Source: Planctomycetota bacterium
GTDB lineage: Bacteria; Planctomycetota; UBA1135; UBA2386
Assembly: GCA_965228735.1 (NCBI GenBank)
Contig: OZ245838.1
Location: 1,024,001 to 1,088,000 of the forward strand
Reading direction: 5' to 3'
Length of the DNA stretch: 64,000 nucleotides
The notes below the pieces were generated by a model. That model ran no database searches. It had not been told where the DNA came from and was given only the letters and a program-made list of their open reading frames with translations. A program made the translations under genes and the position numbers. The first letter of the stretch is position 1. Every line of letters starts with the position of its first letter. Of this stretch, positions 1 to 64,000 are shown piece by piece.

Positions 1-1
1 C

Positions 2-769
2 GTGGTCAAGGTGTTCAGTGCGGCAACCGGCGCGACCCTGCGCTCCTGGAGCCTACCCAGCACCGCCTTCGGTCGGTTTCTCGACGTCTCCGACGTCGAT
101 CGGGACGGCGTGCTCGATTACCTGTCGTCGGGTGACGGATTGTATCCCGTCGGACTGCGCGTCTATTCCGGTCGTGATGGCAGCCAGATCCTGTTCTTCG
201 AGCCGTTCAATCCAACCGGTGGCTCCAACCCGGCACCAGTCGTCGCCTTGCCGCCGGGGCCGCACGAGCTGTTCGGGCGCTTTCTCTACAACGCCCGAAC
301 AGTGAATCTCTGGGGTGAGCACTTCCTGTTCTCGGAAGCCCCGGCCACAACCCAGTTCGTGGCGAGGGCATGCTCAGGAACGCTGCCTGCGCCGCCCGTC
401 ATTGGGCTACGCGAACTCTACGACCAGAACAACCAGCGTGACGGCTTTCGGGTTCTGCTGTCGGGTGCGCCCGCCGGTGCCGCCGCATTCCTTGTCCTCG
501 GCCTCACCGCGCCAGCCCGGCCATTCGTGAACCTCGGGGCGTTTGGTTTCCCTGGCTGCCGCCTAGTGCCCTGGCCCGACGAAGTGGGCTTATTGCTGAC
601 CGGCAACGGCGGCCTCGATGCCGGCTTTGCCTACCACGAATTCGACCTCCCGCTCGTCGAGACGCCGACGATGGCGGGGCTCGATGTCTTCACGCAGTGG
701 CTCGTGCTCGGAGCAGGCCCGGCGCTGTCAGGCGGAACCAGCGAGGCTCTGCGGATTCGCGTGCAGTAG
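2..769 (+). CDS. 5'-truncated FG-GAP/VCBS-repeat protein ending in the shared two-Cys module
   Basis: FGRFLDVSDVDRDGVLDYL (DxDxDG FG-GAP motif) and VYSGRDG; C-terminal ~135 aa RAC...GFPGCRLVPWP...FTQWLVL...SEALRIRVQ; ORF runs off the window start. Confidence 0.7.
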   Translation: MVKVFSAATGATLRSWSLPSTAFGRFLDVSDVDRDGVLDYLSSGDGLYPVGLRVYSGRDGSQILFFEPFNPTGGSNPAPVVALPPGPHELFGRFLYNARTVNLWGEHFLFSEAPATTQFVARACSGTLPAPPVIGLRELYDQNNQRDGFRVLLSGAPAGAAAFLVLGLTAPARPFVNLGAFGFPGCRLVPWPDEVGLLLTGNGGLDAGFAYHEFDLPLVETPTMAGLDVFTQWLVLGAGPALSGGTSEALRIRVQ

Positions 770-917
770 ATCCGAGTTCGAGATTGGCCGACGCCGGTGC
801 TGCGGATGCTGTCGATGTCCCCCTCAACGCATAGCCGCTACTGCATCGGAACGGTAACCGCAGGCACACACGATTCGCGCATGTGCGGTTGCGGTGTTCT
901 CCGACTTTGAGGGTAAG

Positions 918-1000
918 TGCGGGGGGAGGGACTCGAACCCTCACGACCCGAAGGTCTGCGGCTTTTAAGGCCGCTGCGTCTGCCATTCCGCCACCCCCGC
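918..1000 (-). tRNA. tRNA-Leu(TAA)
   Basis: Reverse complement GCGGGGGTGGCGGAATGGCAGACGCAGCGGCC-TTAAAA-GCCGC...GGGTTCGAGTCCCTCCCCCCGCA: anticodon TAA, long variable arm, TTCGAGT T-loop, no encoded CCA. Confidence 0.95.
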
Positions 1001-1057
1001 GTGTTCAGGGTGGCCGCAGCCGGCGGGCCAGCCTGCGCGTGCCGACCCGGAAGGAAG

Positions 1058-1131
1058 TGGAGGTCGCGCCCGGAATCGAACCGGGGTAGACGGATTTGCA
1101 ATCCGTTGCCTAACCACTTGGCTACGCGACC
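1058..1131 (-). tRNA. tRNA-Cys(GCA)
   Basis: Reverse complement GGTCGCGTAGCCAAGTGGTTAGGCAACGGATTGCAAATCCGTCTACCCCGGTTCGATTCCGGGCGCGACCTCCA: anticodon GCA, U73 discriminator, encoded CCA. Confidence 0.96.
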
Positions 1132-1295
1132 TTGCGGCGAGAACGGTAGCCCGCGGTGGGCGCGGATCAAGGGCCTGTCCCTAGTCCTTGCCCCGGCCCG
1201 ACCGGCGCCATGCAAAAGCGCGGGACGTCGCGCGGGCGTTGCCGTATCGTGCGCGGTCCGACCCCTCGCCGCCATCCGGCGGCGCAAGAAGCCCA

Positions 1296-1538
1296 GTGAA
1301 GACCAAGAAGAACATCCACTTCGAGTTCGCGCAGGAAATGGTGCGCGAGCCGCTGCTCTACAAGATCAACCGCTCCTTCGACGTCGTCGTGAACATTCGC
1401 GGCGCGTCGGTCACCGATGAGGGGGGCTTCATGGCCCTCGAGCTCCAGGGTGAAGAGGACGAGGTCGAGCGCGTGATCGAGTTCTTGAAGGGGCAGAGCG
1501 TCAAGCTCGGGGAGGGGCTCGGGAGCTACGAACAATGA
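1296..1538 (+). CDS. stand-alone NIL-domain protein
   Basis: 80 aa from GTG: EPLLYKINRSFDVVVNIRGASV...GFMALELQGEEDEVERVIEFL, typical NIL pattern; stop overlaps the ggt ATG. Confidence 0.75.
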   Translation: MKTKKNIHFEFAQEMVREPLLYKINRSFDVVVNIRGASVTDEGGFMALELQGEEDEVERVIEFLKGQSVKLGEGLGSYEQ

Positions 1539-3241
1539 AGTTCGCGATCTTCGCCGTGCTCGCGCTCGGGTGGGGCCACGGGCCCGATTCCGGCCACGAT
1601 CCCGGCGCCCGCGCCGCGACCCCCAACGACATGGTCGCGCGCGGCAAGAACGGCGCGGTCGTCACGGCCGAGCCGCATGCGACGGCGGCCGGCCTGCGCA
1701 TCCTGCAGAACGGCGGCAACGCGGTCGACGCGGCGGTCGCGGTCGCGCTCGCGCTCGCCGTGACCCACCCGCAGGCCGGCAACCTCGGCGGCGGTGGCTT
1801 CATGCTCATCCGCATGGCGGACGGCCGGACCGCGGCGCTCGACTTCCGCGAACGGGCGCCCGCGTCCGCGACCGCGGACATGTACCTGCGCCCGGATGGC
1901 AGCGTCGACGCGGACAAGTGCAAGTGGGGGGCTGCGGCAGCCGGTGTCCCGGGCAGTCCGGCCGGGTTGCTGCTCGCGCTCGAGAAGTACGGCACGGCCT
2001 CGATCGCGCGGGTCGCGCGCCCGGCGATCCGCCTGGCGCGGGAAGGCATTCCCGTCAGCCAGTTCCTCGCCGGGGCGTTGCGCGGCAAGCGCGCGATCTT
2101 CGCGCGGTTCCCGTCGACGCAGAAGGTGTTCTGGCGCGACGGCGCGCCGCTGCAGCAGGGCGAGCTGCTCGTGCAGGAGGATCTCGCGGGCACGCTGGAA
2201 CGGTTCGCCAAGAAGGGCCTCGCAGGCTTCTACGGCGGCCAGACCGCGAAGCTCATCGCGGCCCAGATGCAGCGCGATGGCGGCTACGTGACCGAGCGCG
2301 ATCTCGCGGCCTACTCGGTTCGCGAACGCGAGGTGTTGCGCGGTGAGTATCGCGGGCACGAGGTGCTCAGCATGCCGCCGCCGTCATCGGGCGGCGTCGC
2401 CGTGCTGCAGATGCTCGGGATGCTGGCGCACCACGACCTGCGGGCGATGGGGTTCGGCAACAGCCGATCGATCCACCTGCTCACCGAGGTCATGCGCCGG
2501 GCCTACGCCGACCGGTCGCGCTGGCTCGGGGACCCGGACTTCTTCGACGTGCCGATCGCCGGGTTGATCGGCGCCGAGTATGCGAAGGAACGCGCGGCGA
2601 CGATCGATCTCGAGCAGGTCAGCGAAGTCGCGCCCGGCGCGCCGCCCGGCAAGGGTAGCGACGACACGACGCACTTCTCGGTCATCGACAAGGACGGCAA
2701 CGTCGTCTCGTGCACGACGACGATCAACAGCACGTTCGGGTCGGGTCTCGTCGTCGACGGCGCCGGGTTCATCCTCAACAACGAGATGGACGACTTCTCC
2801 GCGAAGCCGGGGGTGCCCAACCAGTTCGGGCTCGTCGGCGGCGAAGCCAACAAGATCGAACCCGGCAAGCGCATGCTGTCGTCGATGACGCCGACGATCG
2901 TGCTCGAGGACGGTCAGGTGCGGCTCGTGCTCGGCGCGCCGGGCGGCGGCCGGATCATCACCGCGGTGCTGCAGGTGCTGCTCAACGTCGTCGATCACGA
3001 GATGGGGCTCGAGCGCGCGGTGCGCGCGCCGCGGATCCATCACCAGTGGCTGCCCGACCGCATCACGTGGGAACCCTTTGCCCTGCCGGGTGATGTCCGC
3101 GAGGCACTCGCCAAGAAGGGGCACGAGTTCGCGGCGCGATCGACGAGCATCGGTCGGGTGCAGGCGATCGAGGTGCTCGCTGACGGCTCGCGCCGGGCCG
3201 TGTGCGATCACCGCAGCGGCGGTTCGGCTGCCGCCTATTGA
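1535..3241 (+). CDS. ggt: gamma-glutamyltransferase
   Basis: GGNAVDAAVA, GNLGGGGF, DFRERAP, nucleophile in DTTHFSVID, LNNEMDDFS, PGKRMLSSMTPT; signal peptide. Confidence 0.95.
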   Translation: MKFAIFAVLALGWGHGPDSGHDPGARAATPNDMVARGKNGAVVTAEPHATAAGLRILQNGGNAVDAAVAVALALAVTHPQAGNLGGGGFMLIRMADGRTAALDFRERAPASATADMYLRPDGSVDADKCKWGAAAAGVPGSPAGLLLALEKYGTASIARVARPAIRLAREGIPVSQFLAGALRGKRAIFARFPSTQKVFWRDGAPLQQGELLVQEDLAGTLERFAKKGLAGFYGGQTAKLIAAQMQRDGGYVTERDLAAYSVREREVLRGEYRGHEVLSMPPPSSGGVAVLQMLGMLAHHDLRAMGFGNSRSIHLLTEVMRRAYADRSRWLGDPDFFDVPIAGLIGAEYAKERAATIDLEQVSEVAPGAPPGKGSDDTTHFSVIDKDGNVVSCTTTINSTFGSGLVVDGAGFILNNEMDDFSAKPGVPNQFGLVGGEANKIEPGKRMLSSMTPTIVLEDGQVRLVLGAPGGGRIITAVLQVLLNVVDHEMGLERAVRAPRIHHQWLPDRITWEPFALPGDVREALAKKGHEFAARSTSIGRVQAIEVLADGSRRAVCDHRSGGSAAAY

Positions 3242-3277
3242 GTTCGCCCGCGCCGTGCGGCAACCTCCCGAGAGCCC

Positions 3278-3958
<681 letters not shown>

Positions 3959-4032
3959 GGCCGCGGCTTCTGCTTGTGTGCCGCCTCGGCAAGCCGCTAA
4001 CCTTCCGGACGAACCGTTGACCCCCGCGACGA

Positions 4033-5007
4033 ATGAGTGACATGGCCTGGACTCGCTTCGGCAAGAAGAAAGACATGCCCGGTGGGCTGTGGATCAAGTG
4101 CGAGTCGTGCGGCGCGATGCTCTTCCGCAAGGAGTTCGAGCAGAAGCACCGCGTGTGCGGCAATTGCAGCCACCACTTCACGCTCAACGCGCGCGAGCGC
4201 ATCGCGCTGACGACGGACGCCGACTCGTTCGAGGAGCTGTGGAGCGACGTCAAGGCCTACGACATCCTCGGATTCGTCGACAAGATGCCCTACGGCGACA
4301 AGCTCAAGGCCACGGGCAAGAAGACCGGCGAGGCTGACGCCATCGTGACCGGCTTCGGCAAGATCAAGGGCATCGACTGCGGGCTCGGGGTGATGAACTT
4401 CGCGTTCCTCGGCGGGTCGATGGGCATGGTGGTCGGCGAGAAGATCGCGATGCTGTGCGAGGCCGCGGTCGAGCGCCAGGTGCCGGTCGTGCTGTTCGCC
4501 TGCTCCGGTGGCGCGCGCATGCACGAGGGCGCGGTGTCGCTGATGCAGATGGCCAAGACCTGCGGCGCGCTGACGCGGCTGGACAAGGCCGGGCTCGTGT
4601 CGATCTCCGTGCTCACGCACCCCACGACGGGTGGCGTCACGGCGTCGTTCGCCTCGGTGTGTGACCTCACGATCGCCGAGCCGGGCGCGCTCATCGGCTT
4701 CGCCGGCCCGCGCGTCATCGCGACGACGATCAAGAAGGAGCTGCCGAAGGGCTTCCAGCGCTCCGAGTTCCTGCTCGAGAAGGGGCAGATCGACCGGATC
4801 GTAGCGCGGTCGGAGCTGCGCGACGAACTCGGTCGCCTGCTCGCGTACGCGACGGGCGCCGATCCGGTCAAGGCGTTCCAGCCCGACGCGGTGGACGAGC
4901 CGGCGGACGACGCGGGCGAGGCCGAGGCCGAGCAGCCCGCGATGGCCGCGGCCGAGGGCAAGGCCGGCAAGCCGGCGCGCCGGAAGACCAAGAAGAAGAA
5001 AGAGTAG
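4033..5007 (+). CDS. accD: acetyl-CoA carboxylase carboxyltransferase beta subunit
   Basis: LWIKCESC...VCGNCSHH zinc finger, GGSMG, SGGARMHEG, PTTGGVTASFA, GFAGPRVI. Confidence 0.96.
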   Translation: MSDMAWTRFGKKKDMPGGLWIKCESCGAMLFRKEFEQKHRVCGNCSHHFTLNARERIALTTDADSFEELWSDVKAYDILGFVDKMPYGDKLKATGKKTGEADAIVTGFGKIKGIDCGLGVMNFAFLGGSMGMVVGEKIAMLCEAAVERQVPVVLFACSGGARMHEGAVSLMQMAKTCGALTRLDKAGLVSISVLTHPTTGGVTASFASVCDLTIAEPGALIGFAGPRVIATTIKKELPKGFQRSEFLLEKGQIDRIVARSELRDELGRLLAYATGADPVKAFQPDAVDEPADDAGEAEAEQPAMAAAEGKAGKPARRKTKKKKE

Positions 5008-5035
5008 TCGGCTGCCGCACGACATCCGGAAGCCG

Positions 5036-6073
5036 ATGCGGCCCGTGCCGCGATCCGACGCGGCGGCGCGCATCCGCGGGCGCTACAAGGTCGAGCCCGA
5101 GGACTTCGTCGTCGAGGAGATCCCGTCGTACCTGCCGAGCGGGCAGGGTGACCACGTCTACCTGCGGATCGAGAAGCGCCTGCTGTCGACGATCGACCTG
5201 CTGAGCGAGCTCGGCGCCCAGCTCGACCGCGATGAACGCGCGTTCGGCATCGCCGGGCTCAAGGACGCCCGGGCGGTCTCGCAGCAGTGGGTGAGCATCG
5301 AGCACGTCGACGAGGCGCAGTGTCGCGAGCTCGGTTCCGAGCACTTCAAGGTGCTCGAGGTGAAGCGCCACGGCAACAAGCTGCGGCTCGGGCACCTGCG
5401 CGGCAATCGGTTCCGCATCACGCTGCGGGGAACGGCGCCCGGCGACGTCGAGCTCGCGCGCGCCGGGCTCGCGGAATGTGCCAGGCTCGGGGTCCCGAAC
5501 TACTTCGGCGAGCAACGCTTCGGCAAGCGCGGCGCCAACCTGCAGAAGGGCCTCGACGTGCTGACGGGCAATCCGCGCAAGTTCGCGCGCCGGATGCCAC
5601 GGCGGGTGTTCGGGCTCGTGGTGTCCGCGGTGCAGAGCGAGATCTTCAACCACGTCGTCGCGGCGCGTCGCCAGTCGCTGCACGAGCTCATGCCGGGGGA
5701 CCTCGCGTTCCTGCACGACAAGGGTGCCGTGTTTGCCGTGACCGACCCGGCCGCGGACCGCGAGCGCCTCGAGCGCGTGGCGATCTCGCCGTCGGGCCCG
5801 ATGCCGGGGCCGAAGATGACGTGGCCCGAGGGCGAGCCGCTCGCGATCGAGCGAGCGGCGCTGGCCGAGCTGGACCTCGATCCCGAGGCGTTCGCCGGCC
5901 TGCCCTACGGGATGGCGCGCGGCGAACGGCGCCCGCTGCGGGTGCCCGTCACGGAGCCCGATGTCGCCGCGGTCGAGGCCGGCCTGCAGGTGTCGTTCGG
6001 GTTGCCGCGCGGGGCCTATGCGACGTCGGTCCTGCGCGAATTGCTCGTCGACACCATCTGGTTCGCGCGCTGA
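5036..6073 (+). CDS. truD: tRNA pseudouridine(13) synthase
   Basis: PEDFVVEEI, AGLKDARAVSQQW, LRGNRFRI, PNYFGEQRFG, LPRGAYATSVLRE. Confidence 0.95.
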   Translation: MRPVPRSDAAARIRGRYKVEPEDFVVEEIPSYLPSGQGDHVYLRIEKRLLSTIDLLSELGAQLDRDERAFGIAGLKDARAVSQQWVSIEHVDEAQCRELGSEHFKVLEVKRHGNKLRLGHLRGNRFRITLRGTAPGDVELARAGLAECARLGVPNYFGEQRFGKRGANLQKGLDVLTGNPRKFARRMPRRVFGLVVSAVQSEIFNHVVAARRQSLHELMPGDLAFLHDKGAVFAVTDPAADRERLERVAISPSGPMPGPKMTWPEGEPLAIERAALAELDLDPEAFAGLPYGMARGERRPLRVPVTEPDVAAVEAGLQVSFGLPRGAYATSVLRELLVDTIWFAR

Positions 6074-6085
6074 TTCAGCTGCGGG

Positions 6086-6475
6086 CTACTTCTTCGCGGC
6101 TTTCTTGGTCTTGGCGGCGCGCTTCTCGGTCGCCGCCTTGCTGCGACCGCTGGGCTTCGTCGTGGCCTGCATCACGTTCTGCCAGGCGTCGGTGACGAGG
6201 TCGGTGATCGTTCTGACGTCGACCGCGGCGACGGTCACGAGCGTGTAGCCGCGCTCCCCCCAGGCGCCGGAGGCGGGGACGATCGCATCGCCGAGTACCT
6301 GTTTGCGCTCGCGCTGCTGGGCCGGCGTCAGCTTCACCATCGCGCGTTTGCCGTCGGGGTTGAGCGATGCGAAGATCCGGCCGTTGCAACGGAAGTCGAC
6401 GACGTCGTGGTGGCCGCCTTGCACGGCACCATCACAGGCCAGCGCGAGCTGGCGGAAGCGCGCGAGCGTGGCCAA
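6086..6475 (-). CDS. MmcQ/YjbR-family protein with Lys/Ala-rich tail
   Basis: DFRCNGRIFASL, MVKLTP..Q, GAWGERGYTLV, LVTDAW; start codon uncertain. Confidence 0.7.
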   Translation of the reverse strand: MATLARFRQLALACDGAVQGGHHDVVDFRCNGRIFASLNPDGKRAMVKLTPAQQRERKQVLGDAIVPASGAWGERGYTLVTVAAVDVRTITDLVTDAWQNVMQATTKPSGRSKAATEKRAAKTKKAAKK

Positions 6476-6479
6476 TCTC

Positions 6480-7271
6480 CTAGTCCTGGCGTGGCAGCGC
6501 GTGGCAGACGTAGGTCGGGTCCTTGAACTGACCCGTGACGTCCTCGAGCGTGTAGTGCGCGCGGTTCTCGATGCGGTCGAAGTCGCAGCACTCGAGGATG
6601 GAGTCCAGACCGGCGGGGCTCATCTGCCACCAGTTGCACTCGTTCCACTCGCCGACGAAGCGCGCGATCGGGCCCTGCTCCTCGGTCTGGAGCGCCGAGA
6701 TGGACACGATCAGGCGGCCATCGGGCTTGCAGCACTCGCGCATGCGCTGGATGCCGAGGATCGGATCGCGCACGTGCATGAGCATCGCGCCGGAGAACAC
6801 GATGTCGAACGTGCCGAGCTCTGCCGCCGTGAGCTCGTAGATCGGCTTGAAGACGCGTCGCGTGCGCGTGCTGCCGAGGGCCTCGCCGACGACGGTGAAG
6901 CCGTCGATCATCACGTCGGCGTTGTCCTTCGCGGCGCGGTCCTGGTCCTTGCTCGCCAGTTCACGGCGCTTGCGCGGCGTCCAGTCGTGGGCCTCCCAGC
7001 TCGGCAACTCGATGCCGACGACCTCGTCGGCACCGCGACGCTCGAACTCATAGGCGAAGAAGCCCGTGCTCGCACCGACGTCGAGCACCCGTTTGCCGCT
7101 CAGGTCCGCCGGGAAGTTGTAGTGGTCGAGGTAGTCGGCCATCCGAAAGTGGCCGGGCGTTTCGACGCCGTCACCGAGATCGATCCGGTGATACCAGCTC
7201 TCGATCTTGGCGACGCGCTCCTGCAGGGTCGCGATCTGCTCGGGGGTGCGGGGTTGTTTGCTGCTCGACAT
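6480..7271 (-). CDS. class I SAM-dependent methyltransferase (DUF1698/CmoB-like)
   Basis: WYHRIDLGDGVETPG, LSGKRVLDVGASTGFFAYEFERRGA, FDIVFSGAMLMHVRDP; start reset to MSSSKQ because the longer ORF reads through the repeat cluster. Confidence 0.8.
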   Translation of the reverse strand: MSSSKQPRTPEQIATLQERVAKIESWYHRIDLGDGVETPGHFRMADYLDHYNFPADLSGKRVLDVGASTGFFAYEFERRGADEVVGIELPSWEAHDWTPRKRRELASKDQDRAAKDNADVMIDGFTVVGEALGSTRTRRVFKPIYELTAAELGTFDIVFSGAMLMHVRDPILGIQRMRECCKPDGRLIVSISALQTEEQGPIARFVGEWNECNWWQMSPAGLDSILECCDFDRIENRAHYTLEDVTGQFKDPTYVCHALPRQD

Positions 7272-7349
7272 TGGCTCGAAGCACCATATCGGCCAGCCCA
7301 AGGGACGAAACTTGAACGTGCCGATCCCCGGAGGTTTGTCGCATCGCCC

Positions 7350-7512
7350 GTACGGAACCAGGTTCATGCTGCCGGCCGCGATTTCGTTGTCGCGCAGGTG
7401 GCGTTCCGGGCGGCCGGCAGCATGAACCAGGTTCCGTACTCCGGGGTCCGTTGTCGCGCAGGTGGCGTTCCGGGCGGCCGGCAGCATGAACCAGGTTCCG
7501 TACTCCGGGGTC
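7350..7512. repeat. REP/BIME-like cluster: perfect 64-bp tandem duplication plus an inverted 30-bp copy
   Basis: 7385-7448 = 7449-7512; 7350-7379 is the reverse complement (29/30) of 7410-7439 and 7474-7503; core palindrome GAACC-A-GGTTC. Confidence 0.85.
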
Positions 7513-7514
7513 GT

Positions 7515-9272
7515 TCAGCGCAATGCCGTGTAGAGCCCGGAGCTGCGCTCCGGCCAGCGGGTGACGCCCGCTCGGAGCAGCTCGGCCTCTGCCACGAGCA
7601 GGGCGCGGCGGCGGGCGCGGGTGATGCCGGTGTAGAGCAGCGGGGCCTGCCAGAGCGGGCCGTCCTCGCTCGGCATCGAGAGTACGACGGTGTCGAACTC
7701 GCTGCCCTGCGACTTGTGGACGGTCATCGCCCAGGCGGTCTCGTGCTCCGGCACGCGGAACGCGCTCACGTAGCGGACGCCGCCGTCCGCGCCGGGGAAC
7801 GCGACCTGCGGTCGGCCGTTCTCGTCGCGGCACGCGACGCCGAGGTCGCCGTTGAAGATGCGGTTCTGATGGTCGTTCGCGAGCACGAGGATCGGGCGGC
7901 CCGGATACCACGGGTCGTCGACCCGGATGCCGTGGCGCGCGAGCAGATCCTCGATCCGGCGGTTCCACGCGAGCGTGCCGCCCGCGCCGTGGCGGGTGGC
8001 CGCGAGCACCCGCAGCCGGCCCAGGTCGGCGACCGCCTCGTCGGCTGACGCGGCGACGATGGCCAGCAGTTCGTCCTCGAGTTCGCGGAGGACCGCGTCG
8101 GGGTCGGTCGCCAGAACGAGATCGGGGTGGCCCGCGTCGAGGACCGCGAGCGCACCCCGGGGATCGCGAAGCGCGAGTGCGCGCGCGAAGTGATCGAGGC
8201 CCGGTTGCGCGCCGAAGCGGTGGTTCACCCGCAGCTGGATGACGTGATCCGCGATCGGCGGCGCGTCGTCCTGCGTCGGCAGCTGCATGCCGGTGGTCTG
8301 CCGGACGAGGTCGGCGAGCGCGCGCCCTGGGCCGCGATCGGCGTTGGCCGCCCGGCAGAGATCACCGAGGACCTGACCGGCGGCGACTGCCGCGAGCTGG
8401 TCGCGGTCGCCGACGAGCACGAGGCGCGCGTCGTCGGCCAGCGCATCGAGCAGCTCGGCGAGCAGGACCGGATCGAGCATCGACGCCTCGTCCACGACGA
8501 CGACGTCGAACGGCAGCGCCCGGTCACGGCCGAACAGGAACGAGTCGTCGAGCGCGCGGTAGCCGAGCAGGCGGTGCAACGTGCGCGGTTCGAGGTCTGG
8601 CAACGCAGCCTGCAGCGTGGCGTCGCTCGCGGCATGCCGCCGGATGGCCTCGGCCATGCGGGCGGCGGCCTTGCCCGTCGGCGCGCAGAGCGCGATGCGC
8701 GGGGTGATGCCCTGTTCGTCCGGCAGGTCGAGGAGCAGCGCGAGGAGTCGCGCCACGGTCGTGGTCTTGCCCGTGCCCGGGCCGCCCGTGAGCAGCAGGA
8801 AGCGCCGGCTCGCGGCCGCGGCGATCGCCGCGAGCTGCCAGTCGGGTTCGACCTCGCCGCCGACCGGGGGCTCGACCGGCAGCTCACCGCGCGCCGCGAG
8901 GGCATCGCGCAGGACCTCGGGGGGGACGGCCGCCGGCGCCGCCAGCCGACTCTGCAGCGCGGTCGCGATGCGCCGCTCGACCGCGAAGTCGCGACGCAGG
9001 TAGAGCCGATCCTCGGCATCGAGAACGAGCGGCAACATCGCCTTCTCGTCGCGCCCGCAAACGCCGGAGGTCAGCAGCCCCTCGCGCAGCGAGTCGGCGT
9101 CGACCTCGCGATCGTGCGCCAGATCGTCGAACGGCAGGCAGACGTTGCCGGCCGCGCGATGGGCGGTCAGCAGTCGCACGGCCTGCGTGACGGCGGGCCG
9201 GGTCGCGTCGGTCGCGTAGCGCGCGAGCGCCCGCCCGAGGACGTCGCCGACGTTCGGGAGCTCGGCCGTCAT
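7515..9272 (-). CDS. recD: exodeoxyribonuclease V alpha subunit
   Basis: PDWQLAAI, TGGPGTGKTT, APTGKAAARM, TLHRLLG, VVDEASM, GDRDQL, AMTVHKSQGSEF, LYTGITRAR; ATGA overlap with the recB stop. Confidence 0.95.
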   Translation of the reverse strand: MTAELPNVGDVLGRALARYATDATRPAVTQAVRLLTAHRAAGNVCLPFDDLAHDREVDADSLREGLLTSGVCGRDEKAMLPLVLDAEDRLYLRRDFAVERRIATALQSRLAAPAAVPPEVLRDALAARGELPVEPPVGGEVEPDWQLAAIAAAASRRFLLLTGGPGTGKTTTVARLLALLLDLPDEQGITPRIALCAPTGKAAARMAEAIRRHAASDATLQAALPDLEPRTLHRLLGYRALDDSFLFGRDRALPFDVVVVDEASMLDPVLLAELLDALADDARLVLVGDRDQLAAVAAGQVLGDLCRAANADRGPGRALADLVRQTTGMQLPTQDDAPPIADHVIQLRVNHRFGAQPGLDHFARALALRDPRGALAVLDAGHPDLVLATDPDAVLRELEDELLAIVAASADEAVADLGRLRVLAATRHGAGGTLAWNRRIEDLLARHGIRVDDPWYPGRPILVLANDHQNRIFNGDLGVACRDENGRPQVAFPGADGGVRYVSAFRVPEHETAWAMTVHKSQGSEFDTVVLSMPSEDGPLWQAPLLYTGITRARRRALLVAEAELLRAGVTRWPERSSGLYTALR

Positions 9273-12200
9273 CGCTCCGCTCCCTCGGCCCGGGCCGCGC
9301 GCAGCTCGCCCGCGACCCATTCGTCCATCGCGGCCACGAGGGCGCGCTCCGGCCGGTCGCAGAACATGCCGTTGGCCGAGTCCGCGACCGCGCCCCGCAA
9401 GAACGCGTAGCACACCCCGCCGAAGTGGCGGTCGTAGTCGTAGTCGGGCAGCCGCGTCCCGAGCAGCCGGTGCAGCGCGAGCACGTAGAGGTGGTACTGC
9501 AGCACGTAGTCGTGCTCGTGCATGGCCGCGGCAAGGGCGTCGGTCCCGTAGTCCGTCACCGCATCGCCGAGGTGGTTGGACTTCCAGTCGACGATCCAGT
9601 AGCGCCCGTCGTGTTCTGCCAGCAGATCGACGAAGCCGACGAGGTGGCCGCGGAGCGCGCGCTCCGGCAACGCCGCGAGGCGCGGCGCGTAGGTCTGGGC
9701 GATCGTCCCGCCGTGCCGCTCGAACACGCCCGCGAGCACGTCCGTGCGACAGTCGATCGCGGGCAGCGTGAAGTCCCATTCGGCCGCGGCGGCACCGCCC
9801 GCGAGTTGCTGGATGGTCGGGCCATCGGTGCCGGCCCGGGCCGCGGCGAGGGCCAGGACGTTGGCCCGCACGACTGCGATCGAGTCGATCGGCCCGATGT
9901 GCGCGCCGGGGTCGAGCAACGCGTGCTGCCGCAGCTTGCGTTCCACGAGATCGCGATTGCCGGGCGATTCCGGCGTCTCCCAGTCGAGGTGCTCGAGGAT
10001 CTCGTGGAGACAGTTGCCGGCGGCTGCGCCGCGCGCGAACGCGAAGATGCCCGTCGGGGTCGCCTGGGCGCTCGCCGGGGGCTCGGCGCCTGCCCGGGCC
10101 GGATCCGTGGTGTCGCGGGCCGCGATCTCGGCCGGCGCATCGGCAACGATCGACGAGAAGCTGTGCAGGCCGCGGGCCCACGGGCGTCGGCGCGGGACGC
10201 GAGGCCGACCCCGACGTCGGCCCGCCGACCCCGCCGGCTCGGCGCGGTCGGGGACGGGTTCGGGTGCGGGGTCCGTCGCAACCTCGACGAGTGCCATCTG
10301 CTCGGGGTTGGCCTCGACGGCGTGCTCGATGAGGCTCCGGACCGCCGCCGGCTCCTTGTGACGATTGACCCAGTCCTCGTACCAGTGGCCCTTCTTCCCG
10401 CTCGCACGGCTGCGATCGGCCGCGGCGAGCGGGCCGAGCATCCAGCAGAGCGCGCTGCGCTTGCTGCCCGCACCCTGGTGACCGAGCGCCCCGAGGTGGA
10501 CGTAGCAGCGGCGCTTCGCCCGCGTCAGGGCGACGTAGACGAGTCGCGCGTCCTCCGCCAGCCGCTCGAGGTCCGCGGCGTAGTAGAGCGGATGGTCCTT
10601 CTTGAGCTCGAAGACGAGCTCCCGGCCGGTGTCCGTCGGCGCGATCGACTCGGTCGACGGCGTCCGGCCGTCCCAGAGGAACGGGCAGAACACGACCTCG
10701 TACTCGAGCCCCTTGCTGCCGTGCACCGTGAGGATCTGCACCGCGTCTTCGTCGCTCTCGAGCCGCAGCTCCCGCAGTTCGTAGTCGATCTGGTCCCGGT
10801 GCAGGCGTTCGTGTACCAGGAACTCGAGGAGACCCTCCGGCGACAGACGCCCTTCGTGCTCGGCACGGTGCAGCAACTCGGTGAGCTGTTGCACGTTCGT
10901 CAAACGACGTTCACCGCCGCGGATGGCGAGCATGCGATCGACGACGGCGCGATCCGCGAAGAGCTGCTCCATCATCACGACGAACCCGCGACGGACCCAG
11001 GTCAGGCGCCAGCGTTCGAACCGCAGCAGATGCTCGTCGATCCGGTTCCCCGCGGCGGAGTCACCGTCAGTCGTGGCGGCGCGCTCGTCGTTGAGGGCGT
11101 GCAGGGCCGCGGCATCGAGCCCATAGATCCGGGTTCCCATGGCGGCCCGCGCGCGCTGCAGGTTGCGCGGCTGCAGGATGGCCCGCATCAGCACTTCGAG
11201 CTCGCCGACCTCGTCCGTCTCGAGCACGTCGCCGGCCTTGCCGATGGCCGAGACGATGCCGATCGCGCGCAGCTCGTCCTGCACGCTCGTGGCCTGCGCG
11301 TTGGTGCGCGTGAGGATCGCGATGTCGCGCGGCGCGAGCGGCGCGCCGTCCTTGGTGACCCCGGCCCGGAACAACCGCGAGATCTCGGCGGCGACGTCCC
11401 GGGCGATGCGCGGTTCGGCGACGGACTTCGCGATCTCCTTGTCCGCGGCGAGATAGCGCCACACGAGGGGGGGCAGCTCGTCACCTTCGAGCCGCAGCGC
11501 ATCGGGTTCGGCGTTGGCCACGACCGCCGGCAGGTCGATCTGCGGCAGCACGAACGCGCCGGGTCGCTTGCACGTGGCCTGGACCGCGCGCACGAGGCCG
11601 TCGGCCGTGCGGAAGTTGGTACCGAGGGTGAAGCGCTGCTCGGCGTCGTTGCGCGCCGCCAGGTAGGCGTCGAGGTCGGCGCCACGGAAGCCGTAGATCG
11701 ACTGCTTGGGATCCCCGATGAGGAACAGCGGCCGCTCCGCGAAGCAATCCGCGAAGATCTCGTACTGCACGGGGTCCGTGTCCTGGAACTCGTCGATGAG
11801 GGCCACCCGGTAGCGCGAGCGCACCGCCTCGCGAACGGCGGGCCGGCGCTCGGGGTCCTGCAGCGCCGCATGGGTGCGCGCGAGCAGATCCTGGAACCCG
11901 AGCGTGTGTTCCTTGCGCTTGTGTGCCGCGATGCGCGCGTGCATGCGCCGCAGCAGCTCGGCGCGCAGGTGACGTTTCGATTCGTCGAACGCGGCGGCGA
12001 TCGCGTCGCAGGTCGCGAAGAACGGGTGATCCGTGCACTTCCTGGCCGACTTCTGGGCGACCTCGTCGAGCTTCTCCGGTGCGAGCTGCCGAAGCTCGGG
12101 CAGCACGAGCTCCGGCGCCGCCGCGATGCGCTCGACGAGGCGCTCCGGGCTGATGGGTCGGTTGCTCCTGTAGAGGCCCTCGCCCTTGCGCCAACGCATG

Positions 12201-12901
12201 CGCCCGATGCGGCTCGCGATCGCGTCGGCGTCCGCCCGCGCCTGTTCACCGGCGACGGCGAGCGCGCGGCCGAGTTCCTCGAGGTGCGTCGCCGCATCCG
12301 CGGGATCCGGTGCCAGCGCAACGTCGGGGTAACGCTGCCAGAGCGTGTACTGTCGCACGAGCTCCGTCGGTCCGAGTTTGGCGACCGCGAGCAGCGCACT
12401 TCGCGGGTCCGCCGCCGTCGTGTAGCAGGAGCGCAGGGCATCCGCCGCCGCGACGTGCAGCATCGGCACCGGATCGACCGCGAACTCGAGCGCGAACGGC
12501 TCGCGCGTCTCGAACGCCGCGTCGTCGAGCAGGCGCTTGCAGAAGCCGTGGATGGTGTGGATCGAGACGTTGTCGAACTCGTCCAGCGCGCGCACGAGCC
12601 GCGGTTCGGCCTCCGGCGATCGCGCGATGGCGGTGAAGAAGTCGTCCCCGTGACCGCCGCGCGCGATCGCGAGCGTCCGGTGCAACCCGGCGCGCAATCG
12701 GTTCTTGAGCTCCGCGGTCGCGGCCACGGTGAACGTGACCACGAGGGCCTGGTCGAGGCTCTCGATCTGTTTCTCGAGCAGCATCCGCAGCAGCAGGCCC
12801 ACGACGCTGTAGGTCTTGCCGGTGCCGGCGCTCGCTTCGAGCATCACGGTGCCGGCGTCGAGCGGCGCGGTCAGCAGGTCGAACTCGCGCGCGACCGTCA
12901 T
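9269..12901 (-). CDS. recB: exodeoxyribonuclease V beta subunit
   Basis: LEASAGTGKTY, VVTFT, TIHGFC, LIDEFQDTD, IGDPKQSIYGFRGAD, TVHGSKGLEY, YVALTRA, nuclease GFVDLL...IVDWKSN, LQYHLY. Confidence 0.95.
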   Translation of the reverse strand: MTVAREFDLLTAPLDAGTVMLEASAGTGKTYSVVGLLLRMLLEKQIESLDQALVVTFTVAATAELKNRLRAGLHRTLAIARGGHGDDFFTAIARSPEAEPRLVRALDEFDNVSIHTIHGFCKRLLDDAAFETREPFALEFAVDPVPMLHVAAADALRSCYTTAADPRSALLAVAKLGPTELVRQYTLWQRYPDVALAPDPADAATHLEELGRALAVAGEQARADADAIASRIGRMRWRKGEGLYRSNRPISPERLVERIAAAPELVLPELRQLAPEKLDEVAQKSARKCTDHPFFATCDAIAAAFDESKRHLRAELLRRMHARIAAHKRKEHTLGFQDLLARTHAALQDPERRPAVREAVRSRYRVALIDEFQDTDPVQYEIFADCFAERPLFLIGDPKQSIYGFRGADLDAYLAARNDAEQRFTLGTNFRTADGLVRAVQATCKRPGAFVLPQIDLPAVVANAEPDALRLEGDELPPLVWRYLAADKEIAKSVAEPRIARDVAAEISRLFRAGVTKDGAPLAPRDIAILTRTNAQATSVQDELRAIGIVSAIGKAGDVLETDEVGELEVLMRAILQPRNLQRARAAMGTRIYGLDAAALHALNDERAATTDGDSAAGNRIDEHLLRFERWRLTWVRRGFVVMMEQLFADRAVVDRMLAIRGGERRLTNVQQLTELLHRAEHEGRLSPEGLLEFLVHERLHRDQIDYELRELRLESDEDAVQILTVHGSKGLEYEVVFCPFLWDGRTPSTESIAPTDTGRELVFELKKDHPLYYAADLERLAEDARLVYVALTRAKRRCYVHLGALGHQGAGSKRSALCWMLGPLAAADRSRASGKKGHWYEDWVNRHKEPAAVRSLIEHAVEANPEQMALVEVATDPAPEPVPDRAEPAGSAGRRRGRPRVPRRRPWARGLHSFSSIVADAPAEIAARDTTDPARAGAEPPASAQATPTGIFAFARGAAAGNCLHEILEHLDWETPESPGNRDLVERKLRQHALLDPGAHIGPIDSIAVVRANVLALAAARAGTDGPTIQQLAGGAAAAEWDFTLPAIDCRTDVLAGVFERHGGTIAQTYAPRLAALPERALRGHLVGFVDLLAEHDGRYWIVDWKSNHLGDAVTDYGTDALAAAMHEHDYVLQYHLYVLALHRLLGTRLPDYDYDRHFGGVCYAFLRGAVADSANGMFCDRPERALVAAMDEWVAGELRAARAEGAER

Positions 12902-15900
12902 TCGTCCCTCAGGTAGCTCAGCGCCGGTCGCCAGATGCGCGCGGACCATTCCGCGAACTCCGGCAACGCGAACGGATCGCGCCCGCGCATCGCGAGCGCA
13001 TGGTTCTCGTCCTCGGAATCGTGCAGCACCGGATTGCCGGGCCGTTGACTGGGGTGCCACTTCTGCGCCGCCTGCCGCAACGCTTCTTGCGGCTCCTTCT
13101 GCTTGTCGAGCTGCTCCGCGTACGCCATCGAGCTCTTCTCGATGAGCGGCAACGGCGCGACGATCCCGGCGCGGAACGCCGCGATGAGGCTCCGGAGCTG
13201 CTCGTCCGCCATCGCGGCCGGCAGCTCGAGGAACCGCTTGCTCTCCTGCCGGCCGATGAGCACGGTCTCGGCCGGCAGATCGGCGCCCTGATGGCGGGCG
13301 ACCGCCGCGGCGACGTGCAGGACCCAGCCGCGGAGGCGGTCCTTCGCGCCGAGATAGGCGACCCGGGCGTAGACCACGGCGTTCGTGCCGACCCCGGGCA
13401 ACTCGCCGCGCACGAGGGCATCGTCGGAGCGCGCCGTGATCGGACACGCGCGCAGCTCGCCGTGGGCGTCCAGCTCCTGGGCGAAGCGCGCGAACTCGGC
13501 TTCGATCCCGGCGAACAACGCGGCCCCGGTGCCACCGACCGGCAGCTGGCCGGACGCGCGGGTGAGGGCGAGATCCGGCGGCGGCAGGTCGCGTTGGCGG
13601 CGCTGCAGCGCTTCGTAGTGGATGCGCCAACGGCTCAGGCCGTCGACCTCGAACGGCTCGGTCGCGGTCGCCTCGTCACCGGATCGCGGCAGTCGCAGCT
13701 GCAGCGTGTTGCGCAGGAACCAGCGACACGGATGCCAGAAGAAGTCGACCAGGGTGGCCAGCGGAATCACGGCCCGATCGGCCGGCTCCGGCACGTTCAG
13801 CGGTTCGGCGCAGAACGGCTGCTCGGGCACGCCTGCTGCCGGGAGCGCGTCGGACCCGGCGAAGTCCGCAGCGGCGAGCCGATACGTGAACAGGCGATCG
13901 TCGTGGCCCGTGAGGTAGCGCGAGCTCCAGACCTGCAGCGGGTGGCGGACGTGGACGGCGCTCGCTGCCGAGTCGCGACCTTCGGGCGGAACGGCACAGC
14001 GGTCGATCACCTCGAGGAGTTCGGCGAGCACGACCGAGGGCGCGCACTCACTGTCGTCCTTCTGCGAGTGGCCGACGTGCGTGAGGTGCAGACGGTCGCG
14101 CGCCGCCATCAGGCAGTCGAGGAACATCTGGCGATCGTCGAGGCGGAGGCTGCGATCGCCGGGCCGGCGGTCGACCGCCGCGAGGTCGAACGGTGCCGGC
14201 CGGTCCACGCGCGGGAACGCCTGGTCGTCGAGGCCGCAGAGGAACAGCTGGCGCACCGGCACTGCGCGCATCGGCAACAGGGCGGCGATGGTGACCTTGC
14301 CCGACAGGAAGCCCTGGCTCGCGGCCGTCCGCCCGAGCGCGAACTCGAGCCAGTCCTGCAGCACGAGGTTGCTCACTGGCTCCTGGTGCGCGGCCGTGGC
14401 CGCGTGCGCCCGCAGTGCCGCCGCCGCCGCGTGCAGGTCGGCAACGCCCTGGTTCTCCGTGCCCGTCGACGGCAGGAACAGCGCGCCTGCGAGTTCGTCG
14501 ATCCGGTCGGCCCATTGCGCGAGCGGCAGCGGCCGTTGCAGTCCTCGCAGCAGCGCGAACAGCGTGTCGGCGAAGTGCGCGAGCCGCGCGACGAGGACCT
14601 CGCGCCCGGCCGTCGTGTCGGCCGCGGGCAGGTGGCCGAGAACGAGGTCGTCGGTCGGCCCGGTGGCCACGCCGAGCAGCATGCGTTCGAGCCCGTGGCG
14701 CCACGAGTTGTCCTCGAACGCGGGGACCTGGAACTGCTCCTCGCGCATCGCACCGTCGACGCCCCAGCGGATCCCGGCCCGGTCACACAAATGGCGCAGC
14801 GTCTGCAGGTCGTTCCCGAAGATGCCGAAGCGCCGCTGGACCGCCGGTTCTTCGAGCAGGTGCAGCACGTCGAACACGGCGAGGCGATCCTGGGCCAGCC
14901 GCAGGGTCTGGAACAGCGCCGCGCAAATCGGGGACTCGCTGCGGGGACTCTTGTCGGCCACGGTGAACGGCACGTGGTCGGCGACCGGGCCGAAGACCGC
15001 CTGGGCGAACGGCGCGTAGCGTTCGATGTCCGGCACGAGCACGAGCACGTCGTGCGGTTCGAGCGTTTCGTCCTCGGCGAAGGCCCGCAGGATCTGGTCG
15101 CGCACGACCTCCATCTCGCGTTGCTCGGAATGGCAGTCGTGCACGAGCAGCGAATGATCGCCGGCCGCGAGTTCGAACGGCGGCGCATCGCTCGAGCCCG
15201 CGCGACGATCCCGCAAGAACGTGATGTCCTGCTGGATGCACTCGAGCAGGGTGCGCGGTGCCCGAACGGTGGGTGCGTGCAGGTCCCGCCGTTCATCGAC
15301 TTCGATGTCCGCGAGCGCGCGCTGGAACTCGCGCGCTTCGGTGCCGAGGCTGGCCAGCAACGGGTTGCCGCCGAACCGCTGCGTCGTGCGGCGGTCCAGC
15401 CCTTCGAGCAGTCCGGGTGCTGGGCTCGGCACGTAGAACACCACCGGAATGTGCTGCGCGACGAGTTCGAACAGCTGCAACAACGCGGGCGGCAGCGTCG
15501 ACGTGCCGAAGATCGAGAGGCGCGGCGGGAGCGCGCGGCGGGCGCGTTCCGGGTCGTTGAGCAGCGCGCGCAGATGGGCGACGCGGTGCGCACCGGACGC
15601 GGTCGGATCGATGCTGTTGTCGCCGCCCGGCTCGGGCGCGCGCGGCGGGGCGAGCTCGGCGAAGAGATACCCGGTCTGGCGGTCGGTGGACGGACCGTCT
15701 CGTTCGGGGCCCGCATCGGCCGCAACCGGCGCATCCGCGTGCAGCGCGCGCCACAGCCGCGCCTGCCAGCGCCCGTGATCGCCGAGCTTCTGGAGGTCAT
15801 CGCCCTGGGCCATGCGATCGAGCAGGTCGGGCCGGTAGAGCTGATAGTCGTCGAAGCACGCCGCGAGCCGTTGGCTCAGCTGGAACCGCTTGCGGCCGTC

Positions 15901-16269
15901 GGGGTCGTCCGTGCAGTAGTGTGCCGCGGCGCCGAGATCGCGTCGCAGCGCGGGTTCGCCCAGCAGTCGGTGGATCCGGAACACCAGAGCTTCGAGTCCG
16001 AACCGCGCGGCCACGTCGGCCGTGGCCGATCCTGACCGCTCGCGGGCGAGTTGCTGCAGCCAGGCGCCAGCGAACGGCAGCTCCAGGCCGGCCGCGATGC
16101 CGTGCTGCTCGGCCAGGGCATACCGCAACCAGCGCGCCATCCCCTGGCCCGGAACGAGGATCGTCTCGTTCACCAGCGGCGGCAATGGGGCCGTCGCGAG
16201 GCGCTCGGCGAGCACGCGCAACAAGTCCTCGAGCCGTTGGCTCGTGTAGATCAGTACCCCCGTCGGCAC
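12898..16269 (-). CDS. recC: exodeoxyribonuclease V gamma subunit
   Basis: SQRLEDL, ETILVPGQGMARWL, FDDYQLYRPD, NPLLASLG, CHSEQREMEV, PMRAVP, GDRSLRLDDRQMFL. Confidence 0.93.
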   Translation of the reverse strand: MPTGVLIYTSQRLEDLLRVLAERLATAPLPPLVNETILVPGQGMARWLRYALAEQHGIAAGLELPFAGAWLQQLARERSGSATADVAARFGLEALVFRIHRLLGEPALRRDLGAAAHYCTDDPDGRKRFQLSQRLAACFDDYQLYRPDLLDRMAQGDDLQKLGDHGRWQARLWRALHADAPVAADAGPERDGPSTDRQTGYLFAELAPPRAPEPGGDNSIDPTASGAHRVAHLRALLNDPERARRALPPRLSIFGTSTLPPALLQLFELVAQHIPVVFYVPSPAPGLLEGLDRRTTQRFGGNPLLASLGTEAREFQRALADIEVDERRDLHAPTVRAPRTLLECIQQDITFLRDRRAGSSDAPPFELAAGDHSLLVHDCHSEQREMEVVRDQILRAFAEDETLEPHDVLVLVPDIERYAPFAQAVFGPVADHVPFTVADKSPRSESPICAALFQTLRLAQDRLAVFDVLHLLEEPAVQRRFGIFGNDLQTLRHLCDRAGIRWGVDGAMREEQFQVPAFEDNSWRHGLERMLLGVATGPTDDLVLGHLPAADTTAGREVLVARLAHFADTLFALLRGLQRPLPLAQWADRIDELAGALFLPSTGTENQGVADLHAAAAALRAHAATAAHQEPVSNLVLQDWLEFALGRTAASQGFLSGKVTIAALLPMRAVPVRQLFLCGLDDQAFPRVDRPAPFDLAAVDRRPGDRSLRLDDRQMFLDCLMAARDRLHLTHVGHSQKDDSECAPSVVLAELLEVIDRCAVPPEGRDSAASAVHVRHPLQVWSSRYLTGHDDRLFTYRLAAADFAGSDALPAAGVPEQPFCAEPLNVPEPADRAVIPLATLVDFFWHPCRWFLRNTLQLRLPRSGDEATATEPFEVDGLSRWRIHYEALQRRQRDLPPPDLALTRASGQLPVGGTGAALFAGIEAEFARFAQELDAHGELRACPITARSDDALVRGELPGVGTNAVVYARVAYLGAKDRLRGWVLHVAAAVARHQGADLPAETVLIGRQESKRFLELPAAMADEQLRSLIAAFRAGIVAPLPLIEKSSMAYAEQLDKQKEPQEALRQAAQKWHPSQRPGNPVLHDSEDENHALAMRGRDPFALPEFAEWSARIWRPALSYLRDE

Positions 16270-16276
16270 CCGGTCG

Positions 16277-16286
16277 AGGGTACGAT
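16277..16286. promoter_or_regulatory. putative bidirectional -10 element serving recC and the divergent gene
   Basis: AGGGTACGAT reads TACGAT on + (6 nt before GTG 16293) and TACCCT on - (7 nt before GTG 16269). Confidence 0.5.
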
Positions 16287-16292
16287 GCCATC

Positions 16293-17912
16293 GTGCGTCA
16301 CGCCACTCGCATCGCGGTCGTCGTCTGCGCCGGCCTCGCAGCCGTTCCGGCCCAGGGCTTCCCGAACGTGATGGAGGTCGGGCCGGGCTGCGGCGCAGCC
16401 CAACCCGGGCTCCGTGCGTCCGTGCCGGTTCTCCACACGAGTGTGGAATTCGAAGTCACGAGCAGTGCAGCAACTTGGGGCGTCTTGGCCGTAAGTTTTC
16501 CACCGTCTTCCCCAACGCATGTCGGCGCTGGATGCGTGGCGTACGTCGACCCGGCCACGGCGGTCGTGCTCGGCATCCTGCCGACCGGGCGAGCGCAGCG
16601 CCTCCTCGACCTGCCCGCGGATCCCGCGTGGCTCGGCGTCACGCTGCGGGTGCAGGCTCTCACGACGCCGTCGGCGGCCGCGATCGGCTTCGACCTGACG
16701 CCGGGTCTCGAGGTCATGATCGGTCAACGCGCGGGGCCGCTCGCGGGGTTGCCGTCGCCGGCCGGGGCCCACACGACGTTGGTGGCCGGGATGGCGCCGA
16801 ACAGTTGGCTCGATCTCGGCGTGCCACAGCCCGATCCGGTCCACGGCCTCGCCACGGGTCGGGAGTACACGCCGCGCATGGCGTGGTCGGAGGCGCTGCA
16901 GGGCGCGTTCCTCACGGGCGAGAGCGGGCACGGCTACGTCAACACGCAGACGGGTCGCTACGTCGACGACGTGTGGTTCTACGACTGGCGCGGCCACGCC
17001 TGGCGCTGCGTCAAGCCGGGCAGCGAGGTGGCGACGCTCGCGTTGCAGCTCGACGGCAATCAGTTCGAGATCGATGGCCAGGGCCAGCTCGTGCCCGTCG
17101 CGCAGCTCGGACACGGGTACGAGTTCGTCGCGTTCGATGACTGGACCGAGACGTTCTTCATGCAGCCGGCGCCCAACACGTACTGGGTCGCCTCGATGCC
17201 GCAGCGGCTCGGGTGGCTGCCGAACGGCAACGCCAGCTTTCCGGCGTCGCAGTATCGGTCGCCGTGGTTGTTCGAAGCGGTGACCGGTTCGTGGCGGCGC
17301 GAACCGGTGGGGGCGAACGCGCCGAACTTCAACGTGAGCGCGCGCGGCATGGCGGTGCAGGCGATCGACTCGCGATTCTGGGTCTTCGACACGGCGGCGG
17401 CGAATCGCTCGCGGATCTGGTGGTTCGATCCCGTGACCTACGCCTGGCACGACGAGCCGACGGCCAACCTGGCGCCGGCGATCGCCGGGCACGGCATCAC
17501 GTGCCACGATCCGGTGCATGGCCGCGTCTACTACTACGGCGTCGACGCGACGACGCAGACGGCGCGGCTGTGGTACTACGAGGTCGCGACCAGCCGTTGG
17601 CACCATGTGAACGTGCAGGGGACGCCGCCGCATTCCGTCGTCTACACCACGGCGGGGCGCGGGTTGCTGTACGACGCGGGCGACGACGCCGTGCTGCTGT
17701 GGATGAGCGGCGGCGCGAACGTGCCGGTCGTGCATCGCTTCGACGTCGGGGCGCAGGCGTGGGCGGCCCCGGTGTCACCGCCGGCCGCGATACGACCGTT
17801 GTTCGCCTGGCGGCACCTCAACGGGTTCTCGGTCCCGAGCGACGACGTGCACGTGTTCCACGCTGCCGGTGGCAATGCCGGGACCGGTCGAATGATCGGG
17901 TACCGGCACTGA
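16293..17912 (+). CDS. secreted protein: N-terminal two-Cys module plus Kelch-like beta-propeller
   Basis: Signal peptide ending VPAQ; GPGC...GAGCVAYVDP...LRVQAL...LTPGLEVMIG module; blade motifs DVWFYD...W, IWWFDPVTYAW, LWYYEVATSRW, HRFDVGAQAW. Confidence 0.65.
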   Translation: MRHATRIAVVVCAGLAAVPAQGFPNVMEVGPGCGAAQPGLRASVPVLHTSVEFEVTSSAATWGVLAVSFPPSSPTHVGAGCVAYVDPATAVVLGILPTGRAQRLLDLPADPAWLGVTLRVQALTTPSAAAIGFDLTPGLEVMIGQRAGPLAGLPSPAGAHTTLVAGMAPNSWLDLGVPQPDPVHGLATGREYTPRMAWSEALQGAFLTGESGHGYVNTQTGRYVDDVWFYDWRGHAWRCVKPGSEVATLALQLDGNQFEIDGQGQLVPVAQLGHGYEFVAFDDWTETFFMQPAPNTYWVASMPQRLGWLPNGNASFPASQYRSPWLFEAVTGSWRREPVGANAPNFNVSARGMAVQAIDSRFWVFDTAAANRSRIWWFDPVTYAWHDEPTANLAPAIAGHGITCHDPVHGRVYYYGVDATTQTARLWYYEVATSRWHHVNVQGTPPHSVVYTTAGRGLLYDAGDDAVLLWMSGGANVPVVHRFDVGAQAWAAPVSPPAAIRPLFAWRHLNGFSVPSDDVHVFHAAGGNAGTGRMIGYRH

Positions 17913-17946
17913 GCCCCGACCGAGTTCGAGATGACGGGCCGGCGGG

Positions 17947-19776
17947 TCAGTGGCAATGCGGGGTCGACGGGCCGTGACCATGGGCATCGTGCGCGTGGTC
18001 GTCGCGGTCGTGCGGGCCGCAGCCGCCGTGGTCGTGTTCGAGGTTGACCGGCGACTCGAAGAGCCGTTCGAGGAACGGGCGGACGCCCTGGCGCAGCAGG
18101 GCGAGCAGGAACAGACCGCCGAGTGCCGCGAGCGCGATCCACCCGAACGCGCCGTGGTCGTGGCCCTCGCCCTGCAGCGAGCGGATCGCCGCCTCGGGAA
18201 CGAGCCAGTTGGCGACGTACCCGAGGCCGACCGCGCCGATCCACATCGACACCGCGAACGTGACGGCGGCGCGCCCGCCATGGAGCTTGGACACGACCCC
18301 GAACGTCGTGATGTTCGTCGCCGGGCCCGTCAGCAGGAACGCGAGCACGGCACCGGGCGACATGCCGTGGAAGAGCAGCATCGCGGCGAGCGGCGTGCTG
18401 CCGGTCGCGCAGACGTAGATCGGGAGGCCGATCAGGGCCGCGATCGGCACATCGATTCCGGGCGGCAGGCCGGCGATCCACTCGCGGTCGACGTACGGCA
18501 TGAGCAGGGCCGACAACACCAGGCCGGCGAGGATCCAGGTTGCGGTGCTGTCGACCGCGGGGCCGAAGCCGAACCGGACAGCGGTCGCGAGGCGGGTGCC
18601 GAAGCCCCCGGTGACCGCCTCCGGCAGGTCGTGCTCCGCGACGTCCGTCTCGCTCGCGCGACCGCGGAGGAGCGCGTTCACGAGGAGCCCGACGACGAGC
18701 GCGAGGATCGCCGCCATGCCGACACGCAACAGGGCGACGTCGGCCCCCATGAGTTGAAACGTCAGCGTGACGGCCGCGAGCTCGAGTTCGGGAGTCGCGA
18801 CGAGGAACGCGATCGCGGCGGCGATGCTCGCGCCCTGCCGCACGAGTTCGCGGTAGATCGGCACGACGCCGCACGAACAGACCGGCAGCGGCAGCCCGAC
18901 CGCGACGCCGCGCAGCGCCTGCATGATCGCCGGTCCGCGGCTGATGTTGCGCAGCCAGTTCGGCGGCAGGAACGCGTGACAGACGCCGACGAGCAGATAG
19001 GCGAACAGCAGGGCCGGTGCCGACTCCATCGCGAGTCGCAGGAACACCTGACCCGGACCGTGGGGGCCCGCGGGGAAGTGATCGTGAATCACGGCCCACA
19101 GCAGGACTGCGGCGAGCGCGGCGCCGACGACGGAGGCCGGGCGGAAGCGGCCCTGGCCCGGCGGCCCCGGGACGTGCGCATGGAGCACGACGTGGAGGAG
19201 AGAGCCCGCGAGGACGGCCTGCAGCAGCGCGAGACCGCGCTGGGAAGTGTCATCGAGCAGCTCGGTGCCGAGGTAGTGACCGAACAACGTGCCGCCGACC
19301 ACGATCGCGGTGATGAGCACTGCAGCGCCGACGCCGAGCGTTCGCGGCACGATCCACCAGATGCCGATGCCGGCCGGGATGCGGTGCAGGATCACGCCCC
19401 AGGCCGCGACGTCGTGCGTGTGGCGGTGGCCGCCGTGCGAGTGCACGCCGTCCTCGGTCAGGAACAGCCCGTCGAGCGTCGTATGCGCGCCCATCCCGAG
19501 CAGCGCGAGGAGCAGGACGACGGGCTTCACGCCAGGTGTCGCACCATGCAGCGAGCGTTCGGCGAGCGTCGGCACGAGGAAGCCGACGAGGGCGAGCGGC
19601 AGCACGAGCCAGCCAGCCTGGGCCGCGCATTCTGGCAGGATGTGGAGCAGCGCGAAGCCGCTGACCGTCACGAGGGTGAACGCGTCCAGGAGAACGGTCG
19701 ACCAGGGCTTCCGCCGCGCCAGCCACACGAGGAGCGGGCCGACGGCGAGGGCCAGGAAGCTCAGAGCGACGAGCAC
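17947..19776 (-). CDS. metal permease: ZIP-like N-terminal half fused to a DUF318/ArsP-type permease
   Basis: LLHILPE, AHTTLDG, LHRIPAG (ZIP-like); PLPVCSCGVVP, FLVATPEL, PIYVCATGSTP, FLLTGPATN (DUF318); His-rich loops and tail. Confidence 0.75.
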   Translation of the reverse strand: MLVALSFLALAVGPLLVWLARRKPWSTVLLDAFTLVTVSGFALLHILPECAAQAGWLVLPLALVGFLVPTLAERSLHGATPGVKPVVLLLALLGMGAHTTLDGLFLTEDGVHSHGGHRHTHDVAAWGVILHRIPAGIGIWWIVPRTLGVGAAVLITAIVVGGTLFGHYLGTELLDDTSQRGLALLQAVLAGSLLHVVLHAHVPGPPGQGRFRPASVVGAALAAVLLWAVIHDHFPAGPHGPGQVFLRLAMESAPALLFAYLLVGVCHAFLPPNWLRNISRGPAIMQALRGVAVGLPLPVCSCGVVPIYRELVRQGASIAAAIAFLVATPELELAAVTLTFQLMGADVALLRVGMAAILALVVGLLVNALLRGRASETDVAEHDLPEAVTGGFGTRLATAVRFGFGPAVDSTATWILAGLVLSALLMPYVDREWIAGLPPGIDVPIAALIGLPIYVCATGSTPLAAMLLFHGMSPGAVLAFLLTGPATNITTFGVVSKLHGGRAAVTFAVSMWIGAVGLGYVANWLVPEAAIRSLQGEGHDHGAFGWIALAALGGLFLLALLRQGVRPFLERLFESPVNLEHDHGGCGPHDRDDHAHDAHGHGPSTPHCH

Positions 19777-19786
19777 CGACGCGGGT

Positions 19787-20494
19787 TCAGACGGTCAACT
19801 CGTGCCCGCCGTTACCGTTCTCGCGGCTCGCCACGGCCTCGCCGGCAGCGCGCGCGATGTGGTCCCGCACGCTCTTGACCATGCGGGTCGCGCGGGCCTC
19901 GATGGCGTCGAAGCGGCCGGCTGCGATGTCCGCCGGATCGAACAGCGTGCCGACGAAGCCGAGGCCGAACGCGCCGGCAGCGAGCCACTCGTCGGCGTTG
20001 TGCTCGGTCACGCCAGCTGTCGGGTAGATCCGTAGGAACGGCAGCGGGCCGCGCACCGCGCGCAGGAAGTCCGGGCCGTTGGACGGTCCGGGGAAGAGCT
20101 TGACCATGTCGGCGCCGGCGCGGTGGGCCTCCATCATCTCCGTCGGCGTGAACGTTCCCGGCACGGACACCAGGTCGTGCTGCCGGCAGAACGAGATGAT
20201 CTGCGGGTCGGTGACCGGGGAGACGAGGAAGCGCGCGCCCGCGGCCATCGCGGCCTTGGCGTCGTCGATCGTCAGGACCGTGCCAGCACCCAGGACCAGA
20301 TTGGCGTCGCGCTGCAGGTCGCGCAGATGATCGAGCGCACCCGGCGTGTTCAGCGTGACCTCGACGATCCGAAAGCCGCCAGCGATGGCGGCGTCGAGGG
20401 CGGGGCGGACGGCGGTGCTGTTCTGCGTCCGCAAAATCGCCGAGCAGCGCTGCGTGGCGAACGCCTCGAGCACCGCGGTTCGACTTCGTGCCAT
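19787..20494 (-). CDS. eda: KDPG/KHG aldolase
   Basis: AILR, EVTLNTPGA, GAGTVLT, GARFLVSP, PGTFTPTE, VKLFP. Confidence 0.9.
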   Translation of the reverse strand: MARSRTAVLEAFATQRCSAILRTQNSTAVRPALDAAIAGGFRIVEVTLNTPGALDHLRDLQRDANLVLGAGTVLTIDDAKAAMAAGARFLVSPVTDPQIISFCRQHDLVSVPGTFTPTEMMEAHRAGADMVKLFPGPSNGPDFLRAVRGPLPFLRIYPTAGVTEHNADEWLAAGAFGLGFVGTLFDPADIAAGRFDAIEARATRMVKSVRDHIARAAGEAVASRENGNGGHELTV

Positions 20495-20564
20495 GAACGC
20501 GCAGCGTAGACCAGCGGCGCCAGGATTTCGAGTAAGGCCTGCGTGACCCGCGGTTCTCCAGGGC

Positions 20565-21560
20565 ATGACGAGCACGTTCGACGCGATGGTTGGTTCGCTG
20601 ATGGTCCTCGCGGCCATGACAGCGGAAGTTCGATCCCAGTACGACGGCGGGTCCCTGCGGCCGGTGCCGGAGGTCCACGAGCAGATTCTGCGGCAGGAGG
20701 GCCGCTGGCACCTGCCGGTCGCGCTGGCGGCGGGGGATGTCGTCGTGCCGCTCGTCACCGGCGGCGCGGTGCAAGTGATGCACGACGGTCGCGAGCGACC
20801 GGTGCAACCCTGGCTCGGCGCCTACACCGCTGCCGAGGACGGCGCTGGTGACTGGACCTTGATCCTGCAGGGCCAGCCGGGGGCGCTGTGCCGCGTCGAG
20901 CTGCTGCGGTCCCGAGTCGGGGCCCTGGCCGAGAACGGCGGGTTCGATCTCGACATCGGTGCCGAGGACTGCGCCGTGATCCACGCGACGCTCGAGCGCG
21001 GCGCCTACCGCCTCGCGTCGGATCTCGACCGCGACGGGTTGCAGCTCGAGGTGCGGCAGGAACGGGCGACGGGTGAACCGGCGTTCGCCTGGCGTGGTGG
21101 GCTCACCAAGGGCACGCGGGCCCGGCGTTGGCTGTTCGTGGAACGGCCGTGCACGCTCGCCATCGCCGTCCGGAGCGTCGTCGGTCGCAACGCGGCGCTG
21201 CGCGACACCAACCGGCGGGCCGTCGGGGAGCTAGTCGCAGTGGACCGCCCCGTGACGGCGGGCGAGCCGCTGACCGGTGAGCTTCGGCTCGGCGACGGAC
21301 GACTTCATCGAATCAAGCTGCGCGCGGGTGAGCTGGTCCGCGTGCGGGTCATGAGCCAGGAGTTCGACGCGCAGTTCGACCTGTGGGATGTCGATGGTTG
21401 TGTGCACAGCTTCGACGATGCCCGCGCCGACACGCGTGACGCGTCGCACACCTTCCTCGTCGGCAAGTCGGGCTGGCACCACGTCCTGGTCTACTCGCCG
21501 GGCGGCGCGGGCAGCGGCGCGTTCACGCTGCGGGTCGACCGGGCGAGTCTGCCGGAATAG
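20565..21560 (+). CDS. secreted protein with PPC (pre-peptidase C-terminal)-like domains
   Basis: LRAGELVRVRVMSQEFDAQFDLWDVDG...FDD...SGWHHVLVYS...GAFTLRV; earlier degenerate copies. Confidence 0.55.
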   Translation: MTSTFDAMVGSLMVLAAMTAEVRSQYDGGSLRPVPEVHEQILRQEGRWHLPVALAAGDVVVPLVTGGAVQVMHDGRERPVQPWLGAYTAAEDGAGDWTLILQGQPGALCRVELLRSRVGALAENGGFDLDIGAEDCAVIHATLERGAYRLASDLDRDGLQLEVRQERATGEPAFAWRGGLTKGTRARRWLFVERPCTLAIAVRSVVGRNAALRDTNRRAVGELVAVDRPVTAGEPLTGELRLGDGRLHRIKLRAGELVRVRVMSQEFDAQFDLWDVDGCVHSFDDARADTRDASHTFLVGKSGWHHVLVYSPGGAGSGAFTLRVDRASLPE

Positions 21561-21569
21561 CCTGCGGGC

Positions 21570-22568
21570 ATGCTGCGCGGGCTGCTGTCGCTCTCCGTTC
21601 TCGGCCTCGGTGCGGCCTGCATGACGGCCGATCCGCGGGTCGTCGACGTGCTCGCGCGGGTCGATCGGGATCGCATCATGGGCGACGTCGCGGCGCTGTG
21701 TGCGATCGGTCCGCGGCCCGGCAGCGACGAGGAGGCGACGGCGAAGACGCTCGCCTACCTCGAACGGGAGTTGCGCGCGGTCGGACTGCAGCCCGAGCGG
21801 CGGGAGTTCTTCGCCTGGTCGCGGAAGTTCGAGAAGCTGGCGGATGGCAGCTTCGCGATGACCATGGCGGAAGGCACGCACGACAACCTCGTCGTTGTGC
21901 TGCCCGGCGCCGCGGACGGCGGCGTCGTCGTGGAGGCCGGAGCGCACTACGACACCGTGCCGTGGAGTCCCGGCGCCGACGACAACGCGAGCGGCACGGC
22001 CGCGCTGCTGGAGGTCGCGCGCGTACTCGCGCAGCAGCAGACGCAGAAGACGATCCGGCTCGTGTTCTTCGCGCTGGAAGAGGACGGCAAGGTGGGCTCG
22101 CGCGAGTACGTGAAGCAGCTCGTGGCCGCCGAGGACGTGCCCGAGGGCATCCTGTCGCTCGACGCCGTCGGCTTCACGAACAAGGCGCCGGGCTCGCAGG
22201 AGTCACCCGTGCGCGTCCCGTTGGTGTTCTGGCCGCCGAGCGTCGGCGACTTCGTGCTCGTGCTCGGCAACTGGAGCTCGACGTGGCTCGGCGAGTTGCT
22301 CGAGGATTGCATCGACGTCTACGTTCCCGAGCTCGACTACTACGGGGTGAAGCGCATTGGCGGCTGGTTCGAGGACAGCACGCGCGGCGATCACTACGAA
22401 TACTGGCAGCAGGGCATTCCGGCGATCGCCATGAGCGACGTGCCCTACATGCGCGGCGGCCCGTATCACAAGCGCGAGGACCTGCCGGCGACGCTCGACC
22501 CGACGTTCCTGTATCGCAACACCCAGGCGGTCGCTGCGACGCTGCTCGAGTGGGCCGAGCTGCGGTGA
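21570..22568 (+). CDS. M28-family metallopeptidase, probable lipoprotein
   Basis: GAHYDTV, PGADDNASG, FFALEE, GDHYEYW, YH; lipobox-like LGAAC. Confidence 0.88.
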   Translation: MLRGLLSLSVLGLGAACMTADPRVVDVLARVDRDRIMGDVAALCAIGPRPGSDEEATAKTLAYLERELRAVGLQPERREFFAWSRKFEKLADGSFAMTMAEGTHDNLVVVLPGAADGGVVVEAGAHYDTVPWSPGADDNASGTAALLEVARVLAQQQTQKTIRLVFFALEEDGKVGSREYVKQLVAAEDVPEGILSLDAVGFTNKAPGSQESPVRVPLVFWPPSVGDFVLVLGNWSSTWLGELLEDCIDVYVPELDYYGVKRIGGWFEDSTRGDHYEYWQQGIPAIAMSDVPYMRGGPYHKREDLPATLDPTFLYRNTQAVAATLLEWAELR

Positions 22569-22626
22569 GACACGGATAACCGGGTTCGGTACGTTCACGC
22601 GGTTCTTCCTTCACTGCCTCAAGTGT

Positions 22627-22654
22627 CGACCGTCCTAGGTCGATAGGACGGTCG
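22627..22654. promoter_or_regulatory. YtrA-type GntR operator palindrome
   Basis: Perfect 11-bp inverted repeat CGACCGTCCTA-GGTCGA-TAGGACGGTCG abutting the gntR start codon. Confidence 0.7.
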
Positions 22655-23127
22655 TGAGTTACCGCGTCGATCCGCACAGTCCGTTGCCAGCGAGCCGTCA
22701 GCTCGTGGCGAGCGTGCTGGACGAGATCGCGGGTGGTGATCTCGGAGTCGGGGACAAGCTGCCGTCGGTGCGGCGGATGGCCGGGCTCGCGCTCGTGAAC
22801 CCTAACACGGTGACGAAGGCGTATCGCGACCTGGAGCACCTCGGCGTGACCGAGGGGAGGAACGGGTCGGGGGTGTTCGTGACCAGTGGTGGGCCGGACG
22901 TCGCGCGCGGCATTCGGCTCGCGGAGACGTTCGACGCGTTCGTGACCGCGGCCGCCGCGGCGCTGCGCGCGGGCCATTCGGAGGCGGAGCTCAACGCCGT
23001 GGTGACCGATCGACTCGACGAGCTGGCCGAGATCGCGGCGGCGACCCGTGGGGACGGGGAGCCAGGGATCGAGGAGGCCGGGAACAGGGAGACCGGGACA
23101 GGGAAACGGGGAACGGATGATGAATGA
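22654..23127 (+). CDS. GntR-family (YtrA-like) regulator
   Basis: GDKLPSVRRMA...VNPNTVTKAYRDLE..G......GSGVFV; short C-terminus; upstream of ABC genes. Confidence 0.9.
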   Translation: MSYRVDPHSPLPASRQLVASVLDEIAGGDLGVGDKLPSVRRMAGLALVNPNTVTKAYRDLEHLGVTEGRNGSGVFVTSGGPDVARGIRLAETFDAFVTAAAAALRAGHSEAELNAVVTDRLDELAEIAAATRGDGEPGIEEAGNRETGTGKRGTDDE

Positions 23128-23911
23128 CGACGACAAGAACGTGATCGCCGCCAGAGAGCCGATGCTCGCCGTGAGCGGGCTCGACGTGCGGTTCGGCCGC
23201 CGGCGAGTGCTCGATGGGTTGGATCTGGTGCTCGAGAACGGCCAGGTCACCGTGCTGCTCGGGGAAAACGGCGCTGGCAAGAGCACGCTGATGCGCGTGC
23301 TGCTCGGGGTGCTGCGGCCAGCAGCCGGGACGGTGGCGATCTTCGGCCGCGACCCGCTGCGCGAGCACCGCGCGGTGCTCGAGCGCGTCGGCTACGTGCC
23401 GGACGTGCCCGACGTCTACCCGTGGATGAACGCGCGCGATCTGTATCGACTGTTGCAGCGGCAGTATCCGACCTGGAACCCCGAACGCTGTCGCGACCTC
23501 TGCGACCGACTCGACGTGCCGATGCGAACGCGCTTCAAGTCCATGTCACGCGGGCAGGGCATGAAGGCCATGCTCGTCGCGGCCCTCGCGCCCGAGCCGG
23601 ACCTGCTGTTGCTCGACGAACCGTTTGCCGGCCTCGATCCGCTCGTGCGCGAGCAGGTGCTCGAGGGCGTGCTGGACGCGCTGCGCGTCGGCGAACGGAC
23701 GGTGCTGTGCGCAACCCACGAACTCGACGTCGCAGCCCGGATCGCGGACCGCGTCGCGGTGCTCCGGGCCGGTAAGATCGTGCAACACGGCACCCTCGCC
23801 GAAGTGCTCGGTGACGACGAACCGATTCAGGTGCCGAGCGGGCTGCAGCGCGTGCTCGCCGAGGCCGGCGCATCCGAGCAGCCCAACGAGCGCATGGAGG
23901 TCTCGGTATGA
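23117..23911 (+). CDS. ABC transporter ATP-binding protein
   Basis: GENGAGKST, MSRGQ signature, LLLLDEPFAGLDP, ATH. Confidence 0.92.
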   Translation: MMNDDDKNVIAAREPMLAVSGLDVRFGRRRVLDGLDLVLENGQVTVLLGENGAGKSTLMRVLLGVLRPAAGTVAIFGRDPLREHRAVLERVGYVPDVPDVYPWMNARDLYRLLQRQYPTWNPERCRDLCDRLDVPMRTRFKSMSRGQGMKAMLVAALAPEPDLLLLDEPFAGLDPLVREQVLEGVLDALRVGERTVLCATHELDVAARIADRVAVLRAGKIVQHGTLAEVLGDDEPIQVPSGLQRVLAEAGASEQPNERMEVSV

Positions 23912-25851
23912 ACCTCGTGCTCAGCTGGTACTGGAAGGAGTGGCGGGCCCAACGCGGTCTCCTCACTGCCTATCTCGGTCTCGTGTTCGGCTGCATCGCG
24001 CTCGGTCTCTGGCTGATGCCGCGGCACTACTGGCTCGCAGAAGAGTTCGGGGTGCACGCCGTGTCGTGGTTCGTGCTGGCCGGCGTGATCGGTGTCGTCG
24101 CGTTCGCGACCCCCGGGCTCGTGCGCGGCGAGTTCACGGCGCCGGGGAAGGACGACCAGTTCATCCGCCGATTGCCGGGCGCCCTCTGGCCGGCGTGGCT
24201 CGGGAAGGGGCTGTTCCTGCTGGTGATGACGCTGCTGCTGCCGCTGCTCGGCTTGTCGTTCGGCCTGCTCTACGTGGCGCTGATCGGGGAGTCCTGGGAC
24301 GGGTTCTACAGCTGGCAATGGACGGGTGACGTCGACATCAACTGGCCGTGGCAAAGCGTCGTCTGCGCCGGTGGGCTCCTAACCGTGCCGTGGGTGTGGG
24401 CAGCAGGGACCTGGTTGCCCGGTGGTCGGCTGGCGCTCGGTGGCGCGGCGTTGTTCGTCCTCCTCGTGGGTGTGCTCGTGTTCGCGGTGATGCGACAGAG
24501 CCCGGGGCTCGACGAGGGCGTCGATCCGTTCGTCTGGCTCTGGTGGCTCACGCCGACGGGGCTGATCGTCGCGGCCGTGTCGTTCGCTTGCGGGCGTCGC
24601 GGCGGTGGCCCGCTCCGGTCCCTGCGGGTTGGACTCATGGCGTCGGCCGGCGCGCTCGCGCCGTGCGGAGTGCTGCTGGGAGCCGCAGCGTGGGACTACC
24701 ATCACCCGGACCCCGGCAAGCTCGCGAGCATCCACGTTCGGGCGTTGTCCCCGGATGGTCGCTTCGCTCTCGCTCGCGGTTCGGCGCACCCTGGGTACAT
24801 GCCAGCGCCGTTTCGAATCGACCTCGAAACCGGCGCGGCTACCCAGTTGGCCGGGGTTTGGACCTCGTTCGTTCCGGCGCCGACCCGGCCGTTCTCGATG
24901 TGGGACAGCGGGGTGCGATCCGCATTCCGGGAAGTGCGCGCCGACGGCGACCACTTCCGTGACGTCGCCACGTTCGACCTTGCTACGGGCCAGCGATGGG
25001 CGGCTCCCAGCTACGATGAAGCCACCAAGCGGTGGCTCCTTCCGCCCGAACTGCGTGAGAAGGCGATGGCGGACAGCCGCCGCCTGCTGGGAATCCGAGG
25101 GCCCGATAAGCAGGATGTCTGGTTCGAGGATGGGCAACTCGTAGTCAGCGCGGTCGACGGCACTCGAACGCGTCGAGCATGGCCGCTCACCGGCGGGGTC
25201 CTGCCGGCCGGTCACGGCTTCCGCCAATGGGGGCCCGACGAGCAGCGCCTGTTCCGTTGGAACGGTGATCCGGTCTCGGCCGCGGCGTTCGATCGAGGTT
25301 GGTTGATCGGATCGCAGCTGGTGTTCCAGGTTCAGAACAGTCGACAGCGCGGTGAGGCGCTGGTTTGGCGACAACGCGACCTCACCGGCAACGAAACCCG
25401 CGTCGGGGCGCTGGATGGGTGCCTGGTCTTCGGGCTGCTCGACGACGAGCGATTGCTCTGTGCGCGTCGGTCCGCAACAGGGCGTTGGTCTCTCCGCTGG
25501 TATCGCCCGGATACTGGCGAAAAAGGGACGTTCGCTTTCTCGATCGAGTCGCCTGGCGGGTCCCTCGGGGTGATGTCTCCGTTCGCGGTCGGTTCATCCC
25601 TGCTCCCGCGTGATCCAGGCGGTCGAATCTGGCTCCGGTGTTCGGGTGACGTGCATCGCATCGTGATCATCGACGAGAAGCGTGGCGTCATGCCGAACGT
25701 GATGCCGGCCATCTGGCAGGGAGGCCGCCGCATGAGCCTGCTCGCCTGGCTCGACGAGAATCGCGCACTCGTGACCATCGGGGCGCAGATCCTCGAGATC
25801 GAGGTCGCGACCGGGAAACGGCGAGTCCTCTTCCCACCCGCTGACCGCTGA
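23908..25851 (+). CDS. ABC-2-type permease with large C-terminal soluble domain
   Basis: WKEWR start, about 7 hydrophobic segments, then ALSPDGRF beta-propeller-like region; ATGA-coupled to the ATPase. Confidence 0.65.
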   Translation: MNLVLSWYWKEWRAQRGLLTAYLGLVFGCIALGLWLMPRHYWLAEEFGVHAVSWFVLAGVIGVVAFATPGLVRGEFTAPGKDDQFIRRLPGALWPAWLGKGLFLLVMTLLLPLLGLSFGLLYVALIGESWDGFYSWQWTGDVDINWPWQSVVCAGGLLTVPWVWAAGTWLPGGRLALGGAALFVLLVGVLVFAVMRQSPGLDEGVDPFVWLWWLTPTGLIVAAVSFACGRRGGGPLRSLRVGLMASAGALAPCGVLLGAAAWDYHHPDPGKLASIHVRALSPDGRFALARGSAHPGYMPAPFRIDLETGAATQLAGVWTSFVPAPTRPFSMWDSGVRSAFREVRADGDHFRDVATFDLATGQRWAAPSYDEATKRWLLPPELREKAMADSRRLLGIRGPDKQDVWFEDGQLVVSAVDGTRTRRAWPLTGGVLPAGHGFRQWGPDEQRLFRWNGDPVSAAAFDRGWLIGSQLVFQVQNSRQRGEALVWRQRDLTGNETRVGALDGCLVFGLLDDERLLCARRSATGRWSLRWYRPDTGEKGTFAFSIESPGGSLGVMSPFAVGSSLLPRDPGGRIWLRCSGDVHRIVIIDEKRGVMPNVMPAIWQGGRRMSLLAWLDENRALVTIGAQILEIEVATGKRRVLFPPADR

Positions 25852-26035
25852 CGCGTCGGCCTCCGCGGCGGCGCGCTCGCACCGATGTGGGACGCGCCGT
25901 TGCTGCGGCCGAACCGACAGTGCGACGGGGCTCACCGCGCCGGGCCGGAAGGTGCCCGGCGGGGTGCCAACCGCGCCGGCGACTTTCCTGCGGCATCACC
26001 GAGCCGAGCCGGTAGGCTCCTCGGCCCCTTCGCGC

Positions 26036-28561
26036 ATGACCGACCACTCGCATCCTGCCCTGCGCCGCCCGTGGCTCACGATCGCGCTGCTCGCCGGCGC
26101 GCTGCTCGCGTTCCAGGTGCTGCTCACGCGCGTCTGCGCGCTGCGGCTGCACTTTCATTTCGGCTTCCTGATCATCAGCAACAGCCTGCTCGGGATCGGC
26201 GCGTCCGGCTCGCTGCTCGCGTTGCTCGATCGCGTCTGGCGAAGGAACCCGCAGCTGTGGATCGCGATCTTCTCCGCGCTCTTCGTGGTCAGCCTGCCGC
26301 TGTCGTGGGCCTATCTGCTCACGGCAAAGATCCCCGAACAGCTGAAGTTCGTGGTCGACGAGCAGGTGATGTGGGCGGACATCGGCAAGTTCTCGCTCTT
26401 CAACCTCGTCTGCGCGGTGCCGTTCTTCTTCGGCGGCACGGCGATCGGTCTGCTGCTGTCGGCCCACGCCAAACGCGTGCACTCGGTCTACGCCGCGGAC
26501 CTGCTCGGCGCGGCCGTCGGTTGCCTGCTGTGCCCGATCCTGCTCTGGCCCGTCGGCGCCGGCGGGTGCTTCGCGGTGACGGTGGCGCTCGCGTGCATTG
26601 CCACGATCACGTCGCTGCCTGCCGGCGGCCGCAAGCTGCTGCGGCCGGTGTTCGCGGTGCTCGCGCTCGGCTGCCTCGCGGTCGCGCCGTGGACCGACGA
26701 CTGGTTCCCGGTGCCCGGCAAGCGTTACCTCGACCTCACGGCGAAGCACGCCGTCGAACAGTACGGTCGCTCGCTCTACTCGCAGTGGTCCGTCAATTCG
26801 CGGGTCGACGTGCTGCGCATGCCCGGGGGTGTGAACTACCTGCAGTCGCGCGGGCAGAAGGCGCTCGCGATGCCGCTGCCGCGCCAGTGGTGGATCGCGC
26901 AGGACGGCGATGCCGGCACGTTCCTCACCGACTTCGGGTCCGAACCCGACAAGCGTGAGGTCCTGAAGTGGACGACCTACTCCGCGTCGTTCCACCTCAA
27001 GCAGGGGACCGAGCCCAAGGTGTGCATCATCGGCGTCGGCGGGGCGCCCGACCTCTGGGCCGCAAAGGTCCACGACCCGAGCCTGATCCGCGGGATCGAG
27101 CTCAACCAGTCGATCATCGACATCCACTCCGGCGTCGCGGCCGAGTTCTCGAAAGAGCTGCTCGACGACCCGCGCGTCGAGATCATCTGTGGCGAGGGCC
27201 GGTCGACGCTCATGCGCGACTCGGAGCGCTACGACATCATCCAGCTCACGGGCATCGACACGTGGACCGCGCTGACGTCCGGCGCCTACGTCCTCGCGGA
27301 GAACTACCTCTACACCGTCGAGGCGTGCCGCACGATGTACGACCGGCTCGCCGACGGCGGCGTGCTGCAGATCGCGCGCATGGCGGCCGACATGGAGACC
27401 ATCCGGCTGCTGCAGAACATGCACGCCGCATTGCCCGAGGCCGCGCGCGAACGGTTCCTCGACTCCGTGATCGTGCTGTCGACGCTCGACGGCCTGCGCA
27501 CGGTGATGCTCAAGAAGGGCGTGTTCGAAGCCACCGAGGTGCAAAAGGTCGACAGCTGGGCGGAAGAGTCCGGCATCCAGCGCGTGCACGTCCCGGGCGG
27601 CACGTTCGACAACGGGGTCACGGAGTACCTGAAGACCCCCGACAAGGCCGCGTTCACGCGGCAGTACGAGTACGACATCCGGCCGACGACCGACGACTGG
27701 CCCTACTTCTTCAGCTTCCTGCGCTGGGACAAGCCGGAGAAGGCGGCGGAGAGCCTGCGCAAGCACGAGCCGACCTGGGTCGTGCAGGGCAACCCACTGT
27801 TCCTCTGGATCCAGCTCGCCCTCAGTGCCGCGGCAGCGCTCGTGCTCATCGTGCTGCCGCTCCTGTTCCGCGTCGGTTCGACCAACCGGTCGCGCGACGG
27901 CGCGCTGCCGTTCCTCGCGTTCTTCGCGGTGCTCGGGCTCGGGTTCATCGGCATCGAGATCGCGTTGATCCAGAAGTTCACGCTGCTGCTCGGGCAGCCG
28001 CTCTACTCGATCGTCGTGACGCTGTTCTCGATCCTCGTGTTCACGGGCATCGGCAGCTACCTCTGCGGCAAGCTCCTGAAGCCGGGCTCGATCCTCGCGT
28101 GGTTCGTCCCGGTCGTGATCCTCGGGTGGATGATCTACGTCGCGCTCAGCAGCGAGGAGATCGTCGCCAACGCGATCGGGCTGCCGCTGTGGCAACGCGC
28201 GCTGATCGTCGCGGGGCTGATCGCGCCGGCCGGGCTCGGACTCGGCATGCCGTTCGCCTACGGCATCTCGATCGTCGAACGCATCAACAGCTCGTTCGTC
28301 CCGTGGGCCTGGGCCGTGAACGGGACGCTGACAGTCATCGGCTCGATCTTCACGGTCATCGTCTCGATGCAGGTCGGGTTCGCCGCGGTGCTCATCGGTT
28401 CGGCGTCGCTCTACGTGCTCGGCTTCGCCGCGATCCACGGCGTTGGCCGGCGCGCGGCCGCACTTGCCACGGACGCGGAGGTGGCCGACGACGATGAGCC
28501 GGGCGAGGAAGTCCTCGACGAGGACAGGGGCGAGGACGAGCCGCTCGGCGCCGGCGCCTGA
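26036..28561 (+). CDS. membrane-bound spermidine-synthase-like SAM-fold protein
   Basis: N-terminal TMs with VYAADLLGAAVG, central VCIIGVGG...GIELN...EGRS...YDII, PTTDDWPYFF, C-terminal TMs with PWAWAVNG. Confidence 0.8.
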   Translation: MTDHSHPALRRPWLTIALLAGALLAFQVLLTRVCALRLHFHFGFLIISNSLLGIGASGSLLALLDRVWRRNPQLWIAIFSALFVVSLPLSWAYLLTAKIPEQLKFVVDEQVMWADIGKFSLFNLVCAVPFFFGGTAIGLLLSAHAKRVHSVYAADLLGAAVGCLLCPILLWPVGAGGCFAVTVALACIATITSLPAGGRKLLRPVFAVLALGCLAVAPWTDDWFPVPGKRYLDLTAKHAVEQYGRSLYSQWSVNSRVDVLRMPGGVNYLQSRGQKALAMPLPRQWWIAQDGDAGTFLTDFGSEPDKREVLKWTTYSASFHLKQGTEPKVCIIGVGGAPDLWAAKVHDPSLIRGIELNQSIIDIHSGVAAEFSKELLDDPRVEIICGEGRSTLMRDSERYDIIQLTGIDTWTALTSGAYVLAENYLYTVEACRTMYDRLADGGVLQIARMAADMETIRLLQNMHAALPEAARERFLDSVIVLSTLDGLRTVMLKKGVFEATEVQKVDSWAEESGIQRVHVPGGTFDNGVTEYLKTPDKAAFTRQYEYDIRPTTDDWPYFFSFLRWDKPEKAAESLRKHEPTWVVQGNPLFLWIQLALSAAAALVLIVLPLLFRVGSTNRSRDGALPFLAFFAVLGLGFIGIEIALIQKFTLLLGQPLYSIVVTLFSILVFTGIGSYLCGKLLKPGSILAWFVPVVILGWMIYVALSSEEIVANAIGLPLWQRALIVAGLIAPAGLGLGMPFAYGISIVERINSSFVPWAWAVNGTLTVIGSIFTVIVSMQVGFAAVLIGSASLYVLGFAAIHGVGRRAAALATDAEVADDDEPGEEVLDEDRGEDEPLGAGA

Positions 28562-28585
28562 GCGCCCCCGGGCGCAGGGCGCGCG

Positions 28586-29497
28586 TCAGTCCGCAGTCTC
28601 GCTGCGTTCGCGACCCTGCGGGTGCGCCTTGTCGTAGACATCGCGCAATCGACCGACGGACACGTGCGTGTAGATCTCGGTCGTCACGAGCCGCGCGTGA
28701 CCGAGCAGTTCCTGCACCGTTCGCAGGTCGGCGCCGCGATCAAGCAGGTGCGTGGCGAACGAATGCCGGAGGCCGTGCGGCGTCAGGGGCGTGCCGATGC
28801 CGGCCCGCCGCGCGCGCTTTCGGACCGTCTCGAAGATCCAGCGCGCGCTGAGGCCCGTGCCGGTGCGGTTGAGCCACAGTGAGCCCGAGTCCGTCCGACG
28901 TGCATCGCGCAGCAGTTGCTTCCTCGCGGGCAGCCACGCCGTGATCGCCGCCGTCGCCGGGCCGCCGAGCAGACAGATGCGTTCCTTCCGGCCCTTGCCG
29001 AGCACCCGCACGACACCCTCGTCGAGGTCGAGATCGCCGAGCTGCATGCCGGCGCACTCGCTCACGCGGCAGCCCGAGGAATACAGCGTCTCGAGGATCG
29101 CGTGGTCGCGCCGGCCCTGCGGGCTGTCGTCGAACTCCTGGCCGAGCAGCGCGTCGACCTCGGCGCCCGTGAGGAACTTGGGCACCCGGCGCGGCGCCTT
29201 CGGTCCCTTCAGCAGCTTGGCCGGGTTCTTCTCGATGCGGCCGTCCTGCTGGGCCCACGCGAACAGCCCGCGCACGCTCGCGAGCTTGCGCTGCACGGAC
29301 GTGGGCTTGAGGCCCTGCTCCTCGAGCTCGACGAGGTAGCGGCGCAGCACGAAGCGGGACGCGTCGAGCGGCTCGCACTGTTGCGAGCGGGTCCACGCCG
29401 CGAAGTCACGGAGATCGCCGCGATAGGCCTTGAGCGTCGCGGGGCTCTTCTGCCGCGTGTTCGTCAGCCAATGCAGGTAGTCCTCGACGGCCGCCAT
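28586..29497 (-). CDS. xerC: tyrosine recombinase XerC/XerD
   Basis: LYSSGCRVSE, GKGRKER, TPHGLRHSFATHLL.RGADLR.VQELLGH, TTEIYTH. Confidence 0.85.
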   Translation of the reverse strand: MAAVEDYLHWLTNTRQKSPATLKAYRGDLRDFAAWTRSQQCEPLDASRFVLRRYLVELEEQGLKPTSVQRKLASVRGLFAWAQQDGRIEKNPAKLLKGPKAPRRVPKFLTGAEVDALLGQEFDDSPQGRRDHAILETLYSSGCRVSECAGMQLGDLDLDEGVVRVLGKGRKERICLLGGPATAAITAWLPARKQLLRDARRTDSGSLWLNRTGTGLSARWIFETVRKRARRAGIGTPLTPHGLRHSFATHLLDRGADLRTVQELLGHARLVTTEIYTHVSVGRLRDVYDKAHPQGRERSETAD

Positions 29498-29564
29498 CCC
29501 GGATCGAGGGTAGTGGATGCGGCGGGTGCGTCCCACTACCGTTCGCGGCCCCGATGGCCACCCG

Positions 29565-30470
29565 ATGCACTACGTAGGCGAACTCTGCGCGCTCGGAACG
29601 GCGTTGAGCTGGGCCCTCAGCGGCATCTTCTTCGGCAGCGCGGCTCGCCGGGTCGGTGGCTTCGCGACGAACCACTTCCGCATCTGGGCGGCGTTGCTCC
29701 TGCTCGGGCTCGTGGTGCTGCTGACCGAGGGCCGGTTCTGGCCGGCCGACCTGACCGACAACGCCGCATGGTTGCTGCTGTTGTCCGGGGTGGTGGGGCT
29801 CGTGATCGGCGACATCGGATACTTCCACGCGCTCGCGACGATCGGCCCGCGCCTCGCGGCCGTGCTCATGGCGACCTGGCCGCTCATGGCGCTGGCGCTC
29901 GGGCCGGTCATCGGGGAGCCGTTCCAGGCGGCAACTCTGCCGGGCATCCTGCTGACCGTCGTCGGCGTCGTGCTCGTGCTGTGGCGCGGCAAGGAGAGCT
30001 CGGGTTGGAACGCAAACGTCACGGCGCGGCAACGGTGGTCCGGCATCGCCGGCGGCTTCCTCGCGGCCTTCGGCCAGGCCGGCGGGGTGATCCTGGCGCG
30101 AATGGCGTTCGCGGACGCCGAGATCCCGTCGCACAGCGCGACGCTCGTGCGTCTGCTCGCGGCGGTGCCCGCGTTGCAGATCATGGCGATCGTCTACCGG
30201 CAGCCGTTCGCCGGCACCGCCGTGACCCGTGATCGCCGCGCGCTCGTCGGCGCGCTGCTCGGCACGGTTGTCGGTCCCGTGGTCGGGGTGTGGATGTCGA
30301 TGGTGGCGACGCAATGGAGCGCGAACGTCGGCGTCGCGTCCGCCCTGATGGCGACAGCGCCGCTGTTCATGGTCCCGCTCGCGCGGATCGCCTACGGCTC
30401 GCGCCCGGGCGTGCTCGGCTGGATCGGCACGTGCCTCACGGTTGCCGGCGCGATGTGGCTGCTGCTGTGA
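29565..30470 (+). CDS. DMT/EamA-family transporter
   Basis: About 10 TM segments in two repeats; GLVIGDIGYF.AL..IGP. Confidence 0.85.
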   Translation: MHYVGELCALGTALSWALSGIFFGSAARRVGGFATNHFRIWAALLLLGLVVLLTEGRFWPADLTDNAAWLLLLSGVVGLVIGDIGYFHALATIGPRLAAVLMATWPLMALALGPVIGEPFQAATLPGILLTVVGVVLVLWRGKESSGWNANVTARQRWSGIAGGFLAAFGQAGGVILARMAFADAEIPSHSATLVRLLAAVPALQIMAIVYRQPFAGTAVTRDRRALVGALLGTVVGPVVGVWMSMVATQWSANVGVASALMATAPLFMVPLARIAYGSRPGVLGWIGTCLTVAGAMWLLL

Positions 30471-30477
30471 GGGCCGA

Positions 30478-33063
30478 TCAGTTGCCGATCCGCAGGTTCA
30501 GGGCGTTGGACGACGTCATGCCGAAGCCGTTGGCCTGCAGGTCCCCTGCGAACAGCTGGGCGTAGAATCGCGTGCCGAGCAGCGCCGTGAACGGGCCGAT
30601 CGGCAGGTCGAGATCGCACTCACCCTGGGCGTCCGAGTAGCCGTCCCGGATGACGTCAGGTCGGACGAGCAGCATGCAGCCCGGGGCCTGGAAGGGCGCG
30701 AGATCCGCGGGCAGCGCGTTGCCGAACCACGACGTGTTGTTCCAGCCCTGCAGCAGCCAGACGGGTCGCTCGGGCACGAGGTTCGTGCCCGTGAACGTGA
30801 TGGTCTCGCCGATGCGCGGGGCCGTCGACGACAGCGCCGGCGTGCCGTTGGTTCCCACACAGCCCGCGCCGAACGGCTGTCCGTCGGGTTCGGTGATGGT
30901 CGTCGTCCACATGCCGCGGCCGTGGGTGCCGACGAGCAGCGTCTCCGTGCCGCGCACGAACGTCACGGACTCGCAGCTCACGTCGGCAGGCCCAGCGTTG
31001 GTGGTCGACCAGGACGCGCCGTGGTCCGAGGTGCCGTAGATGCCGAGCTCCGTCGCGGCATAGTAGCGGCCGTCCAGGGTCGGGTGCTGCGCCAGGTCGT
31101 AGACCGGCGCGGCCGGGACACGGGTGGGCCAGGTGCCGGTCGCATCGCTCCACGAAGCGCCGGTGTTCGTCGTGCGCCGGATGTTGCCGGCGAAGAAGCC
31201 GCCGAGCCCGACCATGACCCGGCTCACGCTGACGCGATCGACGAGAATCGAGGTGATCATGCGATCGGGGAACGGATCGAGCGCGCCGTTGTCGTCTACC
31301 GTGATCCAGGACGGGGTGCCGGCCGTGGCGTTCCCAGTACGGTAGACCCGGCCGTCGTTGTAGCCGATCCAGACGGTGTTGGTGCTGTTCGGCGAGATCC
31401 CGATCGCGCTGATCCTGGAGCCGATCGGGCCGCGAATCGCGGTCCACGTCGGCGACGCCGAGCGCGCGTTCGAACAGCGCCAGAGCGAGCACCCGCCGGC
31501 GAACAGGTAATTGGTGTTGATCGCCGAGAGCTCGAGCGGTGCGACGAAGTTGGCGCACTGGGTCGCGTGATCGAGCAGGGTGGTCGCGATGAAGTTCACG
31601 CTCTGGGCGCCGTTCCAGGTTTGATGCACGCCGAGATGCGGCGTCGCGCCCCAGAACAGGTTCTCGTCGGTCGGGTCGATGAGCGAGATCGTGCCGTGTC
31701 CGCCGTAGATGCGCTCGGCACCCATGCCGCTGGTGGAGTCGATCAGGTGGCTGCCCGTGTCCTGGGCGCCGCCGACGAGCCGGCCGAGGACGTGGCCGTC
31801 GACGCCGTAGTATTGCGTCACGCGGTAGCCGTCGTTGCGGGCGGTCCAGTCGTGATTCGAGGGGATGTTGATGACTGCGTTGGCATACCACAGCCCCTCG
31901 GCCGTGGCGGTCCAGAGCCGCCCGTTGCTCGCGAAGTTGGTGTCCTCGGCGAACGCATGGAAGTGGTCCTGGGGATGGTCCGGATCGTTGCGGCCATCGG
32001 TGAGGCGGAAGAAGGCCTGGCCACCGTTCGGGCTGCGATACAGGTCGCGGTTGCCGATCAGGAGATAGTTGGCGTTCGTCGGATGGGCCCAGATCACGTT
32101 CGAGCGATGCCAGTCCGATCCCGGGATCGGATTGCTCGAATGCGACGACCAGCTCTGCCCGCCGTTCGTGCTGCGCCAGCAGTGGCCGCCGCCGAGGCTC
32201 GCGAACATCAACTGATTCACCGATGCGGAGTAGGCGAGCTCGATGCGTTGCCCCGCGGGATAGCCGGGCGTTGCGTCGGTCCAGGTGACTCCGGCATCGG
32301 TCGTCCGCATGATGCCGTAGGTCGTGGGGTCGGACGTGCGCCAGACCGCGGTCAGTCGCAGCGGATGGTTGGGATCGAGCAGGACCTGGTAGCAGTCGCG
32401 GTGGTCGCGCGCGGTCCAGGTCTGGCCGCCGTCATCGGAGAGCCGCAGGCCCGTCGCCGTCGCGGCGAGGACCCAATCGGTGTTCGTCGGAATGATCGCG
32501 AGCCGGTTGACGGCGCCGAAGTGCTCCGTGCCCGGCAGCTGCGTCCAGGTCGCGCCGGCGTCGTCCGTGCGGAAGATGCCGTCCCCGCGGATCGCGCCGT
32601 GGTTGCCGTAGCCCTCGCCGGTGCCGACGTAGATGACGTCGGGATCGACCGGATCCATCGCCATGCTCGCGACGGCGAGGTTGCCCATGAATTCCGCGAG
32701 CGGATACCACGTGGCACCGCTGTTGTCGGAACGCCAGACGCCGCCGCCGACCGAGCCGGCATAGATCCGGCCGGTGATCGTCGGGTGAACGAGGAGCGCC
32801 CGCGTGCGACCGCCCATGTTGTCCGCGCCGCGCTCGGTCCAGCTGTAGTTTCCGATGCCGCCGCCGAAGTCCTCGTTGTCCCAGTGGTCGAGGTTGGCGG
32901 CGCGTTCGGCCCGCGCGCGGCGCATGGCGGCCGGCGCGATCTGGCCGTTCGCGTCGACCATGCGCTGGCGACGGAACTCGATTGCGGGATCTTGCGGGGC
33001 CGCCGACAAGGTCGGGGCCGCGGCCGCGAGCAGAAGAGCGGAGATGAAGATGCGTCGTGTCAT
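30478..33063 (-). CDS. secreted BNR/Asp-box (VPS10/GH74-like) beta-propeller protein with C-terminal two-Cys module
   Basis: Multiple Asp boxes (SDNSGATW, TDDAGATW, SDDGGQTW, STNGGQSW, SDHGASW), GTHGRGMW, signal peptide. Confidence 0.8.
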   Translation of the reverse strand: MTRRIFISALLLAAAAPTLSAAPQDPAIEFRRQRMVDANGQIAPAAMRRARAERAANLDHWDNEDFGGGIGNYSWTERGADNMGGRTRALLVHPTITGRIYAGSVGGGVWRSDNSGATWYPLAEFMGNLAVASMAMDPVDPDVIYVGTGEGYGNHGAIRGDGIFRTDDAGATWTQLPGTEHFGAVNRLAIIPTNTDWVLAATATGLRLSDDGGQTWTARDHRDCYQVLLDPNHPLRLTAVWRTSDPTTYGIMRTTDAGVTWTDATPGYPAGQRIELAYSASVNQLMFASLGGGHCWRSTNGGQSWSSHSSNPIPGSDWHRSNVIWAHPTNANYLLIGNRDLYRSPNGGQAFFRLTDGRNDPDHPQDHFHAFAEDTNFASNGRLWTATAEGLWYANAVINIPSNHDWTARNDGYRVTQYYGVDGHVLGRLVGGAQDTGSHLIDSTSGMGAERIYGGHGTISLIDPTDENLFWGATPHLGVHQTWNGAQSVNFIATTLLDHATQCANFVAPLELSAINTNYLFAGGCSLWRCSNARSASPTWTAIRGPIGSRISAIGISPNSTNTVWIGYNDGRVYRTGNATAGTPSWITVDDNGALDPFPDRMITSILVDRVSVSRVMVGLGGFFAGNIRRTTNTGASWSDATGTWPTRVPAAPVYDLAQHPTLDGRYYAATELGIYGTSDHGASWSTTNAGPADVSCESVTFVRGTETLLVGTHGRGMWTTTITEPDGQPFGAGCVGTNGTPALSSTAPRIGETITFTGTNLVPERPVWLLQGWNNTSWFGNALPADLAPFQAPGCMLLVRPDVIRDGYSDAQGECDLDLPIGPFTALLGTRFYAQLFAGDLQANGFGMTSSNALNLRIGN

Positions 33064-33077
33064 CGCGGCGTTCCGTG

Positions 33078-35339
33078 TCAGAACCGGAGCGTGAGACGGA
33101 CCCGTTCGGAGAACGAGATGTTGGCGAATGCAGCGCACGGCGAGGCCGAGGTGTTGAGCAGCACCCATTGCACGTCGAACTCGCTCCCGACGAAGGGCGA
33201 CGTCGAGCAGGGCATGGGCCAGGCGTAACGGGCGGAGGATCCGACCTGCGGGGTGAAGACCGTCGCGAGCGGGGTGATGTACGTGCACGGTCCGCACGAC
33301 TGGGTCGGCCCCGGCAGGGCGAGGAGCAGGATCGGCAAAGTGCCGGACGGGAGCCCGCCTAGGCCGAGGAAGTGATCCTCGTTCCCGGGCGCGAACGGCC
33401 CACCCTGCAGCGGGTTCAGCGCAGTGTTCTCGCCGCACCCCGGGCCCAGCACCCCGGGCGCCTCGCCGGCCAGCGCGGTCATCCGCTGCATGACGATGCT
33501 GCCACTGAACGGCGGCGCATCGTCGGCTTCGGCGAAGACCACCAGCGCGTCGTCTCCGGGAAACCCGGACGAGACCCGGCCGGCGATCGCGGGGGCGAAC
33601 TCGCGATTCCGCAGCACGGTCGTGTTGAGCCCGCCGAGGGTCACGCGCGGGCCGCACGGTGCGCACGAGTGGTCGAACTCGACGGTCTGGACGTCGTAGT
33701 TGAACGAGCCCGTGATGACCTGCCTGGAGAACGCGAGGATGAACTTGTGTTCACAGAACGCGATCGCGGGTTCGCCTTCGTCGATCCCGGGGATGTCAGC
33801 GATCGGCACGGCAGGCGCGACGTTCTGCAACGCGGAACCGTTCCAGCGGATCGGACGCGCATACACGTCGGTCTCCATGTAGCCCACGCCGGACTCGCGC
33901 GCTTCGTAGACGACGACGAAGTCCGTGCCGTCGCCGTCGACGTCGCTGCGCTCGGGCGGTGAGAGCAGAGCGCCGGTCGCGATGGTGAGAGCATTGCCGA
34001 GCAGCGCGCCGTTCGCATCGCAGGCCCGCGCCCGGATCGCCGGACTGGTGATGACGAGGTCGTGATACGTGATCACGGCGACGTCGAGTCCGAACGGCGA
34101 CTTGCTGATCGCCGGCCACTTGGCCGACGCCGTCGTGTCGACCATGGTCGTGCCGGTGACGACGGGCAGCGCGCCGCCGCCCGCGACGTCGACGCGCGCG
34201 AGTCGGACGCCGGCACCCTGCAACGTGTAGACGATCAGCACGTCCTGGCCCGCGCCCAGGGTGTTGCCGGCCGCGTCCGGATCGAGCTCCTCGGCTGCCG
34301 TTCCCGCGACTGTGACCGGGAGCGTGGCGGCCCCGGTCGTCGCGTCGATCGACCGGCAGACGATGTTGCGGTCGTCGAACAGGCTCGGGGCCTCGTGCCA
34401 GGTCACGAGGAAGTCGCGGCCCTGCCGCGTCGCCGCCGCGGACGGCGGGCCGACGTCCGGACTGTTCCCGAGGGAGATGAACGAGCCGACGAGCGTGCCG
34501 TCGCCCTGGACGCGTTGGGCGCGGATCCCCACGAGGAGCGAGGAGAAGCGCCGGCGATAGACCACGAGGTAGGTGTTCTGGAAGCCGCTGTAGGCGACGT
34601 CGGGAGCGCCGTCGTCCCACGCCTGATTCGTCGTCCCGAGCAGCTGCGTGCCGATGAGCGGGTCGAGCACCAGCGGGTAGGCGCAACGGTCCACGAAGCT
34701 CGCCGGCAACCTGAGCTCGAGGACGTCGTCGTCGACGTGCAGAGTTCCGGGCGTCGTGTTGCCCAACGCATCGACACCGGACACGGTGCCGATGCTCACC
34801 CCGCCCACGTCGGGCAGCGTGAGATGCAGACCCGTGTGGTCGACCTGGCGCTCCGGAAGGTTGCTCGCGAGTCGGTAGCGCACGACGAGGTCGCCGTGTC
34901 CTGGCGGCGGCGCGTCGAAACGCCAGCTGAGCTCGAGTCCATGCGGGGTCACGGCGAAGCGTTCCGTCGCGCCCGCCCCCCGGGCGATCTCGACCCGCTC
35001 ACCGATGGCGACTGCAGGAGCGATGCGCGCCGGAGTCGCGGCGCCGGACGCGCGCCCGAACGAGATCGGCTGCAGGTCGAGGTGCTGGGTCGTGGTCGCG
35101 CGTCGACCGAGCGCCGGCACGAACCGCGTTCGGTCCGGACCGATCGCGGCGTGATAGTCCCAGCCGCCGGCCGTGACCGAGTCGCCGGCCTGTTCGATGC
35201 CGATCGCGTCACGCAGATGCTGCGTCGGCGTGTCCGACTGGCCGCGAGCGTGTGCAGCCGGATACGAGGCCGCGAGAAGCAGGAGGAAGTGGCGGAGTTG
35301 CATGGTGCCGTGCCGTTGGATTGGATCGAGCCAGGTCAT
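33078..35339 (-). CDS. secreted beta-repeat protein (paralog B) with C-terminal two-Cys module
   Basis: N-domain ending LELRLPASFVDRCAYPLVLDPLIG; repeats PDVAY...YLVVY; ATGA-coupled to the upstream paralog (alternative start 35303). Confidence 0.7.
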   Translation of the reverse strand: MTWLDPIQRHGTMQLRHFLLLLAASYPAAHARGQSDTPTQHLRDAIGIEQAGDSVTAGGWDYHAAIGPDRTRFVPALGRRATTTQHLDLQPISFGRASGAATPARIAPAVAIGERVEIARGAGATERFAVTPHGLELSWRFDAPPPGHGDLVVRYRLASNLPERQVDHTGLHLTLPDVGGVSIGTVSGVDALGNTTPGTLHVDDDVLELRLPASFVDRCAYPLVLDPLIGTQLLGTTNQAWDDGAPDVAYSGFQNTYLVVYRRRFSSLLVGIRAQRVQGDGTLVGSFISLGNSPDVGPPSAAATRQGRDFLVTWHEAPSLFDDRNIVCRSIDATTGAATLPVTVAGTAAEELDPDAAGNTLGAGQDVLIVYTLQGAGVRLARVDVAGGGALPVVTGTTMVDTTASAKWPAISKSPFGLDVAVITYHDLVITSPAIRARACDANGALLGNALTIATGALLSPPERSDVDGDGTDFVVVYEARESGVGYMETDVYARPIRWNGSALQNVAPAVPIADIPGIDEGEPAIAFCEHKFILAFSRQVITGSFNYDVQTVEFDHSCAPCGPRVTLGGLNTTVLRNREFAPAIAGRVSSGFPGDDALVVFAEADDAPPFSGSIVMQRMTALAGEAPGVLGPGCGENTALNPLQGGPFAPGNEDHFLGLGGLPSGTLPILLLALPGPTQSCGPCTYITPLATVFTPQVGSSARYAWPMPCSTSPFVGSEFDVQWVLLNTSASPCAAFANISFSERVRLTLRF

Positions 35340-37606
35340 TCGACGATGACGCGCAGCGCGTCGGACAGGTCCGAGCTGAAGAGCGGGCAACCGGGCGCGA
35401 CGGGCTCGTAGATGACCCATTGCGCATGGAGCTGCACGCCGACGACGGACGACGAGTTGGGGATCGGCGCGGCGAAGACGGCGCGCCCGTAGGTGTCCGT
35501 GACGTCGGCCACGACGAGTCCGTTGAACGGATCCGCTACCATCTGCCCCGTGCCGCACGGCAGCCCGAAGAAGTCGCGGCTGACCACGAGCCACGCCGGG
35601 TAGCTCGCCTTGCGCGAGTAGAGCCTGGCCTCGAACGCCGAGCGCCCCTGGTGCGGGCAGAACGTGAACTGCGAGCCGTGACCCGGCCCGCACGAGCCGC
35701 CGAGGTTGTGGGCTTCGCCGTCCTCGCAATGCCAGCGTTGCGCGAGGATGTTGGACCCCGCGGTGCCCTGGTAGTCGTAGTCCTCCATGACGAGCAACAT
35801 GTCGTCGGCGGCGGTGCTGCCACCCGACGCCTTGCTGCAGCCCTGCAGGTTCCAGGACCAGCGCAGCGGACCCTGCAGCCACCCGAGGGTGGTGCCTTCG
35901 CAGAACGTGCAGTTCGCCGGATCGATCGACGCGAGGTAGCAGTGGTATTCGCTGCCGCTCTCGTCCGACCAGCCGAGGACGGCGGAGTTGCCGGCCATGA
36001 TGACCTTGGGGCCGAACTCGTGATCGTTCTGGTCGCCGTGGACGCGGACGATGTTGCTCGTCACCTGCGCCTGGCTGCCGGTCGGCCGGACCGGAACGTA
36101 GGTCAGCGTGCGGCAGTCGATGTCGTACTTGGTCGACGACGCGCTCTCCTCGGTCTGCCACGCGACCACGAACTGCCAGCCGTTGCCGTCGACGTCGATC
36201 GAGATCTGATCGAGACTCGAGCTGCTGAGCGGCAGCAGGCCATGCCGGATGCCGATGTTGCGATCGATCAGGCAGATCGCGGGGTTGCGGTTGCTCGTCG
36301 AGTACTGGCGTTCGAACGCGACACAGAGAATTCCGAGGTCGCCGCCGCTCTTGCTGATGCGCGGGTACCGCGGCGTGATGCTGTTGCTCTGGTAGAGCGT
36401 CGTGAGGCCGAACGAGCCCAGCTGCCCGGTCGTGCCGACCGTGATCTGCTTGGCCATGATGCTGTTGGTGGTCTGGTTCCACCACACGCACACGGCTTCG
36501 TCGTCGAGCGTCGTGGCTTCGCCCGCGACATCGGGTGCCCACTCGACGTCCGAGCCGACGGCGATGTCGTGCTGCAGACGCACGGTGCCGTTGCTCGCGT
36601 CGACCGAGCGGGCGACGATGTCGTTGGCGCGCGTGTAGACGACGACGAAATGGTCTCGCAGGTTGACGTTGGCGACGACCGGGTCGTACTCGTTCGTCGA
36701 CGCCGTCTGGATGTAGACGCGGCCACCGAGGAGCCCGCCCGAGCTGCTGACCCGCTGGCCGTGGATGTCGGTGTCCGTGGCGGAGAACCGGCGCTCGAAC
36801 ACGACGAGATAGGTGTTGGTCGTCGCGTCGTAGGCGACGTCCGGGTCACGATCGTTGAAGTTGGACGTGTACGCGGCGAACACGTTGCCGATGAGCGGGT
36901 CGATCGTGAGCGGCAGTGCCGCTCGGTCGACGAACGCGGCCGGCAGCCGTAGCTCGAGCTTGCCGCGGTCGTATTGCAGGGCGCCGGCCACCCGATCGCC
37001 ATTGGCGTCGATGCCGGTCACGCCGCCGATCGTCAGACCGCCGACATCGGCCAACTCGAGGCCCAGCCCGTCGCCGCGCGGCGCAACCGTGAGGGCGGTC
37101 GTCAGCCCGACTTCGACGACGAGATCACCGGTTCCGAGCGGCAGCTCACGCACCACGAAGCTCTGTTCGATGCCGGCGGCGCTCACGTCGTAGCGCTCGG
37201 TCACGGCCCCGCGGTCGTACTCGACCCGCAGTCCGGCGTGCGACCGGCTCGGCGATTCCGTCAGCAGGGCCGGCCCGCCGCGATGAACCCGGTCGAACCC
37301 GAACGTCACGGGCATGGAGCGCGGTGCATCGACGAGCGCCGGCGTGAACTCGAGTCCGCCCGGGAGGAAGCGCGCCTTGAACGCTCGCCCATGGGCCCAG
37401 AGCGTGTCATCGCGAAGCTCCAAGGCCGCGGTCTCGGGGAAGCCGCGCGTCGCGCCGGAGAGCGCGACGCCCTCGGCGGTTGCCCGGGCCGGCGTGGCCG
37501 GACCGTGGCTGGGGCCTCGTTGCGGGATCTGAGCGAGGATCGGCACGGCGAACAGCAGCGCGGCGAGAGCCGAACGCGGCGCGGTGCGGCGAAAGTGGCG
37601 GGGCAT
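35336..37606 (-). CDS. secreted beta-repeat protein (paralog A) with C-terminal two-Cys module
   Basis: N-domain ending LELRLPAAFVDRAALPLTIDPLIG; PDVAYD...YLVVFERRFS; GGAG RBS; signal peptide ending ILAQ. Confidence 0.72.
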   Translation of the reverse strand: MPRHFRRTAPRSALAALLFAVPILAQIPQRGPSHGPATPARATAEGVALSGATRGFPETAALELRDDTLWAHGRAFKARFLPGGLEFTPALVDAPRSMPVTFGFDRVHRGGPALLTESPSRSHAGLRVEYDRGAVTERYDVSAAGIEQSFVVRELPLGTGDLVVEVGLTTALTVAPRGDGLGLELADVGGLTIGGVTGIDANGDRVAGALQYDRGKLELRLPAAFVDRAALPLTIDPLIGNVFAAYTSNFNDRDPDVAYDATTNTYLVVFERRFSATDTDIHGQRVSSSGGLLGGRVYIQTASTNEYDPVVANVNLRDHFVVVYTRANDIVARSVDASNGTVRLQHDIAVGSDVEWAPDVAGEATTLDDEAVCVWWNQTTNSIMAKQITVGTTGQLGSFGLTTLYQSNSITPRYPRISKSGGDLGILCVAFERQYSTSNRNPAICLIDRNIGIRHGLLPLSSSSLDQISIDVDGNGWQFVVAWQTEESASSTKYDIDCRTLTYVPVRPTGSQAQVTSNIVRVHGDQNDHEFGPKVIMAGNSAVLGWSDESGSEYHCYLASIDPANCTFCEGTTLGWLQGPLRWSWNLQGCSKASGGSTAADDMLLVMEDYDYQGTAGSNILAQRWHCEDGEAHNLGGSCGPGHGSQFTFCPHQGRSAFEARLYSRKASYPAWLVVSRDFFGLPCGTGQMVADPFNGLVVADVTDTYGRAVFAAPIPNSSSVVGVQLHAQWVIYEPVAPGCPLFSSDLSDALRVIVE

Positions 37607-37882
37607 CGAGTCTCCAGGCAATGGACAGGCCACGCAAAGGATCGTGACGGGGAGCCGGTGTCCCGAGCCCGGCCCGTCGGACCGTGGAGACGGAATTTTC
37701 GACGCGACGCGCGATAGCCGGGGCGCATCCGGCGTCATGGGGCAAGGCGCTCTACGCCGGTGTTCGCCAGGACCTGGTCGCCGTGTTCCCGGCGACGATG
37801 CAGCTCACCGTGTCGCCGAACCCGGTCCTCGTGCCGGGCAGTCCGGCGCTGCGGTGGCGCCGATGGCGGGTCGGTCTCCGGC

Positions 37883-38956
37883 TCAGTCCGTGAGCGCGGC
37901 GAGCAACCGTTCGAGCCGGCCCTCGTCGTGATCGCCCATGTGGCCGATGCGGAACGCCTTGCCCTTGAGGTCGCCGTAACCCTTGTCCATCTTGAAGCCG
38001 GCATCGGCGGCGCGGCTCGCGAGGTCGTCGACGTCGGCCCCCTTCGCGTCGATGCAGCTGACCGTCGGTGAGCGTGCGGCCTCAGCGGCAACGAACGGCG
38101 CGAACCCCTGGTCGGCAGCCCACGCCAGCGTCGTGTCCCGCAGCGTGCGGTGGCGCTGCCACCGCAGTTCGAGCGTTTCGGCCTCGATGCGCTCGAGCTG
38201 GCGCTGCAGGGCGTAGACGAGAGGCACGCACGGGGTGGCGATAGTCTTGCCCGCATTCGTGTCGGGCACGGCCTTGCAGAGATCGAACAGGAACCCGCGG
38301 TCCGGCACTTCCGTGGCTCGGGTCATCGCGCGATCGCTGACCGCGTAGGTCGCGAGGCCCGGCGGCAACGCGAGGCACTTCTGCGTGCCCGCGAACGCGA
38401 AGTCGAGGCCCCAGTCGTCGAACCGCACCTCGGCACCCGCGAGACTCGTCACGACGTCGACGAGGATCAGCGCGTCGGGCTGGGTCTCGCGCACGACCGC
38501 GGCGAGGTCGGCGAGCGGTTGCAGCACGCCCGTGGACGTCTCGTTGTGCGTGATCGCGACGGCGTCGACCCGTTCGCCCTGCAAGCGCTGCCGCAGGGCC
38601 GCCGGATCGTGCGCCTGACCGAGGTCGACCGTCATCGCCTCCGGGCTGCGGCCACACGCGCCGGCGATCTTGTGGAAGCGCTTGCCGAACGCACCGCCCA
38701 CGAGGTGCAGTGTCTTGCCGCCCGGCGGCACGAGGTTGCGGATCGCGGCTTCCATGAGCGCGGTCGCCGGCGCGGTCTCGAACGCCGCGTTCTGCGTCGT
38801 GAGGTAGAGGTCGTGGAGCCGCCGGCAGACGTCCTGCACCGTTTCGACGAAGCGCGGATCGCGATGACCCAGCAAGGGCATCGCCATGATCTCCCGCAGC
38901 TCGGTATCGACTTCGGTGGGGCCGGGTATGAACAGCACGAGCGGCTCGTCACTCAT
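37883..38956 (-). CDS. class V PLP aminotransferase (serine-glyoxylate/AGT type), probable phosphoserine aminotransferase role
   Basis: FIPGPTEV, THNETSTGV, VDVVTS, GTQKCLALPPG, FRIGHMG; lies next to a serB-like gene. Confidence 0.85.
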   Translation of the reverse strand: MSDEPLVLFIPGPTEVDTELREIMAMPLLGHRDPRFVETVQDVCRRLHDLYLTTQNAAFETAPATALMEAAIRNLVPPGGKTLHLVGGAFGKRFHKIAGACGRSPEAMTVDLGQAHDPAALRQRLQGERVDAVAITHNETSTGVLQPLADLAAVVRETQPDALILVDVVTSLAGAEVRFDDWGLDFAFAGTQKCLALPPGLATYAVSDRAMTRATEVPDRGFLFDLCKAVPDTNAGKTIATPCVPLVYALQRQLERIEAETLELRWQRHRTLRDTTLAWAADQGFAPFVAAEAARSPTVSCIDAKGADVDDLASRAADAGFKMDKGYGDLKGKAFRIGHMGDHDEGRLERLLAALTD

Positions 38957-38967
38957 GCCGGGAAGCA

Positions 38968-39705
38968 TCACGAATCGAGCGCGGAAAGCAACTCGCGGAA
39001 TCGCGGCTGCGAGCGCAGGCGGGCGATCTCGCCGGTCGTCAGCACGTGCGGCAGCACGCTCGCGAGCGACGGGCCGTCGGCCCAGGCCTCGGCCTGTTCC
39101 TTGACCGCGGCGCGCGCGGCGACGCCGCCGAAGCCGACGAAGCGGTCCGCGCCGTTGCCCTGCGTCTCGAGGTCGGTCGCGCCATCCCCGACGAACGCCA
39201 CGGGGCGGTGCGCGGGCGGGAGTCGGCGCAGCACTTCCGTCTTGCCGCCGTTCTGCCACAGCGGCGAACGTCGGTCGAAGTCGACGTAGTCGCCGCCGGC
39301 CGTGAACTCGAGCGGCACGGCGTGCACGTTCATCTCGAGGATGCCGAGATCGTTCGCGAGATAGCGCACCGGCATGAGCAGGCCGCCGCTGATGATGCCG
39401 ACGTGCTTGCCGAGCGCGCGCAGCGCCTGCACGACGTCGCGCGCGTGCGGCACCTCGTTCTGCACGTAGAGTTCGCCGACGCGATGCAGCAGGTCGCGCC
39501 GCGGCGCGATACGTTCCAGCCGGGTCTCGTAGATCTGCGCAAGCGGCGCCGTGCCGTTCATCGCCTGCTCGGTGAGCTCGGCGATCTCCTTTTGGGTCGT
39601 GGCGTCGACGGCGTCGAGCAGTTCGTCGACGCCTTCGATCGTCGCGAGGGTGGAGTCGCAGTCGAAGTAGACCGCTGCGAACGGGCTGCGAGGAGGCGTG
39701 GCCAC
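38968..39705 (-). CDS. serB: HAD-IB phosphoserine phosphatase-like
   Basis: FDCDSTL..IEGVDEL, TEQAMNG, IISGG, GGK, VGDGATDLE, GFGG. Confidence 0.8.
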   Translation of the reverse strand: MATPPRSPFAAVYFDCDSTLATIEGVDELLDAVDATTQKEIAELTEQAMNGTAPLAQIYETRLERIAPRRDLLHRVGELYVQNEVPHARDVVQALRALGKHVGIISGGLLMPVRYLANDLGILEMNVHAVPLEFTAGGDYVDFDRRSPLWQNGGKTEVLRRLPPAHRPVAFVGDGATDLETQGNGADRFVGFGGVAARAAVKEQAEAWADGPSLASVLPHVLTTGEIARLRSQPRFRELLSALDS

Positions 39706-39853
39706 GGCGCGGACGTTAGCGAAACCGTTCGGCCGCGGGAACGTCGCGAATGCGGAACCGCGTGACCATGCGCCGACAACGCTCGGGCATCCGGGATGCC
39801 GCGACGGCACGAAGTGGCGCTCGCGGCGACCCGCGAGCGCGCGACGTTGCCGG

Positions 39854-42202
39854 TTACTTGGCGATCTGCAGCGCTTCGAGCCGGCTCATCGCGCGCTGCA
39901 TGCCGATCTGGTAGTGCACCTTCTGGTTCTTTCCGGCGCGGTCCATCTGCTGCTGCAGCCAGTCGAGCTCGAGCTTGGTCGCGTTGATCTCGCCGTCGAG
40001 GAGGCCGCGGAGGATCGCGTACTTGCGTTCGAGGTTCTTCAGGCGCAGGGCGTCGGCGCGCGCTTCGGACTTGCTGATGTAGCCCTCCTTCACGAGCTTC
40101 TTGCTGTCGCTCTGCTTGGCGCGCGCGGCGTGCAGATCGCTGTCGAGGTCGAGCAGCTTGGAGGTCAGCGTCACGATCTCCTCCATCGACGCGGCAGTCG
40201 TGCTGCGGGCCGGAGGCGCAGCGACGCCGGTCGGCAGGCTGGGCTGGCGCGCGGTCCGGGCGAGGTGGCTGTTGCCGGGGGCCGGGAGGCCGGGGGTCGT
40301 GTTCCAGCGCGACGGCGCGGTCGGCACCGGTGCGGTCAGCGGATTCGCGGCGGGCGCCGACGGCGCGGCCGGCACGAGGCGGGTGTCCGGCAGGCCGTCG
40401 TTGTCGGTGTCCTGGAAGACGGTCCGGGCGAGCGGCGCACGCTTGCGGTCGGGCCTGCTCGATCGTGCGGCCGGAGCGGTCGTCGCGGTCGGCGCCCGGG
40501 TAGCCGCCGGGTAGCCGCCCTGGCCCGAGAAGTCCGGGTGGGTGGCCCGCGCGAGCGGCTGCGGCGGCTGGGTCGTCGACCCCAGGGTCGGCGCCTTCGG
40601 CGGGGCAGCGATGTTCTGGCTACCCTGGGTCGCACTGTTGGCGCCCTTCAGAGCCTGGCCGGACGGGTAACGCGTCGTCGCCGGAGCGCTACCCTGGCTG
40701 TTGGCGTGGCCGGACGGGTAGAGCGTCGTCGTCGGAGCGTTGCCCTGGCGAGTGGCCTGGCCGGGAGCGCGCCGCGCGGCGTTGCGATCCATCTGCTCGC
40801 GCATTTCCTCGAGCTCGGCCCGCAGCGCGTGGATCTCGGCCCGGAGCGCGGCCCGTTCGGCTTCGAGCCTGGCCTTGCGCGCCGCGGCGCCGGGGCCTTG
40901 CGCGGCCGCCGGCACGCCGAACGTGAGCGCCGCGGTCGCGACGAGCGCGCCGAGCGACACGGCCTGCAGCGCGCGGCGCGGACGGGAGACGGGGGTGGAG
41001 ACGGTGTCGGTCGAAAGCAGCATCTGAATCCTCCGGTAGAACGTGGATCGGCGGTGAAAGACAGCCATGGTCGCGGCCCCGCGCGCCGGCGGCGCGGCGG
41101 TGACGTCGACGAGGTCGAGAAGATCGCGCACGTAGTCCGTGCGGCTCGGGCCCGACCTGGCGGCGCGTTCGTCGGCGACGCGTTCGCTGTCGAAGCGAAC
41201 GGTCGCCCGCAGCCACCAGAACAACGGGTGCAGGGCGAGCGGCAGCGCGAGCACGGCGAAGAGCAGCTGAACGAGCGGATCGCGGCCGAAGAGGTGCGCG
41301 GCTTCGTGGCGCAGCACGGCCGCGCACGACTCGGGACGCGCGCCGAGTTCCGGCGACAGCACGACGACCGGCCGCAGCCAGCCGGCGCAGAACGGGCGGA
41401 CGGCGTCGCGAGCGACGAGCACGCGGGTCCCGGCCGGGAGCTGCACGTTCGCAGCCACGGCCGCAACGGCGGCGGCGGCCGGCCGGCAACGGCGCAGAAT
41501 GCGGCGCAGTCGCCAGGCGCCGATGGTGTAGTGCCCGAGCAGCAGGATCACGGCCACGAACGCGGTGATGGTGAGCGCTCGCGCCCACTGGGGCGCTGAT
41601 GGGTCGGGTGTGCGCGCGGTCGGGGCGGCGACCTCGACGTCGAGTTCGTTCGCGCGCGCGAGCAGCCGGGTCAGGCGTTCGTTGGCCGCGAGCACCGGGG
41701 TGTACGGCAGGACCGCGACCGGGAGCGGGTTCCGCGTGGGGGCGGCCGACTCCGCCCGGTCTCGGTTCACCTCGCCCGGGCCTTCCGCGTCGCGCTTCGT
41801 CGCATCGAGCGTTGCCCCGTCGAGCTCCGGCCCGCCGATGATGGAGCGGGCGAGCGGCGGCCCTCCCGCGTTCGACCGCTCGGCGCCGGCCGCCCCGGTG
41901 CCAGGGCCGGCTGTGGCGGGCGCGGACGGACCGTCGCCGGCGGCCGGGCTGGCGACCCGCACGCCCGATGACGCGGCGGGTTCGGGCAACAGCCGCGGCA
42001 GCGGCGGCAACGCGAGCAGCAGGTAGGCCAGCGCTCCGATCGCGGTCCAGATCCCGAGCCGGCGGCGGGCCTCGGCCGCGCGGTGCGACCGCGCGAGCAG
42101 CAGGCCGCCCGCCAGCACGACCGTCACGCCAACCGCTGCGCTCGGGCCGTATTCCGCGAGGCCGATCGCCACCTGGTCCAGGGCGTTCGAGTTGCCGATC
42201 AT
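39854..42202 (-). CDS. M56 (BlaR1-like) metalloprotease/anti-repressor
   Basis: PFCAGWLRPVVVL, LRHEAAH, HPLFWW, ERVADE; Pro/Ala-rich and coiled-coil C-terminal region. Confidence 0.88.
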   Translation of the reverse strand: MIGNSNALDQVAIGLAEYGPSAAVGVTVVLAGGLLLARSHRAAEARRRLGIWTAIGALAYLLLALPPLPRLLPEPAASSGVRVASPAAGDGPSAPATAGPGTGAAGAERSNAGGPPLARSIIGGPELDGATLDATKRDAEGPGEVNRDRAESAAPTRNPLPVAVLPYTPVLAANERLTRLLARANELDVEVAAPTARTPDPSAPQWARALTITAFVAVILLLGHYTIGAWRLRRILRRCRPAAAAVAAVAANVQLPAGTRVLVARDAVRPFCAGWLRPVVVLSPELGARPESCAAVLRHEAAHLFGRDPLVQLLFAVLALPLALHPLFWWLRATVRFDSERVADERAARSGPSRTDYVRDLLDLVDVTAAPPARGAATMAVFHRRSTFYRRIQMLLSTDTVSTPVSRPRRALQAVSLGALVATAALTFGVPAAAQGPGAAARKARLEAERAALRAEIHALRAELEEMREQMDRNAARRAPGQATRQGNAPTTTLYPSGHANSQGSAPATTRYPSGQALKGANSATQGSQNIAAPPKAPTLGSTTQPPQPLARATHPDFSGQGGYPAATRAPTATTAPAARSSRPDRKRAPLARTVFQDTDNDGLPDTRLVPAAPSAPAANPLTAPVPTAPSRWNTTPGLPAPGNSHLARTARQPSLPTGVAAPPARSTTAASMEEIVTLTSKLLDLDSDLHAARAKQSDSKKLVKEGYISKSEARADALRLKNLERKYAILRGLLDGEINATKLELDWLQQQMDRAGKNQKVHYQIGMQRAMSRLEALQIAK

Positions 42203-42591
42203 GACCGGTCCTCCTTCCGGCGCTCGGCGTCGGCCAGCAGCTGGCGCAACCGATCGAGCTCGTCGCGGCTCGGCTGGCGGGCCTCGAGGGCGCTCGCCAC
42301 GAGCTGATCGAGCGCGCCGTCGAAGACCGACTCGAGCAGACCGCCGAGCAACTTCTTCTTCGTGCCATCGGGCGACACTGCCGCGCGATAGACGAACGTG
42401 CGCCCTTCGCTGCGGTGGGTCACGAGCCCCTTCTCCTCCATGGTCCGAAGGAACGCCTGGACGGTGTTCTGCACGATCGGCACGTCGTCGCGAAGCGCCT
42501 CGTAGACGGCTCGGACCGTCGCTTCCTCACGTTCCCAGAGGACCTTGAGGATCTGCAGTTCGCGTTCGGTGGGTTCGGGGTGGTTGGCCAT
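42199..42591 (-). CDS. BlaI/MecI/CopY-family repressor
   Basis: TERELQILKVLW...ATVRAVYE...NTVQAFL..MEEKGLV...GRTFVY...FDGA. Confidence 0.92.
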   Translation of the reverse strand: MANHPEPTERELQILKVLWEREEATVRAVYEALRDDVPIVQNTVQAFLRTMEEKGLVTHRSEGRTFVYRAAVSPDGTKKKLLGGLLESVFDGALDQLVASALEARQPSRDELDRLRQLLADAERRKEDRS

Positions 42592-42633
42592 GTCGGGCTC
42601 TCGTCTGACGTTTTCGGTCGCTGATTATTCCAA

Positions 42634-42649
42634 GCTTAGTTAACTAAGC
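42634..42649. promoter_or_regulatory. putative BlaI operator overlapping a sigma70-like promoter
   Basis: Perfect palindrome GCTTAGTTAACTAAGC; the minus strand reads TTGCAG-N16-TAAGCT across it. Confidence 0.65.
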
Positions 42650-42743
42650 GAAAACTGCAAGGGGCGCCGAGGCTGCTGGGTTGGGTGTGGATCCGGGTTC
42701 CCGGGCTGCCGGGTCGGCTGTGGATCCAAAGCGGCCGGCGCAC

Positions 42744-42766
42744 AACCCCCGGTATCGCCGGGGGTT
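42744..42766 (-). terminator. GC-rich hairpin downstream of serA
   Basis: AACCCCCGG-TATCG-CCGGGGGTT, 9-bp stem, lacks a clear U-tract. Confidence 0.35.
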
Positions 42767-42776
42767 CCGGGTGCGC

Positions 42777-44369
42777 TCAGCTGACCTGGGCGACGCGTTC
42801 GATTGCCGCGATCGCGCGGATCGCGTCGAGCTGCTCGCTCGAGAGCTCGCGATCGATGTTCAGGATCGCGAGTGCCGGCCGCGCGGTGCCCTCGGCGCCG
42901 GAGTCACCCGTGCCGATCTGCATCCGCGAGATGTTGATGCCCGCATCGCCGAGGGTCGTGCCGAGTTGCCCGACGACGCCGGGTTCGTCGCGGTGGAACG
43001 TGACGAGCATCGGGCCCTCGGGGATCGCGTCGAGGACGTAGTCGTCGAGTTCCACGAGTCGGCCGTGGCGCTGACCGAGCACGGTGCCCGACGCGTAGTG
43101 CCGGACCTCGTCGATCACGGCCTCGACGCGCACGAGCGACATGAAGTCGCGCTTCATGGACGAGCTCTCGCTGTGCGTGCGCACGCCGAGTTCGCCGGCG
43201 ATGCGCTCCGCGTTCACGGGCGTCACGGTGCCTTCGACGGCGTGCTGCAGGCCGCCACACAGCATGGCGACGAGCAGCGAGCGGTGCGCCGAGGCGGGGA
43301 TGCCGCCCTGCACGGACAGGCGCAGCGACTGCACGCGACCGCGGTGCACCTGCGTGAGGATCGCGGCGAGGTTGCGCGACAGGTCGAGCCACGGGCCGAT
43401 CTGCGCGGCGTCGGCCGGCGCGACGCGCGGCACGTTGATGCCGTTCAGGATGACGCCCTTCTTGACCGCGAGCACCGTCTGACGCGCCATGTCGAGCGAC
43501 ACGTTGCGCTTGGCCTCGACCGTCGACGCGCCGATGTGCGGCGTCAGGACGAGATTCGGCGCCGAACGCAACGGGCTGTCCGCCGGCAGCGGTTCCTTCT
43601 CGAACACGTCGAGCGCGGCGCCGCCGAGGTGACCGCTCTCGAGCGCCTCGCACAGCGCGGCCTCGTCGACGATGCCGCCGCGGGCGGCGTGCACGAGGCG
43701 GGCGCCGGGCTTCATGCTCTGGATGCGCTCGCGGGACAGCAGCCCCCTGGTCTCGTCCGCGAGCGGCACGTGGATGCTCACGAAGTCGCTGGAAGCGAGC
43801 AGTTCGTCGAGCTCGAGCATGCGCACGCCGTCGGGCGCGTTCTTCTGGGTCACGAACGGGTCGAACGCGGCCACCGTCATGCCGAGGCCGCGGCAGCGAT
43901 CGGCAACGACGCGGCCGATGCGGCCCAGGCCGAGGATGCCGGCCTGCTTGCCGTTGAGCTCGACGCCCGTGAACTTGCTCTTCTCCCACTTGCCGGCGCG
44001 GATCGACGCATCGGCCGCCGGGATCTTGCGCGCTAGGCTCACGAGCAGCGCGATCGCGAGCTCGCCCGTCGTGACGGCGCCGGCCTCGGGCGTGTTCATC
44101 ACGACGATCCCGCGCGCGGTCGCGGCCTCGACGTCGATGTTGTCGACGCCGATGCCGGCGCGCCCGATCAGCGTGAGGTTGTCGGCGAGTTCGAGGCTGC
44201 GCTTCGTGACCTTGGTCGCCGAACGGACGATCAGCGCGTGGTAGTCGGCGAGCTCGGACCGCAATGCGTCCTCGTCCATGCCGGTCTTGACGGTGATGTC
44301 GCCGGCTTCCTGCAGGAGTTCGAGGCCTTCCGCGGAGAGTTCGTCCGCTACGAGAATCTTGGTCGTCAT
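42777..44369 (-). CDS. serA: D-3-phosphoglycerate dehydrogenase (long form with ACT domain)
   Basis: LIVRSATKV, GRAGIGVDNID, GLGRIG, ARGGIVDE, ALDVFEKEP, TPHIGAST.EA, DEPGVVG...INI. Confidence 0.95.
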   Translation of the reverse strand: MTTKILVADELSAEGLELLQEAGDITVKTGMDEDALRSELADYHALIVRSATKVTKRSLELADNLTLIGRAGIGVDNIDVEAATARGIVVMNTPEAGAVTTGELAIALLVSLARKIPAADASIRAGKWEKSKFTGVELNGKQAGILGLGRIGRVVADRCRGLGMTVAAFDPFVTQKNAPDGVRMLELDELLASSDFVSIHVPLADETRGLLSRERIQSMKPGARLVHAARGGIVDEAALCEALESGHLGGAALDVFEKEPLPADSPLRSAPNLVLTPHIGASTVEAKRNVSLDMARQTVLAVKKGVILNGINVPRVAPADAAQIGPWLDLSRNLAAILTQVHRGRVQSLRLSVQGGIPASAHRSLLVAMLCGGLQHAVEGTVTPVNAERIAGELGVRTHSESSSMKRDFMSLVRVEAVIDEVRHYASGTVLGQRHGRLVELDDYVLDAIPEGPMLVTFHRDEPGVVGQLGTTLGDAGINISRMQIGTGDSGAEGTARPALAILNIDRELSSEQLDAIRAIAAIERVAQVS

Positions 44370-44398
44370 GTTCGCGAGTGAACGTAGCAGCCCGCGTC

Positions 44399-45841
44399 TC
44401 AGCGCGCGCCCTTCCCGCGCAGGATGACCGCGACCGTCTTGAGGATGATCGTCAGGTCGAACAGCGGGGCCATGTTCTTGATGTAGTAGAGGTCGTAGCG
44501 CAGCTTCTCGCGCGCGTCGTCGACCGATGCGCCGTACTCGGCCTGCACCTGCGCCCAGCCCGTGAGTCCCGGCTTGACGGTGTGGCGCAGCGGGTAGAAC
44601 GGGATCTCCTCGGTCAGCTGCTCGACGAACACCGGCCGCTCGGGGCGCGGGCCGACGAACGACATGTGACCGTTCAGGATGTTGATGAACTGCGGGATCT
44701 CGTCGATGCGGGCGAGCCGCAGGAACTTGCCGACCCGGGTCACGCGGACGTCGTTCTTCTTGGCCCAGACCGGCCCCGACTCCTTCTCGGCGTCGACCGT
44801 CATCGTGCGGAACTTGATGACGTTGAACGGCGCGCCGTCCTGGCCGACGCGTTCTTGCGTGAAGAAGATCGGGCCGCGGCTCGTGAGCTTGACGGCGAGG
44901 GCAGCGAGCAGGCACAGCGGCGAGGACAGCACGAGACCGACGGTCGCGGCGACGATGTCGACGACGCGCTTGAGCGCCATCGTCAGCGGGTCCTTCGTGA
45001 ACCCGCGGCCGTAGATCAGGTAGCTCGGCCGCATGCTCTCGACCGCGAGCTTGCCCGTGAGGCGCTCGTACATCGCCTCGCGTTCTTCGATCGTCACGCC
45101 GTCGGTGCGGCAGTCGAGCAGCTCGTTGACCGGCACGCGGCCGCGGCGTTCGCGCAGCGCGACGACCACGCGGCTGATGCCCTCGCGGCGGCAGAGGGTG
45201 CGCAGCGCGTCGAGCTTGCCGACGGTCGGCGCGTCGCCGGGTTGCGCTGCGATGGGGGGCTGGCCCGGTTCCTCGACGAAACCGCAGAGTTCGTAGCCGG
45301 CCATCGGGTTCTGCTGGATGAGCCGGCCGAGCCGAACGGCCTCATCGGCGGCCCCGACGATGATGACCCGTTCGCCGAAGCGCCACTTGTAGAAGAACCA
45401 GTGGAACGCGTGGCGCAGCACGTAGACGAGCGCGAACGCGACCCCGAGCAGCAGGATCAGCTTCCATGTGTCGCCGCTGACGTCGTCGAGCCCGGGGAAG
45501 TAGAACAGCCCCGGCGCGACGAGCACGAGCACCGCGAGCATCACGAGCGAGTAGCCGCACGAGTGCACGAGGCGGGTGACGAGTTCGGCGCGGTTCTGCG
45601 CCGTGCGCCAGTCGTAGAGGTCGTTGTAGCTGAGCGACGCCTGGCAGATGATCGCGATCGTCACGCACGTGAGCAGCCCGAGAACGGTGCCCCACGTCGG
45701 CGCGAACATGTCGAAGTTCGAGTTGCTCGCGAGCGGCGGCGCGCTCGTGCCGAAGTACATCACGGCGGTGAACAGCAGGTTCTCCGCGAGCAGCAAGACG
45801 AGCTTGCGGCGCGGGATCATCTGTTCGGCGAGCGATACCAT
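44399..45841 (-). CDS. polyprenyl-phosphate (priming) sugar transferase, TIGR03013/WcaJ-like
   Basis: KRVVDI, QERVG, KFRTM, RIDEIPQ, MSFVGPRPER, VKPGLTGWAQV, KLRYDLYY; N-terminal TMs; in frame with the upstream YraN domain. Confidence 0.9.
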   Translation of the reverse strand: MVSLAEQMIPRRKLVLLLAENLLFTAVMYFGTSAPPLASNSNFDMFAPTWGTVLGLLTCVTIAIICQASLSYNDLYDWRTAQNRAELVTRLVHSCGYSLVMLAVLVLVAPGLFYFPGLDDVSGDTWKLILLLGVAFALVYVLRHAFHWFFYKWRFGERVIIVGAADEAVRLGRLIQQNPMAGYELCGFVEEPGQPPIAAQPGDAPTVGKLDALRTLCRREGISRVVVALRERRGRVPVNELLDCRTDGVTIEEREAMYERLTGKLAVESMRPSYLIYGRGFTKDPLTMALKRVVDIVAATVGLVLSSPLCLLAALAVKLTSRGPIFFTQERVGQDGAPFNVIKFRTMTVDAEKESGPVWAKKNDVRVTRVGKFLRLARIDEIPQFINILNGHMSFVGPRPERPVFVEQLTEEIPFYPLRHTVKPGLTGWAQVQAEYGASVDDAREKLRYDLYYIKNMAPLFDLTIILKTVAVILRGKGAR

Positions 45842-45856
45842 CGGCGTTGTGAGAAT

Positions 45857-45883
45857 CGGGAGCGGGAGCGGGAGCGGGAGCGG
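45857..45883. repeat. (CGGGAG)4 hexamer microsatellite encoding PLPLPLPLP
   Basis: CGGGAG x4 + CGG in the YraN-transferase linker. Confidence 0.8.
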
Positions 45884-46009
45884 CGTGCCACGGCGCCCGG
45901 CGCGGCCCTCAGGAGGTCGGCCCTGAGCGCGTCCGTGCGGGGTCTTGTTCGGACCATCGGGGCCAGGCGCTAGAGCGCGACCCGGACCGCCGACAGCATG
46001 GTCCCTTCG

Positions 46010-46429
46010 AAGAACGACGCGGACCTGTGCAAAATGCAACAAATCCCGCGGGGGTGCCGCCGGCCCGGCGCGCTGCCAGCGCACGGCGACGACGTCGATC
46101 TGGAGGGTGCTCGGGCGGGGGCGTAGCGTGGCATCGAGGTCCTGCAGGGCGCGTTCGAGCCGGTCGAGTTGGGCGCGGGTGACGAGACGTTCCGGGGCCG
46201 GGTGGGCGGCCCGGGCCTTGACCTCGACCGCCGCGTAGGTGCGGCCGCGGCGAATCAGCAGGTCGATCTCACCGTGGCGCGTGCGGACGTTGCGACCGAC
46301 GATCCGGGCACCGGTCGCCAGCAGGCCGCGCGCGGCCCAGTCCTCACCCGCGCGCCCGGAGCGCGCGCTCGCCGGCTCGCGGGCCGGTGCGAGCTCAGGC
46401 CGTCTTCTTGGGTTCCTCCACCTGGTCAC
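46010..46429 (-). CDS. yraN: YraN (UPF0102) PD-(D/E)XK nuclease domain, no own stop codon
   Basis: GRAGEDWA, RNVR.RHGEIDLL, AVEVKAR, IDVVAV; nearest start is a GTG at 46429 inside yajC; the end is a domain boundary only. Confidence 0.65.
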
Positions 46430-46925
46430 GAACGATGCGCGCCACCGCGGAGCGCTCGAACGTGACCTGCATCGAATCGAGCAGCAACGTGACGGTGCGA
46501 TCGTCGAGCTTGTGCACGGTCGCATGGATGCCCGAGGACGTGACGACGCGGTCGCCCTGCTTGATCGACGCGAGCATCTCCTGCTGCTGCTTCCGCGCCT
46601 TCGATTCGCGGCGGAAGCTCGAGATGATCATGAAGAGCACGACCGCGCCCATCACGAGGAAGAGCGTGCTGTCGAGCCCGCCAGCACCCTGGCCGCCCTG
46701 GCCACCGCCGCCCCCGTTGTCCTGGTTCGGCACGTTGGCGTTCGGGTTGCCGCCCGCCGGCGCGGGGCCGGAGCCGCCCGCCGGACCGCCCGAGGGCGTC
46801 GGATCCTGCGGCATCGAGCTGCTCGTTACCGGCAGCACCCATGTGCCCGCGGCGGCGTCGCGGTGCCAGTCGAGGTTGGAATGGAGCCAGGAAGGCTGGC
46901 AGGAGTCGTTCGTCGTGAGCAGCAT
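46395..46925 (-). CDS. yajC: preprotein translocase subunit YajC
   Basis: TM segment then QQQEMLASIKQGDRVVTSSGIHATV...FERSAVA; start uncertain. Confidence 0.85.
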   Translation of the reverse strand: MLLTTNDSCQPSWLHSNLDWHRDAAAGTWVLPVTSSSMPQDPTPSGGPAGGSGPAPAGGNPNANVPNQDNGGGGGQGGQGAGGLDSTLFLVMGAVVLFMIISSFRRESKARKQQQEMLASIKQGDRVVTSSGIHATVHKLDDRTVTLLLDSMQVTFERSAVARIVRDQVEEPKKTA

Positions 46926-47050
46926 GTCGGGGCCCGCGGTCGTCGCCGGCGCGGCATCGTGCACGGCGGGGCGGATGGGGGTGCGAAAAGGGCGAGCAGT
47001 ATAGGGCGCGAGGCGGTTGCATAGGAGGCCCTTGTCGGCATCCTGCCGGA

Positions 47051-48160
47051 ATGCGGGTTCTCCTGGCGATGTCGGGCGGTGTGGACAGCAGCGTGGCGGC
47101 GCTGTTGCTGCAGCGCGCGGGCCACGACGTCGTCGGCGTGTTCATGCGCAACGGTGTGACCGGGCTCGACGCGGCCCGATCCGGCGCGCTGCAGGCCGGG
47201 GTTGGCGCCATGGATCGCGCCCCCGGCCAACGGAGCGGTGCGGCGCTCGAGAAGTCGTGCTGTTCGGCCTCGGACGCGCGGGATGCGGCGGTGGTCGCGG
47301 ATCGGCTCGGCATTCCGTTCTACTCGGTGGACTACGCGGCGGAGTTCGGCGGGCTGATCGACCACTTCGCGGCGGAGTACCGCCGCGGCCGAACGCCCAA
47401 CCCCTGTGTCTTGTGCAACACGCAGCTCAAGTTCGGGCACCTTTTCCGGCTCGCGGACGACGTCGACGCCGCCGCGGTCGCCACCGGACACTATGCGCGG
47501 GTCGTCGACGGTGAGCTGTTCACCGCGCGCGATACGAACAAGGACCAGACCTACTACCTTTTCGGGGTCGAACGGGAGTCCCTGCGGCGGGCGCTCTTCC
47601 CGCTCGGCGATCTGACCAAGGACGAGGTGCGCGCGATCGCGGCGGAGGCCGGGTTCACGACGGCGCACAAGCCCGAGTCGATGGAGATCTGCTTCGTGAC
47701 GAGCGGCGACTACCGCGACGTCGTTCGGGCGCGCGGGGGCGGCGGGCGGCCCGGCCGGTTCGTCGACTCGACGGGCCGCGAGCTCGGGCAGCACGACGGG
47801 ATCGACGGCTTCACGGTCGGCCAGCGGCGCGGCCTGCCGGCGCTCGGGACCCCGCACTACGTGGCGCGGATCGACGCCGGGTCGGGCGATGTCGTGCTCG
47901 TCGAACGGGACGGGCTCGCGCGCGCGGCGGCGCTGGTGCGCGGGGCGCACTGGCTCGTGGACGCCCCGGGGGTCGGCGATGTCGTCGTGGCCCAAACCCG
48001 CATCCGGGCCCGGCAGCAGCCGGCGGCGAGTCGACTCGAGGTGCTCGACGGCGACGCCGTGCGCGTGCACTTCGACGCGCCCGTCGAAGCGATCACGCCG
48101 GGGCAGGCCGCCGTGTTCTACGACGGCGAGCGGGTGCTCGGCGGCGGCTGGCTCGACTGA
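47051..48160 (+). CDS. mnmA: tRNA 2-thiouridine(34) synthase
   Basis: AMSGGVDSSV, GRTPNPCVLCN, ATGHYA, KDQTYYL, ESMEICF, TVGQRRGL, ITPGQAAVFY. Confidence 0.96.
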   Translation: MRVLLAMSGGVDSSVAALLLQRAGHDVVGVFMRNGVTGLDAARSGALQAGVGAMDRAPGQRSGAALEKSCCSASDARDAAVVADRLGIPFYSVDYAAEFGGLIDHFAAEYRRGRTPNPCVLCNTQLKFGHLFRLADDVDAAAVATGHYARVVDGELFTARDTNKDQTYYLFGVERESLRRALFPLGDLTKDEVRAIAAEAGFTTAHKPESMEICFVTSGDYRDVVRARGGGGRPGRFVDSTGRELGQHDGIDGFTVGQRRGLPALGTPHYVARIDAGSGDVVLVERDGLARAAALVRGAHWLVDAPGVGDVVVAQTRIRARQQPAASRLEVLDGDAVRVHFDAPVEAITPGQAAVFYDGERVLGGGWLD

Positions 48161-48245
48161 TCGGCCGGCTCGACGGCTCGGCTGGCTCGCCTCATCGGTT
48201 GGCTCGGGGTGGGCGAGGCCTCGAAACGACGCGGGCCGGTCCTGC

Positions 48246-48335
48246 CGGACCGACCCGTGCCCCGAACGCCCTTGCTCGGACGTAGCGTTCCCGGACGCCC
48301 GTGCTTCGGCCGGCCGTTTCTCCGACGCCGCGCCT
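48246..48335. repeat. degenerate 15-bp tandem array (about 6 units) between convergent mnmA and hup
   Basis: Units such as CCCGAACGCCCTTGC, TCGGACGTAGCGTTC, CCGGACGCCCGTGCT, TCGGCCGGCCGTTTC. Confidence 0.4.
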
Positions 48336-48373
48336 TAAATTGCGGATTGGTAGCCGCGGCGGGCGCGCCGGGA

Positions 48374-48649
48374 TCAGACGCTGTCCTTGAGCGTCGCACC
48401 CGGGCGGAACCCGACCGTGCGGGACGCCGCGATCTGCATCGGCTCGTTGGTGCGCGGGTTGCGGCCCATGCGCGCCTTGCGGTCCTTCACCTGGAAGGTG
48501 CCGAACCCGACGATCTGGACCTCCTGGTCCTTCTTGAGCCCGGACTGGATCGAGGCCAGCAAGGCGTTGACCGCCCGCTCTGCGTGCGCCTTGCTGCAGT
48601 CGTCGCCGATGTTCTTCTGGACCTCTTCGATGAGCTCTGACTTGTTCAT
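48374..48649 (-). CDS. hup: DNA-binding protein HU
   Basis: MNKSELIE, VQIVGFGTF, RKARMGRNPRT, FRPG; GGAG RBS. Confidence 0.93.
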   Translation of the reverse strand: MNKSELIEEVQKNIGDDCSKAHAERAVNALLASIQSGLKKDQEVQIVGFGTFQVKDRKARMGRNPRTNEPMQIAASRTVGFRPGATLKDSV

Positions 48650-48917
48650 TCTTGCTCCTGATGCTCCCTGATCGCGCGCTGCGCCACCGTGGCGCCCGCG
48701 CGGCCGACCATCGTAGGGTGCCAGGGCGCGCGATGCCATCGAGCACGCGGAATCGTGCCAGGGACAGGACTTGCGGTCGATCGAACCCGCGGGGCGGAGA
48801 GCGAATCTGCGGGTTCCCCACCGGACCGGCTCAAGCCGGCGGCAGGGTCCTGCCGATGCCATGGTCATGGGAGCCCGGGTGCTCCTGCGCACCCCCGAAC
48901 ATTCAGAGGACATACCA

Positions 48918-49946
48918 ATGCGGACCGCGGCCTTCGCTGCCACCATCCTGCTTTCTCTCGCGGCGTGCTCGACGACCCCCAAGAAGGTCAAGAGCGCCTA
49001 CGACCAACCGAACGACCTCATGGCGGTCGAGATCAGCCGCCGCGTCGAGCAGATCCCGTATCTGCACCGCGAGGAGCTGCTCGAGAACCTGCTCTGGCTG
49101 AGCCAGACCGGCGAGCAGACGATCCCGTCGCTGCTCGAAGCGCTGAACAACGACAGCCCGAAGGTCCGCAGCTCGGCGGCCTGGGTGCTCGGTCGTCTGC
49201 GCGATCGTCGCACGATCCCGCAGCTGCAGAACGCGCTCAACGATGCGGAGCCGACCGTGCGCTTCGAAGTCGCGCGCACGCTCGTCGTGCTCGGTGACCT
49301 CGAGCCCGCGCCGATCCTGATCGAGGGCCTGGACAGCGAGCGCAAGGAAGTGCGCTACCTGTGCCACGAGGCGCTGAAGAGCGCGACCGGCCACGACTTC
49401 GGCTTCGACCACCTCGCGATGAGCCAGCAGGACATGCGCCAGTCGGTTCTGAAGTGGCGGCAGTGGTGGGGCGACTACTCGGGCGACGCGGCCTTCGCGA
49501 TGACCTACGAGCGCCAGCACGGCCTGAACCAGCCGGAGCCGATGGGCCAGCCTGCGCAGCCGATGGGCGAGACGCAGCCCCAGAGCGGCCAACAGCAGAA
49601 CGGCCAGCCGCAGGGCTCGGAGAACCCGGAGAGCGCAGCCGGCAACCCGGCGACCGGCACCGAGAGCAGCGCGCCGAGCCAGCCCGAGAACGAGAACCCG
49701 GGCTCGACCACGCCGCCGCCGACCGGCTCGAACCAGGAGAACCCCGAGAACGAGAGCGCCATCGAGGTCACCCCGGTGCCGGTCGTCGAGATCGAGAACA
49801 CGACGCCGAAGGCCGAGTCGAGCGACAAGCCGCAGGTCGTGCCCGTGCCGATCCCGATCGGTGAGCCGAGCAAGCCCTCTGGCAACGGCGGCTCGAGTAG
49901 CGGCAGCAACGGCAGCAGCAAGAGCAACGGCAGCGACGGCCGCTAG
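48918..49946 (+). CDS. HEAT-repeat lipoprotein with low-complexity tail
   Basis: Lipobox LAAC; VRSSAAWVLG, VRFEVARTL, LIEGL repeats; WRQWW; Pro/Glu/Ser/Asn-rich C-terminus. Confidence 0.8.
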   Translation: MRTAAFAATILLSLAACSTTPKKVKSAYDQPNDLMAVEISRRVEQIPYLHREELLENLLWLSQTGEQTIPSLLEALNNDSPKVRSSAAWVLGRLRDRRTIPQLQNALNDAEPTVRFEVARTLVVLGDLEPAPILIEGLDSERKEVRYLCHEALKSATGHDFGFDHLAMSQQDMRQSVLKWRQWWGDYSGDAAFAMTYERQHGLNQPEPMGQPAQPMGETQPQSGQQQNGQPQGSENPESAAGNPATGTESSAPSQPENENPGSTTPPPTGSNQENPENESAIEVTPVPVVEIENTTPKAESSDKPQVVPVPIPIGEPSKPSGNGGSSSGSNGSSKSNGSDGR

Positions 49947-50228
49947 GCCAGCGCCGCCGCGGTTCGGGCCTCGGGGTTCGAGCCGCGCACCCGGCCGGCG
50001 CGGCCGAGCGCAGGGACCCTGACCACGGGGTGCCCCGCCGCCGCAGCCGCCGAAAACCCCGCGCGCGACCGCGCCGGGCTCCCATGCCAGCGCGCGGTCT
50101 CCGGCGCACGCCCGTTCCGCGACTGCACCCCGGGGTTTCCCGCTTGCTGGCAATCGACTACCCTTTCGGTGCCCCTCTGGCTCCGCGGAGCCGCCACACC
50201 GTTTCCGTCCCGAAAGGAACCTTTGCCG

Positions 50229-50906
50229 ATGCGCAAGTCCACTTCCGGCCAGGCCAAGACCGGCCAGACCGGCTTCACGCTGATCGAGCTGATGATCGTC
50301 ATCGCGATCATCGGTTTGCTAGCTGCCGTCCTGCTCCCCAGCATCTTCGAGTCGCAGGACGCGGCGAACACGTTGGCTGACAGTCGCAATCTCAGTCGTC
50401 AGTTCGATTGGCTGAATAGCTACAAGCGCAAGCACAACGGCGCGCTGCCCATGAAGGGTGGCTACAGATTCGTCATGGCGCCATGGACGTCCGGCGTGGT
50501 GCAGCAAACGCCCGAGAACTGGGACCGCTATTGGACTCCCGGTCCGGGGCGCGATCAGGACCCGGCCTATCAGGAGCGCCGCACGGAGCTCTTGGCCGGC
50601 AACAAGATCTTCACGAACATCGAGTCCGTGACTTCGCAGGACACCAGCTACGTCGGCCGATCGCGCGACCACATCCGCACCGCGGAGCAGAGCGAGAGCG
50701 AAGCGTGGATGGCGAACGACAACGAATACGGATGGAGCCTGCGTGACGGTTCAGTGAATGTGCTGTTCGCCGGTGGCGTTGTTCGGACCTACAGCTACCA
50801 AATGCTTCGGGAGTTGTACGGCCTTGAAGAGTTCGACGTGAACAACCCCGTGCAGACCTACGGTGGCAACTCGCCGATCGAGGCTTGTCAGAGGCTCGAT
50901 AACTGA
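50229..50906 (+). CDS. prepilin-type N-methylation protein (DUF1559-like)
   Basis: GFTLIELMIVIAIIGLLAAVLLP; VNVLFAGG.V resembles a degenerate H-X9-DG motif. Confidence 0.8.
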   Translation: MRKSTSGQAKTGQTGFTLIELMIVIAIIGLLAAVLLPSIFESQDAANTLADSRNLSRQFDWLNSYKRKHNGALPMKGGYRFVMAPWTSGVVQQTPENWDRYWTPGPGRDQDPAYQERRTELLAGNKIFTNIESVTSQDTSYVGRSRDHIRTAEQSESEAWMANDNEYGWSLRDGSVNVLFAGGVVRTYSYQMLRELYGLEEFDVNNPVQTYGGNSPIEACQRLDN

Positions 50907-51132
50907 TCGAGATCTGCGTCTCCTCCCGGCCAAACGCAACGGGACGCCGACCCTGGCCAAGCTCGCCAGCCGGCCGCTGCCATTGGCCTTGGCTGCGTTG
51001 CGCTCGCAGGGACGTTCGCTCCTTTTCGAGCGAGGACAGCGACATTGGAGCGCGCTATGGGCCGCTCGCCTAACTCCCTGAACGACCGGTAGGGCGGTCG
51101 CCGAGTGGCGACCGCGTCGTCGTGGAACGCGA

Positions 51133-52236
51133 CTAGAAGAACAAGGTCACCGGGACCGACGTCGAGACACTCCCGCTCGCCGCGGCGCGGTTGCTGCTGT
51201 TCACGATGCGCATCGTCGGGATCGGGGTCGGGCCGGGTGGCTGCGTCACGATCGTGATCCCGTTGCTGAACGTGAGATCACCGGTGCCGAGGTGGGCGGT
51301 GCCGGCCTGCAGCCAGAGGCGATAGCCGGCGGGCAGCACCGGCAGGTTCTGCAGCATCGCGTCGTAGCGACCAGCCGTCGTCATCGTGCCGGGCATCGCG
51401 TACCAGGCGTCGTGCGTCGAGTAGAGCGTGCAGGCCGGCAAGCTCGGCCACGTCGGGTTGGTGCCCGGGCGCGTGCTGAGGCCGAGCCACGCGCGGGTCA
51501 GGCCCGTGCCGTCCTCGGGGATGCCGTTGCGCACGCTGAGGTCGATCTCCATCCCCGTGCCGATGTGCCACAGGGTCGCGTTCGCCGTCGTCGGTGAGGT
51601 CGCGTTCGGCGCGGGGCAGCCCTGGCCGAAGCGGTAACCCGGCTGCTCGGCCTCGCCGTTGCTGTTGGTCCGGTGGCCGTCGAGGTAGACGCTGAAGTTC
51701 TGGTCCTGGGCGCCGCCGACCGAGTTGCCGTAGACCGTGACGTCGACGCAGACCGTGCCGCCGCCCGCGGGCACGACGAACGGCGTCTGGTAGGGCACGA
51801 GGAAGTCGAACTGCGGGGCCGGATCGATCGCCGGCCGGGTGTTGGCCTGGAACGAGATCGGGGTGCGCGGCAGGACCACGACCGGATTGCTGCCCACGTT
51901 GCTCGCGAACGTGCCCGCGGCCTGGTCCGGCGCGTTCGGCGACATGGAGATCGTGACCTCGAGCTCGCTGACGAACGCCGGACTGTCGCCGTAGAGGCCC
52001 GCGGCGTCGCGCCGGTAGCCGTGGCCCGCGATCACGGTGCCGCCCGGGACGTCGGCGTGCAGCGTCTGCATGCGGCAATCGAAGCGGCCGAGCGGGAAAT
52101 GGGTGAACGTGGCGCCCTCGAGCGTGGCCCGGTCGGCCGGCGAGACGGTCGGGGTCTGCGCCGCGAGCGGCGGCAGGCTGCCGAAAACGAGGGTGGCGAG
52201 GAGCGAAAGACGGACGGTCGTGCTGGATTTGTTCAT
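51133..52236 (-). CDS. secreted hypothetical protein containing the two-Cys module
   Basis: Signal peptide ending LAAQ; FGQGC...PACTLY...RLWLQAG...FSNGITI. Confidence 0.65.
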   Translation of the reverse strand: MNKSSTTVRLSLLATLVFGSLPPLAAQTPTVSPADRATLEGATFTHFPLGRFDCRMQTLHADVPGGTVIAGHGYRRDAAGLYGDSPAFVSELEVTISMSPNAPDQAAGTFASNVGSNPVVVLPRTPISFQANTRPAIDPAPQFDFLVPYQTPFVVPAGGGTVCVDVTVYGNSVGGAQDQNFSVYLDGHRTNSNGEAEQPGYRFGQGCPAPNATSPTTANATLWHIGTGMEIDLSVRNGIPEDGTGLTRAWLGLSTRPGTNPTWPSLPACTLYSTHDAWYAMPGTMTTAGRYDAMLQNLPVLPAGYRLWLQAGTAHLGTGDLTFSNGITIVTQPPGPTPIPTMRIVNSSNRAAASGSVSTSVPVTLFF

Positions 52237-52407
52237 GTCGATGACTTGCCAAAAGGCCCGCGCGCATGCGGGCTCCAGCCGCTGTGGCTCGACGTGCGTC
52301 GGATCGCGCCAAAAAATGGAACCGCCGTTGTTGCACGCCTTCGCGTGCCGTCGCTATCGTGCTCGCCCGCTTGACCAGGCGGCGCGTTTGCGCTGGTCAG
52401 TGCAGCA

Positions 52408-52740
52408 TTGAGCAGACTCCATCGTCAGCTGACGCAGGATCCCGGGGCCCTCGGCGCCGGCCTCACCTTCGCGGCCTCGATGGCGCTGTTCGCCTTCGGC
52501 GGGCTCTGGCTCGACGACCAATTCGGCACCAAGCCGCTGTTGACCATCGTGATGGTCCTCCTCGGCCTGGTCGGAGGGACGCTGCATCTGATTCGGGTGC
52601 TCGCACCCAAGGCGTGGCCGTTCGGCAAGCGACCGGGATCGAGCGATCCCGACTCCGAACCCTCTCGTTCCCAGCGTCCAGCCAACCAGAAGACCGACGA
52701 CAGCGAGCCCGATTCCGACGCCGGAACGGGCAGCCCGTGA
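52408..52740 (+). CDS. AtpZ/AtpI-family protein
   Basis: GLTFAA...GGLWLDDQFGTKP...G; first gene of the atp operon; TTG start. Confidence 0.75.
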   Translation: MSRLHRQLTQDPGALGAGLTFAASMALFAFGGLWLDDQFGTKPLLTIVMVLLGLVGGTLHLIRVLAPKAWPFGKRPGSSDPDSEPSRSQRPANQKTDDSEPDSDAGTGSP

Positions 52741-53393
52741 CCCGATCGCCGGTATTCGCCACCTCTCCAGTCCGACTCGCCTTGCCTGAGACCCCGACAG
52801 CTGCCGGCCCGGCCCCGCGCTTCGATGACGCGGCCCTGCGGAGCATGCTGCTGCGCGGCTTCGGCATCGGCGCGACGCTCGCGGTGCTCGCGGGCTTGAT
52901 CGGGTGGCTGCTCGAGCTGCCGCCGCCGGGGCAGGAGCGTTACCTGGCGTTCGGCATCGGCACCGCGATCTTCGCGGCGCTCGGGGCGCTGTGGTGGCAC
53001 GGTCGGTTCCTCGCGGCCGGCCCGAATGCGGGCCAGCCGATCGACGGCCGCCTGCTCGCCGGTCGCCTGCAGGGGCTGCTCGGCTCGGCGATGCTGGTCA
53101 AGCTCGGCCTGCTCGCGGTCGGCATGTTCACGCTGCATCGAAGCGGCGTGAAATTCGACGGCATCGCCACCTTTTGCATCGCGTTCGCGGCGGGATCGCT
53201 GCTCTGCCAGCTGACGACAGCGGGATACCTGTCGCGCCGATTGGGGAGCCCGAGCCGGGCCGCGGCGGCCACTCCGGTCGGCGGCGAGCACGCCGCGCCA
53301 GACCACTCCTCTTCCGTCTCCAAGACCCAGCTCGCTGAGGCACCCCGCACCGGGGCCGGCAGCGGCGAGTCGAGTCTGTCCGACCCTTCCTGA
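52737..53393 (+). CDS. ATP synthase protein I-like membrane protein
   Basis: Four hydrophobic segments, MLVKLGLL; lies between atpZ and atpB. Confidence 0.55.
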   Translation: MTRSPVFATSPVRLALPETPTAAGPAPRFDDAALRSMLLRGFGIGATLAVLAGLIGWLLELPPPGQERYLAFGIGTAIFAALGALWWHGRFLAAGPNAGQPIDGRLLAGRLQGLLGSAMLVKLGLLAVGMFTLHRSGVKFDGIATFCIAFAAGSLLCQLTTAGYLSRRLGSPSRAAAATPVGGEHAAPDHSSSVSKTQLAEAPRTGAGSGESSLSDPS

Positions 53394-53419
53394 TTCTCAA
53401 CCCGAGCTCCGCGACCCCT

Positions 53420-54382
53420 ATGCCTGCCGCGCGACTTCTGATCACTGCCTGGCTCGGCCTCTTGGCCTGCTTTGCGTCCGTGGATTCGCTCGTCGCGCAG
53501 ACCCCGGCGGGCGGTGAGGCGACGCAGGAACCGGCGGCGGCCGAGGCGGCGCACGACCACAAGTCGACGCTCGAGATGACGGTCGGCGAGATCTTCCAGT
53601 CGCAGTTCTCGCACAGCGTCCCGTACAAGATCTTCGAGCCGTCGATCTCGCCGGATCCGGCGGTCAACAGCTGGTTCACGATGTGGAACGTGAACCCGTG
53701 GCAGTTCTACTCGCTGATCATCCTCGCGCTGCTGTTCTTCCCGGTGGTGCTGAGCTTCCGGTCGGGACGGGCCAACTGGCTGACGCGCGTGCTGCGCGGC
53801 TTCTGCCTCTGGGTGCGCGACGACCTGGTCTACGCGGTGATGGGCAAGGAGGACGGCAAGAAGTTCGTGCCGTTCTTCATGTTCGTCTTCTTCTTCGTCG
53901 CGGTGCAGAGCTCGATCGGGCTGATCCCGTGGGGGAGCATCTACCTCGCGACGGGCACGCCGTACGTGACCGGCGCCTACGCGATCATCACGCTCGGCAT
54001 GATGATCGGCTTCGGCATCCAGCACAACGGCTTCATCGGCTTCTTCAAGGGCCTCGTGCCGCACGGCCTGCCCGTGCCGCTGATCCCGATCATGTTCCTG
54101 ATCGAGATCGTGTCGCTGCTCGTCAAGCCGTTCGCGCTCATGATTCGTCTGTTCGCGAACATGCTCGCCGGCCACCTCGTCATCGCGTCGTCGATCGGCC
54201 TCATCTTCCTCTTTACGAAGATGCTCGACGCATCCGCGCTGTCCTACGTCACGGCGCTGCCGTGCGTCGGGCTCGCGATCTTCATCTACATCATCAAGGC
54301 CTTCGTGGTCTTGCTGCAGGCCTACATCTTCACCCTCCTGAGCGTCACCTTCATCCAGCAGGCGATCCATCAGGAGCACTGA
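53420..54382 (+). CDS. atpB: F0F1 ATP synthase subunit a
   Basis: KPFALMIRLFANMLAGH, LQAYIFTLL; N-terminal signal-like extension. Confidence 0.95.
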   Translation: MPAARLLITAWLGLLACFASVDSLVAQTPAGGEATQEPAAAEAAHDHKSTLEMTVGEIFQSQFSHSVPYKIFEPSISPDPAVNSWFTMWNVNPWQFYSLIILALLFFPVVLSFRSGRANWLTRVLRGFCLWVRDDLVYAVMGKEDGKKFVPFFMFVFFFVAVQSSIGLIPWGSIYLATGTPYVTGAYAIITLGMMIGFGIQHNGFIGFFKGLVPHGLPVPLIPIMFLIEIVSLLVKPFALMIRLFANMLAGHLVIASSIGLIFLFTKMLDASALSYVTALPCVGLAIFIYIIKAFVVLLQAYIFTLLSVTFIQQAIHQEH

Positions 54383-54433
54383 GTTTCATTCGCACCCATA
54401 ACCCCAACTTTCAGCGTTAGTCAGGAGAACCAC

Positions 54434-54724
54434 ATGCTCGCATTCTTCCAGCAGGATCCCGAGGCCGCGGCCAAGGCTCACGAAATCGCCAAGCTCGTCG
54501 CCGAGAACACGGGCCTGGGCATTGGCGCCGGTCTCGCGGCCGGTCTCGCGGCGGTCGGCGCCGGCATGGGTATCGGTCGCATCGGCGGCTCGGCCGGCGA
54601 AGGCATCGCGCGTCAGCCGGAAGCGGCGGACGACATCAAGGGCAACGCGCTCGTGCTCGCGGCGTTCGTCGAAGGTGTCGCGCTGTTCGCGGCCGTCATC
54701 GGCCTGCTGCTCGCGGTCAAGTAA
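54434..54724 (+). CDS. atpE: F0F1 ATP synthase subunit c
   Basis: GAGMGIG, IARQPE, FVEGVALF; AGGAG RBS. Confidence 0.95.
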   Translation: MLAFFQQDPEAAAKAHEIAKLVAENTGLGIGAGLAAGLAAVGAGMGIGRIGGSAGEGIARQPEAADDIKGNALVLAAFVEGVALFAAVIGLLLAVK

Positions 54725-54847
54725 GCGGCACGCTCTGGTTGCCCAGAGCTGGTTGCTCCTAACCGTTCGCCGGTCGCGTAGCGGCCGGTGGACGCGTCGC
54801 CCCGAGCGGTTTCGGGGCGGCGATCGTCAACTTGCAGGAGACCCGAC

Positions 54848-55402
54848 GTGTACCTCTCTGATCTGATTCCCGTGTTCGTGGCCTCGGACGAAGTCCGACC
54901 GCTCGGCGCGTTGCTCGACTTCCAGGGCGGCGCCGTGATCTGGTCGTGGATCGCGTTCCTGGTCGGCCTCGTCTTCATGTGGAAGTTCGTCTACGGACCG
55001 ATCACGAAGGCGCTCGAGGAGCGTGACCAGAAGGTCGAGGACTCGATCAAGGCGGCCGAGGTCGCGCAGAAGGAAGCCGAGGCCCAGATGGCCGACGCCA
55101 AGGCCGAGCTCGAGAAGGCCCAGGCTGAGAGCCGACGCCTGGTCGAGCAGGCCACCCAGAACGCCGAGCGCCAGGCCGCCGAGGCCACGCGGGCGGCGGA
55201 GGAGAAGGCCAAGGCCGAGCTGCAGAAGGCGCGCGACGCGATCGCAGCCGAGAAGCGCAGCGCGATCCAGGAGATCCGCAGCGAGGCCGTGGCGCTGACG
55301 ATGGCGGCGACGACCAAGCTGCTGCAGACGAACGTCGACAACGAGCAGAACCGCAAGCTCGTGAGTGAGTTCGTCAGCGGTGCCGAGGGCAGCAACTCGT
55401 GA
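54848..55402 (+). CDS. atpF: F0F1 ATP synthase subunit b
   Basis: TM then WKFVYGPITKALEERDQKV and coiled coil; GTG with AGGAG RBS. Confidence 0.92.
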   Translation: MYLSDLIPVFVASDEVRPLGALLDFQGGAVIWSWIAFLVGLVFMWKFVYGPITKALEERDQKVEDSIKAAEVAQKEAEAQMADAKAELEKAQAESRRLVEQATQNAERQAAEATRAAEEKAKAELQKARDAIAAEKRSAIQEIRSEAVALTMAATTKLLQTNVDNEQNRKLVSEFVSGAEGSNS

Positions 55403-55947
55403 CGCTGCTCGCGAAGCGCTACGCCGCGGCGCTGTTCGCGCTCGCGGAGAAGGCCGGGGCGATCGATGCGATCGCTGCCGACCTGCTGGCGCTGCACGGT
55501 GAGTTCGAGGCCGACGGGCAGCCGCGTCGCGAGACGCGCGGGCTGCTCACGAGCCCGGACGTCGGCGCGCAGGAGCGCGGCGTCGTGCTCGAGAAGCTCG
55601 GCCACGGCCGCCACAAGCTCGTGCAGAACCTCATCGGCGTGCTGGAACACCGGCGCCGGCTCGAGGTGCTGTTCGACATCCATCCGGCCTTCCGCGCGCT
55701 CGTGCTGCAGCACGGCGGCGAGGTCGAGGGTGTGGTGGAGACGCCGCACCCGATCGAGAGCGGGCAGCTCGACGAGCTCACCGCGGTCGCCGGCAAGCTC
55801 ACCGGCAAGAAGGTTTCGCTGACGGTTCGCGAAGTCCCCGACCTGCTCGGTGGCGTTCGCCTGCGCGTCGGCAACGTGCTCTACGACGGCTCGATGAAGG
55901 CCGCCCTCGAGCAACTGCAGGGCCAGCTCATGCAGGCGTCGCTCTAG
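55399..55947 (+). CDS. atpH: F0F1 ATP synthase subunit delta
   Basis: AKRYAAALF, PDLLGGVRLRVG...DGS. Confidence 0.93.
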   Translation: MTLLAKRYAAALFALAEKAGAIDAIAADLLALHGEFEADGQPRRETRGLLTSPDVGAQERGVVLEKLGHGRHKLVQNLIGVLEHRRRLEVLFDIHPAFRALVLQHGGEVEGVVETPHPIESGQLDELTAVAGKLTGKKVSLTVREVPDLLGGVRLRVGNVLYDGSMKAALEQLQGQLMQASL

Positions 55948-56015
55948 CGCCGCCGATCGCCATCGGCCGACCCACGACTGACATTCCACAGACAGCTACC
56001 CCTTACTGAATCGAC

Positions 56016-57557
<1,542 letters not shown>

Positions 57558-57613
57558 GCCGCGCGTTTCGATTCCGCCCGATCCAGCACCCGTAACCCGA
57601 AAGCTTCCTCCAG

Positions 57614-58492
57614 ATGGCGAACCTCAAGGAACTCCGCGGCCGCATCAAGTCGGTGGCCAGCATCGCGCAGATCACCGGCGCGATGGAGATGGTCGCGTCG
57701 ATGAAGCTGCGCAAGGTGCAGGCCAAGGCACAGAGCTTCCACCCGTACACCGAGGAGATCCGCCACATGATCGAGCGGCTCGCCGGGCACGTGGACGAGG
57801 ACGCCGAGCTGCCGCTGTTCCAGGCGCGCGAGGTCAAGACGGTCGGGGTCTTCGTGATCACGTCCGACCGCGGCCTCTGCGGGTCGTACAACACCAACGT
57901 CCTGTCGATGCTGAAGCGCCAGGTCGACGAGCTGGTGGCCGCGGGCAAGAAGGTCAAGTTCTGGGTCTACGGCCGCAAGGGCTACACCTGGCTGCAGCGG
58001 CGCGGGTTCGAGGTCGACCGGTTCTTCGTGGAGCCGCCCCTCGACAAGGCGGACTTCCAGGCCGCCAAGATCGTCGGCGACGAGCTCGTCAAGGCGTTCA
58101 GCGACGGCGAGATCGACGAGGTCCGCCTGCACTACACCCGGTTCGCTTCGGTCGCGCGCTTCGTGCCGACCGAGGAGCCGTTCCTGCCGATCACGTCGAT
58201 CGCCGTCGGCGACGACGCGGCGACCAAGTACGAACTCGACTTCCTGCTCGAGCCGGACGCATCGACGGTGTTCAACCGCCTGATGCCGCGCTACCTCGAG
58301 ACCGTGATCTTCGACGCGATGCTGCAGTCGCTCGCGAGCGAGCACGCCTCGCGCCGCATGGCGATGAAGGGCGCGACGGACGCCGCGGGGCGCATGAGCA
58401 AGGACCTCAAGAAGGTCTACAACCGCGCCCGCCAGGAAACGATCACCAAGGAGCTGCTCGACATCGTCGGCGGCGCCAACGCCGTCAGCTGA
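57614..58492 (+). CDS. atpG: F0F1 ATP synthase subunit gamma
   Basis: ITGAMEMVA, SDRGLCG, SEHASR.MAM, NRARQ..IT.ELLDIVGGA. Confidence 0.97.
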   Translation: MANLKELRGRIKSVASIAQITGAMEMVASMKLRKVQAKAQSFHPYTEEIRHMIERLAGHVDEDAELPLFQAREVKTVGVFVITSDRGLCGSYNTNVLSMLKRQVDELVAAGKKVKFWVYGRKGYTWLQRRGFEVDRFFVEPPLDKADFQAAKIVGDELVKAFSDGEIDEVRLHYTRFASVARFVPTEEPFLPITSIAVGDDAATKYELDFLLEPDASTVFNRLMPRYLETVIFDAMLQSLASEHASRRMAMKGATDAAGRMSKDLKKVYNRARQETITKELLDIVGGANAVS

Positions 58493-60010
<1,518 letters not shown>

Positions 60011-60067
60011 TCGCGACCGTCTCCGCAAGCCGCGATCGATCCACATACACCCGAGCCGAGCCCTCCG

Positions 60068-60502
60068 ATGGAACGCGAACTCCACCTGCGCATCGTCACC
60101 CCGGACCGCACGATCATCGACCGCAAGGTCAAGGAGGTCACGTTCCTGGGCGTCGACGGCAGCTACGGCGTGCTGCCGAACCACGCGCCGCTGATGACGG
60201 CCGTGTCGCAGGCCGGCACGGTGTCGATCAAGGAGACCGACGGCTCGACGAAGAACCTGTTTGCGAGCGACGGCTTCGCGCAGATGCAGAACAACGTGCT
60301 CACGCTCGTCTGCGAGGCCGGTGAGTTCGCGACCGAGATCGACCTCGAGCGGGTGAAGCAGGCCGAAGAGACCGCGCGCGCCAAGCTGGCCGGCCTCGAC
60401 CGCCTCAGCAGCGAGTTCATCAAGGCCGAGGCCCAGCTCAAGAAGGCGCTGGCCCGCGAGATGCTCGTCCGCAAGAGCGGCGGCACCGGCGGCCTCGCGT
60501 AG
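60068..60502 (+). CDS. atpC: F0F1 ATP synthase subunit epsilon
   Basis: LRIVTPDR, GVLPNHAP, C-terminal helical hairpin. Confidence 0.95.
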   Translation: MERELHLRIVTPDRTIIDRKVKEVTFLGVDGSYGVLPNHAPLMTAVSQAGTVSIKETDGSTKNLFASDGFAQMQNNVLTLVCEAGEFATEIDLERVKQAEETARAKLAGLDRLSSEFIKAEAQLKKALAREMLVRKSGGTGGLA

Positions 60503-60553
60503 TCGGTCTCGCCTGTCGGCCCTACGCAGTCGGCCCCACGCGGTCGGGCCGCG

Positions 60554-61084
60554 TCAGCGCGGCCGTTCCGCGCCCTCACCCGCGTTGCCGGGCGGACCGC
60601 CCGGCGTCGACGTGTGGCCCAGCACGACGTGCCACCCGTCGGTGGTGCGTTCGAGCAGCAGCGTCATCGCGCCACCGTAGCGATGCACGGGGTTGCCTTC
60701 GACAGTGAGCTCGGTGGCGAAGCCGGACCGCAGCGACGCGACGTCATCCGCGACCATGACCACCTCGACGTCGGACACCTCGGTCACGAAGGTCATCCCC
60801 GCGTAGCGCGCCAGGCCGGCCGCGACCTCGGCTGGCGCGGAGTACGACAGCTGGCCGTCCGTGTACCACGCGAAGCGCTGGTCGGGACAGAACAGTTCCA
60901 CGACCCGTGCCGCGTCGCCGCTCGCGATCGTGGCGACGTAGTGATCGAGGAACGCCCGCGCGCTGGTAGCTCGTGCGGCCCGATCCACGGTCGGGGCGCC
61001 AGGCGAACACCCGGCGAGCAGCGCGCCGAGCAGGCTGGCGCCCACGCAACGCCGGATCGAACGACGTCGGGCGAGCCAGGTCAT
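60554..61084 (-). CDS. NTF2/SnoaL-like (DUF4440) lipoprotein
   Basis: Lipobox LAGC; AMTLLLERTTDGWHVVLGHTS; ATGA-coupled to the VOC gene. Confidence 0.7.
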   Translation of the reverse strand: MTWLARRRSIRRCVGASLLGALLAGCSPGAPTVDRAARATSARAFLDHYVATIASGDAARVVELFCPDQRFAWYTDGQLSYSAPAEVAAGLARYAGMTFVTEVSDVEVVMVADDVASLRSGFATELTVEGNPVHRYGGAMTLLLERTTDGWHVVLGHTSTPGGPPGNAGEGAERPR

Positions 61085-61461
61085 CCGTTCACCCCGTCGA
61101 GATACTGCATCGCCCCAGCGACGTTGCCCTCGGTGTCGCGGAACATCACGAGCGTGCCGACCCCTTCGATGAGGAACGGCGCCATCGTGACCGTGCCGCC
61201 GTGCTCCGCGATCGCGGCTGCGATCGCCTCGACCTCGGTGACCGAGATCGAACACTCGTAGCCGATCATCCCGGCGCCGGTAACGGGCTCACGCCGCTTC
61301 TGCAGCGCGCCGTGCACCGCGGCGCCGGGACTCGTGTGGATCCGCCAGAACTCGGGCGGCCCCCAGGGCTCGAAGGTCCAGCCGAAGACGTTCTCGTAGA
61401 ACGCTTTCGCGCGCTGGCAGTCGTCGGCGTGGATGGCGAAGTGGGCGATGTCGTTGGGCAT
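61081..61461 (-). CDS. VOC/glyoxalase-family protein
   Basis: HFAIHADD..RAKAFYENVFGW, FRDTEGN. Confidence 0.88.
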   Translation of the reverse strand: MPNDIAHFAIHADDCQRAKAFYENVFGWTFEPWGPPEFWRIHTSPGAAVHGALQKRREPVTGAGMIGYECSISVTEVEAIAAAIAEHGGTVTMAPFLIEGVGTLVMFRDTEGNVAGAMQYLDGVNG

Positions 61462-61516
61462 GCCGGGCACCCTAGCGACCTTTCGCGATGGCGCGCTTGC
61501 GCTATCCTGCCAAGAT

Positions 61517-62311
61517 ATGTCGGCTACACGCCAATCGAGGCCCAATGCGTGGCCGCACCCCGAGGCCGCGATCATCGCGCGTTCGCTGGCGCTCCGGTTG
61601 CCGCCGGACCATCGCCTGGAGCCGCACCGGCACGCGTGGGCGCAGGTGGTCTACGCAACCGAAGGGGTCATGACGGTCCACACCGAGGACGGCACGTGGG
61701 TCGTGCCCCCGCAGCGGGCCGCGTGGGTGCCGGGCGGGATGGAGCACGAGGTCGAAACGACCGGTCGGGTCCGGATGCGCACGGTCTACCTGCGCGGGGA
61801 CCGGACGACCGGATTGCCGGAGCATGGCGCGGTGCTCGCCGTGACGCCGCTGCTGCGCGAGCTGATCCTCGAGACGATCCGGCGCGGGATGTTGCGCGAA
61901 GACGTGCCCGAGGAGGCCCGGCTCGTCGACGTCCTCGTCGATCAGCTCCGCGAACTGCCGGCAGCACCGCTGCAGCTGGCGTGGCCGCGCGACCCGCGCG
62001 CTCGGGTCGTCGCCGAACGCGTAACTGCGGATCTCGCTGCCGCCGCACCTCTCACGATCCTGGCCGAAGGCAGCGGCGCGAGTGTGCGCACGTTGGAGCG
62101 GCTGTTTCGGCGCGAGACCGACATGACGTTTCACGGCTGGCGGCAGCAGGCCCGGCTCATGGAGGCCATGCGTCGGCTCGCCGCCGGCGAATCCGTGACC
62201 ACCACGGCGCTGGCGGTCGGTTTCCAGGGCGCGAGCGCGTTCATCGCGATGTTCCAACGTCTGCTCGGCAGCACCCCCGGTGCCTACTTCCGGCGCGATT
62301 CCGGGAGCTGA
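61517..62311 (+). CDS. AraC-family regulator with cupin domain
   Basis: HRHAWAQ, WVVPPQRA.WVP...H, RTLERLF, WRQQARL, SAFIAMF...G.TP. Confidence 0.9.
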   Translation: MSATRQSRPNAWPHPEAAIIARSLALRLPPDHRLEPHRHAWAQVVYATEGVMTVHTEDGTWVVPPQRAAWVPGGMEHEVETTGRVRMRTVYLRGDRTTGLPEHGAVLAVTPLLRELILETIRRGMLREDVPEEARLVDVLVDQLRELPAAPLQLAWPRDPRARVVAERVTADLAAAAPLTILAEGSGASVRTLERLFRRETDMTFHGWRQQARLMEAMRRLAAGESVTTTALAVGFQGASAFIAMFQRLLGSTPGAYFRRDSGS

Positions 62312-62422
62312 CGCCGACCACCGGGTTTTCTCCGGAATCGCCATGCGATTGGCCGATTGCTCCCGGCCCCGGTTTCCCGGGGGTTTCGGGACGCTACACT
62401 CGTCGGCCCGTTTTCGAACCCA

Positions 62423-63646
62423 ATGCGCATGAACCTCATTGCCACCATGGCGCTGGCCTTGGCCACGCCGTCCTTGTCCGCCCTCTCGCTGCCCCAGGAC
62501 CCGGCACCGCCGGAGCAGGGCATCCCGGAGTGCGATTCGATGCAGAAGACCGCGTCCGGGCTCGAGTACGGCGTCCTGAAGGCCGGCGAACCGACGGGCG
62601 AGGCCCCGAAGCCCGACGACATCGTCGTGGTGCACTACACGGGCTGGCTCACGGACGGCAAGAAGTTCGACTCGTCGCGCGATCGCGGCCAGCCGGCCAA
62701 ATTCGGCGTTACCGGCGTGATCCCCGGCTGGGTCGAGGGCCTGCAGCTCATGAAGCCGGGTGCGCGTTACAAGTTCGTGATCCCGGCCGATCTGGGCTAC
62801 GGCGAGCGCGCGACCGGCTCGATCCCGGCCAACAGCACCCTGGTCTTCGACGTCGAGCTCCTCGAGGTCATCCGCATGCCGGTCTACCCGCCGAAGCCCG
62901 AGAGCATCGAGACGAAGTCGACGAAGAGCGGCGTGAAGTTCCAGATCCTCGTTCCCGGCAAGGGCGAGAACTGCACGGAGAACGACGCCGTCCAGTTCCG
63001 CTACGCGGTGTGGCGATTGAAGCCGCAGACCGACGACGAGATGGACTCGGGTGCTGCGCGGGTCGTCATGGACCTGATGGACTGCTCGCAGAAGGCGGAT
63101 GACCGCAAGCTCTCCGGCAGCGCGGCCGCGATGCCGCTGCCGTGGATGGGGGAGCTCGTCAGCCACTTCAAGGACGGCACGAAGATGCGTATCGAGGTGC
63201 CGCAGAAGCTGCTCCCGCGATCCAACGCCGACACCGTCTGGACCCTCGAGCTCACGGGCCGGAAGACGATCAAGATGCCGAAGTTCCGCCAGCTCGACGC
63301 GGCCAAGATCGTCACGACCGACTCGGGGCTGCAGTACGAGGTCATCGAGTCGGGCGAGGGCGACAGCCCGAAGGCGACCGACACGGTCAAGGTCGACTAC
63401 ACGGGCTGGCTCACGGACGGCACGATGTTCGACAGCTCGCACGCGCGCGGCGAGTCGACCCAGTTCCCGCTCAACCGCGTGATTCGCGGTTGGACCGAAG
63501 GCCTGCAGCTGATGAAGCCGGGCGGCAAGTTCCTGTTCCAGATCCCGGGCGAACTGGCCTACGGCAAGCGCGGCTCGCCGCCGAAGATCCCGGCCGACGC
63601 GACACTGATCTTCCTCGTCGAGCTGCACGAAGTTCTCGGCCGCTGA
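62423..63646 (+). CDS. secreted multi-domain FKBP peptidyl-prolyl isomerase
   Basis: Two intact FKBP domains (HYTGWLTDG..FDSS...VI.GW.EGLQLM) flanking a degenerate one; signal peptide. Confidence 0.9.
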   Translation: MRMNLIATMALALATPSLSALSLPQDPAPPEQGIPECDSMQKTASGLEYGVLKAGEPTGEAPKPDDIVVVHYTGWLTDGKKFDSSRDRGQPAKFGVTGVIPGWVEGLQLMKPGARYKFVIPADLGYGERATGSIPANSTLVFDVELLEVIRMPVYPPKPESIETKSTKSGVKFQILVPGKGENCTENDAVQFRYAVWRLKPQTDDEMDSGAARVVMDLMDCSQKADDRKLSGSAAAMPLPWMGELVSHFKDGTKMRIEVPQKLLPRSNADTVWTLELTGRKTIKMPKFRQLDAAKIVTTDSGLQYEVIESGEGDSPKATDTVKVDYTGWLTDGTMFDSSHARGESTQFPLNRVIRGWTEGLQLMKPGGKFLFQIPGELAYGKRGSPPKIPADATLIFLVELHEVLGR

Positions 63647-63700
63647 GTCGTCGGCCACCGAGTCGTCGGCTGCTGGGCGGCCGCGGCCGGCGAGGTCGCG

Positions 63701-64000
63701 TCAGGTCGCGAGCTGGCCGCACGCGGCCATCACGCTGCGACCCTTCGTGAGCCGGCGCCGCACGGGCAGGCCGGCTGCACGCAGCAGCGCGACGAAGCGC
63801 TGCACCTCGGCTTCCTCGGGCGCTCGCGCGATCGGCCGGCTGCCCGGGTTGTAGGGGATGACGTGCACGAGCACGCGGCCGAGCGGTTCGCAGAAGCGCG
63901 CGATCGCGCGGGCGTCCGCGGGGCTGTCGTTGATCCCGGGCAGCAGGCACCAGTGGATGCCGAGCGCGAGGTTCTTGCGCTGGCGGTAGTCCACGAGGGC
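63701..64000 (-). CDS. rlmN: RlmN/Cfr-like radical SAM enzyme, C-terminal part
   Basis: LLPGINDS, VIPYNP, GRSVMAACGQL; runs off the window end. Confidence 0.75.
   Translation of the reverse strand, partial: ALVDYRQRKNLALGIHWCLLPGINDSPADARAIARFCEPLGRVLVHVIPYNPGSRPIARAPEEAEVQRFVALLRAAGLPVRRRLTKGRSVMAACGQLAT

Follow-up and report, generated by a model that had tools for sequence, protein, structure and literature searches.

A domain of about 125 residues, unnamed in the libraries searched as far as sequence comparison goes, is carried by at least 364 of the 5,341 genes called in this genome (one copy each, with no decoy matches at the same threshold), which is about 7% of its genes or roughly one protein in fifteen. 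On balance, we favour the view that this module is a folded handle by which Sec-exported proteins reach the outer cell surface and stay attached to it. By profile comparison, six segments of the window, the 64-kb stretch of DNA analysed here, are copies of one divergent family. Each of the six lies in an open frame at the coordinates given below.

356..766, + strand: module copy 1, C-terminal in a 545-aa FG-GAP protein; profile E 1.2e-14
Start 868 bases 5' of the window, stop at 769, + strand: gene of copy 1, FG-GAP by Pfam
16293..17912, + strand: 539-aa protein with signal peptide, then module, then Kelch-type propeller (PF24681, E 9.6e-10)
16374..16724, + strand: module copy 2, N-terminal, immediately after the signal peptide; profile E 9.6e-15
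30478..33063, - strand: 861-aa protein with signal peptide, BNR/Sortilin-Vps10 propeller and module; last of three consecutive genes that are 32 and 14 bases apart
30481..30876, - strand: module copy 3, C-terminal; the profile seed and the modelled copy
33078..35303, - strand: 741-aa protein with signal peptide, beta-rich body without a Pfam family (the gene upstream is its paralog) and module
33081..33452, - strand: module copy 4, C-terminal, divergent; profile E 1.4e-6
35336..37606, - strand: 756-aa protein with signal peptide, beta-rich body without a Pfam family and module
35339..35707, - strand: module copy 5, C-terminal; profile E 5.4e-11
51133..52236, - strand: 367-aa protein with signal peptide, beta domain of about 175 aa, module and 36-aa tail; a paralogous subfamily of the same layout
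51244..51633, - strand: module copy 6, sub-terminal, most divergent; hhalign 88.5%, E 2.7e-6; unmatched by the genome profiles

The sequence-only reading had described these segments as a shared two-cysteine module, filling the slot of a C-terminal signal, on proteins with differing cargo. The cargo types were confirmed (Pfam assigns FG-GAP, Kelch and Sortilin/BNR and gives no family for the remaining three proteins), and by inspection all six proteins, including the one whose gene starts before the window, have a signal-peptide-like N-terminus. A C-terminal layout stands for copies 1, 3, 4 and 5 and fails for the N-terminal copy at 16374 and for the copy at 51244, after which 36 residues follow. 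The module is present in five of five paralogs of the N-terminal domain of the 51133-52236 protein.

Compared in pairs, the six segments resemble one another only weakly (best E 1e-5, most between 1e-3 and 0.8), and therefore they would not by themselves establish a family. A profile was grown from the 30481 segment only and searched against every six-frame ORF in the genome, with reversed ORFs as decoys. It retrieved five of the six window copies (E 1e-23 to 1e-6) and 292 ORFs at E<=1e-3, with none among the reversed ORFs. The copy at 51244-51633, missed by this profile, aligns over 119 columns with an alignment that excludes it (A1; hhalign 88.5%, E 2.7e-6), so that profile and hhalign together tie all six to one module, as had been proposed. 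The residue pattern first written for it does mark a real family and is itself loose, with only G22, P86 and Q99 at 90% or more in the 123-column profile. Median pairwise identity between copies is 24%, and median module charge is -4. A scan of genome contigs with a single module sequence gave no matches, and neither did a homologue search in which the bare module was the only query sequence; the family is visible by profile only. In these sequences the two module cysteines are gained or lost jointly (among 292 copies both in 176, neither in 83 and one in 33; odds ratio 80).

None of 80 module members has a match in Pfam or NCBIfam, and the PDB gave no match to the module, in agreement with the earlier failure to assign a named family. 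The literature searched holds no description of the domain, although subscription papers and supplements could contain one. The module matches 32,631 clusters (50% identity) and, despite that size and its presence on some 7% of the genes here, goes unnamed in the searched libraries. It was found in 60 of the 301 Planctomycetota genomes searched. Both the lineage restriction and the very high copy number predicted from the window are borne out.

The module is present as a single copy in 301 of 301 carriers, and at or near a terminus in 300 of them; the five top library matches listed with two stretches have one full copy each. Thirteen of the 301 copies are N-terminal and 14 are near-stand-alone. 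For comparison we used G177, a small, distant, module-positive genome (2.31 of 2.36 Mb covered, 1,065 reciprocal best hits), where 4 of 37 copies are N-terminal. As N-terminal and near-stand-alone copies exist, the module is not a strict C-terminal signal of the T9SS CTD or MYXO-CTERM kind, as had first been supposed. Genes consisting only of signal peptide and module number about eight in this genome and one in G177. Such genes could be the filler of a self-assembling coat, in which modules pack into a surface layer displaying the passengers; we consider this very improbable, given the median identity of only 24% between copies and the fact that no stand-alone gene is obviously conserved as an orthologue between the two genomes.

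No transmembrane segment is predicted beyond residue 45 in 277 of 291 carriers, which, with the median charge of the module, upholds the earlier view that there is no membrane anchor or basic tail. Enrichment for signal peptides was likewise recovered: a strict heuristic applied at the called start is positive in 134 of 291 carriers against 614 of 3,821 other proteins, the signal-peptide and gene-start calls being ad hoc heuristics with many false calls (a loose version is positive in 44% of controls). Passengers include types that are usually periplasmic, namely di-haem cytochrome c peroxidases, a multicopper oxidase, a sulfatase and a beta-lactamase fold.

The secretome is split by charge, an indirect marker of surface location, measured as the fraction of Lys, Glu and Arg in proteins that are at least 300 aa long and have a cleavable signal peptide. 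In this genome 145 of 181 proteins below 0.12 carry the module (36 lack it), as do none of the 289 at or above 0.15 and 4 of 80 lipoproteins. The corresponding figures in G177 are 30 with and 18 without the module below 0.10, 1 with and 213 without at or above 0.14, and 0 of 47 lipoproteins. As a control for fold, aligned regions of same-family paralogs were compared, and charge is lower on the carrier's side in 62 of 68 pairs; when each distinct carrier is counted once, this holds for 22 of 25 (p 1e-5). Several of the low-charge module-less paralogs are lipoproteins. Average synthetic cost, the direct measure of the literature, is lower for no more than 16 of the 25 carriers (p 0.07). Many low-charge proteins scored as lacking the module have visibly similar terminal strands.

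Homologues of the passengers show what stands in the module's place in other lineages. Among 120 homologues of the window's BNR protein, 43 end in the module and others in dockerin-like tails, SLH (P0208) or, by eye, GlyGly-CTERM-like tails (P0236 and P0255), roughly 20 having no tail that we could discern by eye. For a passenger encoded beside a TonB-dependent receptor, 65 of 120 homologues have the module end and 18 a dockerin-like tail; at 80 genome loci its end is of module type in 59, dockerin-like in 9, other in 9 and open in 3. Of 45 module-negative genomes, 4 have dockerin expansions (at least 11 matches); of 35 module-bearing ones, none does. The module therefore occupies, as foreseen, the slot held elsewhere by anchoring or sorting tails; in none of the 240 homologues examined was its place seen to be taken by a T9SS CTD. 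These data bear on the improbable alternative that the module is a tag for periplasmic or compartment retention, keeping carriers inside the outer membrane by binding peptidoglycan, a membrane protein or a scaffold. The haem- and copper-enzyme passengers, a synthetic cost that barely differs and the failure to find a dedicated exporter would fit such a tag; however, the charge split is found inside the same families, the module swaps with SLH and GlyGly-CTERM-like tails, and the typical periplasmic classes common to this genome and G177 (solute-binding proteins, PPIases, thioredoxins, PBPs and S41 proteases) are without it.

An AlphaFold2 model of copy 3 (30481..30876) is a seven-stranded beta-sandwich (pLDDT 97.9); a model of the 51133-52236 protein, built from five sequences, has pLDDT <50 over the module. 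The best 50 matches of a fold search are only generic Ig-like domains (Z 7.0-8.4), with no T9SS CTD or cohesin among the matches listed, and Foldseek gave no match at E<=0.001 for the module model. The Ig-like fold is generic, being common to CBMs and adhesin repeats. Together with the tolerance of either terminus and the clustering of carrier genes (75 adjacent pairs observed against 24 expected), such a fold would suit an accessory domain binding ligands such as environmental glycans or surfaces, spread by domain shuffling and without a sorting role. This is quite unlikely for a module that is never repeated and almost never internal among the 301 carriers, is found on some 7% of the genes, whose functions are unrelated, and is nearly absent from lipoproteins.

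T9SS CTDs are about 70-80 residues long and have a YPNP-like start. Like the module, the type A CTD of Bacteroidota (TIGR04183/PF18962) is a single terminal seven-stranded beta-sandwich found on many unrelated Sec-exported proteins, and marks a large share of the secretome. The module differs in its length of about 125 residues, its cysteine pair, its lack of motifs B, D and E and its N-terminal or stand-alone occurrence. TIGR04183/PF18962 match none of 80 module members and nothing in the genome (where the search control was also silent); among 292 copies, GxY is found near the end in 6 and a YPNP-like motif in none. According to PMC11969387, GxY belongs to CTD motif D and long CTDs are seven-stranded sandwiches. 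That likeness, the single, never repeated copy and the near-complete coverage of the low-charge class with cleavable signal peptides speak for a pure export address, where an outer-membrane translocon reads the folded module and the proteins are released or otherwise attached, possibly after the module is cut as in type IX secretion. We regard this as doubtful, since N-terminal and stand-alone copies exist, T9SS motifs are absent and the tails swapped with the module are anchors. Moreover, neither SprA and PorP (controls silent too, in a genome 93% complete) nor a T9SS CTD was found, and the sole C25 protein was rejected as PorU, having neither a signal peptide nor a G177 orthologue.

Other tails can be set apart in a similar manner. 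SLH is a non-covalent envelope anchor that can occur at either end; the module has no match to it (PF00395) and is neither helical nor repeated. The dockerin-like tails (PF00404) of Phycisphaerae and other Planctomycetota take the same position on orthologous passengers, and their expansions do not co-occur with the module, which is all-beta and Ig-like, has the duplicated calcium-binding motif in 0 of 292 copies and gives no PF00404 match. The PEP-CTERM, MYXO-CTERM and GlyGly-CTERM sortase signals resemble it as lineage-specific paralogous tails on exported proteins, but the module is a folded soluble domain at either terminus, without a TM helix, a basic tail or an NCBIfam match.

For the favoured surface handle, the following route may be envisaged. 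Carriers, judging from their sequences, start with a cleavable signal peptide and have no lipid or membrane anchor. The module would fold in the periplasm, its two cysteines pairing, and the folded carrier would then cross the outer membrane, probably through a secretin and most simply by the type II secretion system, which every one of the 30 module-rich genomes tested encodes; we consider this the weakest step. A type II substrate needs a Sec signal peptide and T2SS core genes in its genome; both are present here, and GspD/E/F and pseudopilins are common to this genome and G177. The uncleaved module might then dock on an envelope receptor common to the carriers, either a protein or a glycan, and so serve the passengers as a lipid anchor, a dockerin-like tail, SLH or GlyGly-CTERM serves them in other lineages.

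Partners were sought with Pfam among 162 shared exported proteins and 100 of the 220 shared membrane candidates (the other 120 of these and the 177 low-identity soluble proteins were left out), and the distribution of four candidates was followed across 80 genomes (30 module-rich, 5 single-copy and 45 module-negative, related genomes not being independent). None is specific to the module. The co-distributed machine that the sequence-only reading had suggested looking for did not emerge, and this hunt found no receptor or dedicated machine. A paired secretin, whose cluster may resemble Akkermansia mucin-uptake loci, is present in 30 of 30 module-rich and 5 of 5 single-copy but also 37 of 45 module-negative genomes; a giant GspK-like pilin in 29, 5 and 23, respectively; and GspD, relatives of which are encoded in 30 of 30 module-rich genomes, in 4 of 5 single-copy but 29 of 45 module-negative genomes. 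The best-tracking candidate, a thioredoxin-HEAT-TPR protein (27/30, 3/5 and 2/45 at E<1e-70), was not found in five module-rich genomes (three f36, two g25). Carrier neighbourhoods have no conserved neighbour gene beyond chance, except for the TonB-receptor operon. More speculatively, the module could mark the cargo of a secretion-and-display pathway, so far undescribed, in several Planctomycetota classes, being read folded at either terminus and maybe served by the large paired-secretin, ExbB/ExbD and giant-pilin system present in this genome, with dockerin-like and other short tails as interchangeable tags of that pathway in sister lineages.

Should the module label the proteins that face outward, a single profile would allow surface enzymes and adhesins to be predicted in several classes of planctomycetes, most of them uncultured, and the module would also be a rare targeting domain working from either end. 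This would bear on a question raised in PMC11131199, namely where planctomycetes break down polymers, in the periplasm or beyond the cell. A probable distant form of the module is found in the cultured Saltatorellus ferox Poly30, which makes the surface role testable.

A profile seeded on the 30481-30876 copy alone and run against the full set of 61,526 six-frame ORFs in the window's own 7.19-Mb genome (G000) converged on 292 ORFs at E<=1e-3 and 301 at E<=1e-2, with no match among the reversed ORFs. The reading frame is open at the coordinates of all six segments picked out by the sequence-only reading, and five of the six copies were recovered from the single seed. The sixth (51244-51633) matched A1, an 80-sequence module alignment built without it, in profile comparison (88.5%, E 2.7e-6), and paralogs of its 51133-52236 protein carry the module at the identical place. 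The segments thus align as a profile family, although pairwise they are too divergent for confident linking. When only the final 170 residues of proteins not yet counted were searched, 63 more carriers (module-bearing proteins) emerged, with no match among shuffled or reversed controls. Carriers therefore number at least 364 of 5,341 genes (gene calls made in the present analysis), as the forecast of very many copies genome-wide had it. The window's six copies exceed the mean of 3.2 per 64 kb but are not unusual, since 22 of 112 windows hold six or more. Three consecutive module-bearing genes occupy 30478-37606 (reverse strand) with gaps of 32 and 14 bases, and a similar, paralogous run lies in locus L002 near G000:C1:2480203-2487787.

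Each of the 301 carriers has one copy, which is C-terminal in 248, near the C-terminus in 25, N-terminal in 13, nearly alone in 14 and internal in 1. Most N-terminal copies directly follow the signal peptide (e.g. the 16374 copy), and about eight genes of G000 encode a signal peptide, the module and nothing else. About eleven of the near-C-terminal copies are followed by 34-45 residues. In the 51133-52236 subfamily (paralogs in loci L167, L163, L015 and L017) the tail of 35-45 residues ends in a hydrophobic strand; it may complete the N-terminal domain, with the module as an insertion. Median pairwise identity between copies is 24%, with Q99, P86 and G22 best conserved. Both cysteines are present in 176 of 292 copies and neither in 83 (odds ratio 80, among copies that are related rather than independent); because they occur or are missing together, they point to a disulfide. 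An AlphaFold2 model (pLDDT 97.9) is a seven-stranded beta-sandwich, and the fold is predicted to be Ig-like, many Ig-like domains being equally similar to the model and none clearly so.

The sequence-only reading could not name the family, and likewise no member matched Pfam, NCBIfam or PDB sequences. The profile matches 32,631 clusters (50% identity); no Pfam family is common to the nearest 30 ESM Atlas clusters, of which the three shown come mostly from Planctomycetota, the source label also of the window proteins' close homologues. Within the phylum, 60 of 301 genomes are positive (55 with several copies, 5 with one; at most 14 candidates were scored per genome, so these are not copy numbers), among them each of the 15 further genomes from the window's order and 12 families listed as same phylum only. 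In a distant 2.4-Mb planctomycete genome (G177) carriers number 37 to 45, of which four have the module at the N-terminus. Cultured Saltatorellus ferox Poly30 also has a tail at this position; its alignment to the module spans the full length but is weak (hhalign E 5e-4, probability 31%), and with cross-hits at 1e-3 to 1e-6 in a set of 80 it is probably a distant subfamily. The listings and abstract openings searched held no description of the module, nor did term searches of bioRxiv 10.1101/817700 and PMC11131199. The present analysis adds the secretome split and its fold control, copies that sit at either end or stand alone, a probable link to a cultured strain and the exclusion of four partner candidates.

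A Pfam scan of 77 carriers found passengers, i.e. the rest of each carrier, with propellers (Kelch, FG-GAP, Rax2/DUF5122, BNR), M14 and trypsin proteases, laminin-G, CBM2, lamin-tail and beta-helix domains, di-haem peroxidases, one multicopper oxidase and one sulfatase; about 30 have no passenger family. With cargo this varied, we think it improbable that the module is an accessory binding domain. Signal peptides are overrepresented among carriers, and membrane segments are lacking, both as anticipated. Among G000 proteins with cleavable signals, the module is on 145 of 181 with a Lys+Glu+Arg fraction below 0.12, 7 of 57 at 0.12-0.15 and 0 of 289 above 0.15, a solid compositional split that recurs in G177. 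Since a beta-rich fold by itself brings low charge, aligned regions of same-family paralogs were compared; in 62 of 68 pairs the carrier has the lower charge, a result that holds for 22 of 25 distinct carriers. Residues of extracellular proteins are cheaper than those of periplasmic ones, according to PMC2932507; by direct cost, the carrier is cheaper in only 16 of 25 (p 0.07). The split likely separates outside from periplasm, and a periplasmic retention tag is accordingly an unlikely role. Since the module is nearly absent from lipoproteins (4 of 80), it is consistent with a role in place of a lipid anchor.

The module's slot is filled by other tails in homologues. For the window's BNR protein, 43 of the 120 best homologues terminate in the module and the remainder in dockerin-like, SLH or GlyGly-CTERM-like tails or other domains, with roughly 20 lacking a tail (labels assigned partly by eye); species with GlyGly-CTERM generally possess type II secretion, as PMC3237569 states. 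The PF28492 passenger gene adjoins a TonB-dependent receptor gene in G000 and G177. Its 120 homologues end in the module in 65 cases and in a dockerin-like tail in 18 (10 with precomputed PF00404); in 80 genome loci, 48 containing the receptor, 59 are module-type, 9 dockerin-like, 9 other and 3 open. Dockerin expansions occur in 4 of 45 module-negative vs 0 of 35 module-bearing genomes, PF00404 missing many dockerin-like tails. On the features tested, the module falls outside the T9SS CTD, dockerin, SLH and sortase-signal families, and is like them in position and use. The proposal that it fills the T9SS-CTD or MYXO-CTERM slot is partly supported; N-terminal and stand-alone copies show that the module is not confined to the C-terminus as those signals are, and because of them a cleaved T9SS-type signal (compare PMC11969387) is disfavoured.

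Five homologues of the receptor-linked passenger (P0273, P0275, P0282, P0329, labelled Omnitrophota, and P0356) share a very short tail that has Trp/Phe and Tyr close to its end and may be a further undescribed sorting signal. A few low-charge exported G000 proteins share a different end domain, MAM-like by eye, with a Gly-Asp-Ile-Ala/Cys-Ile-Asp-Asp-type final strand:
G000:C1:891893-895546, protein with MAM-like end domain
G000:C1:5689984-5691477, protein with MAM-like end domain
G000:C1:2954022-2955896, protein with MAM-like end domain
G000:C1:7038007-7040904, protein with MAM-like end domain

The sequence-level evidence comprises the family, one terminal copy, signal peptide, no anchor, coupled cysteines, compositional split and slot swaps. 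We lean towards a reading in which carriers would fold in the periplasm, cross folded via a secretin and be held on the surface non-covalently by the module through a putative receptor. That the module is an address for export only is a lesser possibility, and a self-assembling coat is very improbable.

Seven secretins are encoded in G000. It and G177 have in common GspD/E/F with pseudopilins, a PilM/N/O/Q-type operon, a short secretin with a GspK-like protein, a paired-secretin-TPR-ExbB-ExbD-ExbD cluster and an FHA-PilM-pilin-giant GspK-like cluster. Searches of G000 for dockerin, SprA, PorP and T9SS CTD found none, and three controls were silent; one peptidase C25 domain protein (G000:C1:3598143-3600467, reverse strand) has neither signal peptide nor paralog. 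The partner candidates include:
L148:1699-16599 (G000:C1:6769699-6784599), two long-N-terminus secretins on either side of TPR, ExbB and two ExbD genes
L149:2583-19788 (G000:C1:1397583-1414788), FHA-PilM-TPR-pilin cluster with a 1,735-aa GspK-like pilin, no Pfam family
L156:4593-6758 (G000:C1:6992590-6994758), reverse strand, 722-aa exported thioredoxin-HEAT-TPR protein, no Pfam family

Phylogenetic profiling for co-distributed machinery, as the sequence-only reading had proposed, placed three of the systems shared with G177 in 29 or 30 of 30 module-rich genomes, yet also in at least half of 45 negatives, so they are present with the module but not specific to it. The best tracker is the 722-aa protein: 27 of 30 module-rich, 3 of 5 single-copy and 2 of 45 negative genomes have a strong orthologue. 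Five module-rich genomes gave no match to it, and it was rejected as partner. Its N-terminus is thioredoxin-like, contains a three-cysteine motif (59-85% identity across classes) and is followed by helical repeats; the protein appears to be a clade marker and is possibly a periplasmic folding factor of the clade. L148-type and L149-type clusters are widespread in the phylum, and in several other genomes lie on one contig, no more than tens of kb apart. In the window, a prepilin-type gene (50229-50906, forward strand) adjoins a lipoprotein gene (48918-49946, forward strand) whose G177 relatives have HEAT repeats, and relatives of both occur in G177 locus L122.
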